From Pseudorhodoplanes sp. (lineage in GTDB: Bacteria; Pseudomonadota; Alphaproteobacteria; Rhizobiales; Xanthobacteraceae): DNA of 64,000 nucleotides. The position numbers and the translations under genes were made by a program. The DNA is taken from the NCBI GenBank assembly GCA_032027085.1, contig JAVSMS010000001.1, positions 272,783-336,782 of the forward strand, given 5' to 3'. Within the stretch, counting starts at the first letter, position 1, and each line of letters starts with the position of its first letter. Shown here piece by piece: positions 1-64,000 of the stretch. The notes below the pieces were generated by a model. The model saw nothing but the letters and a program-made list of their open reading frames with translations. It was not told the origin of the DNA and made no database searches.

Positions 1-995
1 CGCATCCACGCATCAACGTTGTCCCACGTCCTTTTCGGTAAGCGTGACGACCGCCCCGCCCTTGGCAAATCCAATCACGCCACGGTAGCCCTACTCGAGA
101 TCTGTAGTCGTTCGAGGGATCGAGATCGAATAGAACCATACATCCTTTGAACTTGCCCTTTATCGGACCGATCTTATTGACCGCAACCGCTTCGAACTCG
201 TGGGCCGACAGCATGTTTAATTTCTCGCAACCAGGAATGCAGGCCTTGGGATGGCAACCGGGCGGTCGCAAGAATATCGCGGCCTGTGCCAAACGCTGGA
301 TCGGAAGCAAGGCGGGCCACAAGCCAACGCGGTTTATGTGATGTGGGTTTCAAGTCTTTTCGCGATTGAAACGGCATAAACCGTCGCTGGCGGATTAACA
401 ATCAGATCCCTCAACATGACATCGCTCCGTTCATGAGCCCTTTTCTTCGGCGTGAACGCGATCGCATCGATCTTGATCGCGCACAATCCAAGGGACTCCG
501 CCGAGCGCTAGAATAACGGTAGCTGATGCAAAGATCTGTTGCGCGTTGTTATTGTTACTCGAGCGCTATGATGACCGTGAAAATCGCCCGAAGATCGCTT
601 GAAACACCGGATAATCGGTGGGGTCGAAGTCGCTCGACGCAATTACGCCGGTGCTTCATTTAGTGCGCGTAGCTCTGACTTCCTGTCGAAGGGGCATGAA
701 CCGGCTTCTCGTTTGCTTAAGCGGCACGGTCTATTTTTTGATCCGTTGATTTCTTCTCTCGGGGAACTGGTAGATCCTCTACGCCGCCGCTGCCCTACAT
801 ACGGACGGGCTGTGGGTAAAGCGTCATCAACCGCGCCCCAGTCAACAGTGCTTATGGGGCAGATAATGGGATAAGTCTGGTCGTGGAGCGGAACGTGGCC
901 GTCTTCGAGGTTAGATCAAACGATTCCCACGGCATTCGTTAAGTTGCAGACGGGCCGGGTCCCTTGAACAGCTGAGAATCTGATGTTAGGCGACG

Positions 996-1658
996 ATGGA
1001 GGGGTTTCTGTTGGAGAATTCTGACATGTCATATGTTTTGGACCCCCATGTAGACTTCGTTCGCATCGATCAAGGTGTCGATCTGCTCTTTGAAAAGATG
1101 CCCGATTTCGAAGTCCGCGGCGGACCGGCCACGATTGAAATCGGCCAACTCCCCTTGCCGCATTTCGAAACGGTGACTTTAGTCTTGCTCGTCAGCCCAC
1201 ACGATGTGCACGGAAATGGTCATGTTATCGGTCTTGCGTCAGCAAAACGCTTTCTTGCACGATCCAGCTTTGAACAAGAGTCTAGGAGCTATCCCATCGC
1301 GCAATTGGGTGGCGCGAAAGTCAGCGAGTATTCTACTGTGACGTTATCGAACGGCACTGTGATGTACGACGTCCGGCTCGATAAATATGAAATGCCTTTA
1401 GATCTCACCGACGGAGAAAGATTGGCATTGGCGTATGGATTGAGTTGGCACGAGCAAAAAGAAACTGTTGATCTCGACCTCCCGTACATGGAGATGATGA
1501 CGCGCTTAGAGGGCTTTTGCGCTCCTGCTCTGAGAAAGCTCGCGGCGTATGTCGAAAACATAAGAACACAACAGCCAGAGCTACCGTCTGTCAGCACTGA
1601 AGTGTTTCGGACAGCATTTTGGAAGACCGGGTTAAGGCGTCCCTTAAACCGCCGGTAG
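996..1658 (+). CDS. hypothetical protein
   Basis: 220-aa ORF and the only long ORF in this stretch. It sits directly upstream of the ParB-methylase gene, as ORF 50508..51194 does in module 2, but the two are not visibly similar. No recognisable motif. Confidence 0.35.
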   Translation: MEGFLLENSDMSYVLDPHVDFVRIDQGVDLLFEKMPDFEVRGGPATIEIGQLPLPHFETVTLVLLVSPHDVHGNGHVIGLASAKRFLARSSFEQESRSYPIAQLGGAKVSEYSTVTLSNGTVMYDVRLDKYEMPLDLTDGERLALAYGLSWHEQKETVDLDLPYMEMMTRLEGFCAPALRKLAAYVENIRTQQPELPSVSTEVFRTAFWKTGLRRPLNRR

Positions 1659-1751
1659 GCTCGTAAACATAGTTTCGCCCCAATTCAGCTTGTGACTGTG
1701 TCCTACAGCTGAAGCCTTTGCCAGCATGGGCTCCTGACAAGGAGTGAGTCC

Positions 1752-3161
1752 ATGGCTGAGAGAAGGCACCGACGTGCTGTGACAGCGCAGTCGTTGAAGG
1801 ATCTAGATCGACGCGCCGGGCGGAGAACGTGCGCTGATTCAGCAAGCGAGCGCAAGATTGAGCAAATCGCGCTTCGATTACTGCGGCCCTCGGGCCGCAA
1901 TGCCCGCACGCATAGCAAGAAACAGATCCGGCAGATCGCCAACAGCATTGCCAGATTCGGCTGGACCTTCCCAATTCTGATCGACGAGGACGGCAGCATT
2001 CTCGCGGGTCATGCACGTTACGAGGCTGCGATTCTGCTCGGGTTTTCCCACGCGCCGGTAATTGTCGTTTCCGACCTTAGCGGGCCGGAGAAGCGCGCCC
2101 TTATGCTGGCGGACAATCGGCTGTCTGAGAGCTCCTCCTGGGATCGCAAGCTTTTAGCTACCGAACTTACGGAACTTGCCGAGCTCCTGCCGGAAGTGGC
2201 TCTTGATCTGGACATCACCGGATTTGAGAGCGCGGAAATCGACAGCCTCCTTGCCGACTTTGCAAATCCGGATCGCGACCCGGCGGACAATTCACCGCCT
2301 CCTGAGACGAATCCGATCAGTCGGACAGGTGACGTATGGCTCCTTGGCGAACATCGACTGCTGTGCGGCAGCGCACTGGTGACTGCGGACTACAAAGCGC
2401 TCATGAAAAGGCAGCGCGCGGTGATGATGATCACCGATCCACCCTACAATGTGCGCATCAAGGACATTCAGGGCCGGGGCAAAACCAAACACCGTGAGTT
2501 CCTGCAGGCGTCCGGTGAGATGTCTTCGGTCGAGTTTCAAGAGTTCCTCCAGACCGCCCTCACCCATGCAGCCGCCTGCTCGCTAGATGGGTCGTTGCAT
2601 CTCATCTTTATGGATTGGCGGCATGCCGACGCGGTTCTCGCCGTCGGCGCAAAAGCCTTTTCCGAACTCAAGAACATCATCGTCTGGGTCAAATCGAATG
2701 GCGGACAAGGCTCGTTGTACCGTTCCCAGCATGAGTTCGTCTTCTTGTACAAGAATGGGGACGCTCCGCACGTCAACAACGTCGAGCTGGGCAAGCATGG
2801 GCGCAACCGCACCAATGTCTGGCATTACGCCGGCGTGAACACGTTTCGGGCTGGCCGAATGGATGATCTCTCAGCGCATCCGACGGTCAAGCCAGTGGCC
2901 ATGATTGCCGACGCCCTCCTCGATTGCTCGAAACGCGGCGACATTGTCCTCGATCCCTTCATGGGCTCTGGGACAACCATTATCGCGGCGGAGCGTGTCG
3001 GCCGCCGCGCCTACGGACTGGAGCTTGATCCGGCTTACGTCGACGTTGCCGTACGCCGCTGGCAAACCTTTACGCGGCGAGACGCAACACTCGAAAGCAC
3101 CGGACAGACCTTCGATGAGGTGGAAGAGAGCCGCTCCTCAGATCAGCGGACGCGCAAATGA
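1752..3161 (+). CDS. ParB-like nuclease domain / DNA methyltransferase fusion protein
   Basis: N-terminal ParB/sulfiredoxin-type region (LRPSGRNARTHSKKQIRQIANSIARFGWTFPILID...GHARYEAA). C-terminal beta-class N6A/N4C methyltransferase with DPPYN placed before FMGSGTT. Paralog at 51275..52645. Confidence 0.9.
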   Translation: MAERRHRRAVTAQSLKDLDRRAGRRTCADSASERKIEQIALRLLRPSGRNARTHSKKQIRQIANSIARFGWTFPILIDEDGSILAGHARYEAAILLGFSHAPVIVVSDLSGPEKRALMLADNRLSESSSWDRKLLATELTELAELLPEVALDLDITGFESAEIDSLLADFANPDRDPADNSPPPETNPISRTGDVWLLGEHRLLCGSALVTADYKALMKRQRAVMMITDPPYNVRIKDIQGRGKTKHREFLQASGEMSSVEFQEFLQTALTHAAACSLDGSLHLIFMDWRHADAVLAVGAKAFSELKNIIVWVKSNGGQGSLYRSQHEFVFLYKNGDAPHVNNVELGKHGRNRTNVWHYAGVNTFRAGRMDDLSAHPTVKPVAMIADALLDCSKRGDIVLDPFMGSGTTIIAAERVGRRAYGLELDPAYVDVAVRRWQTFTRRDATLESTGQTFDEVEESRSSDQRTRK

Positions 3162-3595
3162 GCCGGTGCAAAGGAAAATCTTCAGTTCCGGGAAAGCGCA
3201 ACAAAAGCCCACGTGCCGGCCGCCGCGACTGTGACGTGGGCTATTGCCGCCCGCCCCGGAAGCACCAGTTTCAGCCGGGGCAGAGCGGCAATCCGAAAGG
3301 CCGCCCCAGAGGATCCAAGAACGAGTCGACGATCCTACGCGAAATACTGAACCGCAAGCTACAAACGACCAACGGCGGTCGGTCTCGAAAAATCACGTTA
3401 CTTGAAGGTGTGCTTCTGCGCGTCGCCGAAGATGCCCTCAAAGGCAACGTCAAGAGTGCGGCTTTCCTGCTCAATCGTTACGGGACGATGGTCTCAGGCG
3501 ACATTAGGCCCGGCGAGCTAGGCGAGGACGACCAAGAGGTCCTGGACGCCTTCCTCCACCGTGCAATGTCAATGCCATCCAAGAGTAAACCATGA
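3158..3595 (+). CDS. DUF5681-type phage-associated protein (possible small terminase-like partner)
   Basis: 145 aa. ATGA overlaps with both neighbours. Basic N-terminus with the GQSGNPKGRPRGSKN motif typical of DUF5681 proteins. It sits in the position immediately upstream of TerL. Paralog at 52635..53072. Confidence 0.6.
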   Translation: MSRCKGKSSVPGKRNKSPRAGRRDCDVGYCRPPRKHQFQPGQSGNPKGRPRGSKNESTILREILNRKLQTTNGGRSRKITLLEGVLLRVAEDALKGNVKSAAFLLNRYGTMVSGDIRPGELGEDDQEVLDAFLHRAMSMPSKSKP

Positions 3596-4993
3596 ACGAG
3601 CTTGACCAGTCGGTATTCGATGCAGCACTTCGCACTGATTTTACCGCATTTCTGCATCGGTGTTTCCTCGCGCTCAATCCAGGCACCGAGTTCAAGAGCA
3701 ACTGGCACATTGAGGCAATCGCATACAAGCTGGAGCGCGCCCGGCGGGGCGAGATCCCTCGCCTCATCATCAACCTGCCGCCGCGCCACCTGAAATCGAT
3801 CATGGTATCGGTTGCCTTGCCGGCCTTTTTGCTTGGCCACGATCCGCGCCGCAAAATCATGTGCCTGAGCTACAGCGCAGATCTGTCGACCAAACATGCA
3901 GCAGACTTTCGCGCCATCGTCACCTCGGAGTGGTACCGCCGAGCTTTTCCCAAGATGCAGATCAGGCGGGAGACCGATACCGAAATCCACACATCAGAGC
4001 GCGGATATCGGAGGGCAACGTCTGTCTACGCATCCCTCACCGGATTCGGCGGCGATTTCTTTATTATCGACGACCCTCAAAAGCCGGTCGATGCGCAGTC
4101 CGAGGCCCATCGAAATTCACTGAATCAATGGTTCGACAATACGCTCATTTCTCGGCTCGATAACAAGGAAACCGGCGTCATCATCGTTGTCATGCAGCGC
4201 GTTCACTTGAACGACCTGACAGGATACCTGACCGAAACGTCACAGGACTGGATCGTTCTGAACCTGGCGGCCATTGCGGAAGCCGATGAGCACGTCCCGA
4301 TCGGCGACGGCAGCTATCCATTTTCGGCGCGCCGGCGAAGCCCTGCATCCCGAACATGAATCCCTCGAGACCCTCCAGAAACTCCGTCAGCAAGTCGGTT
4401 CTGATATATTTTCGGCACAGTACCAGCAGGCGCCTGTTCCGCTCGGCGGCGGAATGATCAAGCGAGAGTGGCTGCGCTTTTATAAAGAAGCGCCCGAGCG
4501 CATTTCCCGCGCGAAAATCATCCAGAGCTGGGACACCGCGTCAAAGAGCGGGGCTCAGAACGACTGGTCGGTGTGCACCACCTGGCTGGTCCTGGACAAG
4601 CATTACTATCTGCTGGATCTAAGGCGCGGCCGTTTCGAGTATCCGCAGTTGCGCGACGCTGCCATTCAGCTGGCCGCAGAATTTAGACCGAATGCAGTGC
4701 TGATCGAGGACGCCTCGGCCGGGACCGCCTTGGCCCAAGACATCAAGCGACTCGTTCACGTCCCTGTCAAACTTATCCGGCCGGAGCACGACAAGATTGG
4801 ACGCGTCTACGTTCAGCAGGCAAAGTTCGAGCAGGGCCTTGTGCTCTTTCCCGAGGGGGCGCCGTTTCTGCCGGAGCTTCTTTCTGAACTGCTTACTTTT
4901 CCCCAAGGCAAACACGACGATCAGCTTGACAGCGTCAGCCAGGCTCTGGCCTTCAAGAGCTTCGGCTACGACCCGACCTTCAGTTGGCTGTGA
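3592..4993 (+). pseudogene. terminase large subunit family gene, disrupted by a +1 frameshift near 4318
   Basis: ORFs 3592..4359 and 4274..4993 together align end to end with the intact 479-aa paralog 53062..54501 (LIINLPPRHLKS, FIIDDP, VMQRVHLNDL, YQQAPVP, FPQGKHDDQLD). The reading frame changes between TAT (4315-4317) and CAT (4319-4321). Confidence 0.8.
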
Positions 4994-5646
4994 TGGAGAC
5001 CATACGCAGCAAATTCGACCACCGCTGCCACCCCGGTCACGTAGTGATTTCATTCTTCGGTCTTCGGGCCGAACCTCAAGCAAACGTACCGAAGTTAAAA
5101 AGTGGTGGCGTTTCTCGTTATAGCTGAGCGCCTGATCGCAACGATTGCAAAGGCCCCACCCTATATTGCTATTATGATGTACTCGTCCAAGACTCTCAAT
5201 GTAACAGCGCTTGTGATTGCGACAGCGCTAGCTGCCATAATTGGCTCTTGGCTGTTTCGCCAGGGAAAACCGCAGGAGTTACACGAGCGGCCTGCAATGT
5301 GCCACGAACTGGATCTTTCTCTCGACCTGCGGAACGATGGACGCCTTTCTATGCAGTCGCAGGAAGATCGCGACCAACGATGCAATCGAGTAATGCGGGG
5401 TATTCCGCGCTGAGCTCCCTCGTGGCTCAGCAATCGTTGGACGGATGGCGCGCGAACGCTCAATCATCGTCTCTTGAAGTACGACGCCCGCCAGTACAAT
5501 TACCGCCGCGGCTAACTCGCCAATGCAGTCGGAGTGTCCTTCGTACGCAGAGAATAGGAAATGTCGCGGCGACCGGAAAAAGGCACGAAGGCCCGCCAAA
5601 GCCGGAAGATGTCGCCGGGTCCTCCTCTAACGACGGCGATTCTTGG

Positions 5647-6000
5647 TATCCGCAGCTACACGACGCTGCCATTCAGCTGGCCGCAGAATTCAAGCCGAAT
5701 GCTGTGCTGATTGAAGATGCTTCGGCCGGAACTGCCTTGGCGCAAGATATCAAGCGAATCGTCCACGTCCCGGTCAAGCTGATCCGGCCGGACCATGACA
5801 AGATTGGGCGCGTCTATGTCCAACAGGCGAAGTTCGAGCAGGGCCTTGTGCTCTTTCCGGAAGGGGCGCCGTTTCTGCCGGAGCTTCTTTCTGAACTGCT
5901 CACGTTCCCCCAAGGCAGACACGACGACCAGGTCGACAGCATCTGTCAGGCTCTGGCCTTCAAGAACTTTGGCTACGACACGACCTTCAGTTGGCTGTGA
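5647..6000 (+). pseudogene. duplicated 3' fragment of a terminase large subunit gene (last ~117 codons)
   Basis: YPQLHDAAIQLAAEFKPNAVLIEDASAG...FPQGRHDDQVDSICQALAFKNFGYDTTFSWL is a near-copy of 4640..4993. The upstream part of ORF 5248..6000 is not protein-like. Confidence 0.8.
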
Positions 6001-6024
6001 TGGCCATCATACGCACCCCTGCCC

Positions 6025-7086
6025 TCAACCGGCCGGATCTGGGCTTAGGCCGACCACGCCAAGCGCTCTGATCCTGGCAGCAAAAACCCGGTGCAAATCG
6101 TTCAATCGATCGGCCAGCCAGCGGTGCTGGCGCGGCCAGTCATCGGTGTCTTCTGGATCAGCGACGTCGAGTTGTATGAAGACACGGCTGCTATTCTGGT
6201 CATCGGCCACCTCATCCCAGATGAGCGGGTAACTCAGCTCGCGCTCGATCTGATCGCGGTGCTTGAGCAGGAGGTCGAAATAACTTTTCGCATTCCGCGC
6301 GGCGACGTAGAGTTCGGCACGCACCTGATCCTTGGTCCGGAGCATAACCGCGCGAAGATAAAAGCCACTACGCCCGGTTGGATAGCTCATCAAGCGCCGT
6401 GGCTGAGGCCGCTTGTTTCCGGCGACGGGACCACCTGTTGCGTCAAGGACCTCATTCAGAGCCATCCAGTAATCGCGCTGCATAAGCCGGATGTTTGTGA
6501 GCTCCGCGTCATCGATCGTCCGCGCAGCATGCGCCATCGACCGCGACCAGCCATTTGGCTGTGAAACGACATTGAATTTTGGGGCACGCAGCGAATTTTC
6601 GATACGCCACAATTCAACTTCAAGACCAAAGAAACGGAATCCGTCGTTTGTGATTCTGTTGAGCCAATCGAGGGTAGCTCGATGTTCGTCGGTAAAGCGC
6701 GCTGCAATCCAGATGATAGTGAGCGCGTCAAGTCCGGAGGCATATGTCAGAGCCTGGCCGAGATGACCATGATCGGTTCTCTCCAGCTGATTCTCGATCA
6801 GCACCCAATTCTCATCTTCATCCCGGCACAGGAGGTCTGCCTGGAATAAACCCACCGATCGTTCTCTTGCGACTGGTTCTAGCTGAAGACCCAATGCATC
6901 ACCGAGAATTGCAAGGTTTTCAAGCCGCGCGAGCCACGGCGTGAATTCTGTCGCCTCATGCGCCCAGGCCTCGCGCAGATCGCACTGTTCGAGCCGCCCA
7001 AGACCGCTCCCCGGTTTACCCCGCGCAGAATCGGTCAGATCGGCCGTCGTGACTAAGGTCATGATCTGCCTCCTTCCAGCCGACAC
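6025..7086 (-). CDS. DUF4268 domain protein with N-terminal NucS/PD-(D/E)XK-like domain
   Basis: 353 aa. WVLIENQLERTDHGHLGQALTYASGLDALTIIWIAARFTDEHRATLDWLN is the signature N-terminal block of this family. The C-terminal half (DYWMAL...YFDLLLKHRDQIERELSYPLIWD) is DUF4268-like. Confidence 0.7.
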   Translation of the reverse strand: MSAGRRQIMTLVTTADLTDSARGKPGSGLGRLEQCDLREAWAHEATEFTPWLARLENLAILGDALGLQLEPVARERSVGLFQADLLCRDEDENWVLIENQLERTDHGHLGQALTYASGLDALTIIWIAARFTDEHRATLDWLNRITNDGFRFFGLEVELWRIENSLRAPKFNVVSQPNGWSRSMAHAARTIDDAELTNIRLMQRDYWMALNEVLDATGGPVAGNKRPQPRRLMSYPTGRSGFYLRAVMLRTKDQVRAELYVAARNAKSYFDLLLKHRDQIERELSYPLIWDEVADDQNSSRVFIQLDVADPEDTDDWPRQHRWLADRLNDLHRVFAARIRALGVVGLSPDPAG

Positions 7087-7124
7087 ATCGCTCGAACGGC
7101 CGGTGCCTTCCAGCCCAACCTGAC

Positions 7125-7136
7125 ATCAGCGCTGAT
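7125..7136. promoter_or_regulatory. perfect 12-bp palindrome ATCAGCGCTGAT in a divergent intergenic region (candidate operator)
   Basis: Read directly from the sequence. It lies between the start of the minus-strand gene 6025..7086 and the XRE regulator gene 7254..7529. Confidence 0.3.
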
Positions 7137-7253
7137 AATCAGCAGATAATGGTGAATAGACATCCCAAAATGTGATGGCTCGCCAGTCAATGGATGCGAC
7201 AGAAAGAATTCAAGGTTAATCCTTTTATGGGATAATCCGAATCCGGGATCAGA

Positions 7254-7529
7254 TTGCCGCGCGTCATGGCTCCCCGGGCGCGCGGTCTCGTCAAAACCCT
7301 TCATCAGCCTGAATACCAGGCGCTTTGTGCCATGCTGGCCGACGCCCGGCGCAAGGCCGGTCTCAGCCAGCAGATCGTGGCCAAGCGCCTCAAGCGTCCG
7401 CAATCCTTTGTCGCCAAATACGAGGGCGGCGAGCGGCGTTTGGATGTCATTGAGTTCTTAGGCGTTTCGGAGGCGATCGGGGCTGATCCGGTCAAACTCT
7501 TGCGCGGCCTCATGCGCCAGATCGGCTGA
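7254..7529 (+). CDS. XRE-family helix-turn-helix transcriptional regulator
   Basis: 91 aa. LSQQIVAKRLKRPQSFVAKYEGGERRLDVIEFL is a typical HTH_XRE core. Confidence 0.8.
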   Translation: MPRVMAPRARGLVKTLHQPEYQALCAMLADARRKAGLSQQIVAKRLKRPQSFVAKYEGGERRLDVIEFLGVSEAIGADPVKLLRGLMRQIG

Positions 7530-7550
7530 TAAGTCTTTTCCGATCACAAG

Positions 7551-7877
7551 ATGCTCGCACTGGCCGTCAATGAGCCAGAAGATTGCTCATTTCGGCCTCG
7601 ACTTCTTCGCGCGGCAGAGCGTGTGTGGTTCCAACAAGGGACCGAGACCGCCATGGACCGCAGCGCGACAGACATCGCCATTCACAGTTTCCTCGTCGAA
7701 ATGCGGAGCCGGCTGTCAGAGGCCGGCAGCATCGCCACAGCGGCAGAGGCCTGTGCAGCGGCCGGCAATCTGGAAAAGGCGGTCGAAGTCGCACTGGACA
7801 TCGAGCAGCTCACCTATGAGGCGAGCCGGCTGCTCGATGCAGCAAGCCTTCTGCAACGGATCAAGCAGCAGGAATAA
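7551..7877 (+). CDS. conserved hypothetical protein (paralog of 54958..55233)
   Basis: The region from MDRSATD (internal Met at 7653) onward aligns with DRSATKALLKQELKD...AAAGEIAELA of the module-2 ORF. The true start is uncertain. Confidence 0.45.
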   Translation: MLALAVNEPEDCSFRPRLLRAAERVWFQQGTETAMDRSATDIAIHSFLVEMRSRLSEAGSIATAAEACAAAGNLEKAVEVALDIEQLTYEASRLLDAASLLQRIKQQE

Positions 7878-7889
7878 CAAGCACCAAGG

Positions 7890-8387
7890 GTGGACTTGGG
7901 CGCCGCGCGTGCTTGGCATGGCGCGGCCGTGGTGGTGACGGCGCATGCCGTCGCAGCCATGGAGCATGCAATGATCGCAAAGCGTCTCAAAGACACGCAG
8001 CAAAACGGCACTTCGGGCGCGCCCGCAAGAGCCGATCAACACAAGCAAAACAAGAACACAGGACGCGCTCGCGGGCCCGGCCGGCCGGCTAAACGCAAAC
8101 GGCCGCCGATGTCGGCTCAGACCCGCGCCGGATCCAAGCAGGAAAAGGTGGTCGCCCTGCTCTCGCGCCCGGAAGGCGCCAGTGTCAGCGTCATCATGAA
8201 GATGACAGGCTGGCAAAGACATTCGGTACATGGATTCTTTTCCGGAGTCCTGCGCAAGCGACTGAAATTCAAGGTCGAGCACACCGGCGAAGGCGATAAG
8301 ACCATCTACCGCATCGCGAGCGGTTCGGGCAGCACAAAGATACGACACCCCGAAAGGTCTGATCGTCCGCGTCAGGGCAAGCGCTGA
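7890..8387 (+). CDS. DUF3489 domain protein
   Basis: SKQEKVVALLSRPEGASVSVIMKMTGWQRHSVHGFFSGVLRKRLKF is the DUF3489 signature. Paralog at 55294..55773. The N-terminal start is uncertain. Confidence 0.7.
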   Translation: MDLGAARAWHGAAVVVTAHAVAAMEHAMIAKRLKDTQQNGTSGAPARADQHKQNKNTGRARGPGRPAKRKRPPMSAQTRAGSKQEKVVALLSRPEGASVSVIMKMTGWQRHSVHGFFSGVLRKRLKFKVEHTGEGDKTIYRIASGSGSTKIRHPERSDRPRQGKR

Positions 8388-8848
8388 TGCCGGCGGATGT
8401 TGACGAAGCTATCGAAGCCGAGCTCGCTCGGCTTCGATCCATGCCGAAGGTCGAACTTCGTCAGCGCTACCGGGCGACGTTCAAGGTCGATCCGCCAAAA
8501 GCTTTCGGGCCGGACCTGCTGCGGCGGAGCCTCGCCTATCGCATCCAGGAACAAGCCTTTGGCGGGCTCGATGCCGCGACGAGGCGCATGCTGAATAACC
8601 TGATCTCCCAGCACAGCAAGGGCAAGGACGGCCGCATCGTCATGCCCCGTCGCATTAAGCCTGGCGCCGTCCTGGTGCGGGAATGGAAAGGCCAGAGCCA
8701 TCGGGTCATGGTTCTCCAGGACGGCTTTGCCTACGAGGGAAAACCCTTCGCAAGCCTCTCGGAGATCGCCCGCCTGATCACAGGCGCACGCTGGAACGGA
8801 CCTCGCTTCTTCGGGCTGCGGGACAATGGCGGGGAGGCGAAACCGTGA
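8387..8848 (+). CDS. DUF2924 domain protein
   Basis: 153 aa. Its start overlaps the upstream stop, and its stop overlaps the recombinase GTG start. LRQRYRATFKVDPPKAFGPDLLRRSLAYRIQEQAFGGL...FEGKPFASLSEIARLITGARWNGPRFFGL. Paralog at 55773..56234. Confidence 0.75.
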   Translation: MPADVDEAIEAELARLRSMPKVELRQRYRATFKVDPPKAFGPDLLRRSLAYRIQEQAFGGLDAATRRMLNNLISQHSKGKDGRIVMPRRIKPGAVLVREWKGQSHRVMVLQDGFAYEGKPFASLSEIARLITGARWNGPRFFGLRDNGGEAKP

Positions 8849-10470
8849 CGCGCAAGCCAGTCAGGAGCGCATCCATCAAGACGCTGCGATGTGCCGTTTA
8901 TACCCGTAAATCCACAGAGCACGGACTGGAATTGGAGTTCAATTCGCTGGATGCCCAGCGCGAGGCCTGCGAGGCCTATATCAAGTCGCAAGCCTCGGAA
9001 GGCTGGACCTGCCTGTCCAAGCGCTATGACGACGCGGCCTTCTCCGGCGGCACGCTGGAGCGTCCCGCCCTGCGGCGGCTCCTGAAGGACATCGAGGCAG
9101 GACTCGTCGATGTTGTCGTCGTCTACAAAATCGACCGCCTGACCCGCTCGCTCTCAGATTTTGCGAAACTCGTGGAGATCTTCGACGCGCAATCGATTTC
9201 CTTCGTCGCTGTGACCCAACAGTTCAACACCACGACCTCGATGGGGCGCCTGACGCTCAACATTCTCCTCTCCTTTGCCCAGTTCGAGCGTGAGCTTTCC
9301 TCCGAACGGGTACGCGACAAGGTGGCAGCCTCCCGCAAGAAGGGCAAATGGACCGGCGGGACAGTGCCGCTCGGCTATGACAGCCGCGACAAGAAACTTG
9401 CCGTGAACCCGGCCGAGGCCAAGACCGTGCGCATGATTTTTGAGCGCTATCTTGCCTTGAAGTCGGCTCCAAAGCTTATCGAAGAGCTCGACCGCAAAGG
9501 CGTCGTCACCAAGAAACGTGCGCTCCAGGGCAAGACGGCAGGCAATGTGCCTTTCACTTATGGGTCGCTCGTGTATCTGCTCAAGAACCGCACCTATGTC
9601 GGCGAGGTTGGCCATGACGGCAAATGGTTTGAAGGCGAGCACGAGCCGATTCTGGACCGTGAGCTATTCGCGCGCGCGCAGGAGGTCCTGAAATCCAACG
9701 CTGTCCGGCGCCGAAAACAGCGTGCAGAGACCGGCGCCCTGCTCTCTGGCCTGCTCTACGATGACCGCGGCCATCGCATGAGCCCGAGCTACTCGGTCAA
9801 AAACGGCGTACGCTATCCCTTCTACGTCAGCGCCGCCATCCTAAAGGGACGCAAACGAGAAGCCGGTTCGATCGCCCGCGTCGGCGCACCTCAGATTGAG
9901 ACCCTCGTCATTGCAAGCTTGCGCAAACACCTGCAGCAGCAGGATGATGCAGTCACGTCCCGCACTCTTCTCGAACAATGCGTCGACAGGATCACGATCT
10001 TTCCGGCCAAGATCACAATCAACCTCAAAGCCGACAGCTCGTCTGCAGAGCGAGCAGCCGGCTCCTTTGACATGCCCTGGTCACCCGCCAAGAAGACTGG
10101 TCTTGTCGAGATCAGCGAGCCGAATGATTCATCGCCGCCCTCCCCAAAATCCGAACTTGTTCAAGCCTTGGTGCGCGCCCATGTGTGGCTCGCCCAACTG
10201 AAGAGCGGCACATTCAAATCGATCGAAGACCTCGCCCAGGCGGTGAAAATTCACCCCAAGAACATACGTTTGGGCCTGAAGTTGGCATTCCTTTCGCCGC
10301 AACTGGTCCGTGAAATCCTGCGCGGCGAGCAAGCTCCCGCGATAACCGTAACAAGCCTAGGCAACATTTCTGAGCTTTCCTGGATGGGCCAGGAAGCCGC
10401 ATTGAAATCGCGCAATTCGCACCGCATCATGCGACCCGGGGCGGCTGGGGACCAAGGCCATGTTACTTAG
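8845..10470 (+). CDS. large serine recombinase
   Basis: Resolvase-type catalytic N-terminus (AVYTRKSTEHGLELEFNSLDAQREACEAYI...YKIDRLTRSL) followed by a recombinase domain and a long C-terminus. The start is placed at GTG 8845 (GTGA overlap) by alignment to paralog 56231..57826. The ORF-track start 8683 is an upstream extension that overlaps the DUF2924 gene. Confidence 0.9.
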   Translation: MTRKPVRSASIKTLRCAVYTRKSTEHGLELEFNSLDAQREACEAYIKSQASEGWTCLSKRYDDAAFSGGTLERPALRRLLKDIEAGLVDVVVVYKIDRLTRSLSDFAKLVEIFDAQSISFVAVTQQFNTTTSMGRLTLNILLSFAQFERELSSERVRDKVAASRKKGKWTGGTVPLGYDSRDKKLAVNPAEAKTVRMIFERYLALKSAPKLIEELDRKGVVTKKRALQGKTAGNVPFTYGSLVYLLKNRTYVGEVGHDGKWFEGEHEPILDRELFARAQEVLKSNAVRRRKQRAETGALLSGLLYDDRGHRMSPSYSVKNGVRYPFYVSAAILKGRKREAGSIARVGAPQIETLVIASLRKHLQQQDDAVTSRTLLEQCVDRITIFPAKITINLKADSSSAERAAGSFDMPWSPAKKTGLVEISEPNDSSPPSPKSELVQALVRAHVWLAQLKSGTFKSIEDLAQAVKIHPKNIRLGLKLAFLSPQLVREILRGEQAPAITVTSLGNISELSWMGQEAALKSRNSHRIMRPGAAGDQGHVT

Positions 10471-11941
10471 CAGCGGCGACATTTATCGCGCCTATCGTCC
10501 GAGCGCATGCGACCTTCGCCACTATCTACATTACAAGAAGACGCCAGCAGCCGAACCAGGCGCGTTCGAAGAGGTTATTCGCCGCCTCGGTGACCGACAC
10601 GAGAAGGCGCATCTCGCCACCCTGGAGGATGTCACCGACCTCAGCGAAGGTTCCTTCGAGGAGCGGCGACGTCAGACGCTCGAAGCCATAAGCAACAAGG
10701 CTTCAGTTATCTACCAACCAGTGTTTGCCGCAACAGTCAGACTGGCAGGTCGGGATTGCCAGGTGACTGGCATTCCAGACTTCCTCATCCGGGAAGGCGA
10801 CGGCTATGCCATCCGCGATGTGAAGATGGCGAGGCGCCTGACCGAAGGTGAACATGCAGAAATCTTCTGGCAGCTGCGGCTCTATGGCTTGCTGTTCACC
10901 TTGACGACCGGACAGGCACCGGTGCGGCTCGAAGTATATGGTGGCGCGAGTGAGATCGTCACAATTGATGCCGCTGCTAATGGCACCGTAGAGACAATGC
11001 TGGCTCGGTATGTGGAGGTGATGCTGGGCGAGCGGCCACCCTTCGAGCCGGTGGGATGGACCAAATGCGGCGACTGCGGATACCACGCCACGTGCTGGAA
11101 CGACGCATTAGAGCGTAAGGACGTCGCGCTCGTCCCGAAAATTGACCAGGGTCTCGCCCGCGCTCTGCACGAAGTTGGCGTCAGTACCTATGGCGATTTG
11201 CTGGTCCAATTCGATGAGGCGCGTCTCACGCAATTCCAAAGACCCTGGGGGGCGCGGCAGCAGAAGGTTGGCAAGACGGCGGTCGATATTTTGCGATCCG
11301 CCCGGGCCCTCCAGTCAAATCAATGCATCGCCATCGCTGCGCCGGACATTCCAGCGAGCACAAACTACGTAATGTTTGACCTTGAAGGGCTGCCGCCCCA
11401 CCTGGATGAACTCGAACAGATCTACCTGTGGGGCCTGCAAGTGTTCGGAGACAAACCAGGCACCTTCATGGCGGCGACGGCAGGATTTGGTGCCGAAGGC
11501 GACCGCGAAGGCTGGGAGCAGTTTCTGAGGTGCGCTGCCGCGATCATCGCCGAGCACGGCAATATTCCATTCGTGCACTGGCACCACTACGAGAAAACGA
11601 AGCTGAAATTGTACATCGAACGCTACGGAGACCCTGACGGGATCGCAGCCGCCGTGCTCGCCAACCTGTTTGATCTCTTGCCGGCAACACAGAAGGCTGT
11701 TGCCCTTCCCCTGCCAAGCTACAGCCTGAAAGTGGTTGAGAAATACGTCGGCTTCAAACGCTCGCAGTCTGAATACGGCGGCGACTGGGCAATGGCGAAA
11801 TACATTGAAGCCACTGAGACCGAGGATGAAGCTCTCCGTACAGCAGTGATGGATCAGGTCCTCAAATATAATGAGGAGGATCTGGCCGCCACGTGGGCCG
11901 TGCTATCTTGGCTTCAAGAATTTGGACGCAAGGCCAACTGA
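10460..11941 (+). CDS. TM0106-family RecB-like nuclease (Cas4-like Cys cluster plus RNase H-like C-terminal domain)
   Basis: 493 aa. GIPDFLIRE...IRDVKM (PD-(D/E)XK-like), CGDCGYHATCW cysteine cluster, then YVMFDLEGLP...HWHHYEKT in the C-terminal half. The ATG lies 11 nt inside the recombinase 3' end. Confidence 0.7.
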   Translation: MLLSSGDIYRAYRPSACDLRHYLHYKKTPAAEPGAFEEVIRRLGDRHEKAHLATLEDVTDLSEGSFEERRRQTLEAISNKASVIYQPVFAATVRLAGRDCQVTGIPDFLIREGDGYAIRDVKMARRLTEGEHAEIFWQLRLYGLLFTLTTGQAPVRLEVYGGASEIVTIDAAANGTVETMLARYVEVMLGERPPFEPVGWTKCGDCGYHATCWNDALERKDVALVPKIDQGLARALHEVGVSTYGDLLVQFDEARLTQFQRPWGARQQKVGKTAVDILRSARALQSNQCIAIAAPDIPASTNYVMFDLEGLPPHLDELEQIYLWGLQVFGDKPGTFMAATAGFGAEGDREGWEQFLRCAAAIIAEHGNIPFVHWHHYEKTKLKLYIERYGDPDGIAAAVLANLFDLLPATQKAVALPLPSYSLKVVEKYVGFKRSQSEYGGDWAMAKYIEATETEDEALRTAVMDQVLKYNEEDLAATWAVLSWLQEFGRKAN

Positions 11942-12046
11942 GCGCGATCGCCCTTTATTGATTCAGGTAACGTCCATTATGGAACATTTTCTCACTCAGT
12001 ATGATTGAGACGAAAGAGATCGAGAATGCTCGGTCTGAGGTGACGC

Positions 12047-13576
12047 TCAAACTGACACGGCGCGCTCGGGAGGGAGGCGAAGGCCCGGACGGTAGGTACC
12101 GTCTTTGCTCCCCTCAAAGTCCCATTCGTAGACGGTCACCGGTCCGATGGCCGGCTGGTTCTGACCGAGAAAGAAGGCGAACGCATTGGGGCCGGCGATG
12201 AACAGGTGGGTCGAAGGGCGCGGCGTGCCCGACCGGGTAATCGTTCGAAGGCGGGTAAGCAACGCTTCGGCCAGCAACACGGCATGATGCCCGCTGTAAA
12301 CGCTGCGGCGCGACGCCGGCATGCGGGCATGCAGGATGCGACCGATTCCAGGAAAGGCTTTCACAAACGTGCGCACGGCCGGGCTCACATCGTGTGCGAG
12401 ACTCACGGCAACCGCAGTGTCGGCTCCCTCCCCGGTCTCCTCGACTTCAAACTCAAAAGCAGGCCAAGCCGGATCAAACGGCAGGTCGTCCGCCGCCCAC
12501 CAGCGCCGCCCGTCGGTGCGCTGTTCAATCTCAACCGTCTTGCCGGACTTCACGTTGAGGATCGCGCCAACGCCAAAAGCGAGAGAAACATGCGCATCTA
12601 GAATTACGCGAAGATGATCGTTCTCGCGAGCGGCCTTAAGCACAAAGGCCTGCAACTCGGGGAAGACGGTAGCATCCCACGCCGCCGCGTCGCGAATGAA
12701 GCGCCCCGCGAAATGCGGCACGAGACTGAGCAGCGTGCCGCAGCGCGCTTCCAGATTGTCGATCGCATGCATGAAGGAACGCACGCCGATGGAGACGGGC
12801 TCACGCTCGTGGTCTTTGTCAAAGAGCCGCTCGGACGCGCACAGGTCGCGGAAAGCTTGGCGGTCGAAGTCATTACGGCCTTGCGCGTGCAGCTTGGTGA
12901 TGAGGTCATCGTAAAAGAAGCCAGCTTCCGACGGAGAAACACGCACCATCCCGACCGCACGCAGCCGATCATTGAGGCGGTCCCGCAGCTCGTGTGCGGA
13001 CTCAACGCGTTGCGTGATGCCAAGCGTTCGCGCAACGCGGCGGAGTTCATCCTCGTCAAGGCCGAGATGCTCGCGCCACGTCTTGCGCAACTGCCCCATC
13101 GCGCTTGCATCCGTCGTGCCGTCAAACAGTCGCTCTAGGTCGAGCGCGTAGGTCTGGGTTAGCAGCGCCCGCATCAAGGGATCGGCGCGGCGCAAACTCC
13201 AGTTGGTGACAAGCTTGAATCTCGCCCCGGTTCCATCGGGCGCGTGCATCACCTGCGCTTCGTGGGCGCGCTGCAGGAACGAATTCGTCTGCGCGTTCGA
13301 AAACGCGGGGTCAATCAAATCGGTGTAGCCGAACTCGCCGGGGCGGACATGCCACTTGCACTGCAGGTGGTCGCGGAGCAGCCGTGCGCCAGTATGATCC
13401 TGCGGCGCACGCGCAGGATCGTACTCGATGAGCACGTCGTCGAACGCCTTTGGGCCGATTTCGTAGGCCACGCGCACCACGCCGCTCGCGGAGTCCAGCA
13501 GCGAGGCAGCGTGCAGCCAGAAAAGGCGGGCTTGGAAATTGTCCCCTTGCTGGCGGGCAATGACGGCCTGGCTCAT
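12047..13576 (-). CDS. cap4: CBASS effector, nuclease-SAVED fusion (Cap4-type)
   Basis: Start taken at MSQAVIARQQGDNFQ (ATG 13574-13576, GAGGGA 6 nt upstream). The N-terminal DUF4297-type nuclease has FDDVLIEY...LQCKWH. The C-terminal SAVED ending is HLFIAGPNAFAFFLGQNQ. It lies 10 nt downstream of the CD-NTase gene. Confidence 0.85.
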   Translation of the reverse strand: MSQAVIARQQGDNFQARLFWLHAASLLDSASGVVRVAYEIGPKAFDDVLIEYDPARAPQDHTGARLLRDHLQCKWHVRPGEFGYTDLIDPAFSNAQTNSFLQRAHEAQVMHAPDGTGARFKLVTNWSLRRADPLMRALLTQTYALDLERLFDGTTDASAMGQLRKTWREHLGLDEDELRRVARTLGITQRVESAHELRDRLNDRLRAVGMVRVSPSEAGFFYDDLITKLHAQGRNDFDRQAFRDLCASERLFDKDHEREPVSIGVRSFMHAIDNLEARCGTLLSLVPHFAGRFIRDAAAWDATVFPELQAFVLKAARENDHLRVILDAHVSLAFGVGAILNVKSGKTVEIEQRTDGRRWWAADDLPFDPAWPAFEFEVEETGEGADTAVAVSLAHDVSPAVRTFVKAFPGIGRILHARMPASRRSVYSGHHAVLLAEALLTRLRTITRSGTPRPSTHLFIAGPNAFAFFLGQNQPAIGPVTVYEWDFEGSKDGTYRPGLRLPPERAVSV

Positions 13577-13586
13577 GCTGTCCCTC

Positions 13587-14465
13587 TCACCGCGTCGGGA
13601 AGTACCGGCCCATAATCTCGCCCCAAAGGGCAAGCGCTTCGCCGGTCTTGCCCTGGGTCTCAAGGCGCATGGCAAGCGATGCGTTTTTCTCCGCCGTGCG
13701 CATCACGGCGATGGCCTTCTGCACGAGATCCGGCGTCATCTGGTCGGAAACGTGCGGCCCGAGCCCGGCGGGGTCCGGCCATGGGCCTGACAGCACCGCC
13801 GGAGCGGCGGCGAAGAAACGCTGCACCTCGCGCGCGTAGGTGGTGAAAGGCGCATCGACAAGGTCGAGGGCCATGACTTCGATCAAGAACGACGGTTTGA
13901 TCGGTTTGTCGGCGGAACGGTTCCAACGCTTCAACATCTTCACGAGCGGGACCCACTTTCCGCCAAGCGCCCTGTTCTTGGCGGTGGACTTCTCCGCGTG
14001 GACCTCGGGATCTGTCTTGATCCACTTTCCGAGGTCGCGGTCCGGGATTTCGTAGCAGTCGCTGAGCTCGAACGCGGGCACCGCGTCGATCGACAGCACC
14101 TTACCCTCCTCGTCCTTGGTGTTCTTCTCGAATTCGACGGTGACCGAGCGCCGGCCGCGGTCGACCGCATCGGCGCCGTACTTGTCCTTCAAGCAATCAT
14201 AGAAGGCGTCGATTATCTCGGCGGGTGGCTTGTCGCGCCACTTCTTCTCGGCGCTGCCGAGCGCAAAGAAGACGTCGACGTCCTTCAGCGGCTTCGTCTT
14301 GGTGTGCCGGTCATAGGATCCGGTGAGGAAATCGCGGTCGACCGCGAACGTGGCGCGGATGCAGTCGCGGACCTCGTTGTGTCGCTTGCTCGCGTTCTTC
14401 GCCTCAGTGTCGCTGAGTTCGAGGCGCTGGCGGAACGTTTCAAAGGCTTCGTTGACGCTGGTCAT
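13587..14465 (-). CDS. CD-NTase (cGAS/DncV-like nucleotidyltransferase)
   Basis: 292 aa from MTSVNEAF. TGSYDRHTKTKPLKDVDVF gives the GS...DxD active site, and SIDAVPAF gives the third Asp. ATGA overlap with the upstream HORMA gene. The longer ORF-track N-terminus overlaps that gene and is Arg/His-rich. Confidence 0.85.
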   Translation of the reverse strand: MTSVNEAFETFRQRLELSDTEAKNASKRHNEVRDCIRATFAVDRDFLTGSYDRHTKTKPLKDVDVFFALGSAEKKWRDKPPAEIIDAFYDCLKDKYGADAVDRGRRSVTVEFEKNTKDEEGKVLSIDAVPAFELSDCYEIPDRDLGKWIKTDPEVHAEKSTAKNRALGGKWVPLVKMLKRWNRSADKPIKPSFLIEVMALDLVDAPFTTYAREVQRFFAAAPAVLSGPWPDPAGLGPHVSDQMTPDLVQKAIAVMRTAEKNASLAMRLETQGKTGEALALWGEIMGRYFPTR

Positions 14466-14959
14466 TTGTAATAGGTCATCGAAGCCATGATGTCGGGGGT
14501 GGCGATCACGGTGCCGGCTTCGCGGGCAGTGAGGCCATTGAGCGAATGGAACGACGTGGTGGTGACGCCCGGAACGTCCTCGCCGCCCGGCGCGAGCAGC
14601 AGAATCCGGTAGACGCATCCGGCCGGCGGCCGCGGCGGCTTGTCGAAGGTCTGCTGGAGAAACTGCTTGTCGACCCACATCTCGTCGACACCGTTGCCGT
14701 CGTAACGGATCGGGAAGTCCCACCGCCCAAGCGCGATCGTGGTGCCAGGCTTGTAGAATTCGATGATGATCTTCTCGAGGTGGCCGGATTGCAGCCACGT
14801 GCGCGCTGCGCGGTCGACCCAATCCGACCACGCGTCAACAAGCTTGGTCGGATCAAGCCCGTAGTGCAGGACAAGAAGCTTGATGAGATTCCGCATCTTG
14901 TCGGAAACGTACGCGGCGGTGTGGGCCCGCGTGTAGGAGGTGACGTAAGTTGAGCTCAT
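14462..14959 (-). CDS. cap7: bacterial HORMA domain protein (CBASS type III regulator)
   Basis: 165 aa from MSSTYVTSYTRAHTAAYVSDKMRNLIKLLVLHYGLDP...LEKIIIEFYKPGT...RWDFPIRYDG. This matches my recollection of characterised CBASS HORMA sequences. ATGA overlaps on both sides. Confidence 0.75.
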   Translation of the reverse strand: MSSTYVTSYTRAHTAAYVSDKMRNLIKLLVLHYGLDPTKLVDAWSDWVDRAARTWLQSGHLEKIIIEFYKPGTTIALGRWDFPIRYDGNGVDEMWVDKQFLQQTFDKPPRPPAGCVYRILLLAPGGEDVPGVTTTSFHSLNGLTAREAGTVIATPDIMASMTYYK

Positions 14960-15429
14960 GGCTGGTCCAGGACTCCCCAGTTGATCGCAAGCGGCTGGGC
15001 CTGCGCCGCGCTTTCGGCCCGCTCGTCCTCGTCGTGGGGCGGCGACGCGACATCGTGCACCGAGATCCGCGGGGCGCGGGTCGTCAGCGTGTTGTTCATC
15101 CACGTCACGTCGTCAGTGTCCGACGGCGCGGTCACGCTCCAGCCGTTGCCGCCGGTCGGATTCCAGGTGAGCGCGGCAACGTCCTTGCCCGCTTCCATCG
15201 CGGCTTCGTTGTAGAGGCAGTAGACAACGAGGCGCGGCCCGCTCCCCTTCACCACGATCGGGCATGTGGCCGGATGTTCGTCGGCGATCAACGACTGCAT
15301 GACGCTGGCCGCCGCCGCCAGCGTGGCGGCGTCGACCGAGCCCGTGCCGGTGATGAGGTCGATGATGGCCTGCCACGTCTCGGCCGCCGTGCGCACCGGG
15401 ATCGAAGCGATATCGCGCCGAACCTTCAT
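14956..15429 (-). CDS. small CBASS accessory protein, possibly the second HORMA-type protein (Cap8/HORMA3-like)
   Basis: 157 aa, translationally coupled (ATGA) to the TRIP13-like gene upstream and the HORMA gene downstream. The assignment rests on size and position only; I see no diagnostic motif. Confidence 0.4.
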   Translation of the reverse strand: MKVRRDIASIPVRTAAETWQAIIDLITGTGSVDAATLAAAASVMQSLIADEHPATCPIVVKGSGPRLVVYCLYNEAAMEAGKDVAALTWNPTGGNGWSVTAPSDTDDVTWMNNTLTTRAPRISVHDVASPPHDEDERAESAAQAQPLAINWGVLDQP

Positions 15430-16301
15430 GCCGCTTTCTCCTCGATACGGCTGTTCTCGGCCGCAAGCTTGAGCGTCGCGAGAACGTGCTCGGCCTTCAG
15501 CTTGTTGAGGTCCTTCGCCGTCTCGATGGTAGATGCGGCGGCGGAGATGATCGCCTTGCGCAACCGGCGGCCGTCCATGCCGTCTGAGGCGCGCACGAAC
15601 GCCGCCATCTGCGCCTTGAGGTCAGAGACGCGTGGCCACTCCTTGGCGAGCTGCTGCAGCGCGTCAGCGATGATCGCCTGGCGTGCGGCGCCGTCCGGCA
15701 AGCCCACATCCTCGATCCAATCCGCACGCGACAGCAACGCCCGGTCGACCGCTTTCGGGAAATTGGTGGTCGCGATCAACAGCGTGTTGCGATGCGTGCG
15801 GGAGAGAAGATCGATGCCGGACAAAGCCGCATCGGTTGCGCGGTGGGCGTCAATCGGGTTCGCCTCAAGGCTCATGCGCTGCCGGTCGGCCGCCAGCGCC
15901 TCGACCTCGTCGAAGAGGATGATCGCCGGGTGCGCCATCGCGTGCTCCGGGATCGTCTGCTGGAACAGCTTCGTCACCTCCTTCTGGCTCTTGCCGTGCG
16001 AGGAGCTGCCGAGGGCGTGCGGGTCGATCTGGAGGAACTTCACCTTCTTCGGCGCAAGCGCCTTGGCGACTTCGTTCGCAAGACCACGGGCGAGCGTTGT
16101 CTTGCCGGTGCCGGGAGGGCCCGACAACACGATGAGGCCGTGCACGGGCATAACCTCGAACGGAAAGCGCTGCCTGAGCTGGAGCGAGAGCAGCGCCTGC
16201 GCCACGAGGCGGGTCCGCACTTGCGGGTCGATTTTGATGGCGTCCCAGGCCGCGGCGAAGTCGTCCCGCGGCAGGAACTGTTGATCGCTGATAGCCTCCA
16301 C
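15426..16301 (-). CDS. cap6: TRIP13/Pch2-like AAA+ ATPase (CBASS type III regulator)
   Basis: 291 aa. Walker A LSGPPGTGKTTLARG, Walker B IILFDEVEAL. It is the first gene of the five-gene minus-strand operon. Confidence 0.85.
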   Translation of the reverse strand: MEAISDQQFLPRDDFAAAWDAIKIDPQVRTRLVAQALLSLQLRQRFPFEVMPVHGLIVLSGPPGTGKTTLARGLANEVAKALAPKKVKFLQIDPHALGSSSHGKSQKEVTKLFQQTIPEHAMAHPAIILFDEVEALAADRQRMSLEANPIDAHRATDAALSGIDLLSRTHRNTLLIATTNFPKAVDRALLSRADWIEDVGLPDGAARQAIIADALQQLAKEWPRVSDLKAQMAAFVRASDGMDGRRLRKAIISAAASTIETAKDLNKLKAEHVLATLKLAAENSRIEEKAA

Positions 16302-16460
16302 TGCCGGTCTCCTCTCATACGGGAGCCGGCGCGATGCCTTTTCCCCCAGTTGTGCCCTTTAGAGCTGGGGCGCTCCTTGCGAAGTACAAGAAGCAGTGGC
16401 TAGTGGCCCCCACTTGCTACATCTCGTCGCCCGGCCCAAATATAGGGCGAAAAAGTATCT

Positions 16461-16531
16461 CTACTCCGAACTTGAACCTAAGAATGCTGTTTCGCGTTGT
16501 CAAGTACAGGCTGTATAGCTACTCTGAACTT
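16461..16531. promoter_or_regulatory. pair of 13-nt direct repeats CTACTC(C/T)GAACTT in the divergent CBASS / capH promoter region (candidate operator)
   Basis: The copies lie at 16461..16473 and 16519..16531, read directly from the sequence. A small palindrome TACAGgCTGTA lies between them at about 16505..16515. Confidence 0.3.
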
Positions 16532-16553
16532 TGTGATTTGCGAGGAGAATGGC

Positions 16554-16874
16554 GTGACCGTCCTAGGGGACCGAATACGAGAACTCAGAAAGAAGAAGGG
16601 CTATACCCTTGAAAAACTTGCTGAATTGACGGATTCCAGCAAGAGCTACATCTGGGAACTGGAAAACAAGCAGCCCGCCCGCCCCTCCGCCGACAAGATC
16701 GCGAAAATTGCGCGGGTGTTGGGTGTCACGCCGGAATACCTCGTTGATCCCGAGGAAACGAACGTCGCCGAAGCGACCGACGAGGCCTTCTATCGCAAGT
16801 ATCGCCGGCTCGATCCCACGACAAAAGAGAAGTTCCGCCGGATGATCGATGTGTGGGACGACGACGATAAATGA
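16554..16874 (+). CDS. capH: XRE-family HTH regulator, CapH-like
   Basis: GTG start at 16554 preceded by GAGGAG (16543-16548). LGDRIRELRKKKGYTLEKLAELTDSSKSYIWELENKQ HTH. Divergent from the CBASS operon and ATGA-coupled to an ImmA/IrrE peptidase gene. Confidence 0.7.
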   Translation: MTVLGDRIRELRKKKGYTLEKLAELTDSSKSYIWELENKQPARPSADKIAKIARVLGVTPEYLVDPEETNVAEATDEAFYRKYRRLDPTTKEKFRRMIDVWDDDDK

Positions 16875-17773
16875 CCGAGCCGGTCTACCCCATGCGGTGG
16901 GCAAACGATCTCACCCTCCTCTTGAACGCCGTGCTGGGGGCGGACCGGTTTCCCGTGAAGGTGCCGGACATCGCTGCCGAGTTTTCGCGGCAGCGCTTTC
17001 CAGATGACCCGATCACGCTGATTAAGGGCGACGTCCTTCCTAACTTCGATGGCGCTCTCGTGCGGGCGCCTGCGGGGAAGAAAGGCTGGGGCATTCTCTA
17101 CAATTCGGCGATCGGCTCGCCGGGACGTGTCAACTTCACGCTTGGCCATGAATTCGGCCACTACTTGATGCACCGCCAAGCGTATCCGAACGGCATTCGA
17201 TGTGGCGATCAGGATGTCGTCCGGTGGGATTCAGAATACGGCCAGCTCGAACACCAAGCAAATGTGTTCTCAGCGACGTTGCTGATGCCGTTGGACGATT
17301 TCCGCCGTCAAGTGCCCGAGCGGCATAAAGCCAATCTCGGCGAGTTGTCCGCGTGCGCCGAGCGCTACCGCGTGTCGTTGATAGCGGCTATCCTTCGGTG
17401 GCTGGAATACACTGAGTGCCGCGCGGTGCTTGTCGTCTCCCGCGAGGGTTACATTCTCTGGTCAAAACCCAGCAAGTCCGCACTACGCACCGGCGCGTTT
17501 TTCCGCACCTCCGCAAGCCCGGTTCAAATCCCCTCACGATCACTGGCGGCACGGCAAGACCGACTGGTCGACGGTCGCCGCGGCGTTGACATGCCTGCCG
17601 GCATTTGGTTCAGCGAAGAAGTACGGGAAATGACCGTGTTCGCAGATCAATACGACTTCGCGGTCACTCTGCTTATGCTGCCCAGCGATTACCTCCCGCG
17701 ATTGCAGGATGAGCAGAACATCGAAGACACTTACGATCGCTTCGTGAAGAGCGGGAAATTGCCGGTCAGGTAG
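16871..17773 (+). CDS. capP: ImmA/IrrE-family zinc metallopeptidase, CapP-like
   Basis: 300 aa with an HEFGHYLMH zinc-binding motif. Paired with the upstream HTH gene next to CBASS. Confidence 0.75.
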   Translation: MTEPVYPMRWANDLTLLLNAVLGADRFPVKVPDIAAEFSRQRFPDDPITLIKGDVLPNFDGALVRAPAGKKGWGILYNSAIGSPGRVNFTLGHEFGHYLMHRQAYPNGIRCGDQDVVRWDSEYGQLEHQANVFSATLLMPLDDFRRQVPERHKANLGELSACAERYRVSLIAAILRWLEYTECRAVLVVSREGYILWSKPSKSALRTGAFFRTSASPVQIPSRSLAARQDRLVDGRRGVDMPAGIWFSEEVREMTVFADQYDFAVTLLMLPSDYLPRLQDEQNIEDTYDRFVKSGKLPVR

Positions 17774-17950
17774 CCTCTGCATTGCTAATCGGCGACAAGG
17801 TTATGATTCCTCAGCCGACCACACCTCGGCACTCTGGTGCAAGCTAATCGCTTACGGCAAAAGAAAATCGCCTTTCGGGCAGCCCACTCGATGCCGCTGC
17901 GCATAATTACAAGTTCATAACTGAGTATCAACAACTACACCGGACGGACA

Positions 17951-19183
17951 ATGAAAAACCTCGTCGTCTGCTGCGATGGAACGGGCAATGAAGTCAGCGA
18001 AAACATCTCGAATGTCCTGAAGCTCTACCGGGTGCTGCGGAAAACCGGCAAAACGAATCCCAAGCAAATTGTCTTCTACGACCCAGGCGTCGGCACCCTT
18101 GCGCGTCCTGATCCTTGGATAAAATTCCGCCAGGATGCGGTCATGGTGCTCGGATTGATGACCGGTTACGGTCTCGATGAGCGTGTCCTCGCGGCATACA
18201 CGTTCTTGATAGACAACTACGACGAAGGTGACGACATCTACTTGTTTGGCTTCAGCCGCGGCGCCTACACCGTCCGCATGCTGGCCGGTCTGATTCACAA
18301 AGTCGGACTGCTCTCTCCGCCGCAGAAGAATTTGGCGGAGGCGGCCCTTGGCTCTTACAAACAGTCGATCGAATTTGATCAATCCGGCGTCGCGGACACC
18401 GAAGCATCCGAAGTCGGCCCCATGTCCCGGGACGATCGCGCGGCCCAATTTGCACGCATAGTTTCGGTACGGTGGCCAACAATAAAATTCCTAGGCGTTT
18501 GGGATACCGTAGCGAGCGTCATCGTTCCCCGACCTGACCGGTTCTACACTTTCAGCCTACAAGAGCTGCCGCATACTCGGCGCAATCCAAGTGTGCGCAT
18601 ATTTCGCCAGGCGATCGCGCTGGATGAACGCCGGCGTATGTTTCGACTGCACGGTTGGGATGAGAAGCAGACCTTTATGCCCAACCGGTTCAGCAAGACC
18701 AACAATAGCGAGCCGCAGGACATAAAACAGGTGTGGTTCGCGGGCGTTCACGCGGACATAGGCGGCGGATATCTAGAGGCAGAAAGCGGTCTATCAAAAT
18801 TCCCATTACTATGGATGATCGGCGAAGCCGTAGCCCAGGGCCTCGCAGTCAACCCGCAGACGGTCAATCAGCTCGCTTGGGGCGTTCAGAGGCGCGGCAG
18901 CCCCTTCTCGTACGTGGCACCGGATAGCGGGCGCGATCCGCATCAATCTCTGACCTCCGCCTGGCGGCCGCTGGAATGGCTTCCGAAATCGGACAAGTAC
19001 AAAGAATGGAAGCGTCTGACATCGTGGTTTGGCCATTACATCCCGAGCGGCGAACCCCGGCCGGTTGAAGACGACGCCTGGATCCATGAATCCGTGTTCA
19101 GGCGCATCGAAGCCGTACCCCATTATCGCCCCGTCAACATGCCGTCGACGCACCGCATCGTACCCATGCTAACCAAGACCTGA
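17951..19183 (+). CDS. DUF2235 alpha/beta hydrolase (Tle1-like phospholipase fold)
   Basis: 410 aa. N-terminal MKNLVVCCDGTGNE, nucleophile elbow LFGFSRGAYTVRMLAGLI, and VWFAGVHADIGGGY. All three are hallmark blocks of DUF2235. Confidence 0.85.
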   Translation: MKNLVVCCDGTGNEVSENISNVLKLYRVLRKTGKTNPKQIVFYDPGVGTLARPDPWIKFRQDAVMVLGLMTGYGLDERVLAAYTFLIDNYDEGDDIYLFGFSRGAYTVRMLAGLIHKVGLLSPPQKNLAEAALGSYKQSIEFDQSGVADTEASEVGPMSRDDRAAQFARIVSVRWPTIKFLGVWDTVASVIVPRPDRFYTFSLQELPHTRRNPSVRIFRQAIALDERRRMFRLHGWDEKQTFMPNRFSKTNNSEPQDIKQVWFAGVHADIGGGYLEAESGLSKFPLLWMIGEAVAQGLAVNPQTVNQLAWGVQRRGSPFSYVAPDSGRDPHQSLTSAWRPLEWLPKSDKYKEWKRLTSWFGHYIPSGEPRPVEDDAWIHESVFRRIEAVPHYRPVNMPSTHRIVPMLTKT

Positions 19184-19212
19184 GCGCCGACTACGAGACT
19201 ACGGTCAGGTTC

Positions 19213-22200
19213 TTGAACGGGCTATTCCGTTTCGGCATGCTCGACCAGCATAGGGTGGGGCAAATGGGGCTCAAGGATCTTGAACGCGACGAACGGACGT
19301 CGATCGACGCCAACGTCGTAAAGCTGGTCAATATACGCAGGTTCACGGCGATCCTGCACCATCTCGAAGCTTTCAAATTCTGGAATCCGCCCGACAGGCG
19401 GAAACCGCTCTGGGAGCACCAGCGCGCGGCGGTCGAGACCGTCACCGCCTATCTGGCCGCCGATCCGCATCTACCGCACCGCCTGACATTGAGGGAGGCA
19501 GCACTGCTGAAGCTGCCGACCGGTACGGGCAAGTCCGGCGTTGTCGCTGTCCTGGCCAGATGCTTGCCCGACGTCAAGCGGACGCTCGTGCTCACGCCGC
19601 GGAAGTCGCTCGTCGCGCAGATGAAAGACGACGTACGCTTCCGCTTCTGGAAGCACCTTCAATATCCGGTCAAGGACGGCGAGACGTTCGTGGCAGACGC
19701 AGCGATGTTCGGCAACGCGATGGACACAGCGTACGTCGAGACGCTGTTGCCGAGCAAGGTCGGTCAGATACTCCAGCACGTGCCCGCGGCCGACAAGGCG
19801 GTATTAGTCGGCACCTACCAGGCTCTCGATGCCATCCGTCGAAGGACGAAGGATCCGCGGCCCAACAGGGCCGCCGCGCGCAAGGCCGCCGAAGAACTTC
19901 TCGATCTGCTACGGCAGTTCGATCTCATCCTCGTCGACGAGGGTCACTACGAACCCGCAATCTCCTGGTCGAAGGGCGTTCGCGAGTTGAACCGGCCCAC
20001 CGTTCTGCTGAGCGCGACGCCCTACCGGAACGACTTCAAGTCGTTCCGGGTCAGCGGCCGCTTCGTGTTCAACTATCCGCATCACGATGCAGTACGCGCG
20101 CACGTTATACGGGACGTCGAAGTGGTAGCTGCGAAAGCGCCGCAGGGGGGATCGGCGACAGAACGATTCGTTTCGGCGCTCGCCGGCACCCTGCCCACCC
20201 TAAAAAAGAAGGCATCAGCGTGGACGGCCACGCCGAAGATCATGGTGCGCGCCGACGACCTCGAAACGTTGTATGATCTACAGAAGCTCATCGACGAGGA
20301 ATTTGGCACGCAGTCAGTGGTTGTTCACGATCGCGCCACTGGTTCGAAGCGCTTTCCTCGCCGGTTCAACGACGTACGCCGCGCGTTTCGCGACGCGCCG
20401 GATGCCGAGTTCTGGCTCCATCAATTCAAGCTGATGGAGGGCGTGGACGATCCGGACTTCATCGTGGCGGCCATCTTCGATCCGCCCAGCAACGGACGTC
20501 AGTTGGTGCAGCAGATTGGGCGAATCGTACGCAATAGTCCGGGACGCCATCGGGTGCAGACCGCCTGGGTCGTCGCCACCGATAAGAACGCCGCCAAGAT
20601 CGAGGGGACGTGGGAGCGCTACAAGGAATACGAGAAGTATTGCGCGAAGGAGACCGACCACATCGTGGCGAACGAAATTGCGCTACCTGATCGCGTTCTC
20701 GAACTCATGCCTCAAAATCAATACATCGGCGGCGAATTCAGAAAGCGGTTCGACAGCAGCGGTGCGCTGTCCGCCGACGATCTGCAACTCCTCACGAGTG
20801 CCGCGGTCTTCGAATGGGAGAGGTCTCAACGCGCCATCGAGGAATTGAAGGAGGCCTTCGAGGACGCGATCATGGAAGAGGACCGCTTTCGCGTCGTTCC
20901 GATCGAGGGACTGCCGCCGGGCTGCGTCGGATACAGCTACTACGCGTGGCGGAATTCGCCGCTGCTGATCGACAAGTTCTTCTCCGAATGGAAACTGGGC
21001 GTGTTCATCGCCGTCCAAGAGGGCGATCTCATGCTGGTCCAGGACACGGAAGGTGTGGTGCTCGACCCGAGCGCCTTGGGATTGAAACCCGCATCGCGGA
21101 ATCTGATGCAGCGCGCCTTCCCCGAAGACTCCCGACGGCAGCCGTCGAAGTTGACCAGGATGGCGTTTGCCTCTCTGGACATGTCCGACAAGGCTATCCG
21201 CACGATGTCGATGCGAACACGCTCGTTCGAGACAACATTCACGGATCTTCTCGACCCGCACCTCGTCCCCACCGCCGCGGCGGGCTTCGTGGCTGGCAGG
21301 GGCCGATACGTGGGATTCGCCACCGCGCGCTTCCGCGACTCAAACGACCGGTTGCCGCTGTACGAATACATCGACTGGACACGGGCGGTCGCGCGCAAGC
21401 TGAGGACGACTGCCGACGGCAGTCCCGTCTTCGGCCGTTACGCGCTGATACGCGATAACATCACAGAGCATGAGGCCCAGCCGGTGACAATCCTCCTGAA
21501 CCTTTCGCGCGACGACCTGCTCGAAGATACGCCGACCGGATCCGAGGCCCGCCGGCTGGCGGACGACCCGGACATCGATCACGACGACCTTTGCGCCGAC
21601 GTCGATGCGGACGGAAACTTCTCGATCAAGGTGCTCGGTAAGCGGATGGACTGCACAGTGTCCTACAATCCCAACTCCGAGCTCTACCGTTTCCTCAGCG
21701 ACGACTTAAACGAGCTGTTCCGCGCAAGGCAGCGGAAAGACCGCGCCCAGGCGCCGACCGCGAGCCAGCGCATCGCCACGCAGCAAAGCTTTCGGATCAT
21801 GGTGACCGCGCCGGGCGTCGTCTACGCCGAGAAGAAATTCTTCGAACCGCGGATAACGCTACGTCAGCCAGATGGCAGCATTCCGATCCTGGACGACGTG
21901 CACACCGTGCCGATCCTCGGCAACGTAAAGAGCGAAAAGGGCGAAGCTTTCTTCGCTAACCGGGCGCGATGGCGAAGGGAATCGGTATTTGGCGTCGTCG
22001 AAGCGATCTGCCGCGAAAGGAACGCCAAGCACAGGCGCAGCAATTGGAAGGCGCTCGGCGAAGCGCTGGGCCGCTATCCGCTCGTAATCTGTGACGACGA
22101 TAGCAAGGAGATCGCGGATTTTATCGCGGTCGACCCCGCGAACAGGCGAGTCGCATTTCTACACGGCAAGGCGCTCAAGGACGGCGTCGGCCAATATCAC

Positions 22201-22593
22201 GTCGACACACTCCAGGAAGTCGGGCGTCAGGCAGCGGCTTCTCTGGCGTTCCTCACGCGGACGCCGCCGCCCCAAGGCTGGGAGCCGCGGCGCTGGGGAC
22301 AGAACGTCCAAGCCAACCGGAGGACGCTAAACGGACGCAGCCGTACATTCAAGAACGCAAACGGACTGACGCCGCAGCAGATCACCGATACGCTCCGGAC
22401 CGCGTGCGGTAATGCCAGTTACACACGCGAAGTCTGGATCGTCGCCGGGAACATGCTCGACCGCGAAATCGTCCGCAACGCCATCGCGCGGAACAATCTG
22501 AACAACCGCTTGTGGCAGTTCCTAATCCATTGGGAAGGGCTTCGTACGGCTTGCGGCAGAGCCGGCGCGCATCTCTCGCTTTTTTGCCATTGA
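19213..22593 (+). CDS. SF2 (ResIII/DEAD-like) helicase with a ~600-aa uncharacterised C-terminal extension
   Basis: 1126 aa. Walker A LKLPTGTGKSG (nt 19513-19536), DEGH box LILVDEGHY, LLSATPYRND, and motif VI-like QQIGRIVRN. The C-terminus has a possible nuclease-like block VICDDDSKEIADFIAVDPANRRVAFLHGKA (about nt 22081-22172). The start lies 30 nt after the DUF2235 stop; alternative Met at 19264. Confidence 0.85.
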   Translation: MNGLFRFGMLDQHRVGQMGLKDLERDERTSIDANVVKLVNIRRFTAILHHLEAFKFWNPPDRRKPLWEHQRAAVETVTAYLAADPHLPHRLTLREAALLKLPTGTGKSGVVAVLARCLPDVKRTLVLTPRKSLVAQMKDDVRFRFWKHLQYPVKDGETFVADAAMFGNAMDTAYVETLLPSKVGQILQHVPAADKAVLVGTYQALDAIRRRTKDPRPNRAAARKAAEELLDLLRQFDLILVDEGHYEPAISWSKGVRELNRPTVLLSATPYRNDFKSFRVSGRFVFNYPHHDAVRAHVIRDVEVVAAKAPQGGSATERFVSALAGTLPTLKKKASAWTATPKIMVRADDLETLYDLQKLIDEEFGTQSVVVHDRATGSKRFPRRFNDVRRAFRDAPDAEFWLHQFKLMEGVDDPDFIVAAIFDPPSNGRQLVQQIGRIVRNSPGRHRVQTAWVVATDKNAAKIEGTWERYKEYEKYCAKETDHIVANEIALPDRVLELMPQNQYIGGEFRKRFDSSGALSADDLQLLTSAAVFEWERSQRAIEELKEAFEDAIMEEDRFRVVPIEGLPPGCVGYSYYAWRNSPLLIDKFFSEWKLGVFIAVQEGDLMLVQDTEGVVLDPSALGLKPASRNLMQRAFPEDSRRQPSKLTRMAFASLDMSDKAIRTMSMRTRSFETTFTDLLDPHLVPTAAAGFVAGRGRYVGFATARFRDSNDRLPLYEYIDWTRAVARKLRTTADGSPVFGRYALIRDNITEHEAQPVTILLNLSRDDLLEDTPTGSEARRLADDPDIDHDDLCADVDADGNFSIKVLGKRMDCTVSYNPNSELYRFLSDDLNELFRARQRKDRAQAPTASQRIATQQSFRIMVTAPGVVYAEKKFFEPRITLRQPDGSIPILDDVHTVPILGNVKSEKGEAFFANRARWRRESVFGVVEAICRERNAKHRRSNWKALGEALGRYPLVICDDDSKEIADFIAVDPANRRVAFLHGKALKDGVGQYHVDTLQEVGRQAAASLAFLTRTPPPQGWEPRRWGQNVQANRRTLNGRSRTFKNANGLTPQQITDTLRTACGNASYTREVWIVAGNMLDREIVRNAIARNNLNNRLWQFLIHWEGLRTACGRAGAHLSLFCH

Positions 22594-22691
22594 TCGCAAG
22601 GCGTGAAACCATCATTAAGTTGCGCACCATGAGTATTCGGTCATTCACTCGATGCAAAATTTTGTACTGAGTGTAGTTCTGCTTGAACGAG

Positions 22692-22913
22692 GTCCCAGGC
22701 ACACAGATACGCGCCAGTCTCCGGCCCAATTCTCTCGAAAACGGGAGTGTGCGCCGTGTTGTGCGGAGACGGCGGCGCAATATCGGGCAAGATTCGCCGT
22801 CTCTCGTAACGCAGAGACGAATATGGCGGTGATGATCCGCCGAATTCGCCGCAGAAACCGTCATTATTCAGGAGAGACACTGAACGCGACAAAATCGATG
22901 GACTGGCTGGCTG
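22692..22913. repeat. copy A of a ~210-bp structured repeat (copy B at 62676..62900)
   Basis: Aligns from AGATACGCGCCAGTCTCC (22705) to TGGCTGGCTGG (22913) with copy B, with most positions identical by eye. Both copies contain conserved GTCTC/GAGAC helices. Confidence 0.8.
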
Positions 22914-22942
22914 GCACCACAGTCCGATACGCACCCTGCTCC

Positions 22943-23100
22943 GCAGAATTCCCTGCAAACAGGGAATTCTGCAGGGAATTTCCGCAAATTCGGGCCATCT
23001 CAGAGATTTCTGCGCACAAATCGCTCCGAAATTCAATGCGTTAGCAGCCATTTCCCTAAACTCAATAGCAGGGAATTTCAAAACAAGAGCAGGGAATCTT
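22943..23100. repeat. array of CAGGGAAT motifs including a perfect 13-bp inverted repeat
   Basis: GCAGAATTCCCTG (22943-22955), caaa, CAGGGAATTCTGC (22960-22972). Further CAGGGAAT(T/C)T copies at about 22972, 23050 (inverted), 23069 and 23090, and one more at about 25735 beyond the IS66 element. Confidence 0.75.
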
Positions 23101-23181
23101 AAATCGCTATGTAAGCGTCCATCCCTCGCACACTTGTCCCAAGTCTCATGAACACGATCTGTTCTCGCTCTCGATTTCTAA

Positions 23182-23736
23182 ATGAGGAGAGGACAGATGG
23201 CGAGCGAACAACGACCGTGGAAGCGTCAGCGCGAGGCCTTCTGGCGAGCGCATCATGAGGCGTGGAAGTGTAGCGACTTGAATCAGCGGCAATATTGCGA
23301 GTTTCACGGCTTGCCGCAGAAGGCATTCGAGAACTGGCGCCAGATGTTCAGGCTCGAACCGGAGCCCCCACAGCGCAAGTTGCTCTATCGGTGCCGGCCA
23401 ATAAGACCTCCCCTAAGTCCGCCCGTTAGTCCTCCCCTAATTCCGGGGGCTTATCCCTCCTCGCAGCTGGCGGCTCCCATTGTTCAGCGGCCGCGCGAGG
23501 GGCACCGGCGCCGGTTCAGCGACGCAGATAAGCGATGGATTCTCCAAGAGGCAGCCCGACCTGCGGCGAGTGCCGCGGAGGTGGCGCGCCGGTATGGCAT
23601 CGATCAGCGTCTTCTACGTCGATGGAAAAATGAACTGACGGAGGCAACACCGACCTTCGCCACGGTACAGATCACCGATGCGGCTGCGCCGACTGCTCCG
23701 ACTGCTCCGACCACTGACGAGGAGGCCCTGTCATGA
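23182..23736 (+). CDS. tnpA: IS66 Orf1 (TnpA accessory protein)
   Basis: First ORF of the IS66 unit. Probable start at MASEQRPW (23197). Overlaps tnpB by ATGA. Confidence 0.75.
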   Translation: MRRGQMASEQRPWKRQREAFWRAHHEAWKCSDLNQRQYCEFHGLPQKAFENWRQMFRLEPEPPQRKLLYRCRPIRPPLSPPVSPPLIPGAYPSSQLAAPIVQRPREGHRRRFSDADKRWILQEAARPAASAAEVARRYGIDQRLLRRWKNELTEATPTFATVQITDAAAPTAPTAPTTDEEALS

Positions 23737-24089
23737 CGTTGCTTCCTCCGAACGTGAAGGTGCACCTGGCGTTGAGCTACATAGACATGCGCAAGGGCAT
23801 CGACGGACTCGCCATGTTGGTGCAAGGCGTCCTGCGCCAGGATCCGTTCACCGGCCACCTGTTCGCCTTCCGGGGCCGCAGCCGCGCCAACCTCATCAAG
23901 ATTGTGTACTGGGACGGGACCGGCTTTTGTCTGTTCACCAAACGGCTCGAGCACGGCGTCTTCCTGTGGCCTCCGAGCATCGAGCCCGGCAAGACGCTGT
24001 CGCTGACCTCGGCGCAGTTATCGCTACTGATCGATGGTGTCGATTGGCGGGCGCCGGAACAGCGATGGCGGCCGGCGGTGGCGGGATGA
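23733..24089 (+). CDS. tnpB: IS66 Orf2 (TnpB accessory protein)
   Basis: 118 aa. VHLALSYIDMRKGIDGLAMLVQGVLRQDPFTGHLFAFRGRSRANLIKIVYWDGTGFCLFTKRLE is the canonical IS66 TnpB sequence pattern. Confidence 0.9.
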   Translation: MTLLPPNVKVHLALSYIDMRKGIDGLAMLVQGVLRQDPFTGHLFAFRGRSRANLIKIVYWDGTGFCLFTKRLEHGVFLWPPSIEPGKTLSLTSAQLSLLIDGVDWRAPEQRWRPAVAG

Positions 24090-24127
24090 TCGCTGCGGCG
24101 GATTGACTCAACGGCACGTCGCTTGGT

Positions 24128-25702
24128 GTGGCGGTCTGCGAGTCAGGATATATTCCGCTCATGGACATCGATCTTGCCGCTCTGCCGGACGATGTGGAGA
24201 CGCTGCAGAATCTGGTGCGCTCGCTCGCGGCCGAGCGCGCCAGCCTCAGCGAAGCAAAGGCCGAGATCGAACGGCTCAACCTCATCATCAAGAAGCTGCA
24301 GCGTAGTCAATTCGGCCGGCGCGCCGAGCGGCTCGATGACGATCAACTGCAGCTCGGCCTCGAAGACATCAACACCGACGTTGCGCGCGTCGAAGCCAGC
24401 CTTCCGCTTCCAACAGCCGAGACCGAGACGCCGAAGGCACAGTGCGAGCGGCCGAGCCTTCCGGCGCATCTCGCCCGCGAGCACGTTCATCTCGATATCG
24501 AACATGAGGCCTGTCCCTGCTGTGGCGGCCCGCTTCATCTGATCGGCGAGACTGTCAGCGAGATGCTCGATCATGTGCCGGCGCGGCTGCGGGTGATCCG
24601 CATCCGTCGGCCGCGCTATGGCTGCCGGGCCTGCGGGACTATCCACCAGGCACCGGCTCCGGAGCGGCCCATCGCCAAGGGTCTGGCCACGCCTGGCCTC
24701 CTGGCTCACGTGCTGGTCTCCAAGTATTGCGACCACCTCCCTCTGTATCGGCAGAGCCAGATCTTCGCCCGGCAGGGTGTCGAGCTCGACCGCTCGACGC
24801 TGGCCAATTGGGTCGGTGGCGCCGTCTGGTGGCTGGAGCCGCTGCAGGCGCGGCTCGCCGAGCATGTGTTCGCCTCGCAGACGCTGTTCGCCGACGACAC
24901 GCCGATCCCGGTGCTCGATCCTGGCCGAGGTCGCACCAAGACCGGACGGCTCTGGGTCTATGCCCGTGATGATCGGCCCTGGAACGGACCTGAGCCACCG
25001 GCGGCGGTTTACTTCTACAGTCCGGATCGGAGGGCCGAACGTCCCGCGTCCCATCTCAAAGGATTCCGCGGCACTCTGCAGGTCGACGGCTATGCCGGCT
25101 TTGAGCGGCTGACCGACCGCGGTGACATCGTGCTGGCGGCTTGCTGGGCCCATGCCCGGCGCAAGTTCTACGAGGTGCACGAGGCGACCGGCTCACCGAT
25201 CGCGGCCGAAGCGCTCAGCCGTATCGCCGAACTCTACGCGATCGAAGCAAGCATCCGGGGCCAAGCGGCCCAGGCAAGACAAACCAAACGCCAGGTCAAG
25301 TCGTCGCCGCTGGTCCGAGCCATGAAGATCTGGTTCGAGGCCCAACTCAGTCGGATCCCGCCGAAAGGCGCTCTGGCCGATGCGATCCGTTATGCGCTGG
25401 CCCGATGGGAAGCTCTCTGCCGATTCCTCGGTGACGGCCGCATCGAGCTCGACAACAACACGGTCGAACGCGCCATCCGCCCCATCGCGCTCGGCCGCAA
25501 GAACCATCTGTTCGCCGGCTCCGATGGCGGGGCAGTCCGCTGGGCGGTCATCGCCTCCCTCCTGGCAACCGCGAAGCTCAACGATGTCGAGCCATTCGCC
25601 TACCTCAAGGACGTGCTGGAACGCATGTCCAACGGCCATCCCATGAGCCGGCTCGATGACCTGCTGCCGTGGAACTGGGGCCCTCTAGCCACCGCAGCCT
25701 GA
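24128..25702 (+). CDS. tnpC: IS66-family transposase (TnpC)
   Basis: 524 aa. Leucine-zipper-like N-terminus, CxxC zinc finger (CPCCGGPLHLIGE), and the DDE region with LFADDTPIPVL...LQVDGYAGF. The start may be MDIDLAAL at 24161. Confidence 0.9.
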   Translation: MAVCESGYIPLMDIDLAALPDDVETLQNLVRSLAAERASLSEAKAEIERLNLIIKKLQRSQFGRRAERLDDDQLQLGLEDINTDVARVEASLPLPTAETETPKAQCERPSLPAHLAREHVHLDIEHEACPCCGGPLHLIGETVSEMLDHVPARLRVIRIRRPRYGCRACGTIHQAPAPERPIAKGLATPGLLAHVLVSKYCDHLPLYRQSQIFARQGVELDRSTLANWVGGAVWWLEPLQARLAEHVFASQTLFADDTPIPVLDPGRGRTKTGRLWVYARDDRPWNGPEPPAAVYFYSPDRRAERPASHLKGFRGTLQVDGYAGFERLTDRGDIVLAACWAHARRKFYEVHEATGSPIAAEALSRIAELYAIEASIRGQAAQARQTKRQVKSSPLVRAMKIWFEAQLSRIPPKGALADAIRYALARWEALCRFLGDGRIELDNNTVERAIRPIALGRKNHLFAGSDGGAVRWAVIASLLATAKLNDVEPFAYLKDVLERMSNGHPMSRLDDLLPWNWGPLATAA

Positions 25703-25730
25703 GCGACGTGCTAGAAATGGACGGTTACAC

Positions 25731-25880
25731 AAGAACAGGGAATTTGAAATCGCTATGAGGGATTCGAGGTGCACGCTTGTTTGGTCTCTCGCGAACACGA
25801 TCTGTTCTCGGCTCTCGATTTACAGATTGAGGAGAGCGAGATGGCGAGAACGGAGCGTGGACGCGTCAAGGTGAGGCTTT
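25731..25880 (+). mobile_element. IS66-family left-end remnant (flank, 5' UTR and first ~10 codons of a tnpA)
   Basis: CAGGGAATTTGAAATCGCTAT...GAACACGATCTGTTCTCGGCTCTCGATTTACAGATTGAGGAGAGCGAGATGGCGAGAACGG parallels 23089..23250. Similarity stops near TTCTGGCGG (about 25880). Confidence 0.65.
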
Positions 25881-26000
25881 CTGGCGGCCGGCCCCTCCCC
25901 CCGGCCAAAGCCAGCGAATAGCAATACCGCAACCGTCCAGACCGCCGACAGAAACTCGGCCTTGTGTTGCACCTGCAAACCGGCCCCCGCACATTCTTCG

Positions 26001-27677
26001 TCAGCTTCCGGCTGCGACCACCGGCACGAGCAAGTGCGAGTCGCAGCGGCCGCCAGTATGGATCACATGGCGGCCAGCATTGATAGTCTTTGGATGGCGC
26101 GCCAGCACCATCCAGCGCGCATATTTATAGATGTCGCTGCCCTGCACAACCACGCGCAGTCTCTCGCCGGCCTTGAAACGGGTTCCGGACGGCCAGATCT
26201 CGATCTCGACCGGCGTCGGAACACCACTCTTCAGTTTCATCTGTCGCCGGTGCAGCAGCCACGGCTGATGCGGGGTCGAGCGCTCCTCATCAAGCTCCCG
26301 GTGCGACGCGCGCAGCCAGCCGAGCGCTACGGGCCCGTCCTCCAGCGCGCTGAAGGCGGCAAAGGGCACGTATTTGCCATGACGATCGAACTTCTGGACA
26401 GCAATGAAGATATCCATGTCGTCGGCGCCGACCGCCTCGACCCAGAGCTTGAGTTTCATGTGCCCAGTCAGCTCGGTCGTCTTCCGGAAGACATAATCGA
26501 ACTGGGCCCGTTCGTCGCGGTACGCCGCAGGGCAGCGCGACTCGTCTCCCGGTGCGTCATACGAGACCGAGGACCTGGCCTTTAGCGGGGACGCGCGAAG
26601 CGCGCCGCTGCGTGCGTCAAGAAAGAGCTTTCTGTATTCGGTGCGAGCGAGCGGCCATTCATTCTCGTTCCTGACCTTCCCGACGTAGTAGCGATCGCGC
26701 ACTTCGAGCCGCACCTTAGGCCAGCGCGGCACCTCGTTGCCGATTCCCTTCAGGAAGTGGTCAAAGAATATCCTTTGCTTCTCCACATTGTCCGGCTGGT
26801 GATAATTCTCCCATTTCTTGCGGCCGTGGATGACGAGCCACTTGTCCCTGGATGCGACTCTCTTATAGGCCTCCAGTGTGCCGCGCAGATGCAGGCCCTG
26901 ATCGGCCCAGCTCGCTACCACGAAAGCCGGCACCTCGATTTTGGAAAAGTCGGCCACCTTGCTCGCCCAATAGTCGTCGAACTGCGGATGCGCCTTCATC
27001 ATCTCCGGCACGTCCTCAACGCAGCCGATCGAATAGGAGATGGACTTCTGCCATACGGGAGAGAAGAAGGTCTCGGGGATGCCGCCATGGAAGGCGAATT
27101 CGCGATACATATCGCTCAAGCCTTCCCAGGGGTTGATGGCGGCGAGATGTGGCGGCCGCGTTGCCGCCACCAGCCATTGGATGATGGCGAGATAGGACAC
27201 GCCGGACAGGCCCACCTTGCCGTTGCACCAGTCCTGCACACCGGCCCATTCCACGAGATCGTGGCCGTCCTGCGCCTCCTCATGGCCCCAATAGGTTGCT
27301 TCCCCTTCCGAATGCCATGTACCACGTGGGTCCACGTTGATGATGGCGTAGCCGCGCGGCACCCAGTAGAGCGGATCGGGCGCTTCGAAATTCGTGTAGG
27401 GCGAATACCATTCACGCTTGACGCCGCCTTCCTTGTAAAAGTAACCGTACTGGAAGGGCCGGTGTTTGCCGTAGGCGCTCCAGGCGATTAGCGCCGGCAC
27501 CTTCTCCTTCGACTCAGGGCGCGTGACATCGACATAAATTTTCACCCCGTCACGCATCTGTACGGCGACATCACGCTCGAAGATCATGCCGTGCTCGCGG
27601 ACCACGCGATAGCCAAGTCCGGGATATTGATGGCTCTCGGGCGGCGCACCCTTCTTGAAGATTCTCTCGTAGGACAT
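26001..27677 (-). CDS. CocE/NonD-family (S15 X-Pro dipeptidyl-peptidase-like) hydrolase
   Basis: 558 aa. N-terminal RDGVKIYVDVTRP...ALIAWSAYGK, nucleophile region GLSGVSYLAIIQW, and a C-terminal beta-sandwich region. Confidence 0.8.
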   Translation of the reverse strand: MSYERIFKKGAPPESHQYPGLGYRVVREHGMIFERDVAVQMRDGVKIYVDVTRPESKEKVPALIAWSAYGKHRPFQYGYFYKEGGVKREWYSPYTNFEAPDPLYWVPRGYAIINVDPRGTWHSEGEATYWGHEEAQDGHDLVEWAGVQDWCNGKVGLSGVSYLAIIQWLVAATRPPHLAAINPWEGLSDMYREFAFHGGIPETFFSPVWQKSISYSIGCVEDVPEMMKAHPQFDDYWASKVADFSKIEVPAFVVASWADQGLHLRGTLEAYKRVASRDKWLVIHGRKKWENYHQPDNVEKQRIFFDHFLKGIGNEVPRWPKVRLEVRDRYYVGKVRNENEWPLARTEYRKLFLDARSGALRASPLKARSSVSYDAPGDESRCPAAYRDERAQFDYVFRKTTELTGHMKLKLWVEAVGADDMDIFIAVQKFDRHGKYVPFAAFSALEDGPVALGWLRASHRELDEERSTPHQPWLLHRRQMKLKSGVPTPVEIEIWPSGTRFKAGERLRVVVQGSDIYKYARWMVLARHPKTINAGRHVIHTGGRCDSHLLVPVVAAGS

Positions 27678-27705
27678 TGGCTTGACTTCTCACGTGGCTG
27701 GTTGA

Positions 27706-29232
27706 TTAACGCAGGGCTGTGCGGTCGATCTTGCCGAGCACGTTGCGCGGCAGTTCGTTGACGAATTCGATGATCTTGGGCCGCCGGCTGCGCGGCAGTT
27801 CGTCGCTGTCGAGGCAGAAGCGGTCGATCTCTTCGGGGGTGAGATCGGGGCTGCGCCGCACGACCAGCGCCTTGACCAGTTGTCCCCATTTCAGGTCGGC
27901 GACGCCGCAAACAGCGACATCAGCGATGCCGGGATGCTTGGACAGGAAGAACTCCACCTCCTGCGGATAGATATTCTCGCCGCCGCTGATGATCACGTTA
28001 TCGACGCGGTCGACAGGATAAAGATAGCCATCACGGTCGAGGCGCACGATGTCGCGCGCATATTGCCATCCCTCACGCGCGCGTAGCGTCTCACCGGGCG
28101 AGCAGAAATAGTCACTGATGCATTGCGGCCCGCGGTTGATGAGCTGACCTTCGCCCGGCATGGCGATCACCTCATCCGGCGCTGCCTCGATGCCGTCGGC
28201 TGCGCGGATCACGCGCACCTCCTGGAAATAGCTCGGTTTGCCGATGCTCTCCCACTTGTCTTCCGGCTCAAGGCCGGTATGGCAGGTGGTGATGGCGGTG
28301 CAGCTCTCGGTCGTACCGTAGGTGTTGAGCACCTCGCAGCCGAGCACACAGCGAACTTGATGCAACAGGGTCTTGGGCAAAGGCGAGCCGCCGCTGCGCA
28401 ACAGCCGCAGCGAGCCAATATCGAGCGCGGCGAGTTCGGCCCGCGCTTCAAGGAGCTGATGCATCTGCGTCGGCACGGCAAAAAGCTCAGTGACCTTGTG
28501 CCGCTCGATCAGGCGCAGCGCCTTCTTCGCCTCGTAGTCGCTGATCATTACCTGGCTCGCGCCGACGAAGAGATAGGCGACGAAAAAATTGGTGGCTGCC
28601 CCGATGACCACCGGCGCGAGGCTCATGCCCACATGCCCGCGGTCGAGCCCCATTTCCAGACAGTACTGGATGGCGGTGAGGATCTGGGTCGCATGAGTAA
28701 AGGCCGCACCTTTCGGGACTCCGGTGGTGCCGGAGGTGTGGATCACGTTGCACAGATCGCCGCTTGCGATCGCCGCCGGCGGCGGCGGCGTTGCCGGCTC
28801 GCCAGCGCAATCGGCAAAGTCCAGCACGCCCCGCGGTAGCGGCTGCCCAACGCCGATATATCGGCAGTTCCCCCGCCCGATCAGCCCCTCCACCGTCCTG
28901 GAGAAGCCGGCGTTGAAGATGATCGCAGCCAGCGCTTCCTGCTCCACCACATTGCCGATGGCAGCGGGCGAAAGGCGGTAGTTCAGCGCCGACGACAACA
29001 CGCCGAGCTTCTGGCATGCGACGAAGCCGATAGCGAATTCGGGACAGTTGTTTAGCAATAGGCCGACCGCGTCGCCCTTACGCAGGCCGAGCGAATGCAG
29101 CAGATGCGCCAACCGATTAGCGTGCGCGTCGAGCTCGGCATAAGTATAGACGCGCTCCTCGCCGATGATTGCCGGCCGATCGGGCCAGCGGCGCGCATTC
29201 GCCTCCAAACAGTCGCGCAGCGTTCCCAGCAT
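27706..29232 (-). CDS. AMP-dependent synthetase/ligase (acyl-CoA ligase family)
   Basis: Start at MLGTLRDCLE (ATG 29230-29232, AAGGAGG upstream). AMP-binding motif IHTSGTTGVPKGA, and a C-terminal GKIDRTAL. Confidence 0.85.
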   Translation of the reverse strand: MLGTLRDCLEANARRWPDRPAIIGEERVYTYAELDAHANRLAHLLHSLGLRKGDAVGLLLNNCPEFAIGFVACQKLGVLSSALNYRLSPAAIGNVVEQEALAAIIFNAGFSRTVEGLIGRGNCRYIGVGQPLPRGVLDFADCAGEPATPPPPAAIASGDLCNVIHTSGTTGVPKGAAFTHATQILTAIQYCLEMGLDRGHVGMSLAPVVIGAATNFFVAYLFVGASQVMISDYEAKKALRLIERHKVTELFAVPTQMHQLLEARAELAALDIGSLRLLRSGGSPLPKTLLHQVRCVLGCEVLNTYGTTESCTAITTCHTGLEPEDKWESIGKPSYFQEVRVIRAADGIEAAPDEVIAMPGEGQLINRGPQCISDYFCSPGETLRAREGWQYARDIVRLDRDGYLYPVDRVDNVIISGGENIYPQEVEFFLSKHPGIADVAVCGVADLKWGQLVKALVVRRSPDLTPEEIDRFCLDSDELPRSRRPKIIEFVNELPRNVLGKIDRTALR

Positions 29233-29293
29233 TTTGTCCTCCTTGCGCGCCGCAGGCGGCGAGCTTGCCGCCTGCGGCCTCGTGCCGGCGCCG

Positions 29294-30475
29294 CTATTGC
29301 GGCAGGCTATAGCGCCAAGCCTTGTTGGCAGGATCGATCTCAAGCAGGCGCGAGCGAATGTAGCCGTCGCCGGAATCGCGCATCTCAATCCGATTCAGCC
29401 CCTGCCACGACTTGACTGCGGCGAGCCCCTCCATGATCGCGGTGCGCGCCTGGCCCACGTCGGTCGAGCCGTCGATCTTCTTCTCCTTCATGATGCCGGC
29501 GAGCAGCATCATGGCGTCATAGGCGAGCGTCGCATTAGCAACATTGGCGGGCTTGGCGAGGCTCGTGGTTTCGCCCGAGAGCTTGGCGTAGCGGGCGCCG
29601 AAGTCGTCGTGCCCCTTAATACCCGGCGCAGATTCGTTGGTGTTGAAACCGATGGTGTAGACATTCTTCGCGCCGGCACTCACCACCTGCGGAAAATTAC
29701 CGGGCCAGATCAACGCATTCACCAGAACCGGCGGGCTCGCCCCTTGCGTGTCCAGCTCCTTCAGGATGGCAAGGACGTTGGGCGGAAAGGCCGAAAGGAA
29801 GATCGCGTCGGGCGCAAGCCCGCGGATCTTGATTGCGATCGGTGAGAAATCCGTAGTGCGGGTGTCGAAGCCCACGGTGTCGATGATCTCCAGGCTGTTG
29901 GCTTTCGCCGCTTTCTGGAATTCATGCACGCCAGAGGCGCCCGAGGCCTCCTTCAAGTCGCCGGCCACGATCACCTTCTTGACCTTGGGATACTTTTTGA
30001 GGAATTCGGCGACCCCTTCCGGCACCATCATCTCGTCAGTCGGATGCACCCGCAACGCATAGGGCTTTTTGGAGATGCCCGGCTTTAGCGCGGTGAAGTT
30101 CAGTACTGGCGCCTTCATCGAGTTGGCGAGCGGCGCCACGCTCTCCCAGGTGGTGCCGGAGATCGGTCCGAGCGAGGCAACCACACCGTCCGCCACATGT
30201 CGGCGGAACAAGAGCACCGCCTGGTCGGCGCGCCCCTGGTCGTCGTCAAGCAGGAAGTCGATCTTGCTGCCGTTGATGCCACCCGCAACATTCAGGTCCT
30301 CGATCGCCATAGTGATACCGATCCGATACATGGTGCCATTCGGGGCCTGGAAGCCGGACAGCGGCAGACTGCCGCCGATCTTGATCGGCGGCTTATCGGC
30401 CGCGAGAAGCGCGGTGCCCGCGAACATACTCACCAGGATCAGGCATCCGGAAATCAGTTTGCGCCGGTGCAACAT
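29294..30475 (-). CDS. ABC transporter substrate-binding protein (branched-chain amino acid / LivJ-like family)
   Basis: 393 aa with a signal peptide (LILVSMFAGTALLAA) and a periplasmic-binding type I fold pattern. Adjacent to Liv-type permease and ATPase genes. Confidence 0.8.
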   Translation of the reverse strand: MLHRRKLISGCLILVSMFAGTALLAADKPPIKIGGSLPLSGFQAPNGTMYRIGITMAIEDLNVAGGINGSKIDFLLDDDQGRADQAVLLFRRHVADGVVASLGPISGTTWESVAPLANSMKAPVLNFTALKPGISKKPYALRVHPTDEMMVPEGVAEFLKKYPKVKKVIVAGDLKEASGASGVHEFQKAAKANSLEIIDTVGFDTRTTDFSPIAIKIRGLAPDAIFLSAFPPNVLAILKELDTQGASPPVLVNALIWPGNFPQVVSAGAKNVYTIGFNTNESAPGIKGHDDFGARYAKLSGETTSLAKPANVANATLAYDAMMLLAGIMKEKKIDGSTDVGQARTAIMEGLAAVKSWQGLNRIEMRDSGDGYIRSRLLEIDPANKAWRYSLPQ

Positions 30476-30492
30476 AGTTCAGTCCTCCCTCG

Positions 30493-31202
<710 letters not shown>

Positions 31203-31206
<4 letters not shown>

Positions 31207-31961
31207 TGCGCCTCGTCCGTTCCGAGGTAGGCCTCGATCACGTGCGGCTGCGCCAGGACTTCGGCCGGGCTGCCTTCGGCAATCTTGCGGCCGGAATCGA
31301 TTACCACAAGTCGATCGGCGAGCTTCTGCATCAGTGCGACGTCGTGCTCGATGATGACGAGAGCTTCCAGCATCTCGCGCAAGGACTGGATGGTGCGGTT
31401 GAGCTCCCAAGTCTCCTGCTCGTTCATTCCCGCGGCCGGCTCGTCGAGGAACAGGAGCGAGGGCCCGCCGGCCAGTGCCCGGGCGATCTCCAGCCGCCGC
31501 GCTTCGCCATAAGCGAGCGAGCCCGCGCCGCGATCGGCCTTGTCGATGAGATGCACGCGCTCCAGCAGCGCCATCGCCGCCGATCTGTCACCGTGCTTAT
31601 GCCAGGACAATCCTGCGCGCAGTGGGCGCGCGACATGCGCTTTGTCGGCGACCAGCACATTCTCCAGCACCGTCATCCGGCGCAGGAGCCGGATATTCTG
31701 ATAGGTGCGTGCCATGCCAAGCCGCGCAAGCTTGTGGCTCGGCAGCTGCGTCACGTCGCGCCCGCGATAGCGCACGGCGCCACCACTCGCCGAATAGATG
31801 CCAGTGACCACATTGACCAGGACCGATTTGCCGGCACCGTTCGGTCCCATCAGACCGAGGATTTCGCCGCGCCGGACCTCAAGTGACACCGCATTGAGCG
31901 CGATCAGCCCGTGGAAGGACTTGCTAAGGCTCTCAATCGCAAGAATGGGTTCGGAGGTCAT
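31203..31961 (-). CDS. ABC transporter ATP-binding protein (LivG-like)
   Basis: 252 aa. GPNGAGKS, LAYGEARRLEIARAL, LLFLDEPAAG. Confidence 0.85.
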
Positions 31962-32803
31962 GCGGCGTCCGATCGATCCGCTCGGGCGGTGCTTTTGGCA
32001 CGCGTGCTTGGCACGCGGAAGGAGAGAAGCCCGTCTGGCCGCACGAGCAGCAGAACCAGGATGACGACGCCGAAGATCGTCGGCCGCCAGCTCTCAAAAC
32101 CGCGCACGAATTCCGGCAGCAGGGTCATGATCGTCGCGCCGAGCGCGGGACCCCACATATTGTTGGTACCGCCGAGCACAGCATAGAGCACGATGAAAAC
32201 AGAGAGCGTTATGCTGAACTGATCGGGCGTCACATGGATGAGGTGATGTGCATAGAAGCTGCCGGCAACGGCGGCGAGGAAGGCGCCGATGCCGATGCAG
32301 GCGAGCTTGACATAGAGCACGTTGATGCCGAGCGAGCCGGCGACCAGTTCGTCCTCGCGCACCGCGTCGAGGATGCGCTGCAGCGGCGACTTCGTCAGAA
32401 GCCACAGCCCGCAGCCGACCAATAGCGTCAGCGCGACGACATGCCAAGGCGTGGTCCCGACCATACCGCCAAAGCCCTGTACGCCGCCAACATAATCGAT
32501 GGATTCGATCACCGCCTTTACCGAGACAGCGATGCCGACCGTCACCAGCATCAGATAGATGCCGCGGGTGCGCAGCGCGGGAAAGCCGACCAGCACGCCG
32601 ACCGCGCCGGCGGCGACGCCGGCAAGCGCTGCGGCGGCGACCAGTGGCAGGCCGAATTTCACTGTTAGCACGCCGGACACATAAGCGCCGATCGCCATGA
32701 AGCCGCCATTGGCGAAGGACAGGCTGCCGGCCAGCAGAATGACGTAGACGCTCCAGGCGAGCACGATGTTGACGCCGGTGAAGATGATATAATCCTGGAT
32801 CAT
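31958..32803 (-). CDS. branched-chain amino acid ABC permease (LivM-like)
   Basis: 281 aa, polytopic hydrophobic protein, overlapping-stop coupling to its neighbours. Confidence 0.8.
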   Translation of the reverse strand: MIQDYIIFTGVNIVLAWSVYVILLAGSLSFANGGFMAIGAYVSGVLTVKFGLPLVAAAALAGVAAGAVGVLVGFPALRTRGIYLMLVTVGIAVSVKAVIESIDYVGGVQGFGGMVGTTPWHVVALTLLVGCGLWLLTKSPLQRILDAVREDELVAGSLGINVLYVKLACIGIGAFLAAVAGSFYAHHLIHVTPDQFSITLSVFIVLYAVLGGTNNMWGPALGATIMTLLPEFVRGFESWRPTIFGVVILVLLLVRPDGLLSFRVPSTRAKSTARADRSDAA

Positions 32804-33684
32804 GCGCGGATGTCTCGTGGCAGCAGGCTGCCGAACAGCCCGGAGGGACGCACCAGCAGCACCACGATCATGAAGACCCAGACGAAGACATCGGCGAGCT
32901 GGCCAGCACCGAAATGAAAGGCGAGGGATTCGAGGACGCCGACCAGGAGCCCGCCAATCAGCGCGCCGCGCAGATCGCCCATGCCGCCGATCGCCATGAT
33001 CGCCAGCGCTTTGAGACCGAAGGTGAAACCGACATCGGTCGAGGCATAGCCAGTGCGCACTGCGAGCGCGAGCCCGGCAAGCCCCGCCATCACCGAAGCG
33101 ATAACGAAGACCTGCTGGTTTACCCGGGTCACGTCGATGCCAAACAGCCGCGCCTTCATCGGCGATTCGGCAACCGCGCGAATTTTGCGGCCGAGCCCGG
33201 TCTTTGCCACCACGAGATAAAGAACGAGCATCAGTAGGAGCGATATGGCGAGGATCGCAAGCCGTAGCGCGACTAGCCGAATGCCGAAGATTTCGACCGT
33301 CGCCGATTGCAGGCTGCCCGGCAGGGTCAGCGCCACGGGCTCAGCGCCCCAGATCTTCTGCGACACGTCGATAATCACAAGACCGATGGCGAAGGAACTC
33401 AGCGCGGCGGTGATATGCGCGTCCGGCGACTGGAACTTGCGAAAGCCGACCAGCTCGACCGCAAGCCCGAGCAGCGCAGAGATAATCGCCGTTACCAGGA
33501 GCGCGATCGACAGCGGCGCACCGAGCGCGACGCTTGCCAGGCAAAGGAAGCCGCCCAGCATGAAAACCTCACCATGCGCGAAGTTCAGCTTGTCCAGAAC
33601 CCCGAAGACGAGCGTGTAGCCTTGCGCAATCAGCGCATACATGCTGCCAAGCACGATGCCATTGATGATCTGCTCAATCAGCAT
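32800..33684 (-). CDS. branched-chain amino acid ABC permease (LivH-like)
   Basis: Start at MLIEQIINGIVLGSMYALIAQGYTLVFG, the typical LivH N-terminus. Hydrophobic throughout. Confidence 0.8.
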   Translation of the reverse strand: MLIEQIINGIVLGSMYALIAQGYTLVFGVLDKLNFAHGEVFMLGGFLCLASVALGAPLSIALLVTAIISALLGLAVELVGFRKFQSPDAHITAALSSFAIGLVIIDVSQKIWGAEPVALTLPGSLQSATVEIFGIRLVALRLAILAISLLLMLVLYLVVAKTGLGRKIRAVAESPMKARLFGIDVTRVNQQVFVIASVMAGLAGLALAVRTGYASTDVGFTFGLKALAIMAIGGMGDLRGALIGGLLVGVLESLAFHFGAGQLADVFVWVFMIVVLLVRPSGLFGSLLPRDIRA

Positions 33685-33742
33685 CGGCTTTCCCAGTGAG
33701 CAGCGGCGCAAGTCCGCAGGCGGACGCGGTGGGCGGAGGGGC

Positions 33743-35515
33743 TCATTGCGGATAAAGGCCGCCGGAGAGAAAAGTATTCAGCAGATTGCCGCGGGTGATC
33801 GGCAGCAGCAAATAGGACGGGTGATCCTCGTTATGGAAAACCGTGACACGGCTGACCGCTGTGCGCGGCAAGCTGCCTGAGCCCGCAAGCTCGAACGGGT
33901 TCTTCGGCTCGTCGTCAACGCAGCGGATTCGCAGCGCCAGGCGCGAGCCTGCCTTGAACAGCCGGCCGGCTGGAATCAGCTTGATGTCGAACTCGTAGAT
34001 CTCTCCGGGTGACAGCGCCTGCGGATTGGCATGCTTATGGATCGGCTCCCACGGCTTTGACTTTTCCAGGTCGAGCTCGCGGTGCGAGCCTTTCAGCCAG
34101 CCCTTGGTTACGAAATGCTCCTTGTCGTCAGCGTCAATCTCCAGGAGCGAGACGATCCAGTTGACGTCGGTGTCGGTCGTCGAGGCAAAGAGCTTCAGGG
34201 CGATCGGACCGCAGATTTCGGTATTCTCCACGAGCGGCGGCGTCACATACTGCAGCTTCCCGCGCATCCAGGGCGAATCCTCAAAGGAATCGCTTCCCTC
34301 ATAGCTCCAATGCTCGTGCTCGTTCAGCAGCCCCGCTTCGTGCAGGTAGAAGGGCACCCATTTGGTTTCCGGCAGCGGCCAGTCGGTCGCCTGCTTCCAT
34401 TCGCCGGTGCCTGAAATGAAGATCTGAATCGACGGCTCGCGCATGATGCCGTTGTTGATGCCCTTAACCCAGTGGTCGAACCAACGCACCGCCTCATGCT
34501 GAAGCTGGTAGACTGGCCGGTCGAGATAGACCGGCGGGCCTATAATCATCTTCTTGGGAACCTGGAGATGCTCCCAGCTGCGAAACGCAGCAGGCGTATG
34601 GATGCCGAACATGCCCCAGCAACCGCCGATAAAAGCGGGAATCCGGATATTGGCATAATCGGCAGTGCGCTCCTTCCAGAAGTCGTCGTAAAGCGGATGC
34701 AAGGCGAGATCGACGACGAATGGATTGACGCCGCTTTCCGGATCCTTCAGTGCCGCGACAAGCTCGGGAACAGCGTTGACGTCGTCGTCCTCTAGCAGCC
34801 GTGCGATCGCTTCGCGATAAGCCTTTTCCCCCATGCGCTGTTTGGAGAGATTGGCAGGCCGGCACTTACCGTAGATCAGCGATGTCGCGCTCCAACCGAT
34901 CGGCCATTTGTATGAGAACATCCCCCCGCGGTAGGTGAAATCCCTGTAGAAATCGGTCGACCCCCATGGACAGAAAATTGTCCTCAGGTGCGGCGGGTTG
35001 AGGGAAGCCGCGAGCAGCTGGATCCACGCAAAATAAGACACGCCGAACATGACGACATTGCCGTCGCACCAAGGCTGCGCCGCCAGCCACTCGATGGTCT
35101 CGTAGACGTCCTTCGTTTCCTGCGGACCGGAAAAGTCCCATAGCCCTTCCGATTTTCCCGTACCGCGCGCGTTGCAAACCGCATGCGCATAGCCGCGTCG
35201 CGCAAAAAAGATTGGATCCCCGGATTCGAGCGAGGCATTGGTCCGTTCCTGGCCTGCATTACGCCATTGCGCCGTGGACAGCGCCGCAGGCTTGATCGGG
35301 CCAGTCTGCCCATCGGCATGATAGCAATGGAAGCTGAGGATAACGGGAAATCGTTCCGTCGGGTCTTCGGATTTCGGTTTCCAGACATTGGCGCTGAGCC
35401 TGGTGCTGTCGCTCATAGGGATTTTGACGTCCTGCTCGGCAACCACTCCAAATTTCCGCGAGGAGGTTTTCCACCTTGTGCCGAACATCGCGCCTTTGTA
35501 TTCATCGAACGCCAT
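33743..35515 (-). CDS. CocE/NonD-family hydrolase (second copy, divergent)
   Basis: 590 aa. MSDSTRLSANVWKP...PVILSFHCY, nucleophile region VVMFGVSYFAWIQL. Same family as 26001..27677 but clearly diverged. Confidence 0.8.
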   Translation of the reverse strand: MAFDEYKGAMFGTRWKTSSRKFGVVAEQDVKIPMSDSTRLSANVWKPKSEDPTERFPVILSFHCYHADGQTGPIKPAALSTAQWRNAGQERTNASLESGDPIFFARRGYAHAVCNARGTGKSEGLWDFSGPQETKDVYETIEWLAAQPWCDGNVVMFGVSYFAWIQLLAASLNPPHLRTIFCPWGSTDFYRDFTYRGGMFSYKWPIGWSATSLIYGKCRPANLSKQRMGEKAYREAIARLLEDDDVNAVPELVAALKDPESGVNPFVVDLALHPLYDDFWKERTADYANIRIPAFIGGCWGMFGIHTPAAFRSWEHLQVPKKMIIGPPVYLDRPVYQLQHEAVRWFDHWVKGINNGIMREPSIQIFISGTGEWKQATDWPLPETKWVPFYLHEAGLLNEHEHWSYEGSDSFEDSPWMRGKLQYVTPPLVENTEICGPIALKLFASTTDTDVNWIVSLLEIDADDKEHFVTKGWLKGSHRELDLEKSKPWEPIHKHANPQALSPGEIYEFDIKLIPAGRLFKAGSRLALRIRCVDDEPKNPFELAGSGSLPRTAVSRVTVFHNEDHPSYLLLPITRGNLLNTFLSGGLYPQ

Positions 35516-35656
35516 GAAACATCGTTCCCCCTCTCAAAGACGCAGCAGCATGGGTTCCCGACTGATCGTTGTCAAGACAACGTTGTCACAACACCGGCCT
35601 AAAATGCCTTCTCTGCTGCAAAGCACAACGCCACACTTGACCTTTGTCAAAACCAG

Positions 35657-36220
35657 ATGACCGAAATCCATAGCGACGACCCAGAACTTCATATCCTCGA
35701 GAGTCTGATCACCTACAAGCTGACGAGGATTGTCGACACGATCGTACGCGCCGCTAGCCAAGTCTATCGCTCGCGCTACAACATCTCGATAACTGATCTG
35801 AGAATCCTGGCGACCATCGGCGCTCATTCTCCCTTGAGTGCCAACGGTGTCAGCCGCCTGACCCGTATCGACAAGGCTTGGGTCAGCCGATCGCTTGCCT
35901 CACTGGCGGAGCGAGGTCTGGTCGTGCGGAAAGTGCACGAGGAAGACAGCAGGATCATTCTGCTGGCACTGACGCCCAAGGGCCGCGCCCTGGTGCGTAG
36001 GATGGTTCCTTTCGCGGTCGCTCGCCACGAGCAGTTGCTTGCCAAGATCAACCGACCCAACCGGGTCCTGCTCAACGAACTGCTGGATATCCTGCAAAAT
36101 CAGGCCGACAGCCTGCTGTCCGAACCTGATCACACCTCTAAGAGCATTTTCAAAGGTCGCGCTAAAAGAGGGGTATCAAAGCGCTCAAAGCGCTCAAAGC
36201 GCTATATCGACAGCTTCTAA
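35657..36220 (+). CDS. MarR-family transcriptional regulator
   Basis: 187 aa with a winged-helix region (ITDLRILATIGAHSPLSANGVSRLTRIDKAWVSRSLASLAERGLVVRK). The C-terminal SKRSKRSKR is encoded by three tandem 9-nt units. Confidence 0.8.
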   Translation: MTEIHSDDPELHILESLITYKLTRIVDTIVRAASQVYRSRYNISITDLRILATIGAHSPLSANGVSRLTRIDKAWVSRSLASLAERGLVVRKVHEEDSRIILLALTPKGRALVRRMVPFAVARHEQLLAKINRPNRVLLNELLDILQNQADSLLSEPDHTSKSIFKGRAKRGVSKRSKRSKRYIDSF

Positions 36221-36339
36221 GACTCGAGGGCAAGTGGCGAAGATTTAGGTAACCGCTATCGCATCAGCGTGATCGCGCAGAAATTGGTCTGTACCCCGTT
36301 AGTCTATCGGCAAGCGTCGGTCTACTTCCTACTTCTGCG

Positions 36340-36470
36340 ATCCGCAAAGAGCCTGGCAGTGTGGCACCAACGAGAACACTATCGGGCTGCTCCGTCAGTG
36401 CTTCCCGAAAGACATCGACCTGAGCATCATAGCGCCGACAGCATCATAGCGCCGACGAAACCGTGGCCGA
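36340..36470 (+). pseudogene. IS30-family transposase C-terminal remnant
   Basis: Translation EPWQCGTNENTIGLLRQCFPKDIDLS matches the conserved IS30 block ([25 protein letters not shown]). It is followed by a tandem 17-nt duplication AGCATCATAGCGCCGAC x2 and a stop. Confidence 0.5.
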
Positions 36471-36597
36471 CCCCAAGCATCTCGGCGCTCAACTCGGCGT
36501 GACTGCCGTCCTCCACAACAACATCCGCATAGTCGAGCAGTTGCGCGTTACCGACGCGATCTGCTGCTAGCTCAATGTCGACGTTCTCATCTTTCGA

Positions 36598-37779
36598 CTA
36601 CTTCACTGTGGCCTTCACAGGATCTTTGACGGCCTCGTATGTAGCAAACTCCACGTTTTGTAATTCCCCGCCAACCTTCTCGACCTTGCGAATGTAGATA
36701 TTCTGGATAATGTCGCGCGTCTGAGGATCGATCGAGATCGGCCCGCGCGGGCTTTCCCACTTCAGCCCCCTCATCGCTTCGACGAGCGCGGCGCCGTCGG
36801 TGTTGCCATTAGTCTTCTTCAATGCCTCGTAAATGACGTGCATGCCATCGTAGCCGCCAACCGAAATGAAGTTGGGTCGCAGGCCTGGATTAGCTTTCTT
36901 GAATCCCTCGACATAGGATTTGTTCTTAGCTGAGGAATGTGCGGTCGCGTAGAGATGGGCCGTGATAACGCCGATCGCAGCGTCTCCATAGTTGGGGAGA
37001 ATGTCGTCGTCTGTTAGCGCGCCATCGCCAATCATCTTCATGCCCGCCTTATCCAAGCCGCGCTCAATAAATTGTTTCATCAATACAGCACCCGGACCGG
37101 AAGGAACAAACACGTAGATCGCATCCGGCCTGGCATCCGCTGCGCGCTGGAGGAACGGCGCGAAATCGGGATTCTGCAGCGGCACACGCAAGCTTGTGAT
37201 GATTTGGCCGCCAGCCTTCTTGTAATACTCGATGAACGACTTCTCTGAATCGTGCCCAGGCGAATAGTCGCTAACGAGCGTAACCACCTTTTTGATGCCG
37301 TTCTTGGCCGACCAATCGGCGATGGTCGCCGCGCTTTGCGCGACGGTGAAGCTGGTCCGAACGATGAACGGAGAGCGCTCGGTAACGACTGAAGCGCCCG
37401 CCACCATGACGATCTGCGGCACCTTGGCTTCGGTGGCGATTGGCGCGGTCGCCAGCGCGAGCGGCGTCAGACCGAAGCCGGCCAAGAAACTCACCTTGTC
37501 CTTGACCACGAGCTCCTGCGCCAAGCGCTTGGTAATTTCTGCGTTGCCGGTGTCGTCGCGGAGAATGAGCTCGATCTTCTTGCCGGCAACTGTTGTGCCG
37601 TGCTCGGCCATGTAAAGGCGGACCGCCGCCTCGATCTGCTTTCCGGTCGAAGTAAATGGACCGGTCATCGGCACAATGAGTCCAACCTTCACTGCGTCCT
37701 CGGCGTAAGCGCTACCGACCGCGGCGGGTAGTAGGCTGAGCGCGACTGCGAGTGTGGCTCCTGCTGCTCTCCAATGCAT
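36598..37779 (-). CDS. ABC transporter substrate-binding protein (Leu/Ile/Val-binding family)
   Basis: 393 aa with a signal peptide ending SAYAEDA, followed by VKVGLIVPMTGPFTSTGKQ. Confidence 0.8.
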   Translation of the reverse strand: MHWRAAGATLAVALSLLPAAVGSAYAEDAVKVGLIVPMTGPFTSTGKQIEAAVRLYMAEHGTTVAGKKIELILRDDTGNAEITKRLAQELVVKDKVSFLAGFGLTPLALATAPIATEAKVPQIVMVAGASVVTERSPFIVRTSFTVAQSAATIADWSAKNGIKKVVTLVSDYSPGHDSEKSFIEYYKKAGGQIITSLRVPLQNPDFAPFLQRAADARPDAIYVFVPSGPGAVLMKQFIERGLDKAGMKMIGDGALTDDDILPNYGDAAIGVITAHLYATAHSSAKNKSYVEGFKKANPGLRPNFISVGGYDGMHVIYEALKKTNGNTDGAALVEAMRGLKWESPRGPISIDPQTRDIIQNIYIRKVEKVGGELQNVEFATYEAVKDPVKATVK

Positions 37780-37935
37780 CTGGTTGCCTTCCTTTTAGAC
37801 GCAAACGTGAACAAAGCATAGAAATACTCTCAGTATACTGTCAACCTTAGTTGGTCGGAAAATATAAGGAAAATCCACCTTGATGAGAGATTATTACCAC
37901 ACTATCGTATACCAAAGGTACTTTATAAGCTAAGA

Positions 37936-38718
37936 ATGGGTGCGATGCCGACAAAGGTTGCCGCCAATAACAGACCAACTGATGAGGCCCCGCGTTCGCA
38001 AACTCTGAAGGCGGTACTCGCCTTGCGCGGGCTGATAATCGACGGGGAATTGGCGCCCGGGGGGCGGGTTGCGGAGCCTCTACTGGTCGAACGGTTTGGG
38101 GTGTCGAGGACACCGGCACGCGCCGCATTAGCCCAACTCCGTGACGAGGGCCTGCTCGAAGCCTTGCCGTCTGGCGGCTATGCGGTCAGCTCGTTCACCG
38201 AGCGGGACGTGTTCGATGCGATCGAGATTCGCGGCACTCTCGAAGGCATGGCAGCACGCTTTGCAGCGGAGCGAGGAGCGTCGCCGTTCGTTCTCGAGCA
38301 GTTGCAGAACGTGACGAACGAGCTTGAGGCGACCGTTGCGGAGTTTACCGCAACGTCAAATCCCAGCAATTATGTCCGGCTGAACGATCAGTTTCACGCA
38401 CTGCTGGTGGAAGCAAGTCAGAGCGCTATGGTGAAACGTTCGCTTGAGCGCGTGTTGAGCCTGCCGTTCGCCGCTCCGAACGCTTTCGTGAAATCCTCTC
38501 GCTCGGGATTACCAGGCGCAGCCACGATCATGGCGGTGGCGCAGGAACAACACCGAAGCATTGTTGAGGCCATCCGCAATCGTGAGGGCAAGCGTGCCGA
38601 AGGCCTTGCCATCGAGCATTCGCGATGCGCTTGGAAATACCTTCGGCTCGCCTTAGATGGCCGCGAGCCGCTCGACCAGTTTCCAGGGTTAAGCCTGATC
38701 CGCAAACATCATCTCTGA
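37936..38718 (+). CDS. GntR-family transcriptional regulator (FCD-type C-terminal domain)
   Basis: 260 aa. LLVERFGVSRTPARAALAQLRDEGLL winged helix, plus a helical C-terminal domain. Confidence 0.8.
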   Translation: MGAMPTKVAANNRPTDEAPRSQTLKAVLALRGLIIDGELAPGGRVAEPLLVERFGVSRTPARAALAQLRDEGLLEALPSGGYAVSSFTERDVFDAIEIRGTLEGMAARFAAERGASPFVLEQLQNVTNELEATVAEFTATSNPSNYVRLNDQFHALLVEASQSAMVKRSLERVLSLPFAAPNAFVKSSRSGLPGAATIMAVAQEQHRSIVEAIRNREGKRAEGLAIEHSRCAWKYLRLALDGREPLDQFPGLSLIRKHHL

Positions 38719-38778
38719 TCAGATGACACCACGATTGACCGATTCGCTATCCGCCGAACGATTGGTGCAAGGACCACA

Positions 38779-40098
38779 GTGATGAACGTAACGCCTGCAA
38801 GTCTCAGAACTACCCCAGAAGGCTATTTCAATGTTCGGTTCGGTAAGCCGGAATACACCGATTGGCTTGACGAGAGCATGTCGTGGAAGGAGACGTGCTA
38901 TATCGGAGACTGGTCGTTTCTGTGGGAACGTCGCTTCCGCGGTCCTGATGCCCTGAAACTATTTTCGGATATTTCGGTCAACAGCTTCGCTAAGTTCGAT
39001 ATCGGCCAGGCCAAGCATGTCATCCACTGCAACGAAGCTGGAAAGGTAATCCACGAAGGCATCCTCAGTCGGCTTGGAGAGGACGAATTTATGTTGTTCG
39101 GTCGCGGCGGGTTTTGGGCCGATTACAAAATGCGTCACGGCCGTTATAATGCGAGTTCCGAACAGGACGATTGGTTCAATTTTCAGGTTTCTGGGCCGAA
39201 CTCGCCGCAGGTTCTAGAGCGGGCAGCCGGCATGAGCGTGCGCGGCATTCCTTTTATGCATTTCGGTAGGATTCGGATAGGCGATTGCGAGATGCTCGCG
39301 CTACGCCAAGGCATGGCGGGCGAAATCGGCTTTGAATTGCAGGGACCCAGCAAATTCAGCCAACAGGTTTATGGCGCGATCCTGGAGGCAGGAAGCGACT
39401 TCGGGATTCGTCGCATGGGAGCTCGTGTATCCTCAATCAACCACCTTGAGGCGTGCTTCCCGACAATCGTGAGCGACTACCTTCCGGCTATGTTTGGCGA
39501 GGACATGAAAGAGTATCTGGAGGAATTCAAGACGGTAATGCCGGCCTATGCGATCACGTTCAACATCGCCGGCAGCTTCGAAGCCGACGACGTGAGTGCC
39601 TGGTATCGCAGTCCAGTCGAACTCGGTTGGGCAAGGAACATCAAATTCGACCACGATTTCATCGGCCGAAAGGCATTGGAAACCGAGGTTGCAAATCCGA
39701 AGCGCACGATGCGCACGCTTGTTTGGAACAGCGATGATGTTCTCGATGTGCACGCTTCGCTGTTCCGCAAAGGCAAGCCTTACGCCTTCATGGATATGCC
39801 GCGCGACCAGCGTGGGTTCATGTACGCCGACAAGGTGCTGCACAACGGTAGACTAGTTGGCGTCGCTACTTCGCGTGGATACAGCTATTATTTCCGGCAG
39901 ATGCTTTCGCTGTGCACGATAGACGTGGAGCATAGTGATATCGGTACCGAGGTAATCGTCATCTGGGGCGAGCCGGGCAATCCGCAGAAAGAGATCCGGG
40001 CGACGGTTGCGCCGGCACCCTATAAGACGGACAACCGACGTGCCGACCTTGCTGCCTTTGCACATGATTACCATGACATTCGATCCCGGCCTCGATAA
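38779..40098 (+). CDS. aminomethyltransferase (GcvT) family protein, LigM/DesA-like candidate tetrahydrofolate-dependent demethylase
   Basis: 439 aa. The N-terminus (FGKPEYTDWLDESMSWKETCYIGDWSF...) resembles the aromatic O-demethylase branch of the GcvT family as I recall it. The substrate is not inferable. Confidence 0.55.
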   Translation: MMNVTPASLRTTPEGYFNVRFGKPEYTDWLDESMSWKETCYIGDWSFLWERRFRGPDALKLFSDISVNSFAKFDIGQAKHVIHCNEAGKVIHEGILSRLGEDEFMLFGRGGFWADYKMRHGRYNASSEQDDWFNFQVSGPNSPQVLERAAGMSVRGIPFMHFGRIRIGDCEMLALRQGMAGEIGFELQGPSKFSQQVYGAILEAGSDFGIRRMGARVSSINHLEACFPTIVSDYLPAMFGEDMKEYLEEFKTVMPAYAITFNIAGSFEADDVSAWYRSPVELGWARNIKFDHDFIGRKALETEVANPKRTMRTLVWNSDDVLDVHASLFRKGKPYAFMDMPRDQRGFMYADKVLHNGRLVGVATSRGYSYYFRQMLSLCTIDVEHSDIGTEVIVIWGEPGNPQKEIRATVAPAPYKTDNRRADLAAFAHDYHDIRSRPR

Positions 40099-40167
40099 CT
40101 GAGTCGTCGTCGCGCTTGTCAAATGCTTGATCTCGTGATGATAGACCGGTATCAGACCTATTCACTG

Positions 40168-40332
40168 TTAAGTGTATCCGTTTTGCCATGGAGAGCGCGG
40201 CGATGACCGCCAAGAGGTCGCGACTTTCAACGCCAGTACGATTTGAGCCCGGCGCGTGCCAGCAACAATGATGTCCAGCTCCACGTTCATCAACGCATCG
40301 CATCGATCGATGGCGCTGAAGATGAATTTGTC
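40168..40332 (-). pseudogene. integrase-core (rve, IS3-like) transposase C-terminal remnant
   Basis: The minus-strand translation ends ...LKVATSWRSSPRSPWQNGYT*, resembling the conserved ...PGSPWQNGY... block of IS3-type OrfB. No intact ORF surrounds it. Confidence 0.4.
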
Positions 40333-40551
40333 AGGAGCAGTTCGCCGGAGACACTATTTGCTACCGCATCGTCTAGATCTCTACCTCAATCGCTGATCGC
40401 GATCGGACCAGAACGACCACCATCCGACCATAAGCCTGCAAAGCCCCCTCATCCCGCAATAGCGTCACTGATTCGCCGCTATCCCGCCGGCCGGATAGAC
40501 TTGCGACACGGACAGCTCTTTAGGCGCCGCTACTACAAATCGACGCGAGAA

Positions 40552-41241
40552 TCACATATCTTCGAAGAACGCTTTTCGTATCTCCTCAAAAGCCTTATAT
40601 TCGGGCCCTTTGTACGGCACATCGACGGTCATCGTTTCGTACGCCTTTACGAACATGTTGCCATACGGTGCGCCGCAATAATGCGCGGGCCGCACTCTCT
40701 CCCAGTCGATGTAACCTTTCGCATTAAGGCAGCCTGCGTCGGCTGATGCCGCAACCAATCTACCACAAACCATCAATCGGCCGCCGGCCCATTCTTTTGT
40801 CCATTCGACTTTGCATTCGAAATGCCGGGGGCATTCAACAATCCGTGGGGCGCGCATCACCTCGGCTGGGGTGGCAGTCAGGCCGGCCTTTTCGATCTCG
40901 CTCGTTCCAGCAGCAAACGGCAAGCCGACAACCATAACCTGCTCCAGTATCGCGCGGTCAAATGTTGGTAAATTGACAGTGAATTCGCCTGTCTCCAATA
41001 CGTTGTCGCAAGTATTATTCCCGATCGTAGTCGTAAAGGCGATATAGACTGGGTTGTGGTTGACCCGCGTACAAGTTCCGAACGCCGCCGCATTGACGCG
41101 ACCTTGCCCGTCAACCGTCGTAATGATCGCAAGACACGATGATGGGGCAAATGCGCGATCCCAATATTTCTCCGGCAAGCTAACTTTATCTTGTACTACC
41201 GCACTTTCGTTCCGTGTACTCATTTCCTCACTCTTCTGCAA
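40552..41241 (-). CDS. flavin reductase family protein
   Basis: 229 aa. LAIITTVDGQGRVNAAAFGTCTRVNHNPVYIAFTT is a split-barrel FMN-binding pattern. Confidence 0.7.
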   Translation of the reverse strand: MQKSEEMSTRNESAVVQDKVSLPEKYWDRAFAPSSCLAIITTVDGQGRVNAAAFGTCTRVNHNPVYIAFTTTIGNNTCDNVLETGEFTVNLPTFDRAILEQVMVVGLPFAAGTSEIEKAGLTATPAEVMRAPRIVECPRHFECKVEWTKEWAGGRLMVCGRLVAASADAGCLNAKGYIDWERVRPAHYCGAPYGNMFVKAYETMTVDVPYKGPEYKAFEEIRKAFFEDM

Positions 41242-42166
41242 TCATATGATTGACAAGTGCGCCGCAACCGCCGACCTCGATTTTAACTTCATCGCCTACT
41301 TTCAAGAACTCGCCGCGTGGCAGCCCGACGCCAGCCGGCGTGCCGGTTGCGATTACGTCACCTGGCTGCAACGTGATATGGCGACTGAGATAGGCAATCT
41401 GCTCACGCATGCTGTGAACAAGCTTAGAGGTACTAGAATTTTGCTTGAGAACACCATTCACCCAAAGCTTGATCGACATATCTTCCGGGTTGTCGACATA
41501 AGCTTTCGGTGTGAGCCAAGGCCCCATCGGCGCCCCATCATCGAAGCATTTCTGACCGATCCAGTCATAGACAAACACTGATCCATCGCGCTTCATCAGA
41601 TCACGCGCTGACAAATCGTTCACAATAACGAAACCGGCGACCGCGTCCATCGCTTTGGTCTCGGTGATATTTCGTGTTTTCCGGCCGATTACAACACCGA
41701 CCTCCGCTTCCCAATCAAGCTGTTTGGTGAAATTTGGGATGCGCGCGGGTTCTCCGCTACCGATAATCGAGCCGGCGCAGGTTTTCAGGAAGAACCACGG
41801 TTCGGCAGCCTTCGTCATATCCGGCTTTTTGCCAGTGGTCTTCATCGCGATTTCCGACATTTCCTCAAGATGGTCCCAGTAATTCGCGCCGGCGCAGAAC
41901 AGCGCGCCTGGATAGAGAATTGGTGCCATCAGCTTCACGTCGGACAGCTTTATGCCCTGTTCCGCATTTATGGCCTTCGCCGCGCGATCAAGCGCCGCGT
42001 GTATTTCATCCCACTGCTGCAACATGCCCAACACGGACATATCATACAGCGTCACGCCCTCTAACAAGGCTGAAGGAGCATGGATTCGATCGTTAATGAG
42101 AACGCCGGACGTTGTCTGTCCGTTCTCCTCGAGATAACTGATGAGTCGATAACCACGTTCGAGCAC
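41228..42166 (-). CDS. fumarylacetoacetate hydrolase (FAH) family protein
   Basis: 312 aa. EAEVGVVIGRKTRN...FVIVNDLSARD...GDVIATGTPAGVG. Confidence 0.8.
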   Translation of the reverse strand: MLERGYRLISYLEENGQTTSGVLINDRIHAPSALLEGVTLYDMSVLGMLQQWDEIHAALDRAAKAINAEQGIKLSDVKLMAPILYPGALFCAGANYWDHLEEMSEIAMKTTGKKPDMTKAAEPWFFLKTCAGSIIGSGEPARIPNFTKQLDWEAEVGVVIGRKTRNITETKAMDAVAGFVIVNDLSARDLMKRDGSVFVYDWIGQKCFDDGAPMGPWLTPKAYVDNPEDMSIKLWVNGVLKQNSSTSKLVHSMREQIAYLSRHITLQPGDVIATGTPAGVGLPRGEFLKVGDEVKIEVGGCGALVNHMIAEE

Positions 42167-42304
42167 GAGCGATCTCCGGTTGCAGTATTCTGTTGGGAGA
42201 AGCAGTCGCGAAACCGCGACTGCCGTTTTTCTGGTCCTCGTTAAAACGAGGCGACAACACCTATGCCGCTTGCAATCATCGCCATGAATCTCCTGCGTCC
42301 AGGA

Positions 42305-43666
42305 TCACGGCGCGAGTTGTTCCAGTGGCCGACCCCGTGTTTCGATGGTGGCGAAAAGGATCACAAGTCCTCCCACCACGCCTACCAAAGCAAACATCAA
42401 AAAAACAGAATTCAGATCACTGACACCAAGGATCCAGCCAACCATCGACGGTCCGACGATTGCACCGATTCGGAGCCAAGCGCTCGCAACGCCAGCACCT
42501 AGCGCACGCATCCGGGTCGGATACAATTCCGGAACATAGAGGTAGAGCCCGCTCAGTAGCATCGAGATAAAATACAGCCCAATGCCAGCCAGCGTGACGA
42601 CGTAGAGGGTGGCGATAGGCAACGGCGTCCACCAGAGAACTGCCAGAGGAATTGCGCTTCCGAAGAAACCCAACATGAATGTCGGCCTTCGGCCAATCAG
42701 ATCGACCAGGAAAGCTCCACTCAGAACACCCAGCAAGCTCGCCACGCTACCGACAAGTCCATATTGGAGAGCTTCGCTAACTGGCAGTTTCAACACTGTC
42801 CGATAGATAGTTGGCATCCACGTCAACAGTCCATATCCTACGATCGAGGTGCAGAACATCAGAATCCAGAGCGCAATCGTACGTCCTAAATACTGACCCT
42901 GGAAAAGGCTGGCCATGTTGGCCTCGCCAGCGACGATCGGTGGAATTTTCTCCGGTATGGCCGGCAGTAACGTCTTTCCGTTGCTGGTTACTTCCGCTTC
43001 GACCTTATCCAGAACCTGGTCAGCCTCTTGCAATCGCCCCTTGCTGGCAAGCCAGCGCGGCGATTCCGGCATCAACCGTCGTAGGAAGATAGCTAGCAAA
43101 GCTGGTACGGCCCCAATATAAAACATCCATTGCCAGCCAAGGTTAGGGACTATCCAGATGCTAATAAGAGACGTGACCACGATGCCGATCGCAAATGCCG
43201 ACTGCAGCAACAGGACAATTCGTCCACGAAAACGGGCGGCCGAAACTTCATTCATGTAAGTTGCAGCAACCGGTACTTCGCCACCGAGGCCAAGGCCTTG
43301 GATCGTTCGGAAAATGAAAAATGACAGGTAGTTCCAGGAAAAGGCACAGGCCAAGCTGAATGCTGAGATAACCACCACAGTCCAGCGCAAGGCAGTTCGG
43401 CGGCCGTATTTCTCAGCCATCCAGCCAAACCCCACGGCCCCTAGCATTTGCCCGACGTACCCAGCGGAGATCAAAAATCCGATTTCAGCAGGAGCAATCT
43501 GCCATAGACCAACGAGTACCGGGAGAACAAAGGCAATCGCAAGCGAGTCAAAAGCATCCGAAAAGTGGGCGACGCCAGCAATAGACATCATCCGCACGTG
43601 CCATTTCGAAAGCGGTAGACGCTCGACGCGAGCTGATATCAGCTCTTGAGAATTCTGTTGTGTCAT
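42305..43666 (-). CDS. MFS transporter (aromatic acid / metabolite:H+ symporter type)
   Basis: Start at MTQQNSQ (GGAGG upstream). GRRTALRW loop motif and FRTIQGLGLGGEVPVAATYMNEVSAARFRGR. Twelve predicted TM segments by eye. Confidence 0.8.
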   Translation of the reverse strand: MTQQNSQELISARVERLPLSKWHVRMMSIAGVAHFSDAFDSLAIAFVLPVLVGLWQIAPAEIGFLISAGYVGQMLGAVGFGWMAEKYGRRTALRWTVVVISAFSLACAFSWNYLSFFIFRTIQGLGLGGEVPVAATYMNEVSAARFRGRIVLLLQSAFAIGIVVTSLISIWIVPNLGWQWMFYIGAVPALLAIFLRRLMPESPRWLASKGRLQEADQVLDKVEAEVTSNGKTLLPAIPEKIPPIVAGEANMASLFQGQYLGRTIALWILMFCTSIVGYGLLTWMPTIYRTVLKLPVSEALQYGLVGSVASLLGVLSGAFLVDLIGRRPTFMLGFFGSAIPLAVLWWTPLPIATLYVVTLAGIGLYFISMLLSGLYLYVPELYPTRMRALGAGVASAWLRIGAIVGPSMVGWILGVSDLNSVFLMFALVGVVGGLVILFATIETRGRPLEQLAP

Positions 43667-43718
43667 ACTCAACTTTTCCTCCCCTTTTTGCGCAAAAGCG
43701 CTCCTCACATTCTAGTCT

Positions 43719-45146
43719 CTAATTTAATTTTCGATTGTTAGGTGCGTGATGTTTCGCGATAGCATGAGCAGCACACCACCCAAATGTCAGCGCCTTGCTC
43801 AATCCACCCGTATAGCCCACGGATGGACCACCCTCGTGGCCGCCAGTAGTAGAGCCAGCCGCAAATAGATTCCTTATCACACCACCTGCCTGATGCTTAA
43901 CGCGCGCCTTACCGTCGATCGCAATTCCTCCCATTGTATAGGTGACACCAGCAACCGCTTGGGTTGCAAAGAAAGGAGAATTTACGATTTGTATGGGCTT
44001 GTGCAGGTGAGATGAACGTTCTGGACTCAAAAGTTGCGTCCTCTCTGCTAAGACAGATGCATTGTATTCAGCAATGGTATCTGACAGCGAATTGATTGGA
44101 AGGTTTGCAGCTAACGCCAAGTCATGAAGCGTTTCACCGCGATAAACCTTGGCACCGCACATGGCCAACAACGGGTTTGCCGGCAAAGGGAAATCTCGAG
44201 CGCGGCCATTCCAAATATACCGATCAAAGATGACGACGGCCCCAAGGGGGTCTGTTTGACGCGCCATTACATTAGCAACGTACACCCCGCCTAAACCTTC
44301 GTCGACGAAGCGCTTGCCTTCAGCGTTAACGAGAATGCCAGCGCTAATGAGATGATCGAGCGTTGGATAAGGCCACAGGCGCGGATTGTGTAGAGCGTCA
44401 GCAGACTGTACGTGACCATAGAAATTGTTTGTTTCAATCGTCGCCGCCCCGACCTCGAGGGCCATCCTCATGCCATCACCGACCGCGGTCCCCGCGCTTC
44501 GCATAAGCACACGGTCCGAGCGTTCTGTGATGAACTCACGAATAAGCTCAGCAGAGTTTTGAAACCCTCCATCTGCGATCAAAACGGCTTCGGCCAAGAA
44601 TTCGACGCGGCCCTTCGCGGTATCCGCGATGACTCCACAGCACTGATCAGCACACATAATAAGTCGTCTTGCTCTGGCTGCTCGGATTAACCTTCCACCG
44701 TTCGCTATCAGGAGAGCTTCGAGCCGTCGCAACATCTGGTCTGGGCCGCGCCCGGGCCAGCGCAGCCCCGCTCCGATAGCAGCCGGCGGAGTGAGCATCG
44801 CAGCCATACCTGGTCGCCAATTGCCGGGGATAACCCGTATACCCAGACTACGGAGCCAGTTGAGTGCGCGTCCCACATTCTGAACGAAAGTCTCGACGAG
44901 TTCAGGATCGGCTGTATTCAACGTTACGGCATTAATTCCCCGACGAAGTTCCTCCTCGCTTTGCCCAATATCGCGAAACGCTACATTGAAGAAACCCATC
45001 GCGATCCTGCTGTTGCAGAGATATCGATCCTCAGCGCCGGCCTCGAGCACGATTACGTTCAAGCCAAGTTCAGATGACCTTACTGCTGCTGCAAGGCCTG
45101 CCAGACCGCCACCGACCACAACAAGATCAACAGGCGCCGTGCTCAT
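43719..45146 (-). CDS. FAD-dependent oxidoreductase (fumarate reductase / succinate dehydrogenase flavoprotein-like)
   Basis: Start at MSTAPVDLVVVGGGLAGLAAA (dinucleotide-binding GxGxxG). C-terminal FAAGSTTGG. ATGA overlap with the upstream small ORF. Confidence 0.75.
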   Translation of the reverse strand: MSTAPVDLVVVGGGLAGLAAAVRSSELGLNVIVLEAGAEDRYLCNSRIAMGFFNVAFRDIGQSEEELRRGINAVTLNTADPELVETFVQNVGRALNWLRSLGIRVIPGNWRPGMAAMLTPPAAIGAGLRWPGRGPDQMLRRLEALLIANGGRLIRAARARRLIMCADQCCGVIADTAKGRVEFLAEAVLIADGGFQNSAELIREFITERSDRVLMRSAGTAVGDGMRMALEVGAATIETNNFYGHVQSADALHNPRLWPYPTLDHLISAGILVNAEGKRFVDEGLGGVYVANVMARQTDPLGAVVIFDRYIWNGRARDFPLPANPLLAMCGAKVYRGETLHDLALAANLPINSLSDTIAEYNASVLAERTQLLSPERSSHLHKPIQIVNSPFFATQAVAGVTYTMGGIAIDGKARVKHQAGGVIRNLFAAGSTTGGHEGGPSVGYTGGLSKALTFGWCAAHAIAKHHAPNNRKLN

Positions 45147-45421
45147 TTTGGAATCATGGTGTCGACGATGAGATGAACGAGTTCGGCGACGCAGTTCATC
45201 ATCAAATAGGTGAACCCCGCCAATACGAAGCTTATAGGGATCCAAGCTGCTCCATATCCAAAGCCCCAAAGCAGAAATCCCGCAACTAGAACAACGCCGG
45301 TGAGCAAAATAGCGACTGATGCTCCGTAGCGCGCAATGAATTGCAACGTCCTGTAGGGTGGGACGGCTACAGGTAGTGCAAGCGGGTACCTTTCACTATC
45401 ATCCAACATTGCGAACTCCAA
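45143..45421 (-). CDS. small hydrophobic protein (two predicted TM helices)
   Basis: 92 aa, translationally coupled to the FAD oxidoreductase gene and 26 nt downstream of the hydantoinase B gene. No recognisable family. Confidence 0.4.
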   Translation of the reverse strand: MEFAMLDDSERYPLALPVAVPPYRTLQFIARYGASVAILLTGVVLVAGFLLWGFGYGAAWIPISFVLAGFTYLMMNCVAELVHLIVDTMIPK

Positions 45422-45446
45422 TGCATCAGCGCCTCATGAGAAATCG

Positions 45447-47354
45447 CTATCCAACTTCAACTGCTTCAAATCCGCGCGGCATGTGCCACCGGCCGCAGCA
45501 AGACGGTAGCAGACAACGGACAGCCAAATGACCGGGCGGCATGGTCTCCAGCTGCTTGCGCTCAATGCGGCGTGGAGCTTCGCTTTGTTGACTAACGCGC
45601 CTTCGATGCACCTCGACCAATTGCGCACGCTGTCGCTGCGTAGCTACCGCGTCGATCGAAAGCGTTTCGGGATCAAGAACGACGCCGTAATAATCACGCG
45701 CTGCAGCCACTGAAACATAGCCTTGGCGGACGTCGTCCTGCACCCGCTCCGCGGGCCGCTCCAGCGGTGATCCAAACCCGCCACCGCCGCCAGAGCGAAG
45801 AATATAGGCATCGCCTGTTTTGACCTTGGCCCGGAACACCTTGGCATTAGGCACGTCGTCGTGAACGACGCCGTCCCGCCGCAGCAGCATCTCATTTCCG
45901 GTACCTTCAAGGCCACCCTCGAGACCCCAAGGCAGACAAACCGCGCGCTCGATGCTGGTGTTCACATTGAAGTCCGAAAGTGCCTCGACGACGGTTTCGA
46001 CGCCAAGGCCGCCCCTATACCGTCCCGGCCCCCCTGAATCGGTGATCAGCGAAAGGCTTTCCACCATGACCGGATATTTTGCCTCGAACTGCTCATTTGG
46101 GCTGTTATGCGTATCGCCATCATTGATGCAGACGGTTGCTGAAACACCATCCTCGCCACGTTTTGCACCCCAGCCGCCGCCAAGTGGTCCAAAGGCGGTG
46201 ATGAACAGCTTGCCACTGTCGGAATAAAAACCGTCAAGCAACGCAACGCAAAGATCAGCATGATGACCGGCAATGACCTGGTCGGGGATCGCGTTGGACA
46301 AAGCCTTGAAGATCGTGTCGACAACGGTCATCGGGAACGTCATCCACCATCGCATCGGTGCCGGCCGCACGGCACTGACAATACTGCCTGGCGGCAACAC
46401 CACTTTCAAATTACGAAACGAACCATCGTTGACCGGGTAATCTGTCGGGGATGTAACACATTTGAACGCAACCTGCGCGCAAGCAATGCCCGTAGTCGGG
46501 CCAGAATTATAGAACCCGCGTACTTGCTTAGCGACATCAGTCAGGTCCACCGTCATCTCGTCGCCGGAAACGATCACCTTCACACGGATGGGAATGCGTT
46601 TGGTAACATCCACCGCGTCATCATCCATAAAGCTTTCCGCTTCGTACACGCCATCGGGAATGGCGAGAGTACGCTCGCGCGCGGCCACCTCAGCGTGATC
46701 CATGAGCACCTGAATGCAGTCAAGCACAGGTTGCTGACCATAGCGATCTATCAACTCAAGGAAACGCCGCTCTCCGGTCTTGATCGCCGTGACCTGCGCG
46801 CGCAGATCGCCCATCGCACGTTCGGACAACCGCACATTCATCTTGATAATGTCATGTACATCCTGGTTGAGCACGCCGGCGCGCATATATTTTACGATCG
46901 GAATCTGTAGTCCCTCAGAGTAAATGTCCGTCGTCACCCCACCCAGTGTTCCACCCACGTCTGGCCAATGCGCCATACAGCATGAAAAGCCAACTAGCTG
47001 ACCTTCATGAAAAATCGGTACCGTGAACGTAAGATGGTTCAGGTGGCTGCCGGTAATATAGGCATCATTGGTCAACAGAATGTCGCCTGGCTCAAAGCCG
47101 TCGGCGCCGAAATGCCGGATCTTGGCCTTCACGGTTTCCGACATGCCACGAATGAACATCGGAAGCCCAAGGCCGATCGAAACAGTGTCGCCGTCCTTGG
47201 TGAATAGTCCAACTGTAAAGTCCAGCGCCTCGTAAATGATCATGTTATAGGCGGTACGCATGAGGTTGACCTTCATCTCTTCGGTCACCGCCATCACGCC
47301 GTTACGCACGATCTCCACGAGAACAGGATCGGTAGCGAGCTTACGGTCATTCAT
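45447..47354 (-). CDS. hyuB: hydantoinase B / oxoprolinase family protein
   Basis: 635 aa. DPVLVEIVRNGVMAVTEEMKVNLMRTAYNMIIYEALDFTVGLF is the typical HyuB N-terminus. Its start overlaps the hyuA stop. Confidence 0.85.
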   Translation of the reverse strand: MNDRKLATDPVLVEIVRNGVMAVTEEMKVNLMRTAYNMIIYEALDFTVGLFTKDGDTVSIGLGLPMFIRGMSETVKAKIRHFGADGFEPGDILLTNDAYITGSHLNHLTFTVPIFHEGQLVGFSCCMAHWPDVGGTLGGVTTDIYSEGLQIPIVKYMRAGVLNQDVHDIIKMNVRLSERAMGDLRAQVTAIKTGERRFLELIDRYGQQPVLDCIQVLMDHAEVAARERTLAIPDGVYEAESFMDDDAVDVTKRIPIRVKVIVSGDEMTVDLTDVAKQVRGFYNSGPTTGIACAQVAFKCVTSPTDYPVNDGSFRNLKVVLPPGSIVSAVRPAPMRWWMTFPMTVVDTIFKALSNAIPDQVIAGHHADLCVALLDGFYSDSGKLFITAFGPLGGGWGAKRGEDGVSATVCINDGDTHNSPNEQFEAKYPVMVESLSLITDSGGPGRYRGGLGVETVVEALSDFNVNTSIERAVCLPWGLEGGLEGTGNEMLLRRDGVVHDDVPNAKVFRAKVKTGDAYILRSGGGGGFGSPLERPAERVQDDVRQGYVSVAAARDYYGVVLDPETLSIDAVATQRQRAQLVEVHRRRVSQQSEAPRRIERKQLETMPPGHLAVRCLLPSCCGRWHMPRGFEAVEVG

Positions 47355-49447
47355 GCGCGCGCTCCCAAAATGGTAATGATCAGATTGCCGAGCGCATCCA
47401 CTTCGACACTGTCTCCAGGCAACGCCACGGTGGTCGAAGCATGCTCCTCGATCAGGGCGGGGCCTTCAATGCGATTCCCGGCGAGTAGCACCGGGCGCGT
47501 AAATGTCGGCGTGTCGACAAAGCCAATATCCTGAAAGAATGCCTTGCGGCTTCCGGTCTGAGCCTCTCTTGATGGTGTCGCTTTGCCTGTCTTGATGCGC
47601 TCAAGGCCCGGTTTTTCGACGATACCGGTCACCGTAGTACGCAGGTTCGCAATTTCGGCCGGCTCGTGCGGGGCCGACGTGCCATAGCGCTGTAAGTGCA
47701 CCGCATCAAATAGTTCTTTGATCCCTTTCCGGTCCTTGTTGTCGAAATATCTGTGTGGGATGTCCACCGTCACTGAATGTTCCTGCCCGACGTAGCGCAT
47801 GTCGAGAGCACGCTGCACGATTATCTCCCGCGGAGAAATGGCTGAAGCGGCAATGGCGGCGCGACCCTCCTGTTCCAGCTCTCCGAAAACAGCCTCGAAC
47901 GTCCCAAAGTCCATGCTCTCAAGCGCAATGAACCAAGTACGCACGAAATCGTAGCGCAAATCCGAGAACAGCATGCCAAAGGCGGAAAAATGGCCGGGCG
48001 CACGTGGAATAATGACTTTGCGAATTCCAATTTCGCGGGCGACGGCAGTTGCATGCAGCGGCCCAGCTCCACCATAGGCGACGAGCGCAAAACTGCCGGC
48101 GTCCAAACCTCGCTCGGTGGTAACCCCTTTCACAGCATACGACATCTTTGTCGCAGCGATGCGGAGGATGCCACTGGCAGCGTCCGTCGTACTGAGCCCG
48201 AGCGGCTGCGCTACGCGGCTAGTGATCGCGCGTTCAGCCGCCGCAACATCCAGCTTCATTTCACCGCCGAGAAAACGGTCAGCTCCAAGGCGACCGAGCA
48301 AGAGATTGGCATCAGTGATCGTCGGCTCTGCACCGCCACGACCGTAGCAAGCAGGACCTGGTTCCGCCCCGGCGCTTCTCGGTCCAACATGCAACGCACC
48401 GCCATGCTCGACGCGCGCGATAGAGCCGCCGCCTGTACCCACCTCAAAAATATCAATGGTCGAAACCTGGATCGGCAAAGCGCGATCGTAACTTCCGATT
48501 AGCGCATGACCTGTCGTCAGCGCGCGGCCATCGAGAATGACGCCTGCCTTAGCGGTCGTGCCGCCCATATCAAAGGCGATGGCATTGTCCATCTCCAACG
48601 CATGGCACAGCGCCTGGGTGCCGATCACGCCGGATGCCGGGCCAGATTCCAGAATACGAATACATTCGCTGCGCGCCTTGTCGAGTTCGAACAATCCACC
48701 AGTCGACTGGACAACAAGGAATGTGCCCTTGAATCCCTCACCGGTGATACATTCGCCAATTTCATCGAGATAGCGCTGCACACGTGGCCCAATGAATGCA
48801 TTGGCGACCACAGTCGAGCAACGCTCGAACTCGCGGTATTCCTGCGACAGCTCATGGGAGGCCGAGACAAAAACGTTGGGAAGATGTTGCTGAAGGATTT
48901 CCTTCGCGCGCAGTTCATGCGCCGGGTTGCGGTAACAATGCAGAAACAGAATGGCGATCGCTTCGATCTTCTCGCGCTTGAAGACCTCCGCAAGCGCTAT
49001 CACCTCTGCCTCATCCAGTGGCTTGCAGACGCGCCCGTCAGCATAGAGGCGCTCTGCGACCTCATAGCACTGCGCCCGCGGTACCAGTGGCAGATGCTTC
49101 TGAAAAAATAGATTGTAGGCGTCTGGACGGTTGATCCGACCGATTTCGTAAACATCGCGGAATCCGCGCGTAGTCACGAGCGCCGTCTTGGCACCTGTAC
49201 GCTCCAGCATCGTATTAATTGCGACGGTCGAGCCGTGAAGAAACAGACCCGCTTCGGAAAATTTAGTGCCAGCCTTGGTGACCCCAGCTTCAATGCCTTC
49301 CACCATCGCTCGCGGAGTGGAAAGGCTTTTTCCGAGCAGAAGCCGCTTGTTGGTCTGGTCAAACGCCGCAACGTCCGTAAATGTCCCGCCGATATCAGCG
49401 GCAAGGCGAAGCGCTGCGGAAGTTGGCTGTGACATAGATTTCGGCAT
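47351..49447 (-). CDS. hyuA: hydantoinase A / oxoprolinase family protein
   Basis: 698 aa. LAADIGGTFTDVAAF N-terminal ATPase motif, FDMGGTTAK. Confidence 0.85.
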   Translation of the reverse strand: MPKSMSQPTSAALRLAADIGGTFTDVAAFDQTNKRLLLGKSLSTPRAMVEGIEAGVTKAGTKFSEAGLFLHGSTVAINTMLERTGAKTALVTTRGFRDVYEIGRINRPDAYNLFFQKHLPLVPRAQCYEVAERLYADGRVCKPLDEAEVIALAEVFKREKIEAIAILFLHCYRNPAHELRAKEILQQHLPNVFVSASHELSQEYREFERCSTVVANAFIGPRVQRYLDEIGECITGEGFKGTFLVVQSTGGLFELDKARSECIRILESGPASGVIGTQALCHALEMDNAIAFDMGGTTAKAGVILDGRALTTGHALIGSYDRALPIQVSTIDIFEVGTGGGSIARVEHGGALHVGPRSAGAEPGPACYGRGGAEPTITDANLLLGRLGADRFLGGEMKLDVAAAERAITSRVAQPLGLSTTDAASGILRIAATKMSYAVKGVTTERGLDAGSFALVAYGGAGPLHATAVAREIGIRKVIIPRAPGHFSAFGMLFSDLRYDFVRTWFIALESMDFGTFEAVFGELEQEGRAAIAASAISPREIIVQRALDMRYVGQEHSVTVDIPHRYFDNKDRKGIKELFDAVHLQRYGTSAPHEPAEIANLRTTVTGIVEKPGLERIKTGKATPSREAQTGSRKAFFQDIGFVDTPTFTRPVLLAGNRIEGPALIEEHASTTVALPGDSVEVDALGNLIITILGARA

Positions 49448-49580
49448 CCGGCGGCAGCACTCCCCCTGGTTTTTTTCGCCAGATTTTCTGGCGCGTTTTT
49501 TGATGATACGCGCAGGTGGCGTACCATCCGCATGCGTTTCTCAATGGCAAATTATTTGTCCATTAGCAAATGGAGTTTTT

Positions 49581-50354
49581 ATGCGCGACCAGCGTAAGGG
49601 GATCCAGTCAGTCGAGCAGGGGGCTAAGCTATTGGAAGCTTTAATAAAGTCTCGAAAACCGCTGCCCTTGAAGACACTCGCGAGCTTGGCGGAAATGTCT
49701 GCAAGCATGGCGCACCGGTACCTCACTAGCTTCATTCGGACCGAACTTGTGCAGCAGGATCCCGTAAGTGGCCATTATGATTTGGGTACGCTGGCGTTAC
49801 GGCTAGGGCTCGCCGCCCTCAATCGCTCCGATTACATGCAGGTTGCCGAGTACGAGTTCAGGCAATTGGTCGAACGGGTTGATATTGACGGCCATATCTC
49901 GGTCTGGGGCACGTATGGAGTCACCATGGTGCGCTACCACAATCGGCACGCACCAATTCTATCCAACTTCCGACTGGGAGATGTCTTATCGCTGCTGGAT
50001 TCCGCTGCTGGTCGGATTTTCCTAACCTATCTCAGCGATCCCACAACGCGGCCTATCCTGAATGCCGAAATATCCAAGTCCGAGGACAACAAGCCCTCTG
50101 CCGAGGACATAAAGAACATCACACAATTCGTTCGCAAGGAAGGATATGCTTGGATTGATGGTCAGGTTTTTCACAGCATACGCGCAATTGCAGCGCCGAT
50201 CTTCGATTCGCAGGGGGATCTGCAGGCAACGATTTCCCTCGTGAGCAATCAGGCGTCGCTGGTCCAATTTCCAAATCCGGTCCTGGATGACCTGAAGAAG
50301 ACTGCAGAGCGAATTTCGTACCGGCTTGGGTGGTCCGCTACTCCTGCACCGTAA
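49581..50354 (+). CDS. IclR-family transcriptional regulator
   Basis: Start at MRDQRKGIQSVEQGAKLLEAL (ATG 49581). HTH LKTLASLAEMSASMAHRYLTSF, with a C-terminal IclR effector domain. The ORF-track start 49266 overlaps hyuA on the opposite strand. Confidence 0.8.
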   Translation: MRDQRKGIQSVEQGAKLLEALIKSRKPLPLKTLASLAEMSASMAHRYLTSFIRTELVQQDPVSGHYDLGTLALRLGLAALNRSDYMQVAEYEFRQLVERVDIDGHISVWGTYGVTMVRYHNRHAPILSNFRLGDVLSLLDSAAGRIFLTYLSDPTTRPILNAEISKSEDNKPSAEDIKNITQFVRKEGYAWIDGQVFHSIRAIAAPIFDSQGDLQATISLVSNQASLVQFPNPVLDDLKKTAERISYRLGWSATPAP

Positions 50355-50507
50355 TGACGTCGCGCTGTAGTTTCTGGGCACCAGCGGACGCGCTCCATAA
50401 TCTGTCATTATCGGAATCGGCGTCCCGTCTTGCTAATGAAACCATATTCATTATTTCATTGAAACCTCTCTTGACGCCTTTCTTTTGTCTAACTAAAACC
50501 TAGGTCC

Positions 50508-51194
50508 ATGAGAATCGCTCAAGGCGCAAGATACCAGCGCAACCAAATCGAAGAGGCTTTGGCCTACGCTGTGCACTTCAGGCCGCCGGTCCAGCCAGAG
50601 TTGCGTTTGGAAATCAAGCGCTTGCTTGATACCGACCGGAAGATTGGCATCAGTCCCCGGGCCAAATCCGCCGAATCCCGCCACTTGGCTTTTGTCAGCC
50701 ACCGGCCGGAAGGCACAGGCTTCAATATCGAGTACGCAGACTACGACGTCTTCGCCCTCTACGTCGGCATTAAGCTGCTGCGAGCAGGCTTCACCCAGCT
50801 CGGAATTGCAACGCTCATGCGCCGGTTGCGACCTGCGCTCATCGAGAAGCACCAGGAAATTCTTTCCTGGCAACCGGCCTCATTGCTCGACAACAAACCC
50901 GAGGTTGATCTGGAGACTAGTGTAAGCGAGGGCCAGTTGGTCAAGACGCTTGAGAATATGGTCTGTCTCATCTTGCCGACCGGCAAATACTCCGGCCTGG
51001 CGTTCAAGACCCAAGCTGATCAGGACCAAGGCCGGCCCGCCAATATCGCGCATGGCAAGGACGCCATCGAGGATCGACTACAAATCGAGCTGGCGTTCGG
51101 CGCAACCCCTGTCACCATTGAACTCGTCAATCCCACGCACCGCCTGGCCTATTGGCTCAGGCGAACCGAGCGCCTGGAACGAGGCCGGAAATAA
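50508..51194 (+). CDS. hypothetical protein
   Basis: 228-aa ORF and the first ORF after the IclR gene. It immediately precedes the module-2 ParB-methylase gene. No recognisable motif. Confidence 0.4.
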   Translation: MRIAQGARYQRNQIEEALAYAVHFRPPVQPELRLEIKRLLDTDRKIGISPRAKSAESRHLAFVSHRPEGTGFNIEYADYDVFALYVGIKLLRAGFTQLGIATLMRRLRPALIEKHQEILSWQPASLLDNKPEVDLETSVSEGQLVKTLENMVCLILPTGKYSGLAFKTQADQDQGRPANIAHGKDAIEDRLQIELAFGATPVTIELVNPTHRLAYWLRRTERLERGRK

Positions 51195-51274
51195 CGGAGG
51201 CATCGATGTGAAAGACGTTTAAACACTCTATTGCAACTATTTGAAACCACATTCGCAGCTTTAATGGAGAAACC

Positions 51275-52645
51275 ATGAATCCCAGTCATTTTTATCCACT
51301 GAACGTCGAATATCGGCGAATAGAGGAACTGAAGCCCTCCCCTCACAACGCGCGCACCCATTCGCGCAAGCAAATCAAACAGGTTGCTCGCTCAATCAAG
51401 CAGTTTGGCTTCACTAATCCTGTTCTGATCGACGATACGGGCCGGATCATTTCCGGCCATTGTCGTGTGGAGGCGGCCAAGCTGCTTGGGCTTCAGGAAG
51501 TGCCGACTGTAAAACTATCATATCTAAGCAAGGCCCAGGTCCGCGCCTATATGATTGCCGACAACAAGCTCGCCGAGAATGCGGGCTGGGATAAAAGTAT
51601 TCTAGTTCTAGAATTCCAGGAATTGATCGAGCTCGGTTTCGACGTTGAGTTCACCGGCTTCTCGATGGCCGAGATTGATCTAACCCTGGGCGAGATCGGC
51701 GAAAGCGCGTTATCGGCGGAGAATACAGTTGTAGAGCAGGAAGTGGGCGCCCTTCCGATCATCAACCCAGGCGATTTGTGGCAGCTCGGGGTGCATCGCC
51801 TCCTGCATGGGGACGCGCTTGATCCAAGGAGCTATGAGCAGTTGCTACGAGGCGAGAAAGCCTCCGCGGTCTTTGCGGACCCGCCCTACAACGTGAAGAT
51901 CGATGGGCATGTCAGCGGTCTTGGCAAAACTCGGCATCGGGAGTTTGCCATGGCCTCGGGCGAGATGTCGGAGGCGGAATTCACCGGCTTTCTGACGAGC
52001 CTGTTCAAAAATCTCGTCCAGAACAGCAAAGACGGATCAATTCACTTCATCTGCATGGACTGGCGGCATCTGCAAGAGGCGCTCGCAGCCGGAAATGCCA
52101 CCTATGATGAGCTGAAGAACCTGTGCGTCTGGAACAAGAACAACGGCGGGATGGGATCGCTTTATCGTTCCAAGCATGAGCTCGTCTTTGTGTACAAGCA
52201 TGGCCAGGCTCCGCACCTCAATAATGTGGAGCTCGGCAAGCATGGTCGATCCCGCTTCAATGTCTGGGACTATCCGGGGGTGAATACGTTTCGGCCCGGC
52301 CGCGATGAGGCGGTCAGTGCACACCCTACCGTGAAGCCGGTGGCGCTGGTTGCCGATGCCATTCTGGACGTCACCCGCCGCAAGGACATCGTTCTGGACC
52401 CGTGCGGGGGATCAGGAACGACGCTCATTGCGGCGGATCGCACAGGTCGTCATGCGCGACTCATCGAAATCGACCCACTCTACTGTGACGCAATCGTCCG
52501 CCGTTGGCAAAAGGCCACCGGCAAGCAGGCCATTCATGCTGAGACTGGCCGAACCTTTGACGATATTGCCGCCACCAAGCTTGCCATTGTGCAAGCGGCG
52601 CGTCAGCACGCGCTTCCCGAACTCTCGCAGGTAGGTGATGCATAA
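51275..52645 (+). CDS. ParB-like nuclease domain / DNA methyltransferase fusion protein (module 2)
   Basis: 456 aa. LKPSPHNARTHSRKQIKQVARSIKQFGFTNPVLID, FADPPYN, LDPCGGSGTT. Paralog of 1752..3161. Confidence 0.9.
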   Translation: MNPSHFYPLNVEYRRIEELKPSPHNARTHSRKQIKQVARSIKQFGFTNPVLIDDTGRIISGHCRVEAAKLLGLQEVPTVKLSYLSKAQVRAYMIADNKLAENAGWDKSILVLEFQELIELGFDVEFTGFSMAEIDLTLGEIGESALSAENTVVEQEVGALPIINPGDLWQLGVHRLLHGDALDPRSYEQLLRGEKASAVFADPPYNVKIDGHVSGLGKTRHREFAMASGEMSEAEFTGFLTSLFKNLVQNSKDGSIHFICMDWRHLQEALAAGNATYDELKNLCVWNKNNGGMGSLYRSKHELVFVYKHGQAPHLNNVELGKHGRSRFNVWDYPGVNTFRPGRDEAVSAHPTVKPVALVADAILDVTRRKDIVLDPCGGSGTTLIAADRTGRHARLIEIDPLYCDAIVRRWQKATGKQAIHAETGRTFDDIAATKLAIVQAARQHALPELSQVGDA

Positions 52646-53072
52646 TTCAGATGATGATGGCGCCAACAGCGCCGGGAAACGGAACTACACAGTCGGTTAC
52701 AAAAAGCCACCCAGTCATTCGCGTTTCAAGCCCGGACAGAGCGGCAATCCGAGCGGACGGCCCAAAAAGGCCCCGAGTCTGAGTACTCACGCAAAGAACA
52801 TTCTATCTGAGAAGATAGCAATGCGAGAGGGCGATCAAGTCAAACACATCACCATGCGCGAGGCTCTCCTACGGACAACTCTAAAAGCAGCGTTAAGCGG
52901 CGACCATCGCGCGAGGCAGTTCTACCTTCTGCTGATTCAACAATCAGAGCACGAAGAACGGGTCACGACCGGCAATGAAGACCAGTTTGCCGAGTTACAG
53001 GAAGTGGACCAGATCATTCTGGATGAATTCCAAGCCCACTTTAGCACAAAGGAAGCGGAAGATGGCAGCTGA
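52635..53072 (+). CDS. DUF5681-type phage-associated protein (module 2)
   Basis: 145 aa with a GQSGNPSGRPKK motif. Paralog of 3158..3595. Confidence 0.6.
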   Translation: MMHNSDDDGANSAGKRNYTVGYKKPPSHSRFKPGQSGNPSGRPKKAPSLSTHAKNILSEKIAMREGDQVKHITMREALLRTTLKAALSGDHRARQFYLLLIQQSEHEERVTTGNEDQFAELQEVDQIILDEFQAHFSTKEAEDGS

Positions 53073-54501
53073 GGCTGTCAAAAGATCTCCCGTCACTCAC
53101 GATGTCATCTCGCAGCAGCGCCTCTTGCAGGCGCTGCTGCGGACAGACCTTGCCTCCTTTATCGGTAAGACCTTCGGGCAGATCGCGCCGGGCGCCACGT
53201 ATCTGCCCAACTGGCACATCCGCGCCATTGCCTGGCATCTGCAGCAGGTCGAGGCCGGCCAGATCAAGCGCCTCCTGATCACCATGCCGCCGCGCTCGCT
53301 CAAGTCGATCGCGGCCTCGGTTGCATTCCCGGCCTGGCTTTTAGGCCGCGATCCGACACGCCGCATCATTTGCGTGAGCTATGCGAATGAACTCGCCGTC
53401 AAGCATGCAAATGACTGTCGCGCAGTCATGCAGTCGGATTGGTATCAGGGGCTGTTTCCGCAAAACCGCATTCGCCGCCTGAAGAATACCGAACACGAGG
53501 TGCACACTGTCAATAACGGCTACCGATTTGCAACCACAACCGGCGGCACTCTGACAGGTCGTGGCGGCAACCTCATTATTATCGACGATCCGATCAAGGC
53601 AAGCGAGGCAGCGTCGGAGGCAGCCCGCGTCAAGGTCAAATCCTGGTTCGACGAGACCCTCCTGTCGCGTCTGGACAACAAGACCGAGGATGCGATCGTC
53701 CTCGTCATGCAGCGGCTGCACGTCGATGATCTTGCCGGCCATGTGCTGGAGAAAGGCGGCTGGGTGCATCTCAATCTGCCGGCCATTGCGGAAAGCGAGA
53801 CCAGGACCGTCACCGGGCCCAACCGACATTATGTGCGTAAAGTCGGTGAGGTGCTCCACCCGGCCCGCGAGCCGAGATTCGTTCTCGATGAATTAAAGGT
53901 GGCCATGGGCTCAAGCGCCTTCTCAGCGCAGTACCAGCAGGCTCCGGTCCCACCCGGCGGCAACATGATCCGCTGGGAATGGTTTGAAATCTATGACGAG
54001 CTCCCTCCCCTCGGCCCCAACGACAAGATCGTCACCAGCTGGGATACGGCCTCGAAGGCGACCGAGCTTGCCGATTACACCGTTGGCATCACTTTCCAGA
54101 CCGCTGGCGAGCGCATTTTCATTCGCGATGTTGTACGGGAGCGGCTGGACTACCCTAGCCTCATCCGCCGTGTTCTGGTCGAGCGCGAGCGCTGGAAGCC
54201 CACTGCTCTGCTCATTGAAGACAAGGGGTCAGGCACGAGCCTCATTCAGGACCTGCGATCGAAATTCGTGCCGGTCATTCCCATTTTACCCGAAGGCGAC
54301 AAGATTGTGCGCATGAGCGCGCAATCGGCCAAGATCGAGGGCGGGGCTGTTTATCTTCCCAAGCGCGCTGATTGGCTCGGCGACTTCCGTTCCGAGATTC
54401 TCGCCTTTCCACATGGGCAGTTTGATGACCAGGTAGACGCGCTGTCGCAAGGACTGCGCTGGATCACCGGCCGGCAGCGCTCGTTGCTCGACGTTCTCTA
54501 G
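53062..54501 (+). CDS. terminase large subunit family protein (intact)
   Basis: Start taken at MAAEAVKRS (ATG 53062). LLITMPPRSLKS, LIIIDDP, VMQRLHVDDL, YQQAPVPPGG, FPHGQFDDQVDALSQ. Collinear with the frameshifted copy 3592..4993. Confidence 0.85.
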   Translation: MAAEAVKRSPVTHDVISQQRLLQALLRTDLASFIGKTFGQIAPGATYLPNWHIRAIAWHLQQVEAGQIKRLLITMPPRSLKSIAASVAFPAWLLGRDPTRRIICVSYANELAVKHANDCRAVMQSDWYQGLFPQNRIRRLKNTEHEVHTVNNGYRFATTTGGTLTGRGGNLIIIDDPIKASEAASEAARVKVKSWFDETLLSRLDNKTEDAIVLVMQRLHVDDLAGHVLEKGGWVHLNLPAIAESETRTVTGPNRHYVRKVGEVLHPAREPRFVLDELKVAMGSSAFSAQYQQAPVPPGGNMIRWEWFEIYDELPPLGPNDKIVTSWDTASKATELADYTVGITFQTAGERIFIRDVVRERLDYPSLIRRVLVERERWKPTALLIEDKGSGTSLIQDLRSKFVPVIPILPEGDKIVRMSAQSAKIEGGAVYLPKRADWLGDFRSEILAFPHGQFDDQVDALSQGLRWITGRQRSLLDVL

Positions 54502-54791
54502 CGCGCAGGCGGCACGGCAGAAAGCGTTCGCTTTTCGAAGACTCCGCTTGCCCTCACGAATTTTAATGCGTCGATGGTCAGGCGGGTTGGATCCCGCTTT
54601 CCCTCCTGGCTGAGTTCGATGATTTTCTTTGCCAGCAGTTCCGAGACGGCGGGCGACCGATCCCGAAGTTCTCCGGTATGGGTCAGGATTTCAATGGCAC
54701 GGTCATAAGAGGCTGCGAGCACGGCCAAAGTCTCGGGCTCCAGCGCCTCCTGACGCGACGACACGCCTTGTTCCATGACGCCTTGTTCCAT
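54498..54791 (-). CDS. hypothetical protein
   Basis: 97-aa ORF convergent with TerL. It starts with a tandem 15-nt duplication (MEQGV MEQGV). No family recognised. Confidence 0.3.
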   Translation of the reverse strand: MEQGVMEQGVSSRQEALEPETLAVLAASYDRAIEILTHTGELRDRSPAVSELLAKKIIELSQEGKRDPTRLTIDALKFVRASGVFEKRTLSAVPPAR

Positions 54792-54957
54792 GACGCCTTA
54801 CACCGCCAATGCCGCAGAGGTTCATTCGCCTGGCTGTCGGCTTGACACATTATTCTATGAACAGCGTAACCCCGCGCTCAAGGGTACCGCCGGTTGAAAA
54901 CATGGCGGGCCATTGCGGGACTAGGTTGCTTACCAAAGATGCTCGATCTGCCGCCCA

Positions 54958-55233
54958 ATGAGCCAGAAAATTGCTCTCATTGCGCTCGACTTCGGCGGCA
55001 AAGCACGCATGTCTGTGGGCATGACAAAGCCACCAGACCGCAGTGCAACAAAGGCCCTGCTCAAGCAGGAGCTGAAGGACATCCACCGGCGATTGCGCAA
55101 GGCCCAAAACCTGGTCGAGGCCAACGAACTCGAACAGGCCGTCGCTGCTGCAGGCGAAATCGCTGAGCTCGCCTGGCAAGTCGCTCATATTCTTGTCGCC
55201 GAGGAACTCCTGCACCGTTTTACAAAGACATAA
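54958..55233 (+). CDS. conserved hypothetical protein (paralog of 7551..7877)
   Basis: 91 aa, helical. The DRSATKALLKQELKD...AAAGEIAELAWQ block is shared with module 1. Confidence 0.5.
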   Translation: MSQKIALIALDFGGKARMSVGMTKPPDRSATKALLKQELKDIHRRLRKAQNLVEANELEQAVAAAGEIAELAWQVAHILVAEELLHRFTKT

Positions 55234-55293
55234 AGCCGCTCGCCTCTCCAAAAACCACGGCTGCCGCGCCTGCACTCGCATGGCGCGGCCGGG

Positions 55294-55773
55294 GTGGTGA
55301 CAGCGCCCGCTGTCGCAACCACGGAGACAAAAATGCAGGACAATTTGAAGAGCGGTCCGAACGCCGAGAGGCATGAGGGGATTGCTGCCGATTCCTCTCC
55401 TTCCAGGGAAGGTCGCGAGGGATCACGCCGACCGACGGCGAGCCGCCGATTGACTGGAGCCGCTAAAGGCAAAACGAAGGCCGGCACCGCGCGCCCTGCG
55501 TCAAAGCAGGCAAGAGTGATCGACCTTCTGCATCGCAAGGAAGGCACGAGTATCGCAGCGATCATGAAGACGACCGGCTGGCAGCGACATTCCGTGCACG
55601 GGTTTCTTGCGGGTGTGGTGCGCAGAAAGCTGAAACTCAACCTCGTCCGCTCTGGCGATGCTGAAAAAGCGATCTACCGCGTCATGCCAGGCAAGTTACA
55701 AAGGTCGCATACGAAATCTGGCCAGCCCGCCCGCAAACCGGCCAAGCGCGCGATCAGCAAGCGGGCGCGCTGA
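55294..55773 (+). CDS. DUF3489 domain protein (module 2)
   Basis: SKQARVIDLLHRKEGTSIAAIMKTTGWQRHSVHGFLAGVVRRKLKL. Confidence 0.7.
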   Translation: MVTAPAVATTETKMQDNLKSGPNAERHEGIAADSSPSREGREGSRRPTASRRLTGAAKGKTKAGTARPASKQARVIDLLHRKEGTSIAAIMKTTGWQRHSVHGFLAGVVRRKLKLNLVRSGDAEKAIYRVMPGKLQRSHTKSGQPARKPAKRAISKRAR

Positions 55774-56234
55774 TGCAGGAAAATGTGGATCAAGAAATCG
55801 AAGCCGAGGTCAATCGGCTTCGGTCCATGCCCAAGGCCGAGCTGCGCGTGCGCTACCGCACGCTGTTCAAGGCCGAGCCGCCCAAGGCCTTTGGTCCGGA
55901 CCTCTTGCGGCGAAGCATCGCCTACAAGATCCAGGAACAGGCCTATGGCGGATTGGATGCTGACACACGACGCCTCTTGAACAACCTCATGGCCCAGCAG
56001 GCCAGGAGCAAGGACGGCCGCATCGTCATCCCGCGCCGGATCAAGCCGGGCGCTGTTCTGGTGCGCGACTGGAAGGGCAAGAGCCACCGCGTCATGGTTC
56101 TGGAGGATGGCTTTGCCTATGAGGGCAAACCCTATGCCAGCCTCTCCGAAATCGCCCGGGCGATCACCGGCGCTCGCTGGAACGGGCCGCGCTTCTTCGG
56201 CCTGCGCGCCAACAGCCGGGAGGTGTCGGCATGA
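55773..56234 (+). CDS. DUF2924 domain protein (module 2)
   Basis: 153 aa, near-collinear with 8387..8848 and with most residues identical by eye. Confidence 0.75.
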   Translation: MQENVDQEIEAEVNRLRSMPKAELRVRYRTLFKAEPPKAFGPDLLRRSIAYKIQEQAYGGLDADTRRLLNNLMAQQARSKDGRIVIPRRIKPGAVLVRDWKGKSHRVMVLEDGFAYEGKPYASLSEIARAITGARWNGPRFFGLRANSREVSA

Positions 56235-57826
56235 GGCGGAGGGCGTCTTCAGTCACCGCGGCGCAGGAGAGAATCCTGCGCTGCGCCATCTACACCCGCA
56301 AATCCACAGAACACGGACTGGAACTGGAATTCAACTCGCTGGATGCCCAGCGCGAGGCCTGTGAGGCCTATATCAAGTCGCAGGCCTCCGAAGGCTGGAC
56401 CTGCCTGCCCAAACGCTATGACGACCCGGCCTTCTCAGGCGGCAATCTCGAGCGCCCTGCCCTGCAGCGACTGCTGAAAGATATCGAGGCCGGTCTCGTC
56501 GATGTAATCGTCGTCTACAAGATCGACCGCCTCACCCGCTCCCTTGCCGATTTTGCCAAGCTGGTTGAGGTTTTCGACGCAAGGTCGATCTCGTTTGTGG
56601 CGATCACCCAGCAGTTCAACACCACAACCTCGATGGGCCGCCTGACGCTCAACATTCTGCTCTCCTTTGCCCAGTTCGAGCGCGAACTCTCCTCCGAACG
56701 GGTGCGGGACAAGGTCGCGGCCTCGCGCAGGAAAGGCAAATGGACCGGCGGCAGCGTGCCGCTCGGTTATGACAGCCGCGACAAGAAGCTCGTCGTGAAC
56801 CAGACCGAGGCGAGAACCATTCGGATGATCTTCGAGCGCTACCTCGCCCTGAAATCCGTCCCGAAACTGATCGAGGAGCTCGACCGCAAAGGCGTCGTCA
56901 CCAAGAAGCGTCCGCTGAAGGGCAAAACCGCTGGGGGCGTGCCCTTTAACTACGGCTCGCTCATCTATCTGCTCAAGAACCGCACGTATCTCGACGAGGT
57001 CGGCCACGGCGGCAAATGGTTCGAGGGAGAACATGAGTCGATCCTGGATCGCGGCGCGTTTGAGCGGGTTCAGGAAACACTAAAGACCAATGCCGTCCAG
57101 CGCCGCAAGCAGCGTGCCGAGACCGGCGCCCTGCTCGCCAGGCTCCTGTACGACGACCGCGGCAATCGAATGAGCCCAAGCTATTCGATCAAGAACGGCG
57201 TGCGTTATCCATTTTATGTGAGCGCTGCCATCCTCAAAGGCCGAAAGAAAGATGCCGGCTCGGTTGCGCGCGTCCCGGCGACAGAAATCGAAAAGGCAGT
57301 AGTCACCGCGCTCCGCAAGTATTCCGACGAAGCAGGGGCTGACATCGACCTCACCCCGCAGGACTTTTTCGAACGCCTGGTGCAACGAATTGTCGTCCGA
57401 CACACCAAAATCGTCATCGATTTCAAAGACGCAGCATCAGTCCAAGGCGCGACCAAATCCCTCTCACCGCTCGAAATACCTTGGTCTCGACCCAGGAAAA
57501 ATGGCTTTGCGGAGGTCAGCGAACCCGAGGATGCGCACGACAGCGGGACCGTTCACGATCAACCTAAGCCAGAGTTCGTGCAGGCGGTGGCACGGGCCCA
57601 TCTGTGGCTCAAGCGGTTACAAGATGGCACCTATCACTCGATAGAGGATCTCGGCCGCGCCGCGAATATTCATCCGAAGAACGTGCGAATTGGATTGCGG
57701 CTGGCGTTCCTTGCTCCGAAGATCACAAAAGCTATCCTCACAGGAAGCTCGCTCAGTGGAAAGATGTCTTCGGGCTTAGTCCAAACAGCCGACGCGCTAT
57801 CGTGGCGCGACCATGCGAGCGCCTAA
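56231..57826 (+). CDS. large serine recombinase (module 2)
   Basis: 531 aa. AIYTRKSTEHGLELEFNSLDAQREACEAYI...YKIDRLTRSL. The first ~400 residues are nearly identical to 8845..10470 and the C-terminal ~130 residues diverge. Confidence 0.9.
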   Translation: MRRRASSVTAAQERILRCAIYTRKSTEHGLELEFNSLDAQREACEAYIKSQASEGWTCLPKRYDDPAFSGGNLERPALQRLLKDIEAGLVDVIVVYKIDRLTRSLADFAKLVEVFDARSISFVAITQQFNTTTSMGRLTLNILLSFAQFERELSSERVRDKVAASRRKGKWTGGSVPLGYDSRDKKLVVNQTEARTIRMIFERYLALKSVPKLIEELDRKGVVTKKRPLKGKTAGGVPFNYGSLIYLLKNRTYLDEVGHGGKWFEGEHESILDRGAFERVQETLKTNAVQRRKQRAETGALLARLLYDDRGNRMSPSYSIKNGVRYPFYVSAAILKGRKKDAGSVARVPATEIEKAVVTALRKYSDEAGADIDLTPQDFFERLVQRIVVRHTKIVIDFKDAASVQGATKSLSPLEIPWSRPRKNGFAEVSEPEDAHDSGTVHDQPKPEFVQAVARAHLWLKRLQDGTYHSIEDLGRAANIHPKNVRIGLRLAFLAPKITKAILTGSSLSGKMSSGLVQTADALSWRDHASA

Positions 57827-58006
57827 CATCCTATGGAACATCTTTGATCGGCGCAGTTATCGGGCGCGGGCTGTGGCCGCAAAGAGCAATTTGTCATGCT
57901 TAAGCGACACTTCAAAATGACACCTTACAAGGCGAAGCGATTGGCGAGTACCTTTCCTAGGAGCGACGACGCGAGTTGGTCATCGTCGGCAACACCGCTT
58001 TCCATG

Positions 58007-64000: not shown

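Follow-up and report, generated by a model that had tools for sequence, protein, structure and literature searches.

Two copies of a capsid-less, phage-derived integrative island family with terminase and serine recombinase genes in Pseudorhodoplanes sp.

The analysed window, a 64-kb stretch of a Pseudorhodoplanes sp. contig, contains two modules, each the core of a copy of the same phage-derived integrative island family. Both modules (1752-10470 and 51275-57826) encode, in the same order and all on the plus strand, a ParB-domain DNA methyltransferase (PM), a DUF5681 protein (D5), a TerL terminase, DUF3489, DUF2924 and a large serine recombinase (LSR); Pfam and PHROGs searches confirmed this arrangement, which had been part of the original prediction. 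The PM-D5-TerL islands form a widespread and apparently undescribed family of mobile elements. The explanation that we prefer, tentatively and with somewhat less than even confidence, is a new family of "hitcher" islands that depend on a helper and employ a terminase of their own.

The core paralogues share 35-78% protein identity (PM 52%, D5 35%, TerL 44-49%, DUF3489 42%, DUF2924 78% and LSR 70%), and the DNA from DUF3489 to the LSR is 77% identical between the modules across 1.8 kb. A paralogue had been postulated for every gene, which was confirmed for these six; the small ORFs are not clear paralogues, and the sole match among them covered 25 residues. Pairwise comparison of the ~220-aa ORFs upstream of the modules (996-1658 and 50508-51194) revealed no clear paralogy between the elements. 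Every part of the modules has phage relatives in PHROGs. In agreement with the original prediction, none of the ORFs in the 64 kb matched a portal, capsid, protease, tail or lysis family in Pfam or PHROGs, and replication genes (primase, helicase, Rep) were not detected in the core. The module ends proposed at 10470 and 57826 proved too narrow, since each element also comprises the defence cargo behind its LSR and a conserved region at the right end. With the conserved ~250-bp end region as right limit, element 1 extends from ~900 to 23,100 and element 2 from 50,391 to 62,930, and the full elements measure 12-22 kb. The DNA between the modules (given as 38 kb; 26-50.4 kb) carries ordinary metabolic genes according to Pfam. 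Of the two copies, element 2 is intact, whereas element 1 is in decay.

The similarity of element 2 to relatives in other flanks starts at its left junction (50391-50507, plus strand), with the motif TCCATAATC..TTATCGGAATC followed by a pair of TGAAACC repeats, 22 bp from each other, and by a -35-like box (TTGACG). The adjacent gene U2 (50508-51194, plus; 228 aa), for which 10 homologues only were found, probably encodes a MerR-like DNA-binding protein, as its AF2 model (pLDDT 81, pTM 0.85) had the MerR-type regulator CvkR as top, albeit weak, PDB fold match (E=3.9e-3). The core then comprises PM2, a ParB_N and N6/N4 DNA methyltransferase (51275-52645; Pfam; phrog_498, E=4e-125), D5_2 (52635-53072; Pfam) and an intact TerL (52975-54501; Terminase_6C; phrog_38, E=4.8e-107) that probably starts at 53062 and is 479 aa long. 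The Walker-like (ATPase-like) residues and the acidic nuclease residues of TerL are invariant in the family alignment. By gene position alone, DUF5681 is a candidate small terminase (TerS); searches of PDB sequences, PDB folds and BFVD gave no relation to known TerS proteins, and the DUF5681 HMM did not match the ORFs in TerS position of related phages.

Downstream of TerL, divergent small ORFs (54498-55233) of 97 aa (minus, 54498-54791) and 91 aa (plus, 54958-55233; dN/dS 0.17-0.19) are kept in the related loci L001, L087 and L091 and possibly form a repressor/Cro-like switch in front of DUF3489 (55294-55773), DUF2924 (55773-56234) and the LSR (56231-57826), all on the plus strand. The LSR contains the Pfam domains Resolvase and Recombinase and matches the phrog_95 integrase. 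At its stop codon, the motif CTAAC(A/G)TCC(AT)TATGGAA(C/T)AT (57805-57850, plus) marks the boundary between core and cargo, after which the similarity to relatives stops. In the defence cargo (58007-62442, minus; Pfam, PADLOC), a WYL-DEDDh exonuclease-BRCT gene (PDC-S48-like) and a 167-aa ORF are accompanied by two neighbouring genes, one for a DUF4411 protein and one for an RmrA-type HTH-M78 protein. These two resemble a Rosmer pair; the PADLOC Rosmer models recognise the HTH-M78 protein only (RmrA), and the DUF4411 protein, which has no PADLOC match, is a putative toxin. A pseudo-tRNA-fMet without D-loop (62585-62645, minus), which scored 28.1 bits against an Rfam gathering score of 29 and was not reported by ARAGORN, probably marks where an attachment site once lay. 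The element closes with the conserved right-end region of ~250 bp (62667-62930, plus), delimited by nhmmer and comparison with relatives, which has an RNA fold z-score of -4.85 with little covariation. Its terminus is presumably the 3' end of a tRNA-Gln on the minus strand, as judged by eye against the consensus; Rfam detected no tRNA-Gln at this end.

Element 1 opens with U1 (996-1658, plus; 220 aa), a hypothetical protein without Pfam or PHROGs match that takes the position of U2 without similarity to it. PM1 (1752-3161; ParB_N and N6_N4_Mtase) and the candidate small terminase D5_1 (3158-3595; PF18932, E=9.5e-24) are followed by a TerL pseudogene (3592-4993), all on the plus strand. One frameshift at ~4305-4319 separates ORFs 3592-4359 and 4274-4993; in tblastn the element 2 TerL aligns across the two frames, and Terminase_6C lies in the second ORF. 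The gene is split in public gene calls too. An extra C-terminal TerL fragment (5647-5955, plus, within ORF 5248-6000), detected by tblastn with the same query and by Pfam, is the remnant of a third cassette. The variable slot holds a DUF4268 gene (6025-7086, minus; PADLOC candidate PDC-S11, E=1.4e-111). The small ORFs at 7059-7877, namely a 114-aa ORF (minus), an overlapping Pfam HTH_31 gene (7254-7529, plus) and a 108-aa ORF (7551-7877, plus), are a possible regulatory switch. DUF3489 (7890-8387), DUF2924 (8387-8848) and the LSR (8683-10470; Resolvase and Recombinase) complete the core on the plus strand; in public calls the LSR starts ~162 nt later and is 541 aa long.

The defence cargo of element 1 (10460-22593, mixed strands; Pfam, PADLOC) begins with a PD-(D/E)XK and RNase_H_2 nuclease, continues with a CBASS endonuclease-SAVED effector (12047-13675), a CBASS cyclase (13587-14831), a 444-aa ORF without assigned family, CapH/CapP (16497-17773) and a Tle1-like hydrolase (17951-19183), and ends with a ResIII helicase/PDC-S71 (19213-22593). 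The right-end region (22692-22947, plus; nhmmer) is rich in inverted repeats with GTCTC/GAGAC motifs, is 79.5% identical to 62691-62900 of element 2 and recurs behind the differing cargo of L087 and L091. It is followed by an array of CAGGGAA(T) heptamers (22948-23097), a cis element found family-wide. An IS66-family insertion sequence (23130-25735, plus; Pfam) within the array region is not owned by the element; a single further heptamer copy lies past it at 25736, and ~25745-25925 holds another IS66 left end, which is truncated. The frameshifted TerL, the TerL fragment and the IS66 insertion mark the decay of element 1.

CAGGGAA clusters were present in 30 of 86 loci and, apart from two extra clusters (L054, L072), adjoin the cassette; from the counts we estimate about one chance pair for the entire set. 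In most lineages the array precedes PM-D5-TerL, in that of element 1 it sits at the extreme right, and the element 2 lineage lacks it. It also accompanies a 3.6-kb recombinase-less unit of Sphingomonadales. We regard it as a candidate pac or loading site, and its placement in cis suggests that the DNA on which the cassette acts is its own.

The distribution of the family was assessed in the 10 kb around each of 76 loci at which a TerL had been called, from ~70 genomes of several phyla. PM was present at 67, D5 at 58 and an LSR at 30 of the 76 loci, the recombinase being absent within 10 kb at the other 46. No portal or capsid gene occurred across the 76 loci, so the modules never lay inside prophages. 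A scan of 56 ORFs that follow TerL and have at least 200 aa gave three portal matches, exactly the three portals added as positive controls, and searches with the portal, MuF and capsid sequences from the closest genuine phages retrieved nothing from the window or from loci L001-L100. In a neighbour-joining tree of 151 TerLs, all 91 sequences from a cassette context fell inside one clade of 99 tips, and all 28 with a portal-sized downstream ORF fell outside it; the cassette TerLs have a single origin. They are ~49-60% identical across classes and phyla as named in MAG records, which list carriers in Gamma- and Deltaproteobacteria/Myxococcota, Nitrospirales, Binataceae, Gemmatimonadota and Tepidisphaerales. 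TerLs of the deposited-phage collection reach at most 39% identity to the cassette TerL, and the nearest phage TerLs adjoin Mu-type portal and MuF genes. The core genes are under purifying selection and have retained their function, with dN/dS of 0.06-0.28 (TerL 0.056-0.077, PM 0.08, D5 0.15-0.19, LSR 0.16, DUF2924 0.2-0.28). Two to three copies per genome were counted in ~8 scanned genomes. The smallest elements measure ~6 kb and the recombinase-less cassette forms a discrete unit of 3.6-5.4 kb; the 3.6-kb version in Sphingomonadales is 88-94% identical in differing flanks.

The proposal of integrative mobile elements was borne out by different flanks, swapped cargo and tRNA adjacency among relatives. 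The modules are not fixed at syntenic positions; close relatives occupy different chromosomal contexts. Element 2 is 81% identical to L001 over 7.4 kb, with a different left flank and with Druantia as the L001 cargo. L087 and L091 share a 7.1-kb core at 94.5% identity, differ in left flank and cargo (SIR2 versus Tle1-like plus CBASS-SLATT) and finish at the same ~250-bp region. Defence genes occupy two exchangeable slots, after TerL and after the recombinase, and the cargo of L001, L087, L091 and the window always follows the cassette, behind TerL or behind the LSR. Pseudolabrys taiwanensis, the sole named species in the 90%-identity cluster of the window's HyuB, has the same HyuB-HyuA-IclR synteny and lacks the element at this place; this comparison with a related genome gave no empty site matching the flanks on both sides. 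At 13 LSR-bearing loci, a convergent tRNA gene (Ser, Ala, Met or Gln) accompanies the LSR, 80-620 bp past its stop codon at 12 of them and 1.4 kb in L082. The LSR would insert the island into the chromosome at putative att sites, in many relatives beside tRNA genes. We saw neither a helper phage nor a circular form or terminal repeat, and none of the IMG/VR contigs had direct terminal repeats.

The methylase, DUF5681 and TerL might instead be kept to sabotage infecting phages, either through a decoy terminase stealing proheads or cleaving concatemers of the phage, or in a restriction-modification-like manner in which the methylase marks self and TerL serves as ATP-driven nuclease; spread would then be secondary, via the recombinase and ordinary transduction. 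The persistence of the cassette without recombinase as a 3.6-5.4-kb unit under strong purifying selection, the surrounding defence systems and the lack of replication genes are consistent with such interference. TerL docking requires a specific portal, which makes the conservation across phyla odd for a terminase matched to many helpers and in keeping with a role independent of the helper portal. Known satellites that interfere with helper packaging provide a precedent (PMC11417361). However, a ParB-methylase with a terminase is a normal phage packaging locus (PMC6536676), TerL, DUF5681 and U2 match no PADLOC model, the heptamer array points to action on the cassette's own DNA, and the LSR-tRNA link and cargo swap between conserved ends are traits of a mobile element, not of a defence operon; we judge interference unlikely. 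Lateral transduction in situ, with packaging from the chromosomal cis site and no need for excision or replication, likewise appears doubtful. A one-way run through the cassette and adjacent cargo would render downstream defence islands highly transducible once proheads are available. The array is upstream of PM-D5-TerL in most lineages, and therefore the cassette and downstream cargo would be packaged first. The missing replication module, the recombinase-less copies in different flanks and the invariably downstream cargo also agree with such a launch pad, and phages and PICIs are reported to transfer defence systems by lateral transduction (PMC12829572). The array of the element 1 lineage nevertheless has its place at the right extreme, the conserved LSR at the tRNA side indicates that excision and integration matter at least for full elements, and a helper phage, of which none was found, would still be needed.

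Deletion of the structural genes from ordinary serine-integrase prophages would leave decayed prophage ends or cryptic remnants, and the phage relatives of every part, the fact that phage WO regions of Wolbachia likewise combine DUF2924 with a serine recombinase (PMC10299305) and the true decay of element 1 are compatible with such an origin. It is contradicted by the recurrence of the capsid-less layout in 76 loci, a single TerL clade that excludes all phage-context TerLs, the purifying selection and the near-identical cores with different cargo and flanks, and we consider it highly improbable. Parasitism of gene transfer agents (GTAs), in which the island terminase would load islands into RcGTA-type particles of Alphaproteobacteria, was also raised in the original prediction. 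The host of the window appears to be Pseudolabrys-like and to belong to the Hyphomicrobiales, GTAs are common in Alphaproteobacteria, and the size of the smallest elements would suit this reading, but the full elements exceed the RcGTA headful of ~4 kb. The family also extends far beyond Alphaproteobacteria, to MAG lineages named above in which, to our knowledge, no RcGTA-type GTAs are known. Because of this spread and of the Mu-type portal and MuF genes beside the nearest phage TerLs, GTA hijacking is very unlikely as a general explanation. A domesticated remnant is a further rival to the hitcher-island reading.

According to the hitcher-island explanation that we favour, the CAGGGAA cis array, the ParB-domain methyltransferase, DUF5681 and TerL would constitute a capsid-less packaging-initiation cassette, to which the small-ORF switch, DUF3489, DUF2924 and the LSR are added in the full element. 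A compatible helper phage would provide empty proheads; the island terminase would recognise the island cis site, cut there and pump island DNA into the helper capsids, while the ParB-methyltransferase would modify this DNA during packaging. Packaging may follow LSR-mediated excision or proceed straight from the chromosome. In the recipient cell, the serine recombinase would integrate the island. We infer both the helper dependence and the packaging of the islands, and if true, defence-carrying islands spread by the borrowed capsids of another phage. Several observations weigh against this explanation: the recombinase is absent within 10 kb at 46 of the 76 loci, the element 2 lineage has no array, DUF5681 shows no relation to known TerS proteins, TerL is oddly conserved across phyla, and neither a helper phage nor a circular form was seen. 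Headful packaging also needs concatemers, and no replication gene was found in the core of these islands, while all characterised satellite families have one (PMC10803314). With known satellites the islands share the defence-system cargo, and the order of their cassette, with PM before the terminase, resembles the phage 'ParB-Tls' packaging locus, in which a ParB-methyltransferase is located just upstream of the terminase genes (PMC6536676).

Profile searches against Pfam and PHROGs bore out the common gene order and + strand orientation of the two modules. In both, a gene for a ParB-domain N6/N4 methyltransferase (ParB_N+N6_N4_Mtase in Pfam and PHROGs, full-length match to phrog_498; 1752-3161 in module 1 and 51275-52645 in module 2) precedes genes for a DUF5681 protein (Pfam; 3158-3595 and 52635-53072) and a large terminase, TerL (Terminase_6C in Pfam, phrog_38 in PHROGs; 3592-4993 and 52975-54501). 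This triad, the cassette, is followed by genes for DUF3489 (Pfam; 7890-8387 and 55294-55773), DUF2924 (Pfam; 8387-8848 and 55773-56234) and a large serine recombinase (LSR; Resolvase+Recombinase in Pfam and PHROGs; 8683-10470 and 56231-57826). The LSR proteins (531 and 541-595 aa) each contain PF00239 and PF07508 and, as in LSR-borne elements, exceed 450 aa; in relatives, the LSR gene is at the tRNA-proximal end. The original prediction that every gene has a paralogue in the other module was accurate for these six genes (35-78% identity) but not for the upstream ORFs of about 220 aa, U1 and U2, which are not similar to each other. U2 gave a weak fold match, MerR-like rather than Rep-like, for its predicted structure and is probably a regulator. 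A divergent pair of small ORFs is also present in the elements.

An intact packaging ATPase/nuclease gene, expected in each module, is present in module 2, but its counterpart in module 1 is frameshifted at about 4305-4319. An additional fragment of the TerL C-terminus (5647-5955, +), 45% identical to the TerL of module 2, makes up the C-terminal third of an ORF at 5248-6000 and suggests that a third cassette inserted into, or recombined with, the variable slot of module 1. The frameshift and the second TerL fragment indicate that the island around module 1 (element 1) is decaying. As predicted, no ORF in the 64 kb matched portal, capsid, protease, tail or lysis families in Pfam and PHROGs, and no replication domain (primase, helicase, Rep) was found in any core gene with the same databases.

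The limits first proposed, 1752-10470 and 51275-57826, proved too narrow. Defence cargo follows the LSR gene in both islands and is closed by a conserved non-coding region of about 250 bp, detected by sequence similarity at 22692-22947 and 62667-62930; therefore the units extend from about 900 to 23,100 (element 1) and from 50,391 to 62,930 (element 2, around module 2). The cargo of element 1, identified with Pfam and PADLOC, comprises a PD-(D/E)XK/RNase-H nuclease, a CBASS cyclase and endonuclease-SAVED effector with CapH/CapP, a Tle1-like hydrolase and a PDC-S71-like helicase (PDC-S names denote PADLOC candidate systems), and its variable slot holds a PDC-S11 candidate (PADLOC). Element 2 carries a WYL-DEDDh protein (PDC-S48-like) and a Rosmer-like pair, in which the HTH-M78 protein matches RmrA models of PADLOC and the neighbouring DUF4411 protein has no PADLOC match. 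The DNA between the modules (26-50.4 kb) contains ordinary metabolic genes. Both elements are chromosomal, on a contig of 4.97 Mb, and a DNA similarity search against plasmids returned nothing useful.

Between the CBASS cyclase and CapH genes, a 444-aa ORF (14950-16284, +) had no match in Pfam, PHROGs or PADLOC. The Tle1-like hydrolase, related to T6SS phospholipases of the DUF2235 type, is encoded at 17951-19183 (+) and in the related locus L091 at 10127-11314 (-), in both cases near a CBASS operon; it has no PADLOC model and may be an unrecognised defence component. The right edge of element 1 is followed by an IS66 insertion. This IS66-family element (23130-25925; TnpA/B/C at 23182-25702) lies inside a heptamer-array region, and a second, truncated IS66 left end comes after it. 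The two left ends are each preceded by a near-identical 24-bp sequence, A(G/A)CAGGGAAT.T.AAATCGCTATG, as if the insertion sequence favoured this motif as a target. Past the closing region of element 2, further defence-like genes continue to about 69 kb in window coordinates, some 5 kb beyond the right end of the window. This block (63448-64000, +, and on into positions 5147-8995 of L270) encodes a PDC-S14-like protein, a 164-aa ORF, a metallophosphatase, an AAA ATPase and an Xre/MbcA-type antitoxin and reaches as far as a truncated MmgE/PrpD gene. Possibly, a second island has accreted here in tandem.

Comparison with relatives revealed similar cores in different surroundings. Element 2 (50391-57732) is 81% identical to the metagenome contig L001, which has another left flank and carries Druantia as cargo. 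The loci L087 and L091 share a 7.1-kb core with 94.5% identity and are flanked on the left by folD and by an efflux operon, respectively. Since L087 carries SIR2, L091 a Tle1-like gene with CBASS-SLATT, and their right-end regions are only 79% identical, cargo and right end seem to be exchanged between near-identical backbones. Cargo across the family includes CBASS, Druantia, SIR2, the Rosmer-like pair and PDC candidates. In Pseudolabrys taiwanensis, the only named species in the 90%-identity cluster of the window's HyuB, the HyuB-HyuA-IclR synteny is kept, but similarity breaks off at the stop codon of IclR, without any element after it. The modules are thus not fixed at syntenic positions; such fixation across the genus would have spoken against the satellite-like reading. 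The proposed comparison with an element-free genome gave the left flank only, but no clean attB, and exact-protein look-ups of the flanking genes for an empty site returned only the same strain with the element present.

Several of the scanned genomes contain two or three cassette copies. On a gammaproteobacterial MAG chromosome (OZ245760.1, 1.20-1.29 Mb), three copies of cassette plus LSR (L068, L080 and L082) lie within about 90 kb, mirroring the window with its two copies within 50 kb; the elements may accumulate regionally.

Thirteen LSR-bearing loci have a tRNA gene (Ser, Ala, Met or Gln) convergent with the LSR gene, in 12 of them 80-620 bp past the LSR stop codon and in L082 at 1.4 kb. 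By this adjacency, the element ends on the LSR side and usually targets tRNA genes. Direct repeats of the tRNA were absent from the far end of the tRNA-adjacent elements, which fits a serine recombinase and leaves the left ends undefined. Two models of the attachment sites pair a left-junction motif (TCCATAATCGG..) with either a motif at the LSR stop codon or the tRNA-Gln-like end of the 250-bp region; with their partial dyad symmetry, the junction motifs are compatible with candidate serine-recombinase att sites. What we take to be tRNA-Gln-like and tRNA-3'-end-like ends of the units was read by eye against consensus sequences and detected by no tool. Scans for tRNAs and Rfam families found no intact tRNA or known RNA in the window. 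Between the Rosmer-like cargo and the 250-bp region, a pseudo-tRNA-fMet lacking the D-loop (62585-62645, -) scored 28.1 bits in Rfam, just below the gathering score, and a similar fragment (84% over 58 nt) directly follows TerL in the Paracoccaceae locus L024. The pseudo-tRNA in the window is probably a scar left by earlier attachment at tRNA-Met. A lenient Rfam scan also gave a match to an R1162-like plasmid antisense RNA (63057-63132, +; 26 bits, gathering score 55, E=0.04) that is probably due to chance.

The 250-bp region closes not only both elements but also L087 (19395-19648) and L091 (13128-13377), whose cargo is different. It contains five GTCTC/GAGAC motifs in inverted pairs, and its predicted fold is far more stable than that of shuffled sequence (z = -4.85); with only five sequences, the near absence of covariation is uninformative. 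Among 87 matches in a metagenome scan with an 18-mer from the region, only L159 shares it, as an isolated remnant between metabolic genes (4511-4779), and the others were at chance level. The region may belong to attP, serve as a platform for protein binding or act as an RNA.

A second cis element is a cluster of CAGGGAA(T) heptamers, found with the cassette in 30 of 86 loci, whereas about one heptamer pair over the whole set is expected by chance, as estimated from counts. Usually, a dyad (TTCCCTG-N7-8-...-CAGGGAA) is followed after about 100 bp by two or three direct copies spaced 11 or 21 bp apart; the array is located 250-1000 bp upstream of the ParB-methyltransferase gene or just past the LSR gene, and an additional cluster lies more than 4 kb away in L054 and L072. 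Element 1 has its array at the right end (22948-23097), where the IS66 insertion splits it, and the lineage of element 2 has none. The array also occurs in a 3.6-kb unit lacking an LSR, whose copies in Sphingomonadales share 88-94% identity and have different flanks, and in a 5.4-kb unit with two copies in one Rhizobiaceae MAG; hence it tracks with the cassette and not with the recombinase. It could be an origin, and no initiator was found among the core genes.

A TerL alignment used to scan one genome per species returned 447 confirmed hits, in many phyla according to MAG record titles; binning errors are possible. The best 80 loci were inspected with 10-kb flanks and ORFs called by a simple longest-ORF procedure. 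TerL was called in 76 of these; within 10 kb, the ParB-methyltransferase was present in 67/76, DUF5681 in 58/76 and an LSR in 30/76, and the remaining loci may have a recombinase farther out. The smallest relatives consist of five genes (ParB-methyltransferase, DUF5681, TerL, DUF2924 and LSR) in about 6 kb. Head, tail or lysis genes contiguous with the terminase, as in a prophage, were found in none of the 76 loci from the best 80 of 447, nor were portal or capsid genes; in these loci, homologous modules therefore do not lie within prophages, the case in which the window's modules would have been decayed prophage ends. Of the ORFs that follow TerL, 56 with 200 aa or more were compared with Pfam, together with six control ORFs from phage-like IMG/VR contigs; the only three portal matches were the three control portals. 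Conversely, control portal, MuF and capsid proteins used as queries had no match in the window or in L001-L100.

In a deposited-phage collection, the best TerL match had at most 39% identity. The only record there that matches DUF5681 (40%) and also gives the best TerL match (39%) is MT839917.1 ('Bacteriophage sp.', human faeces, 5,365 bp), a short unannotated fragment that may be a gut member of the cassette family filed as phage. IMG/VR contigs with TerL at least 43% identical carried the same module, except L197, L201 and L202 (46%), which have Mu-type portals; contigs with TerL of at most 39% were mostly ordinary phages. In a neighbour-joining tree of 151 TerLs, all 91 sequences from a cassette context fell into one clade of 99 tips, whereas TerLs in a phage context, for which the criterion was an ORF of 400 aa or more immediately after TerL plus Pfam controls, were all outside. 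The TerLs of L197, L201 and L202 branched just outside the clade, so that the nearest phage relatives have Mu-type portals. The family is thus widespread (447 confirmed hits, one genome per species) and evolutionarily coherent (one TerL clade). Walker-type and acidic nuclease residues are invariant in the TerL family alignment, and dN/dS between element 2 and its relatives was 0.056-0.077 for TerL, 0.08 for the ParB-methyltransferase, 0.15-0.19 for DUF5681, 0.16 for LSR and 0.2-0.28 for DUF2924.

The data establish a conserved, selected, mobile and capsid-less unit which combines a phage-type packaging-initiation locus with a serine-recombinase module and exchangeable defence cargo. We infer that the island is a satellite-like 'hitcher'. 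Its terminase would recognise a cis site of the island and load island DNA, modified by the ParB-methylase, into the proheads of a helper phage. This loading would take place in situ or follow excision. Several observations count against this view. No replication gene was found in the core, neither a helper phage nor a circular form was observed, IMG/VR contigs show no direct terminal repeats, and the conservation of TerL across phyla is surprising for an enzyme that needs to fit the portal of a helper. In addition, DUF5681 has no demonstrable link to small terminases. Its candidacy as TerS is based on position, size and overlap with terL; no match was found to the PDB by sequence or by fold (AF2 and Foldseek), BFVD returned only other DUF5681 proteins (AF2 and Foldseek), and its HMM gave E>0.01 against ORFs in the TerS position of related phages, which are too heterogeneous for profile-profile comparison.

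In a different, rather unlikely reading, array and cassette, the minimal conserved unit, form an autonomous, capsid-less selfish packaging-initiation element, one lineage across many phyla, that turns adjacent chromosomal DNA into cargo for the capsids of passing phages without excision or replication. The cassette would be packaged first and the neighbouring defence islands after it. We consider it similarly doubtful that the cassette serves as an in-situ launch pad for lateral transduction. A role of the triad in packaging interference or restriction-like defence appears no more probable: PADLOC returned generic methyltransferase models for the ParB-methyltransferase only and none for DUF5681, TerL or U2. 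Parasitism of a gene transfer agent, which the original prediction had held equally possible, is unlikely and was not borne out, given the spread over several phyla (by MAG record titles), the Mu-type portals of the nearest phage relatives and the lack of GTA genes nearby. Plain prophage decay is contradicted by the recurrence of the capsid-less layout and by a TerL clade without any phage-context member.

How islands, above all defence islands, move without conjugation or virion genes is a long-standing question. The family offers a concrete and testable answer, as its 'transfer' genes are limited to those for a terminase, its putative partner and a methylase, beside a conserved cis array. 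If the elements are satellites, they would be the first type with its own large terminase and without capsid or replicon, which would change the minimal gene set for phage hijack. An autonomous packaging element would add a new class of element that mobilises genes and supply a mechanism for defence-island movement, and an interference system would represent a new defence principle derived from a captured terminase. Satellite and prophage finders currently miss the family or mislabel its members as 'viral', for example in short IMG/VR contigs.

Full-text literature searches covering the DUF names, the architecture, satellites with TerL and GTA hijacking turned up no account of such a satellite family in the papers searched, in line with the original prediction. 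The array resembles the pac site of phage P1, in which, according to work attributed to Sternberg, a spacer of about 100 bp reportedly lies between two clusters of short repeats, with use of the site coupled to adenine methylation of the DNA. The CAGGGAA array has a comparable two-cluster layout and adjoins a dedicated methyltransferase gene, but its motif is another one, and we treat the resemblance as a lead only. The gene order of the cassette is that of the phage 'ParB-Tls' locus of Paracoccus prophages, where a gene for a ParB-like protein or ParB-methyltransferase lies immediately upstream of the terminase genes (PMC6536676). Both have a ParB-domain m6A/m4C methyltransferase gene followed by terminase genes; the phages continue with portal, protease, capsid and tail genes, whereas the cassette ends after TerL in every locus examined and its TerLs form a separate clade.

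Among satellites, cf-PICIs are integrative islands with their own TerL and TerS and accessory or defence genes (bioRxiv 10.1101/2022.09.08.507074). Like them, the elements carry their own terminase rather than relying on that of the helper, together with accessory and defence cargo. However, cf-PICIs encode capsid, portal, protease, head-tail connectors and a replication module and take only tails from the helper, whereas the elements use a serine recombinase, and no capsid or portal family was detected in the window or in the 76 loci from the best 80 of 447. PICIs are recognised by a tyrosine integrase, divergent stl/str regulators, pri-rep and terS/ppi/cpm; in the elements, the recombinase is of the serine type, pri-rep is missing and TerL is found in place of terS alone. 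The PLEs of Vibrio cholerae, which are satellites, also use a large serine recombinase for integration and protect their host from phage (PMC6002521). Yet they carry RepA and many ICP1-specific effectors, lack TerL and are restricted to V. cholerae, so that the shared content is the recombinase class alone. Further comparable systems are defence-carrying integrative islands, for example pipolins (PMC11551731), and satellite hotspots, in which, as here, core genes flank slots whose defence systems are swapped between near-identical elements; the core of our elements is a terminase cassette with a serine recombinase and not PolB, a primase or a tyrosine integrase.

A site-specific recombinase and chromosomal integration, typical of satellites, are evident from the LSRs, the varied flanks and the tRNA adjacency in 13 loci, and no replication module was found among the core genes. 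The elements thus lack defining features of each characterised satellite family (PICI, cf-PICI, PLE and PICMI). PICMIs, minimalist satellites of about 6 kb in Vibrionaceae, encode int, alpA and a primase but no packaging genes and are packaged as concatemers in full-size helper capsids (PMC10803314). The smallest relatives of our elements, with five genes, are of the same size, and capsid-remodelling genes are absent from both. While PICMIs combine excision with replication, the elements combine excision with packaging genes and lack a replication gene. In this mirror-image arrangement they would, by analogy, most resemble a satellite that carries the opposite half of the PICMI toolkit.

Follow-up and report, generated by a model that had tools for sequence, protein, structure and literature searches.

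Hachiman is a system of two proteins, the HamA (DUF1837) nuclease and the HamB helicase, and Mokosh combines an MkoA-type RNA helicase with a PLD nuclease. In type III restriction enzymes, the Res subunit carries a ResIII-type helicase followed by a C-terminal endonuclease domain. CapV, a patatin-fold phospholipase, is the sole effector of its CBASS operon, and the DUF2235/Tle1 fold is, to our knowledge, known solely as a secreted T6SS toxin. Hna, a single-protein helicase/nuclease abortive-infection system of Sinorhizobium meliloti, is encoded by a stand-alone gene and joins, in 845 aa, a DinG/XPD-like SF2 helicase to a C-terminal PD-(D/E)XK nuclease (PMC13381803).

The locus described here encodes a DUF2235 (Tle1-like) hydrolase and a helicase with a C-terminal nuclease-like module in a defence island of Pseudorhodoplanes sp. 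The window, i.e. the whole stretch of DNA analysed, comprises 64,000 nucleotides, and its features are collected in Table 1. The island forms the cargo region of a serine-recombinase element with a backbone homologous to that of three related loci (L045, L117 and L118). The recurrent backbone that carries both genes consists of the serine recombinase, DUF2924, DUF3489, DUF5681 and a ParB-methylase; near-identical DNA was not found on plasmids. The defence-island and mobile-element setting claimed in the preliminary description holds, with CBASS, capH-capP, the serine recombinase and IS66 all in place. The same is true of the position of the two genes downstream of, and co-directional with, the CBASS regulator pair capH and capP, with 177 nt between the end of capP and the start of the DUF2235 gene. 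A sequence scan found neither a terminator nor a promoter in this gap; inverted repeats in the intergenic gaps were no more numerous than in shuffled sequence, nor was an operator detected. Judged from the gene arrangement, it is possible that CapH/CapP control extends to the DUF2235 and helicase genes.

Table 1. Features of the island and its mobile-element surroundings (window positions).
Feature	Positions	Strand	Basis or remark
DUF3489	8148-8318		Just upstream of serine recombinase
DUF2924	8378-8839		Just upstream of serine recombinase
Large serine recombinase, integrative-element backbone	8683-10470	+	Pfam Resolvase, Recombinase
Type III CBASS core, complete	12047-16301	-	Pfam, PADLOC, gene calls
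SAVED-endonuclease, Cap4-like	12047-13576	-	Fifth CBASS gene
CD-NTase	13587-14465	-	Fourth CBASS gene
HORMA2	14462-14959	-	Third CBASS gene
Cap8	14956-15429	-	Second CBASS gene
Trip13-like AAA	15426-16301	-	First CBASS gene in transcription order
capH	16533-16874	+	PADLOC E 9e-32; Pfam HTH_3
capP	16871-17773	+	PADLOC E 1e-67; Pfam Peptidase_M78
DUF2235 / Tle1-like alpha/beta hydrolase, 410 aa	17951-19183	+	ORF; Pfam PF09994
Helicase with C-terminal nuclease-like module, 1109 aa	19264-22593	+	ORF; database version P0001
SF2 helicase core	19264-20700	+	Motifs I PTGTGKS, II DEGH, III SATP, VI QQIGRIVR
C-terminal half of helicase, 630 aa	20701-22590	+	No Pfam family; PADLOC candidate PDC-S71 homologue
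Terminal nuclease-like domain	22018-22590	+	Alpha-beta-beta-beta-alpha in AlphaFold2 model
IS66 (TnpA, TnpB, TnpC)	23197-25702	+	Island boundary downstream of helicase

The DUF2235 assignment, made originally from hallmark motifs, was confirmed: CCDGTGN, GFSRGA and HADIGGGY are all present in the translation, and Pfam family PF09994 (T6SS_Tle1-like_cat) covers residues 2-291 with E 4.8e-84. The candidate triad comprises Ser102 (GFSRG), Asp185 (VWDTV) and His267 (HADIGGGY), and the residues of these motifs are invariant in 45 orthologues. PF09994 is the sole Pfam family found in the protein, and its C-terminal ~120 aa are uncharacterised. Searches of PADLOC and NCBIfam gave no match for DUF2235, and comparison with PDB sequences gave no match to any solved structure. 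The pLDDT of the AlphaFold2 model was 42, because the input alignment was limited to sequences 70-83% identical. Inspection of the translation by eye revealed no N-terminal hydrophobic stretch and no secretion signal; the protein is most likely cytoplasmic.

For the helicase, the ORFs reported earlier on the same strand (17951-19183 and 19213-22593) both exist, the latter starting at TTG and encoding 1126 aa. An ATG at 19264 is aligned as the start in P0001 and five relatives, reading MG[LF]KDL, and on this alignment it is most likely the start, in preference to the TTG at 19213. As the ATG aligns in six homologues, the intergenic gap is most likely 80 nt and not the 30 nt given before. The ResIII/DEAD-like nature of the core stands, with all four reported motifs present (Table 1). 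ResIII (PF04851) matches residues 66-272 at E 1.8e-15, DEAD matches too, and the best solved structures found with the helicase profile are UvsW, RadD, UvrB and HsdR. Across 76 members of the family, conservation of the core motif residues is 97-100%.

Beyond about residue 470 of the helicase no Pfam match was obtained. PADLOC model PDLC05077 (PDC-S71) matches at E 1.2e-21, aligning residues 644-1092 with profile positions 130-549 of 589, and the relatives in L072 and L045 match it at E 4.6e-32 and 3.3e-19, respectively. Structure prediction of the C-terminal half, as proposed in the preliminary description, gave an AlphaFold2 model with pLDDT 81. A Foldseek search of this model against the PDB returned nothing significant (best E 0.024), and against BFVD it returned one uncharacterised match (E 5e-4) and weak RdgC-like matches. 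At E≤0.001 the C-terminal half is matched by 517 library proteins (50%-identity cluster representatives); the best 150 of these carry it, with few exceptions, in fusion with a helicase, and the full-length ones among them are nearly all ~1000-1200 aa with an N-terminal extension.

A block in this half (VICDDDSKEIADFIAVD...VAFLHGKA) had been regarded as reminiscent of PD-(D/E)XK nucleases. It is present in the translation, and the comparison was borne out in part: the alpha-beta-beta-beta-alpha topology and the invariant acidic, His and Lys residues speak for it, but no significant fold match was found. The signature of the terminal domain consists of CDD (960-962), E966, D969, H984-x-K986 and Q1006 (1126-aa numbering, from which 17 is subtracted for the 1109-aa protein), 93-100% conserved in 76 members that span 25-100% identity. 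The same DD-E-D…HxK…Q signature occurs in helicase family B, in a split version and in a stand-alone 622-aa protein. Weak matches of the domain to HincII and CdiA-CT (Foldseek E 0.07-0.8) and to the HSDR_N_2 HMM (E 0.18) were all non-significant, and Pfam at E≤10 gave noise alone for the last 230 aa of several family members. The modelled topology, together with D969, H984-x-K986 and Q1006, suggests a resemblance to PD-(D/E)XK enzymes in which His replaces Asp/Glu.

The idea that the two genes form a dedicated module found no support, and an obligate two-gene operon was rejected on the neighbourhood surveys: DUF2235 occurs in 3 of 85 helicase-ascertained loci and is absent from the other 82. 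Across 80 helicase genome loci there was no conserved neighbour gene, with DUF2235 in L045 and L072 only. Close helicase relatives are found without DUF2235 in L082 (65% identity), L083 (63%), L089 (72%) and L090 (71%). On plasmids of Klebsiella and E. coli, family-B helicases occur singly, with IS elements on either side, and a sister family occurs on 73 plasmids, including those of Klebsiella, E. coli, Bacillus and Streptomyces. In L023, the stretch from the helicase to Cap5 holds putative ORFs whose composition marks them as spurious. DUF2235 orthologues 79-83% identical to that of the window likewise occur without the helicase. DUF2235 follows type III CBASS in L114 and L120 (29 nt past the SAVED gene), lies between an ABC-3C system and Gabija in L117, comes after Hachiman-like genes in L121 and is found amid metabolic genes in L122. 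The two genes also differ in relative orientation from locus to locus: they point the same way in the window, towards each other in L081 and away from each other in L072. No close relative of either gene was detected in IMG/VR viral contigs.

Adjacency nevertheless recurs. A helicase-superfamily gene lies within 3 kb in five of 22 independent DUF2235-ascertained loci (L118/L092, L127, L130, L131 and L134), and another 5-6 of the 22 carry a CBASS operon. DUF2235 stands beside fused helicases of family A (window, L081, L072, L045) and family B (L130, L131, L134), with an operon-like gap of 13 nt in L130 (Roseovarius), and beside a split family B helicase in L118/L092; in Phaeobacter a stand-alone 622-aa C-domain protein is encoded 65 nt downstream of it. 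DUF2235 identity spans 37-100% across these four superfamily architectures. The trio of CBASS, DUF2235 and helicase persists despite exchanged parts: the CD-NTase of L081 is 72% identical to that of L072 and its helicase 81% identical to that of the window, to which the L072 helicase is only 25% identical. Adjacency between this DUF2235 subfamily and helicases with the same C-terminal domain spans deep divergence, and a facultative or loose link between the two is possible.

Since the genes are neighbours in several bacteria and yet usually lie apart, they look like separate defence-island genes with at most a loose link. That one defence island carries them as separate cargo, and not as an obligate two-gene system, is the explanation we favour, and we give it roughly an even chance. 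Adjacency more frequent than we would expect for unrelated cargo counts against it, as does the persistence of the trio. Possible, at low probability, is a facultative system in which phage nucleic acid is sensed by the helicase, or by its DD-E-D…HxK…Q domain, and DUF2235 is thereby activated as an additional effector directed at the membrane; most helicases would work alone, and some would have acquired the hydrolase. Such a system would fit the four architectures of the same superfamily that DUF2235 adjoins, as well as eight loci in which an NTPase or helicase-related gene lies no more than 215 nt from DUF2235 and points the same way. It sits poorly with the ~95% of helicases that lack DUF2235, with 80%-identical DUF2235 orthologues in other contexts and with the convergent (L081) and divergent (L072) arrangements, which rule out a common operon in those loci. 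Other DUF2235 clades, moreover, keep operon partners of their own, either an AAA and a hypothetical protein or a 616-aa protein and an MBL-fold protein.

It is also conceivable, though rather improbable, that DUF2235 is an accessory or second effector of the neighbouring CBASS, possibly under CapH/CapP control, with the helicase as an unrelated neighbour. Ten arrangements place DUF2235 beside CBASS units: the window, L081 (63 nt past the SAVED gene), L114/L120, L072, L091, L045 (SAVED gene), Nitrobacter hamburgensis plasmid 2 (where it converges with capP), Rhizobium CIAT894 (following an HNH effector), Phaeobacter (type II CBASS) and R. brockwellii (type III CBASS with CapW). This adjacency was counted in 6 of 23 DUF2235-ascertained loci versus 1 of 82 DUF2235-less helicase loci (Fisher p = 4e-4). 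Every flanked CBASS operon, though, already has a nuclease effector, and 79-81% identical DUF2235 orthologues occur with no CBASS nearby. Pfam recognises no cyclic-nucleotide sensor domain in DUF2235, PADLOC gives no CBASS effector match, and a literature search on DUF2235 with CBASS, SAVED, Tle1 or defence, and on PDC-S71, found nothing relevant, a DUF2235-CBASS link included. Most doubtful is the proposal that the two genes adjoin each other simply because one mobile-element hotspot draws on a small pool of cargo, and that one or both genes are non-defence, DUF2235 being an orphan toxin or lipid-metabolism esterase and the helicase an enzyme of repair or element maintenance. It draws on the recurrence of both genes as cargo of the same serine-recombinase element family, on DUF2235 relatives (52-69% identity) that sit among non-defence genes and on the metabolic surroundings in L122. 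Against it, known defence systems overwhelmingly dominate the neighbours of both genes (CBASS, Mokosh-like, Hachiman, Gabija, type I R-M, a multi-ubiquitin operon, TIR and nSTAND), and no T6SS or Tli-type immunity context was seen.

With the two as separate cargo genes, the helicase would be an autonomous single-polypeptide defence candidate, in which a ResIII-type, ATP-dependent SF2 translocase is fused to a ~630-aa module with a restriction-endonuclease-like domain at its end. It would track along foreign or aberrant DNA and then cut or degrade it by a putative nuclease activity, much as Hna might act, or the Res subunit of a type III enzyme without methylase. DUF2235 may be a supplementary abortive-infection effector with membrane lipids or esters as its target, a satellite Ser-Asp-His hydrolase recruited repeatedly beside nuclease-type defences, namely CBASS with Cap4, Cap5 or NucC, the helicase superfamily, Hachiman-like systems and Gabija. 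Any tie between the two genes would then lie in a shared trigger or in CapH/CapP-driven transcription and not in a dedicated complex. The data show domain content, conservation and neighbourhood statistics; that the proteins act as nuclease and lipase and serve in defence, and any co-regulation of the two genes, is what we infer. More speculatively, and with low confidence, a subfamily of cytoplasmic DUF2235 (Tle1-like) hydrolases could be a new class of intracellular anti-phage effector that is added onto nuclease-based immunity and turned on either by CBASS nucleases and the large, uncharacterised DD-E-D...HxK...Q helicase superfamily themselves or at a step downstream of them; in the window it would cooperate with the helicase, possibly under DNA-damage-responsive CapH/CapP control.

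If the helicase protects against phage, a function would be gained for a widespread family now touched by a PADLOC candidate only. If DUF2235 protects, a T6SS-toxin fold would enter intracellular immunity and CBASS operons would have a recurrent extra gene. Annotation should not merge DUF2235 and the helicase into a single system, and the adjacency of DUF2235 to CBASS and to DD-E-D...HxK...Q helicases offers a concrete, testable lead.

The preliminary description had recognised no named system in this pairing, and PADLOC, NCBIfam (no equivalog for either protein) and Pfam agree, giving none beyond the candidate PDC-S71. The C-terminal half of the helicase matches the PDC-S71 model, which is itself a 589-position single-gene candidate without a helicase. 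The helicase family resembles Hna in occurring stand-alone, and topology and conserved residues suggest a nuclease fold behind its helicase. The protein differs from Hna in length (1109 versus 845 aa), in its ResIII/UvsW/RadD-like rather than DinG/XPD-like core, in ~400 additional residues that separate the helicase from the nuclease-like domain and in HxK in place of (D/E)xK. PADLOC, NCBIfam and PDB sequences gave no Hna match, nor did the PDB sequences give a DinG match, and the protein is set apart from Hna by architecture. With the type III Res subunit it shares a ResIII domain and a C-terminal endonuclease-like domain of comparable size, but no Mod methyltransferase or specificity partner as in type III R-M adjoins it in the window or in most related loci: no methyltransferase lies in the island at 10.4-23 kb, and no methylase is a conserved neighbour across 80 loci. 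The combination of a helicase with PD-(D/E)XK-like nuclease logic recalls Hachiman, whereas no DUF1837/HamA was found among the window genes scanned and HamB similarity is marginal (E 0.16 versus PDB; PADLOC 2e-5, in L072 only). The pair is unlike Mokosh: PADLOC gave no Mokosh match, and neither protein contains a PLD domain. DUF2235 shares PF09994 with its GxSxG, D and H motifs with T6SS Tle1 effectors, but its gene is located in defence islands, and neither the annotated window genes nor the related loci included a recognisable VgrG, PAAR, Hcp or Tli immunity gene. Like CapV, it is an enzyme of lipase fold whose gene adjoins a CD-NTase operon; in contrast to CapV, it is an alpha/beta hydrolase beside operons that already hold nuclease effectors.

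Both open reading frames proposed in the preliminary description were recovered by ORF calling and translation with every motif quoted there, and they are real, uncharacterised genes in a defence island (Table). PF09994 (T6SS_Tle1-like_cat) covers residues 2-291 of the DUF2235 protein (Pfam, E 4.8e-84), and GFSRG, VWDTV and HADIGGGY are invariant in 45 orthologues, which bears out the hallmarks and the fold family claimed for it. The structure model of this protein is poor (pLDDT 42), its N-terminus (MKNLVVCCDG...) has no hydrophobic stretch on inspection by eye, and the annotated genes of the window offered no recognisable T6SS or immunity context. In the helicase, ResIII and DEAD cover residues 66-272 (Pfam). 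Its motifs I, II, III and VI are all intact, with 97-100% conservation, and among proteins of solved structure UvsW, RadD, UvrB and HsdR come nearest in sequence. The intergenic distance, given before as 30 nt, is most likely 80 nt because the public copy of the helicase has 1109 aa and the ATG at 19264 is where five relatives align. A short CATGCT-containing motif ~25-40 nt 5′ of the helicase ATG is common to four of six aligned homologues (the window and the homologous loci L081, L089 and L090) with differing upstream genes, and could be a promoter or operator specific to the helicase.

Features of the window and of homologous loci (L handles)
Feature	Locus	Position	Strand	Remark
Element backbone, copy 1	window	1839-10470		terminase-like gene (3604-5955) split in three pieces
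Large serine recombinase	window	8683-10470		first in order around the pair
PD-(D/E)XK/RNaseH-like gene, 493 aa	window	10460-11941		Cas4/RecB-like PD-(D/E)XK and RNaseH-like domains; overlaps recombinase stop
Complete type III CBASS	window	12047-16301	-	Trip13-like AAA, Cap8, HORMA2, CD-NTase, SAVED-endonuclease
capH + capP	window	16533-17773	+	then DUF2235, then helicase
DUF2235 ORF, 410 aa	window	17951-19183	+	
Helicase ORF, 1126 aa	window	19213-22593	+	
CATGCT motif	window	19225-19245		
IS66	window	23197-25702		after helicase
Element backbone, copy 2	window	50532-57826		
Defence-like cluster	window	58007-62442	-	cargo of copy 2
Split family-B helicase	L118; L092	3857-6786; 4764-7786		directly upstream of DUF2235
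~600-aa/MBL-fold pair	L045; L083; L129; L133; L134	16178-19280; 11338-14879; 9097-13639; 2375-5894; 3940-6956		
capH-capP-SbcB triad	L001; L016; L048; L072	13367-15784; 3744-5995; 4605-6866; 6453-8742		
HsdR-HsdM-helicase	L001	5476-13360		operon-like
DUF2235-AAA-hypothetical trio	L126; L128; L131; L135	6995-10538; 6995-10347; 5995-9486; 3722-7101		

Past about residue 470 of the helicase, Pfam gave no match. The AlphaFold2 model of residues 480-1109 (pLDDT 81) found no significant match in the PDB with Foldseek (best E 0.024; HincII and CdiA-CT weak matches only), and in BFVD one uncharacterised match (E 5e-4) beside weak RdgC-like ones. In the model, the last ~190 residues form an alpha-beta-beta-beta-alpha arrangement whose strands carry the invariant acidic, His and Lys residues; this would fit a PD-(D/E)XK-type site in which His takes the place of the usual acid. 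The nuclease resemblance noted earlier holds for topology and invariant residues and does not extend to a significant PDB fold match. The C-terminal half is matched by 517 library proteins (50%-identity representatives, E ≤ 0.001), and among the 150 matches listed nearly all full-length ones have 1000-1200 aa with a helicase in front. The signature DD-x3-E-x2-D[FI] ... HxK ... Q, whose residues are 93-100% conserved across the window's helicase family (family A), is shared by a distantly related sister family (family B), by the split pair of L118 (326 aa + 653 aa), which aligns with family B over its full length, and by a 622-aa protein of Phaeobacter plasmids, which lies 65 nt 3′ of DUF2235 and matches the helicase C-terminal domain (E 9e-17). 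The family-A HMM (76 members) matches the N-terminal cores of family B at E ~1e-27 and the C-terminal cores at E ~1e-6. Two contigs, L118 and L092, divide the helicase in the same way, between a ResIII gene of 326-357 aa and another gene of 653 aa.

A profile built from 12 helicase homologues was searched against contigs, one genome per species, and yielded 80 loci in Proteobacteria, Bacteroidota, Actinobacteria, Planctomycetota and one archaeon. All-against-all clustering of flanking ORFs revealed no conserved neighbour in these 80 loci, and only L072 and L045 carry DUF2235. L081, whose helicase is 81% identical to the window's, has DUF2235 63 nt past the CBASS SAVED gene and convergent with the helicase. 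DUF2235 is absent beside the close helicases of L082 (65%), L083 (63%), L089 (72%) and L090 (71%), where Mokosh-like, TIR, patatin, nSTAND or prophage-like genes are found. With DUF2235 in 3 of 85 helicase-ascertained loci overall, the dedicated pair proposed at the outset is not supported. Likewise, DUF2235 lies near a family-B helicase in only three plasmid types (73 plasmid records), and the Klebsiella and E. coli copies of family B stand alone with IS elements on either side.

Other companions of the helicase were observed. In L001, an uncultured Bordetella contig, it begins 10 nt past a type I HsdR-HsdM pair. A ~600-aa protein with an MBL-fold protein (PADLOC LmuA-like, E 2e-19) lies beside it in L041, L045, L047, L055 and L083; this pair is directly upstream of a short-clade DUF2235 in L045 and, judged by gene sizes and record annotation only, in L133 and L134, and in L129 the ~600-aa protein carries a fused S8 peptidase.

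From the other side, DUF2235 orthologues 79-83% identical to the window's were found 29 nt past the SAVED gene of type III CBASS (L114/115/116 and L120), flanked by an ABC-3C system and Gabija (L117), downstream of Hachiman-like genes (L121), behind the split helicase and beside Hachiman (L118/L092), and amid metabolic genes (L122). Relatives 52-69% identical have varied, mostly non-defence neighbours. Near-identical orthologues keep such different company that a dedicated complex is difficult to maintain, and on the surveys from both sides the pair is not an obligate two-gene system. In the 39-55% clades, DUF2235 is conserved as one of three genes, the others encoding an AAA ATPase of 415-465 aa and a hypothetical protein of ~280 aa; an 825-aa HD-domain protein joins them in L126 and L128. 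This trio may be a separate uncharacterised system.

The gene order of the window confirms the CBASS and CapH/CapP neighbourhood described earlier. The typical place of CapH/CapP, as described in bioRxiv 10.1101/2022.04.27.489752, is on the strand opposite to the CBASS core and upstream of it, and the layout in the window fits this. In the gaps of 177 nt and 80 nt, a scan that performs at chance level detected neither a terminator-like nor a sigma-70-like site; shared DNA-damage-responsive control is possible. Regulators of the HTH-M78 type are repeatedly seen in the vicinity of family-A helicases; in L025 and L080 they occur as a fusion immediately upstream. In L081, a gene for a small HTH protein (weak Pfam matches to HTH_31/HTH_3) is divergent from the helicase, and its neighbour codes for a membrane protein of the NADH:quinone oxidoreductase/antiporter type rather than a peptidase. 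Triads of capH, capP and an SbcB/ExoI-like exonuclease (PADLOC RTasSbcB, E 3e-99) lie near the helicase in four loci; in L016 and L048 the triad is divergent from a multi-ubiquitin/ThiF (6e-type) operon ending just before the helicase. The 493-aa gene keeps its position in the island-sharing contigs L084-L088. As cargo, the second copy of the element has genes for a WYL-TerB-RNaseT-BRCT protein of 726 aa, a DUF4411 protein and an HTH-Peptidase_M78 fusion of 398 aa, together with a 167-aa ORF.

In the most likely reading, to which we give about an even chance, the helicase would be an autonomous helicase/nuclease-like defence protein and DUF2235 a satellite hydrolase gathering beside nuclease-type defences. 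A facultative partnership of helicase and effector appears rather unlikely. It draws on recurring adjacency, as a helicase-superfamily gene lies ≤3 kb away in 5 of the 22 independent loci that were ascertained via DUF2235 alone and had usable context. Annotated plasmids with ~1100-aa DEAD/DEAH helicases, all of family B, carry the helicase, a 13-nt gap and DUF2235 (Roseovarius THAF9), the helicase, 1 kb, DUF2235, an AAA ATPase and a hypothetical gene (Methylocystis parvus), or DUF2235 with a convergent helicase one gene off (Agrobacterium vitis). The suggested pairing recurs when approached from DUF2235 but is rare from the helicase side.

That DUF2235 is an accessory to CBASS seems more improbable still. 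It flanks CBASS in ten arrangements: the window, L081, L072, L114/L120, L091, L045, Nitrobacter hamburgensis plasmid 2 (convergent with capP), Rhizobium CIAT894 (behind the HNH effector), Phaeobacter (type II) and R. brockwellii (type III with CapW). CBASS is ≤3 kb away in 5/22 DUF2235-ascertained loci (6/23 counting the short contig L091), and is commoner at DUF2235 loci than at helicase loci without DUF2235 (1/82; Fisher p = 4e-4). However, each of these operons already has a Cap4-, Cap5- or NucC-like nuclease, and no nucleotide-sensor domain can be recognised in DUF2235. The trio of CBASS, DUF2235 and helicase is retained in L081, L072 and the window despite exchange of parts: in L081 a CD-NTase 72% identical to that of L072 is combined with the helicase that shares 81% identity with the window's, and for the helicase of L072 itself this figure is only 25%. 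Least probable, with very little weight, are coincidence at a hotspot or roles outside defence. One integrative-element backbone (ParB-methylase, DUF5681, terminase-like, DUF3489, DUF2924 and large serine recombinase genes) is present twice in the window with cargo after each copy, adjoins DUF2235 or the helicase in L045, L089, L092/L118, L096, L117 and L121, and contributes at least one gene to 11/86 helicase loci; the co-occurrence can in part be put down to a restricted pool of cargo at this hotspot.

The preliminary view that this is not a named system was upheld. PADLOC gave no match for DUF2235 and for the helicase only the candidate single-gene model PDC-S71 (C-terminal half, E 1.2e-21), and NCBIfam (June 2026) gave sub-threshold helicase-motif matches only. 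Our literature search found no paper on PDC-S71 and none joining DUF2235 with CBASS, SAVED or phage defence. The pair falls within no named family, and the nearest known analogues in mechanism are Hna (PMC13381803) and Res-type helicase-nucleases.
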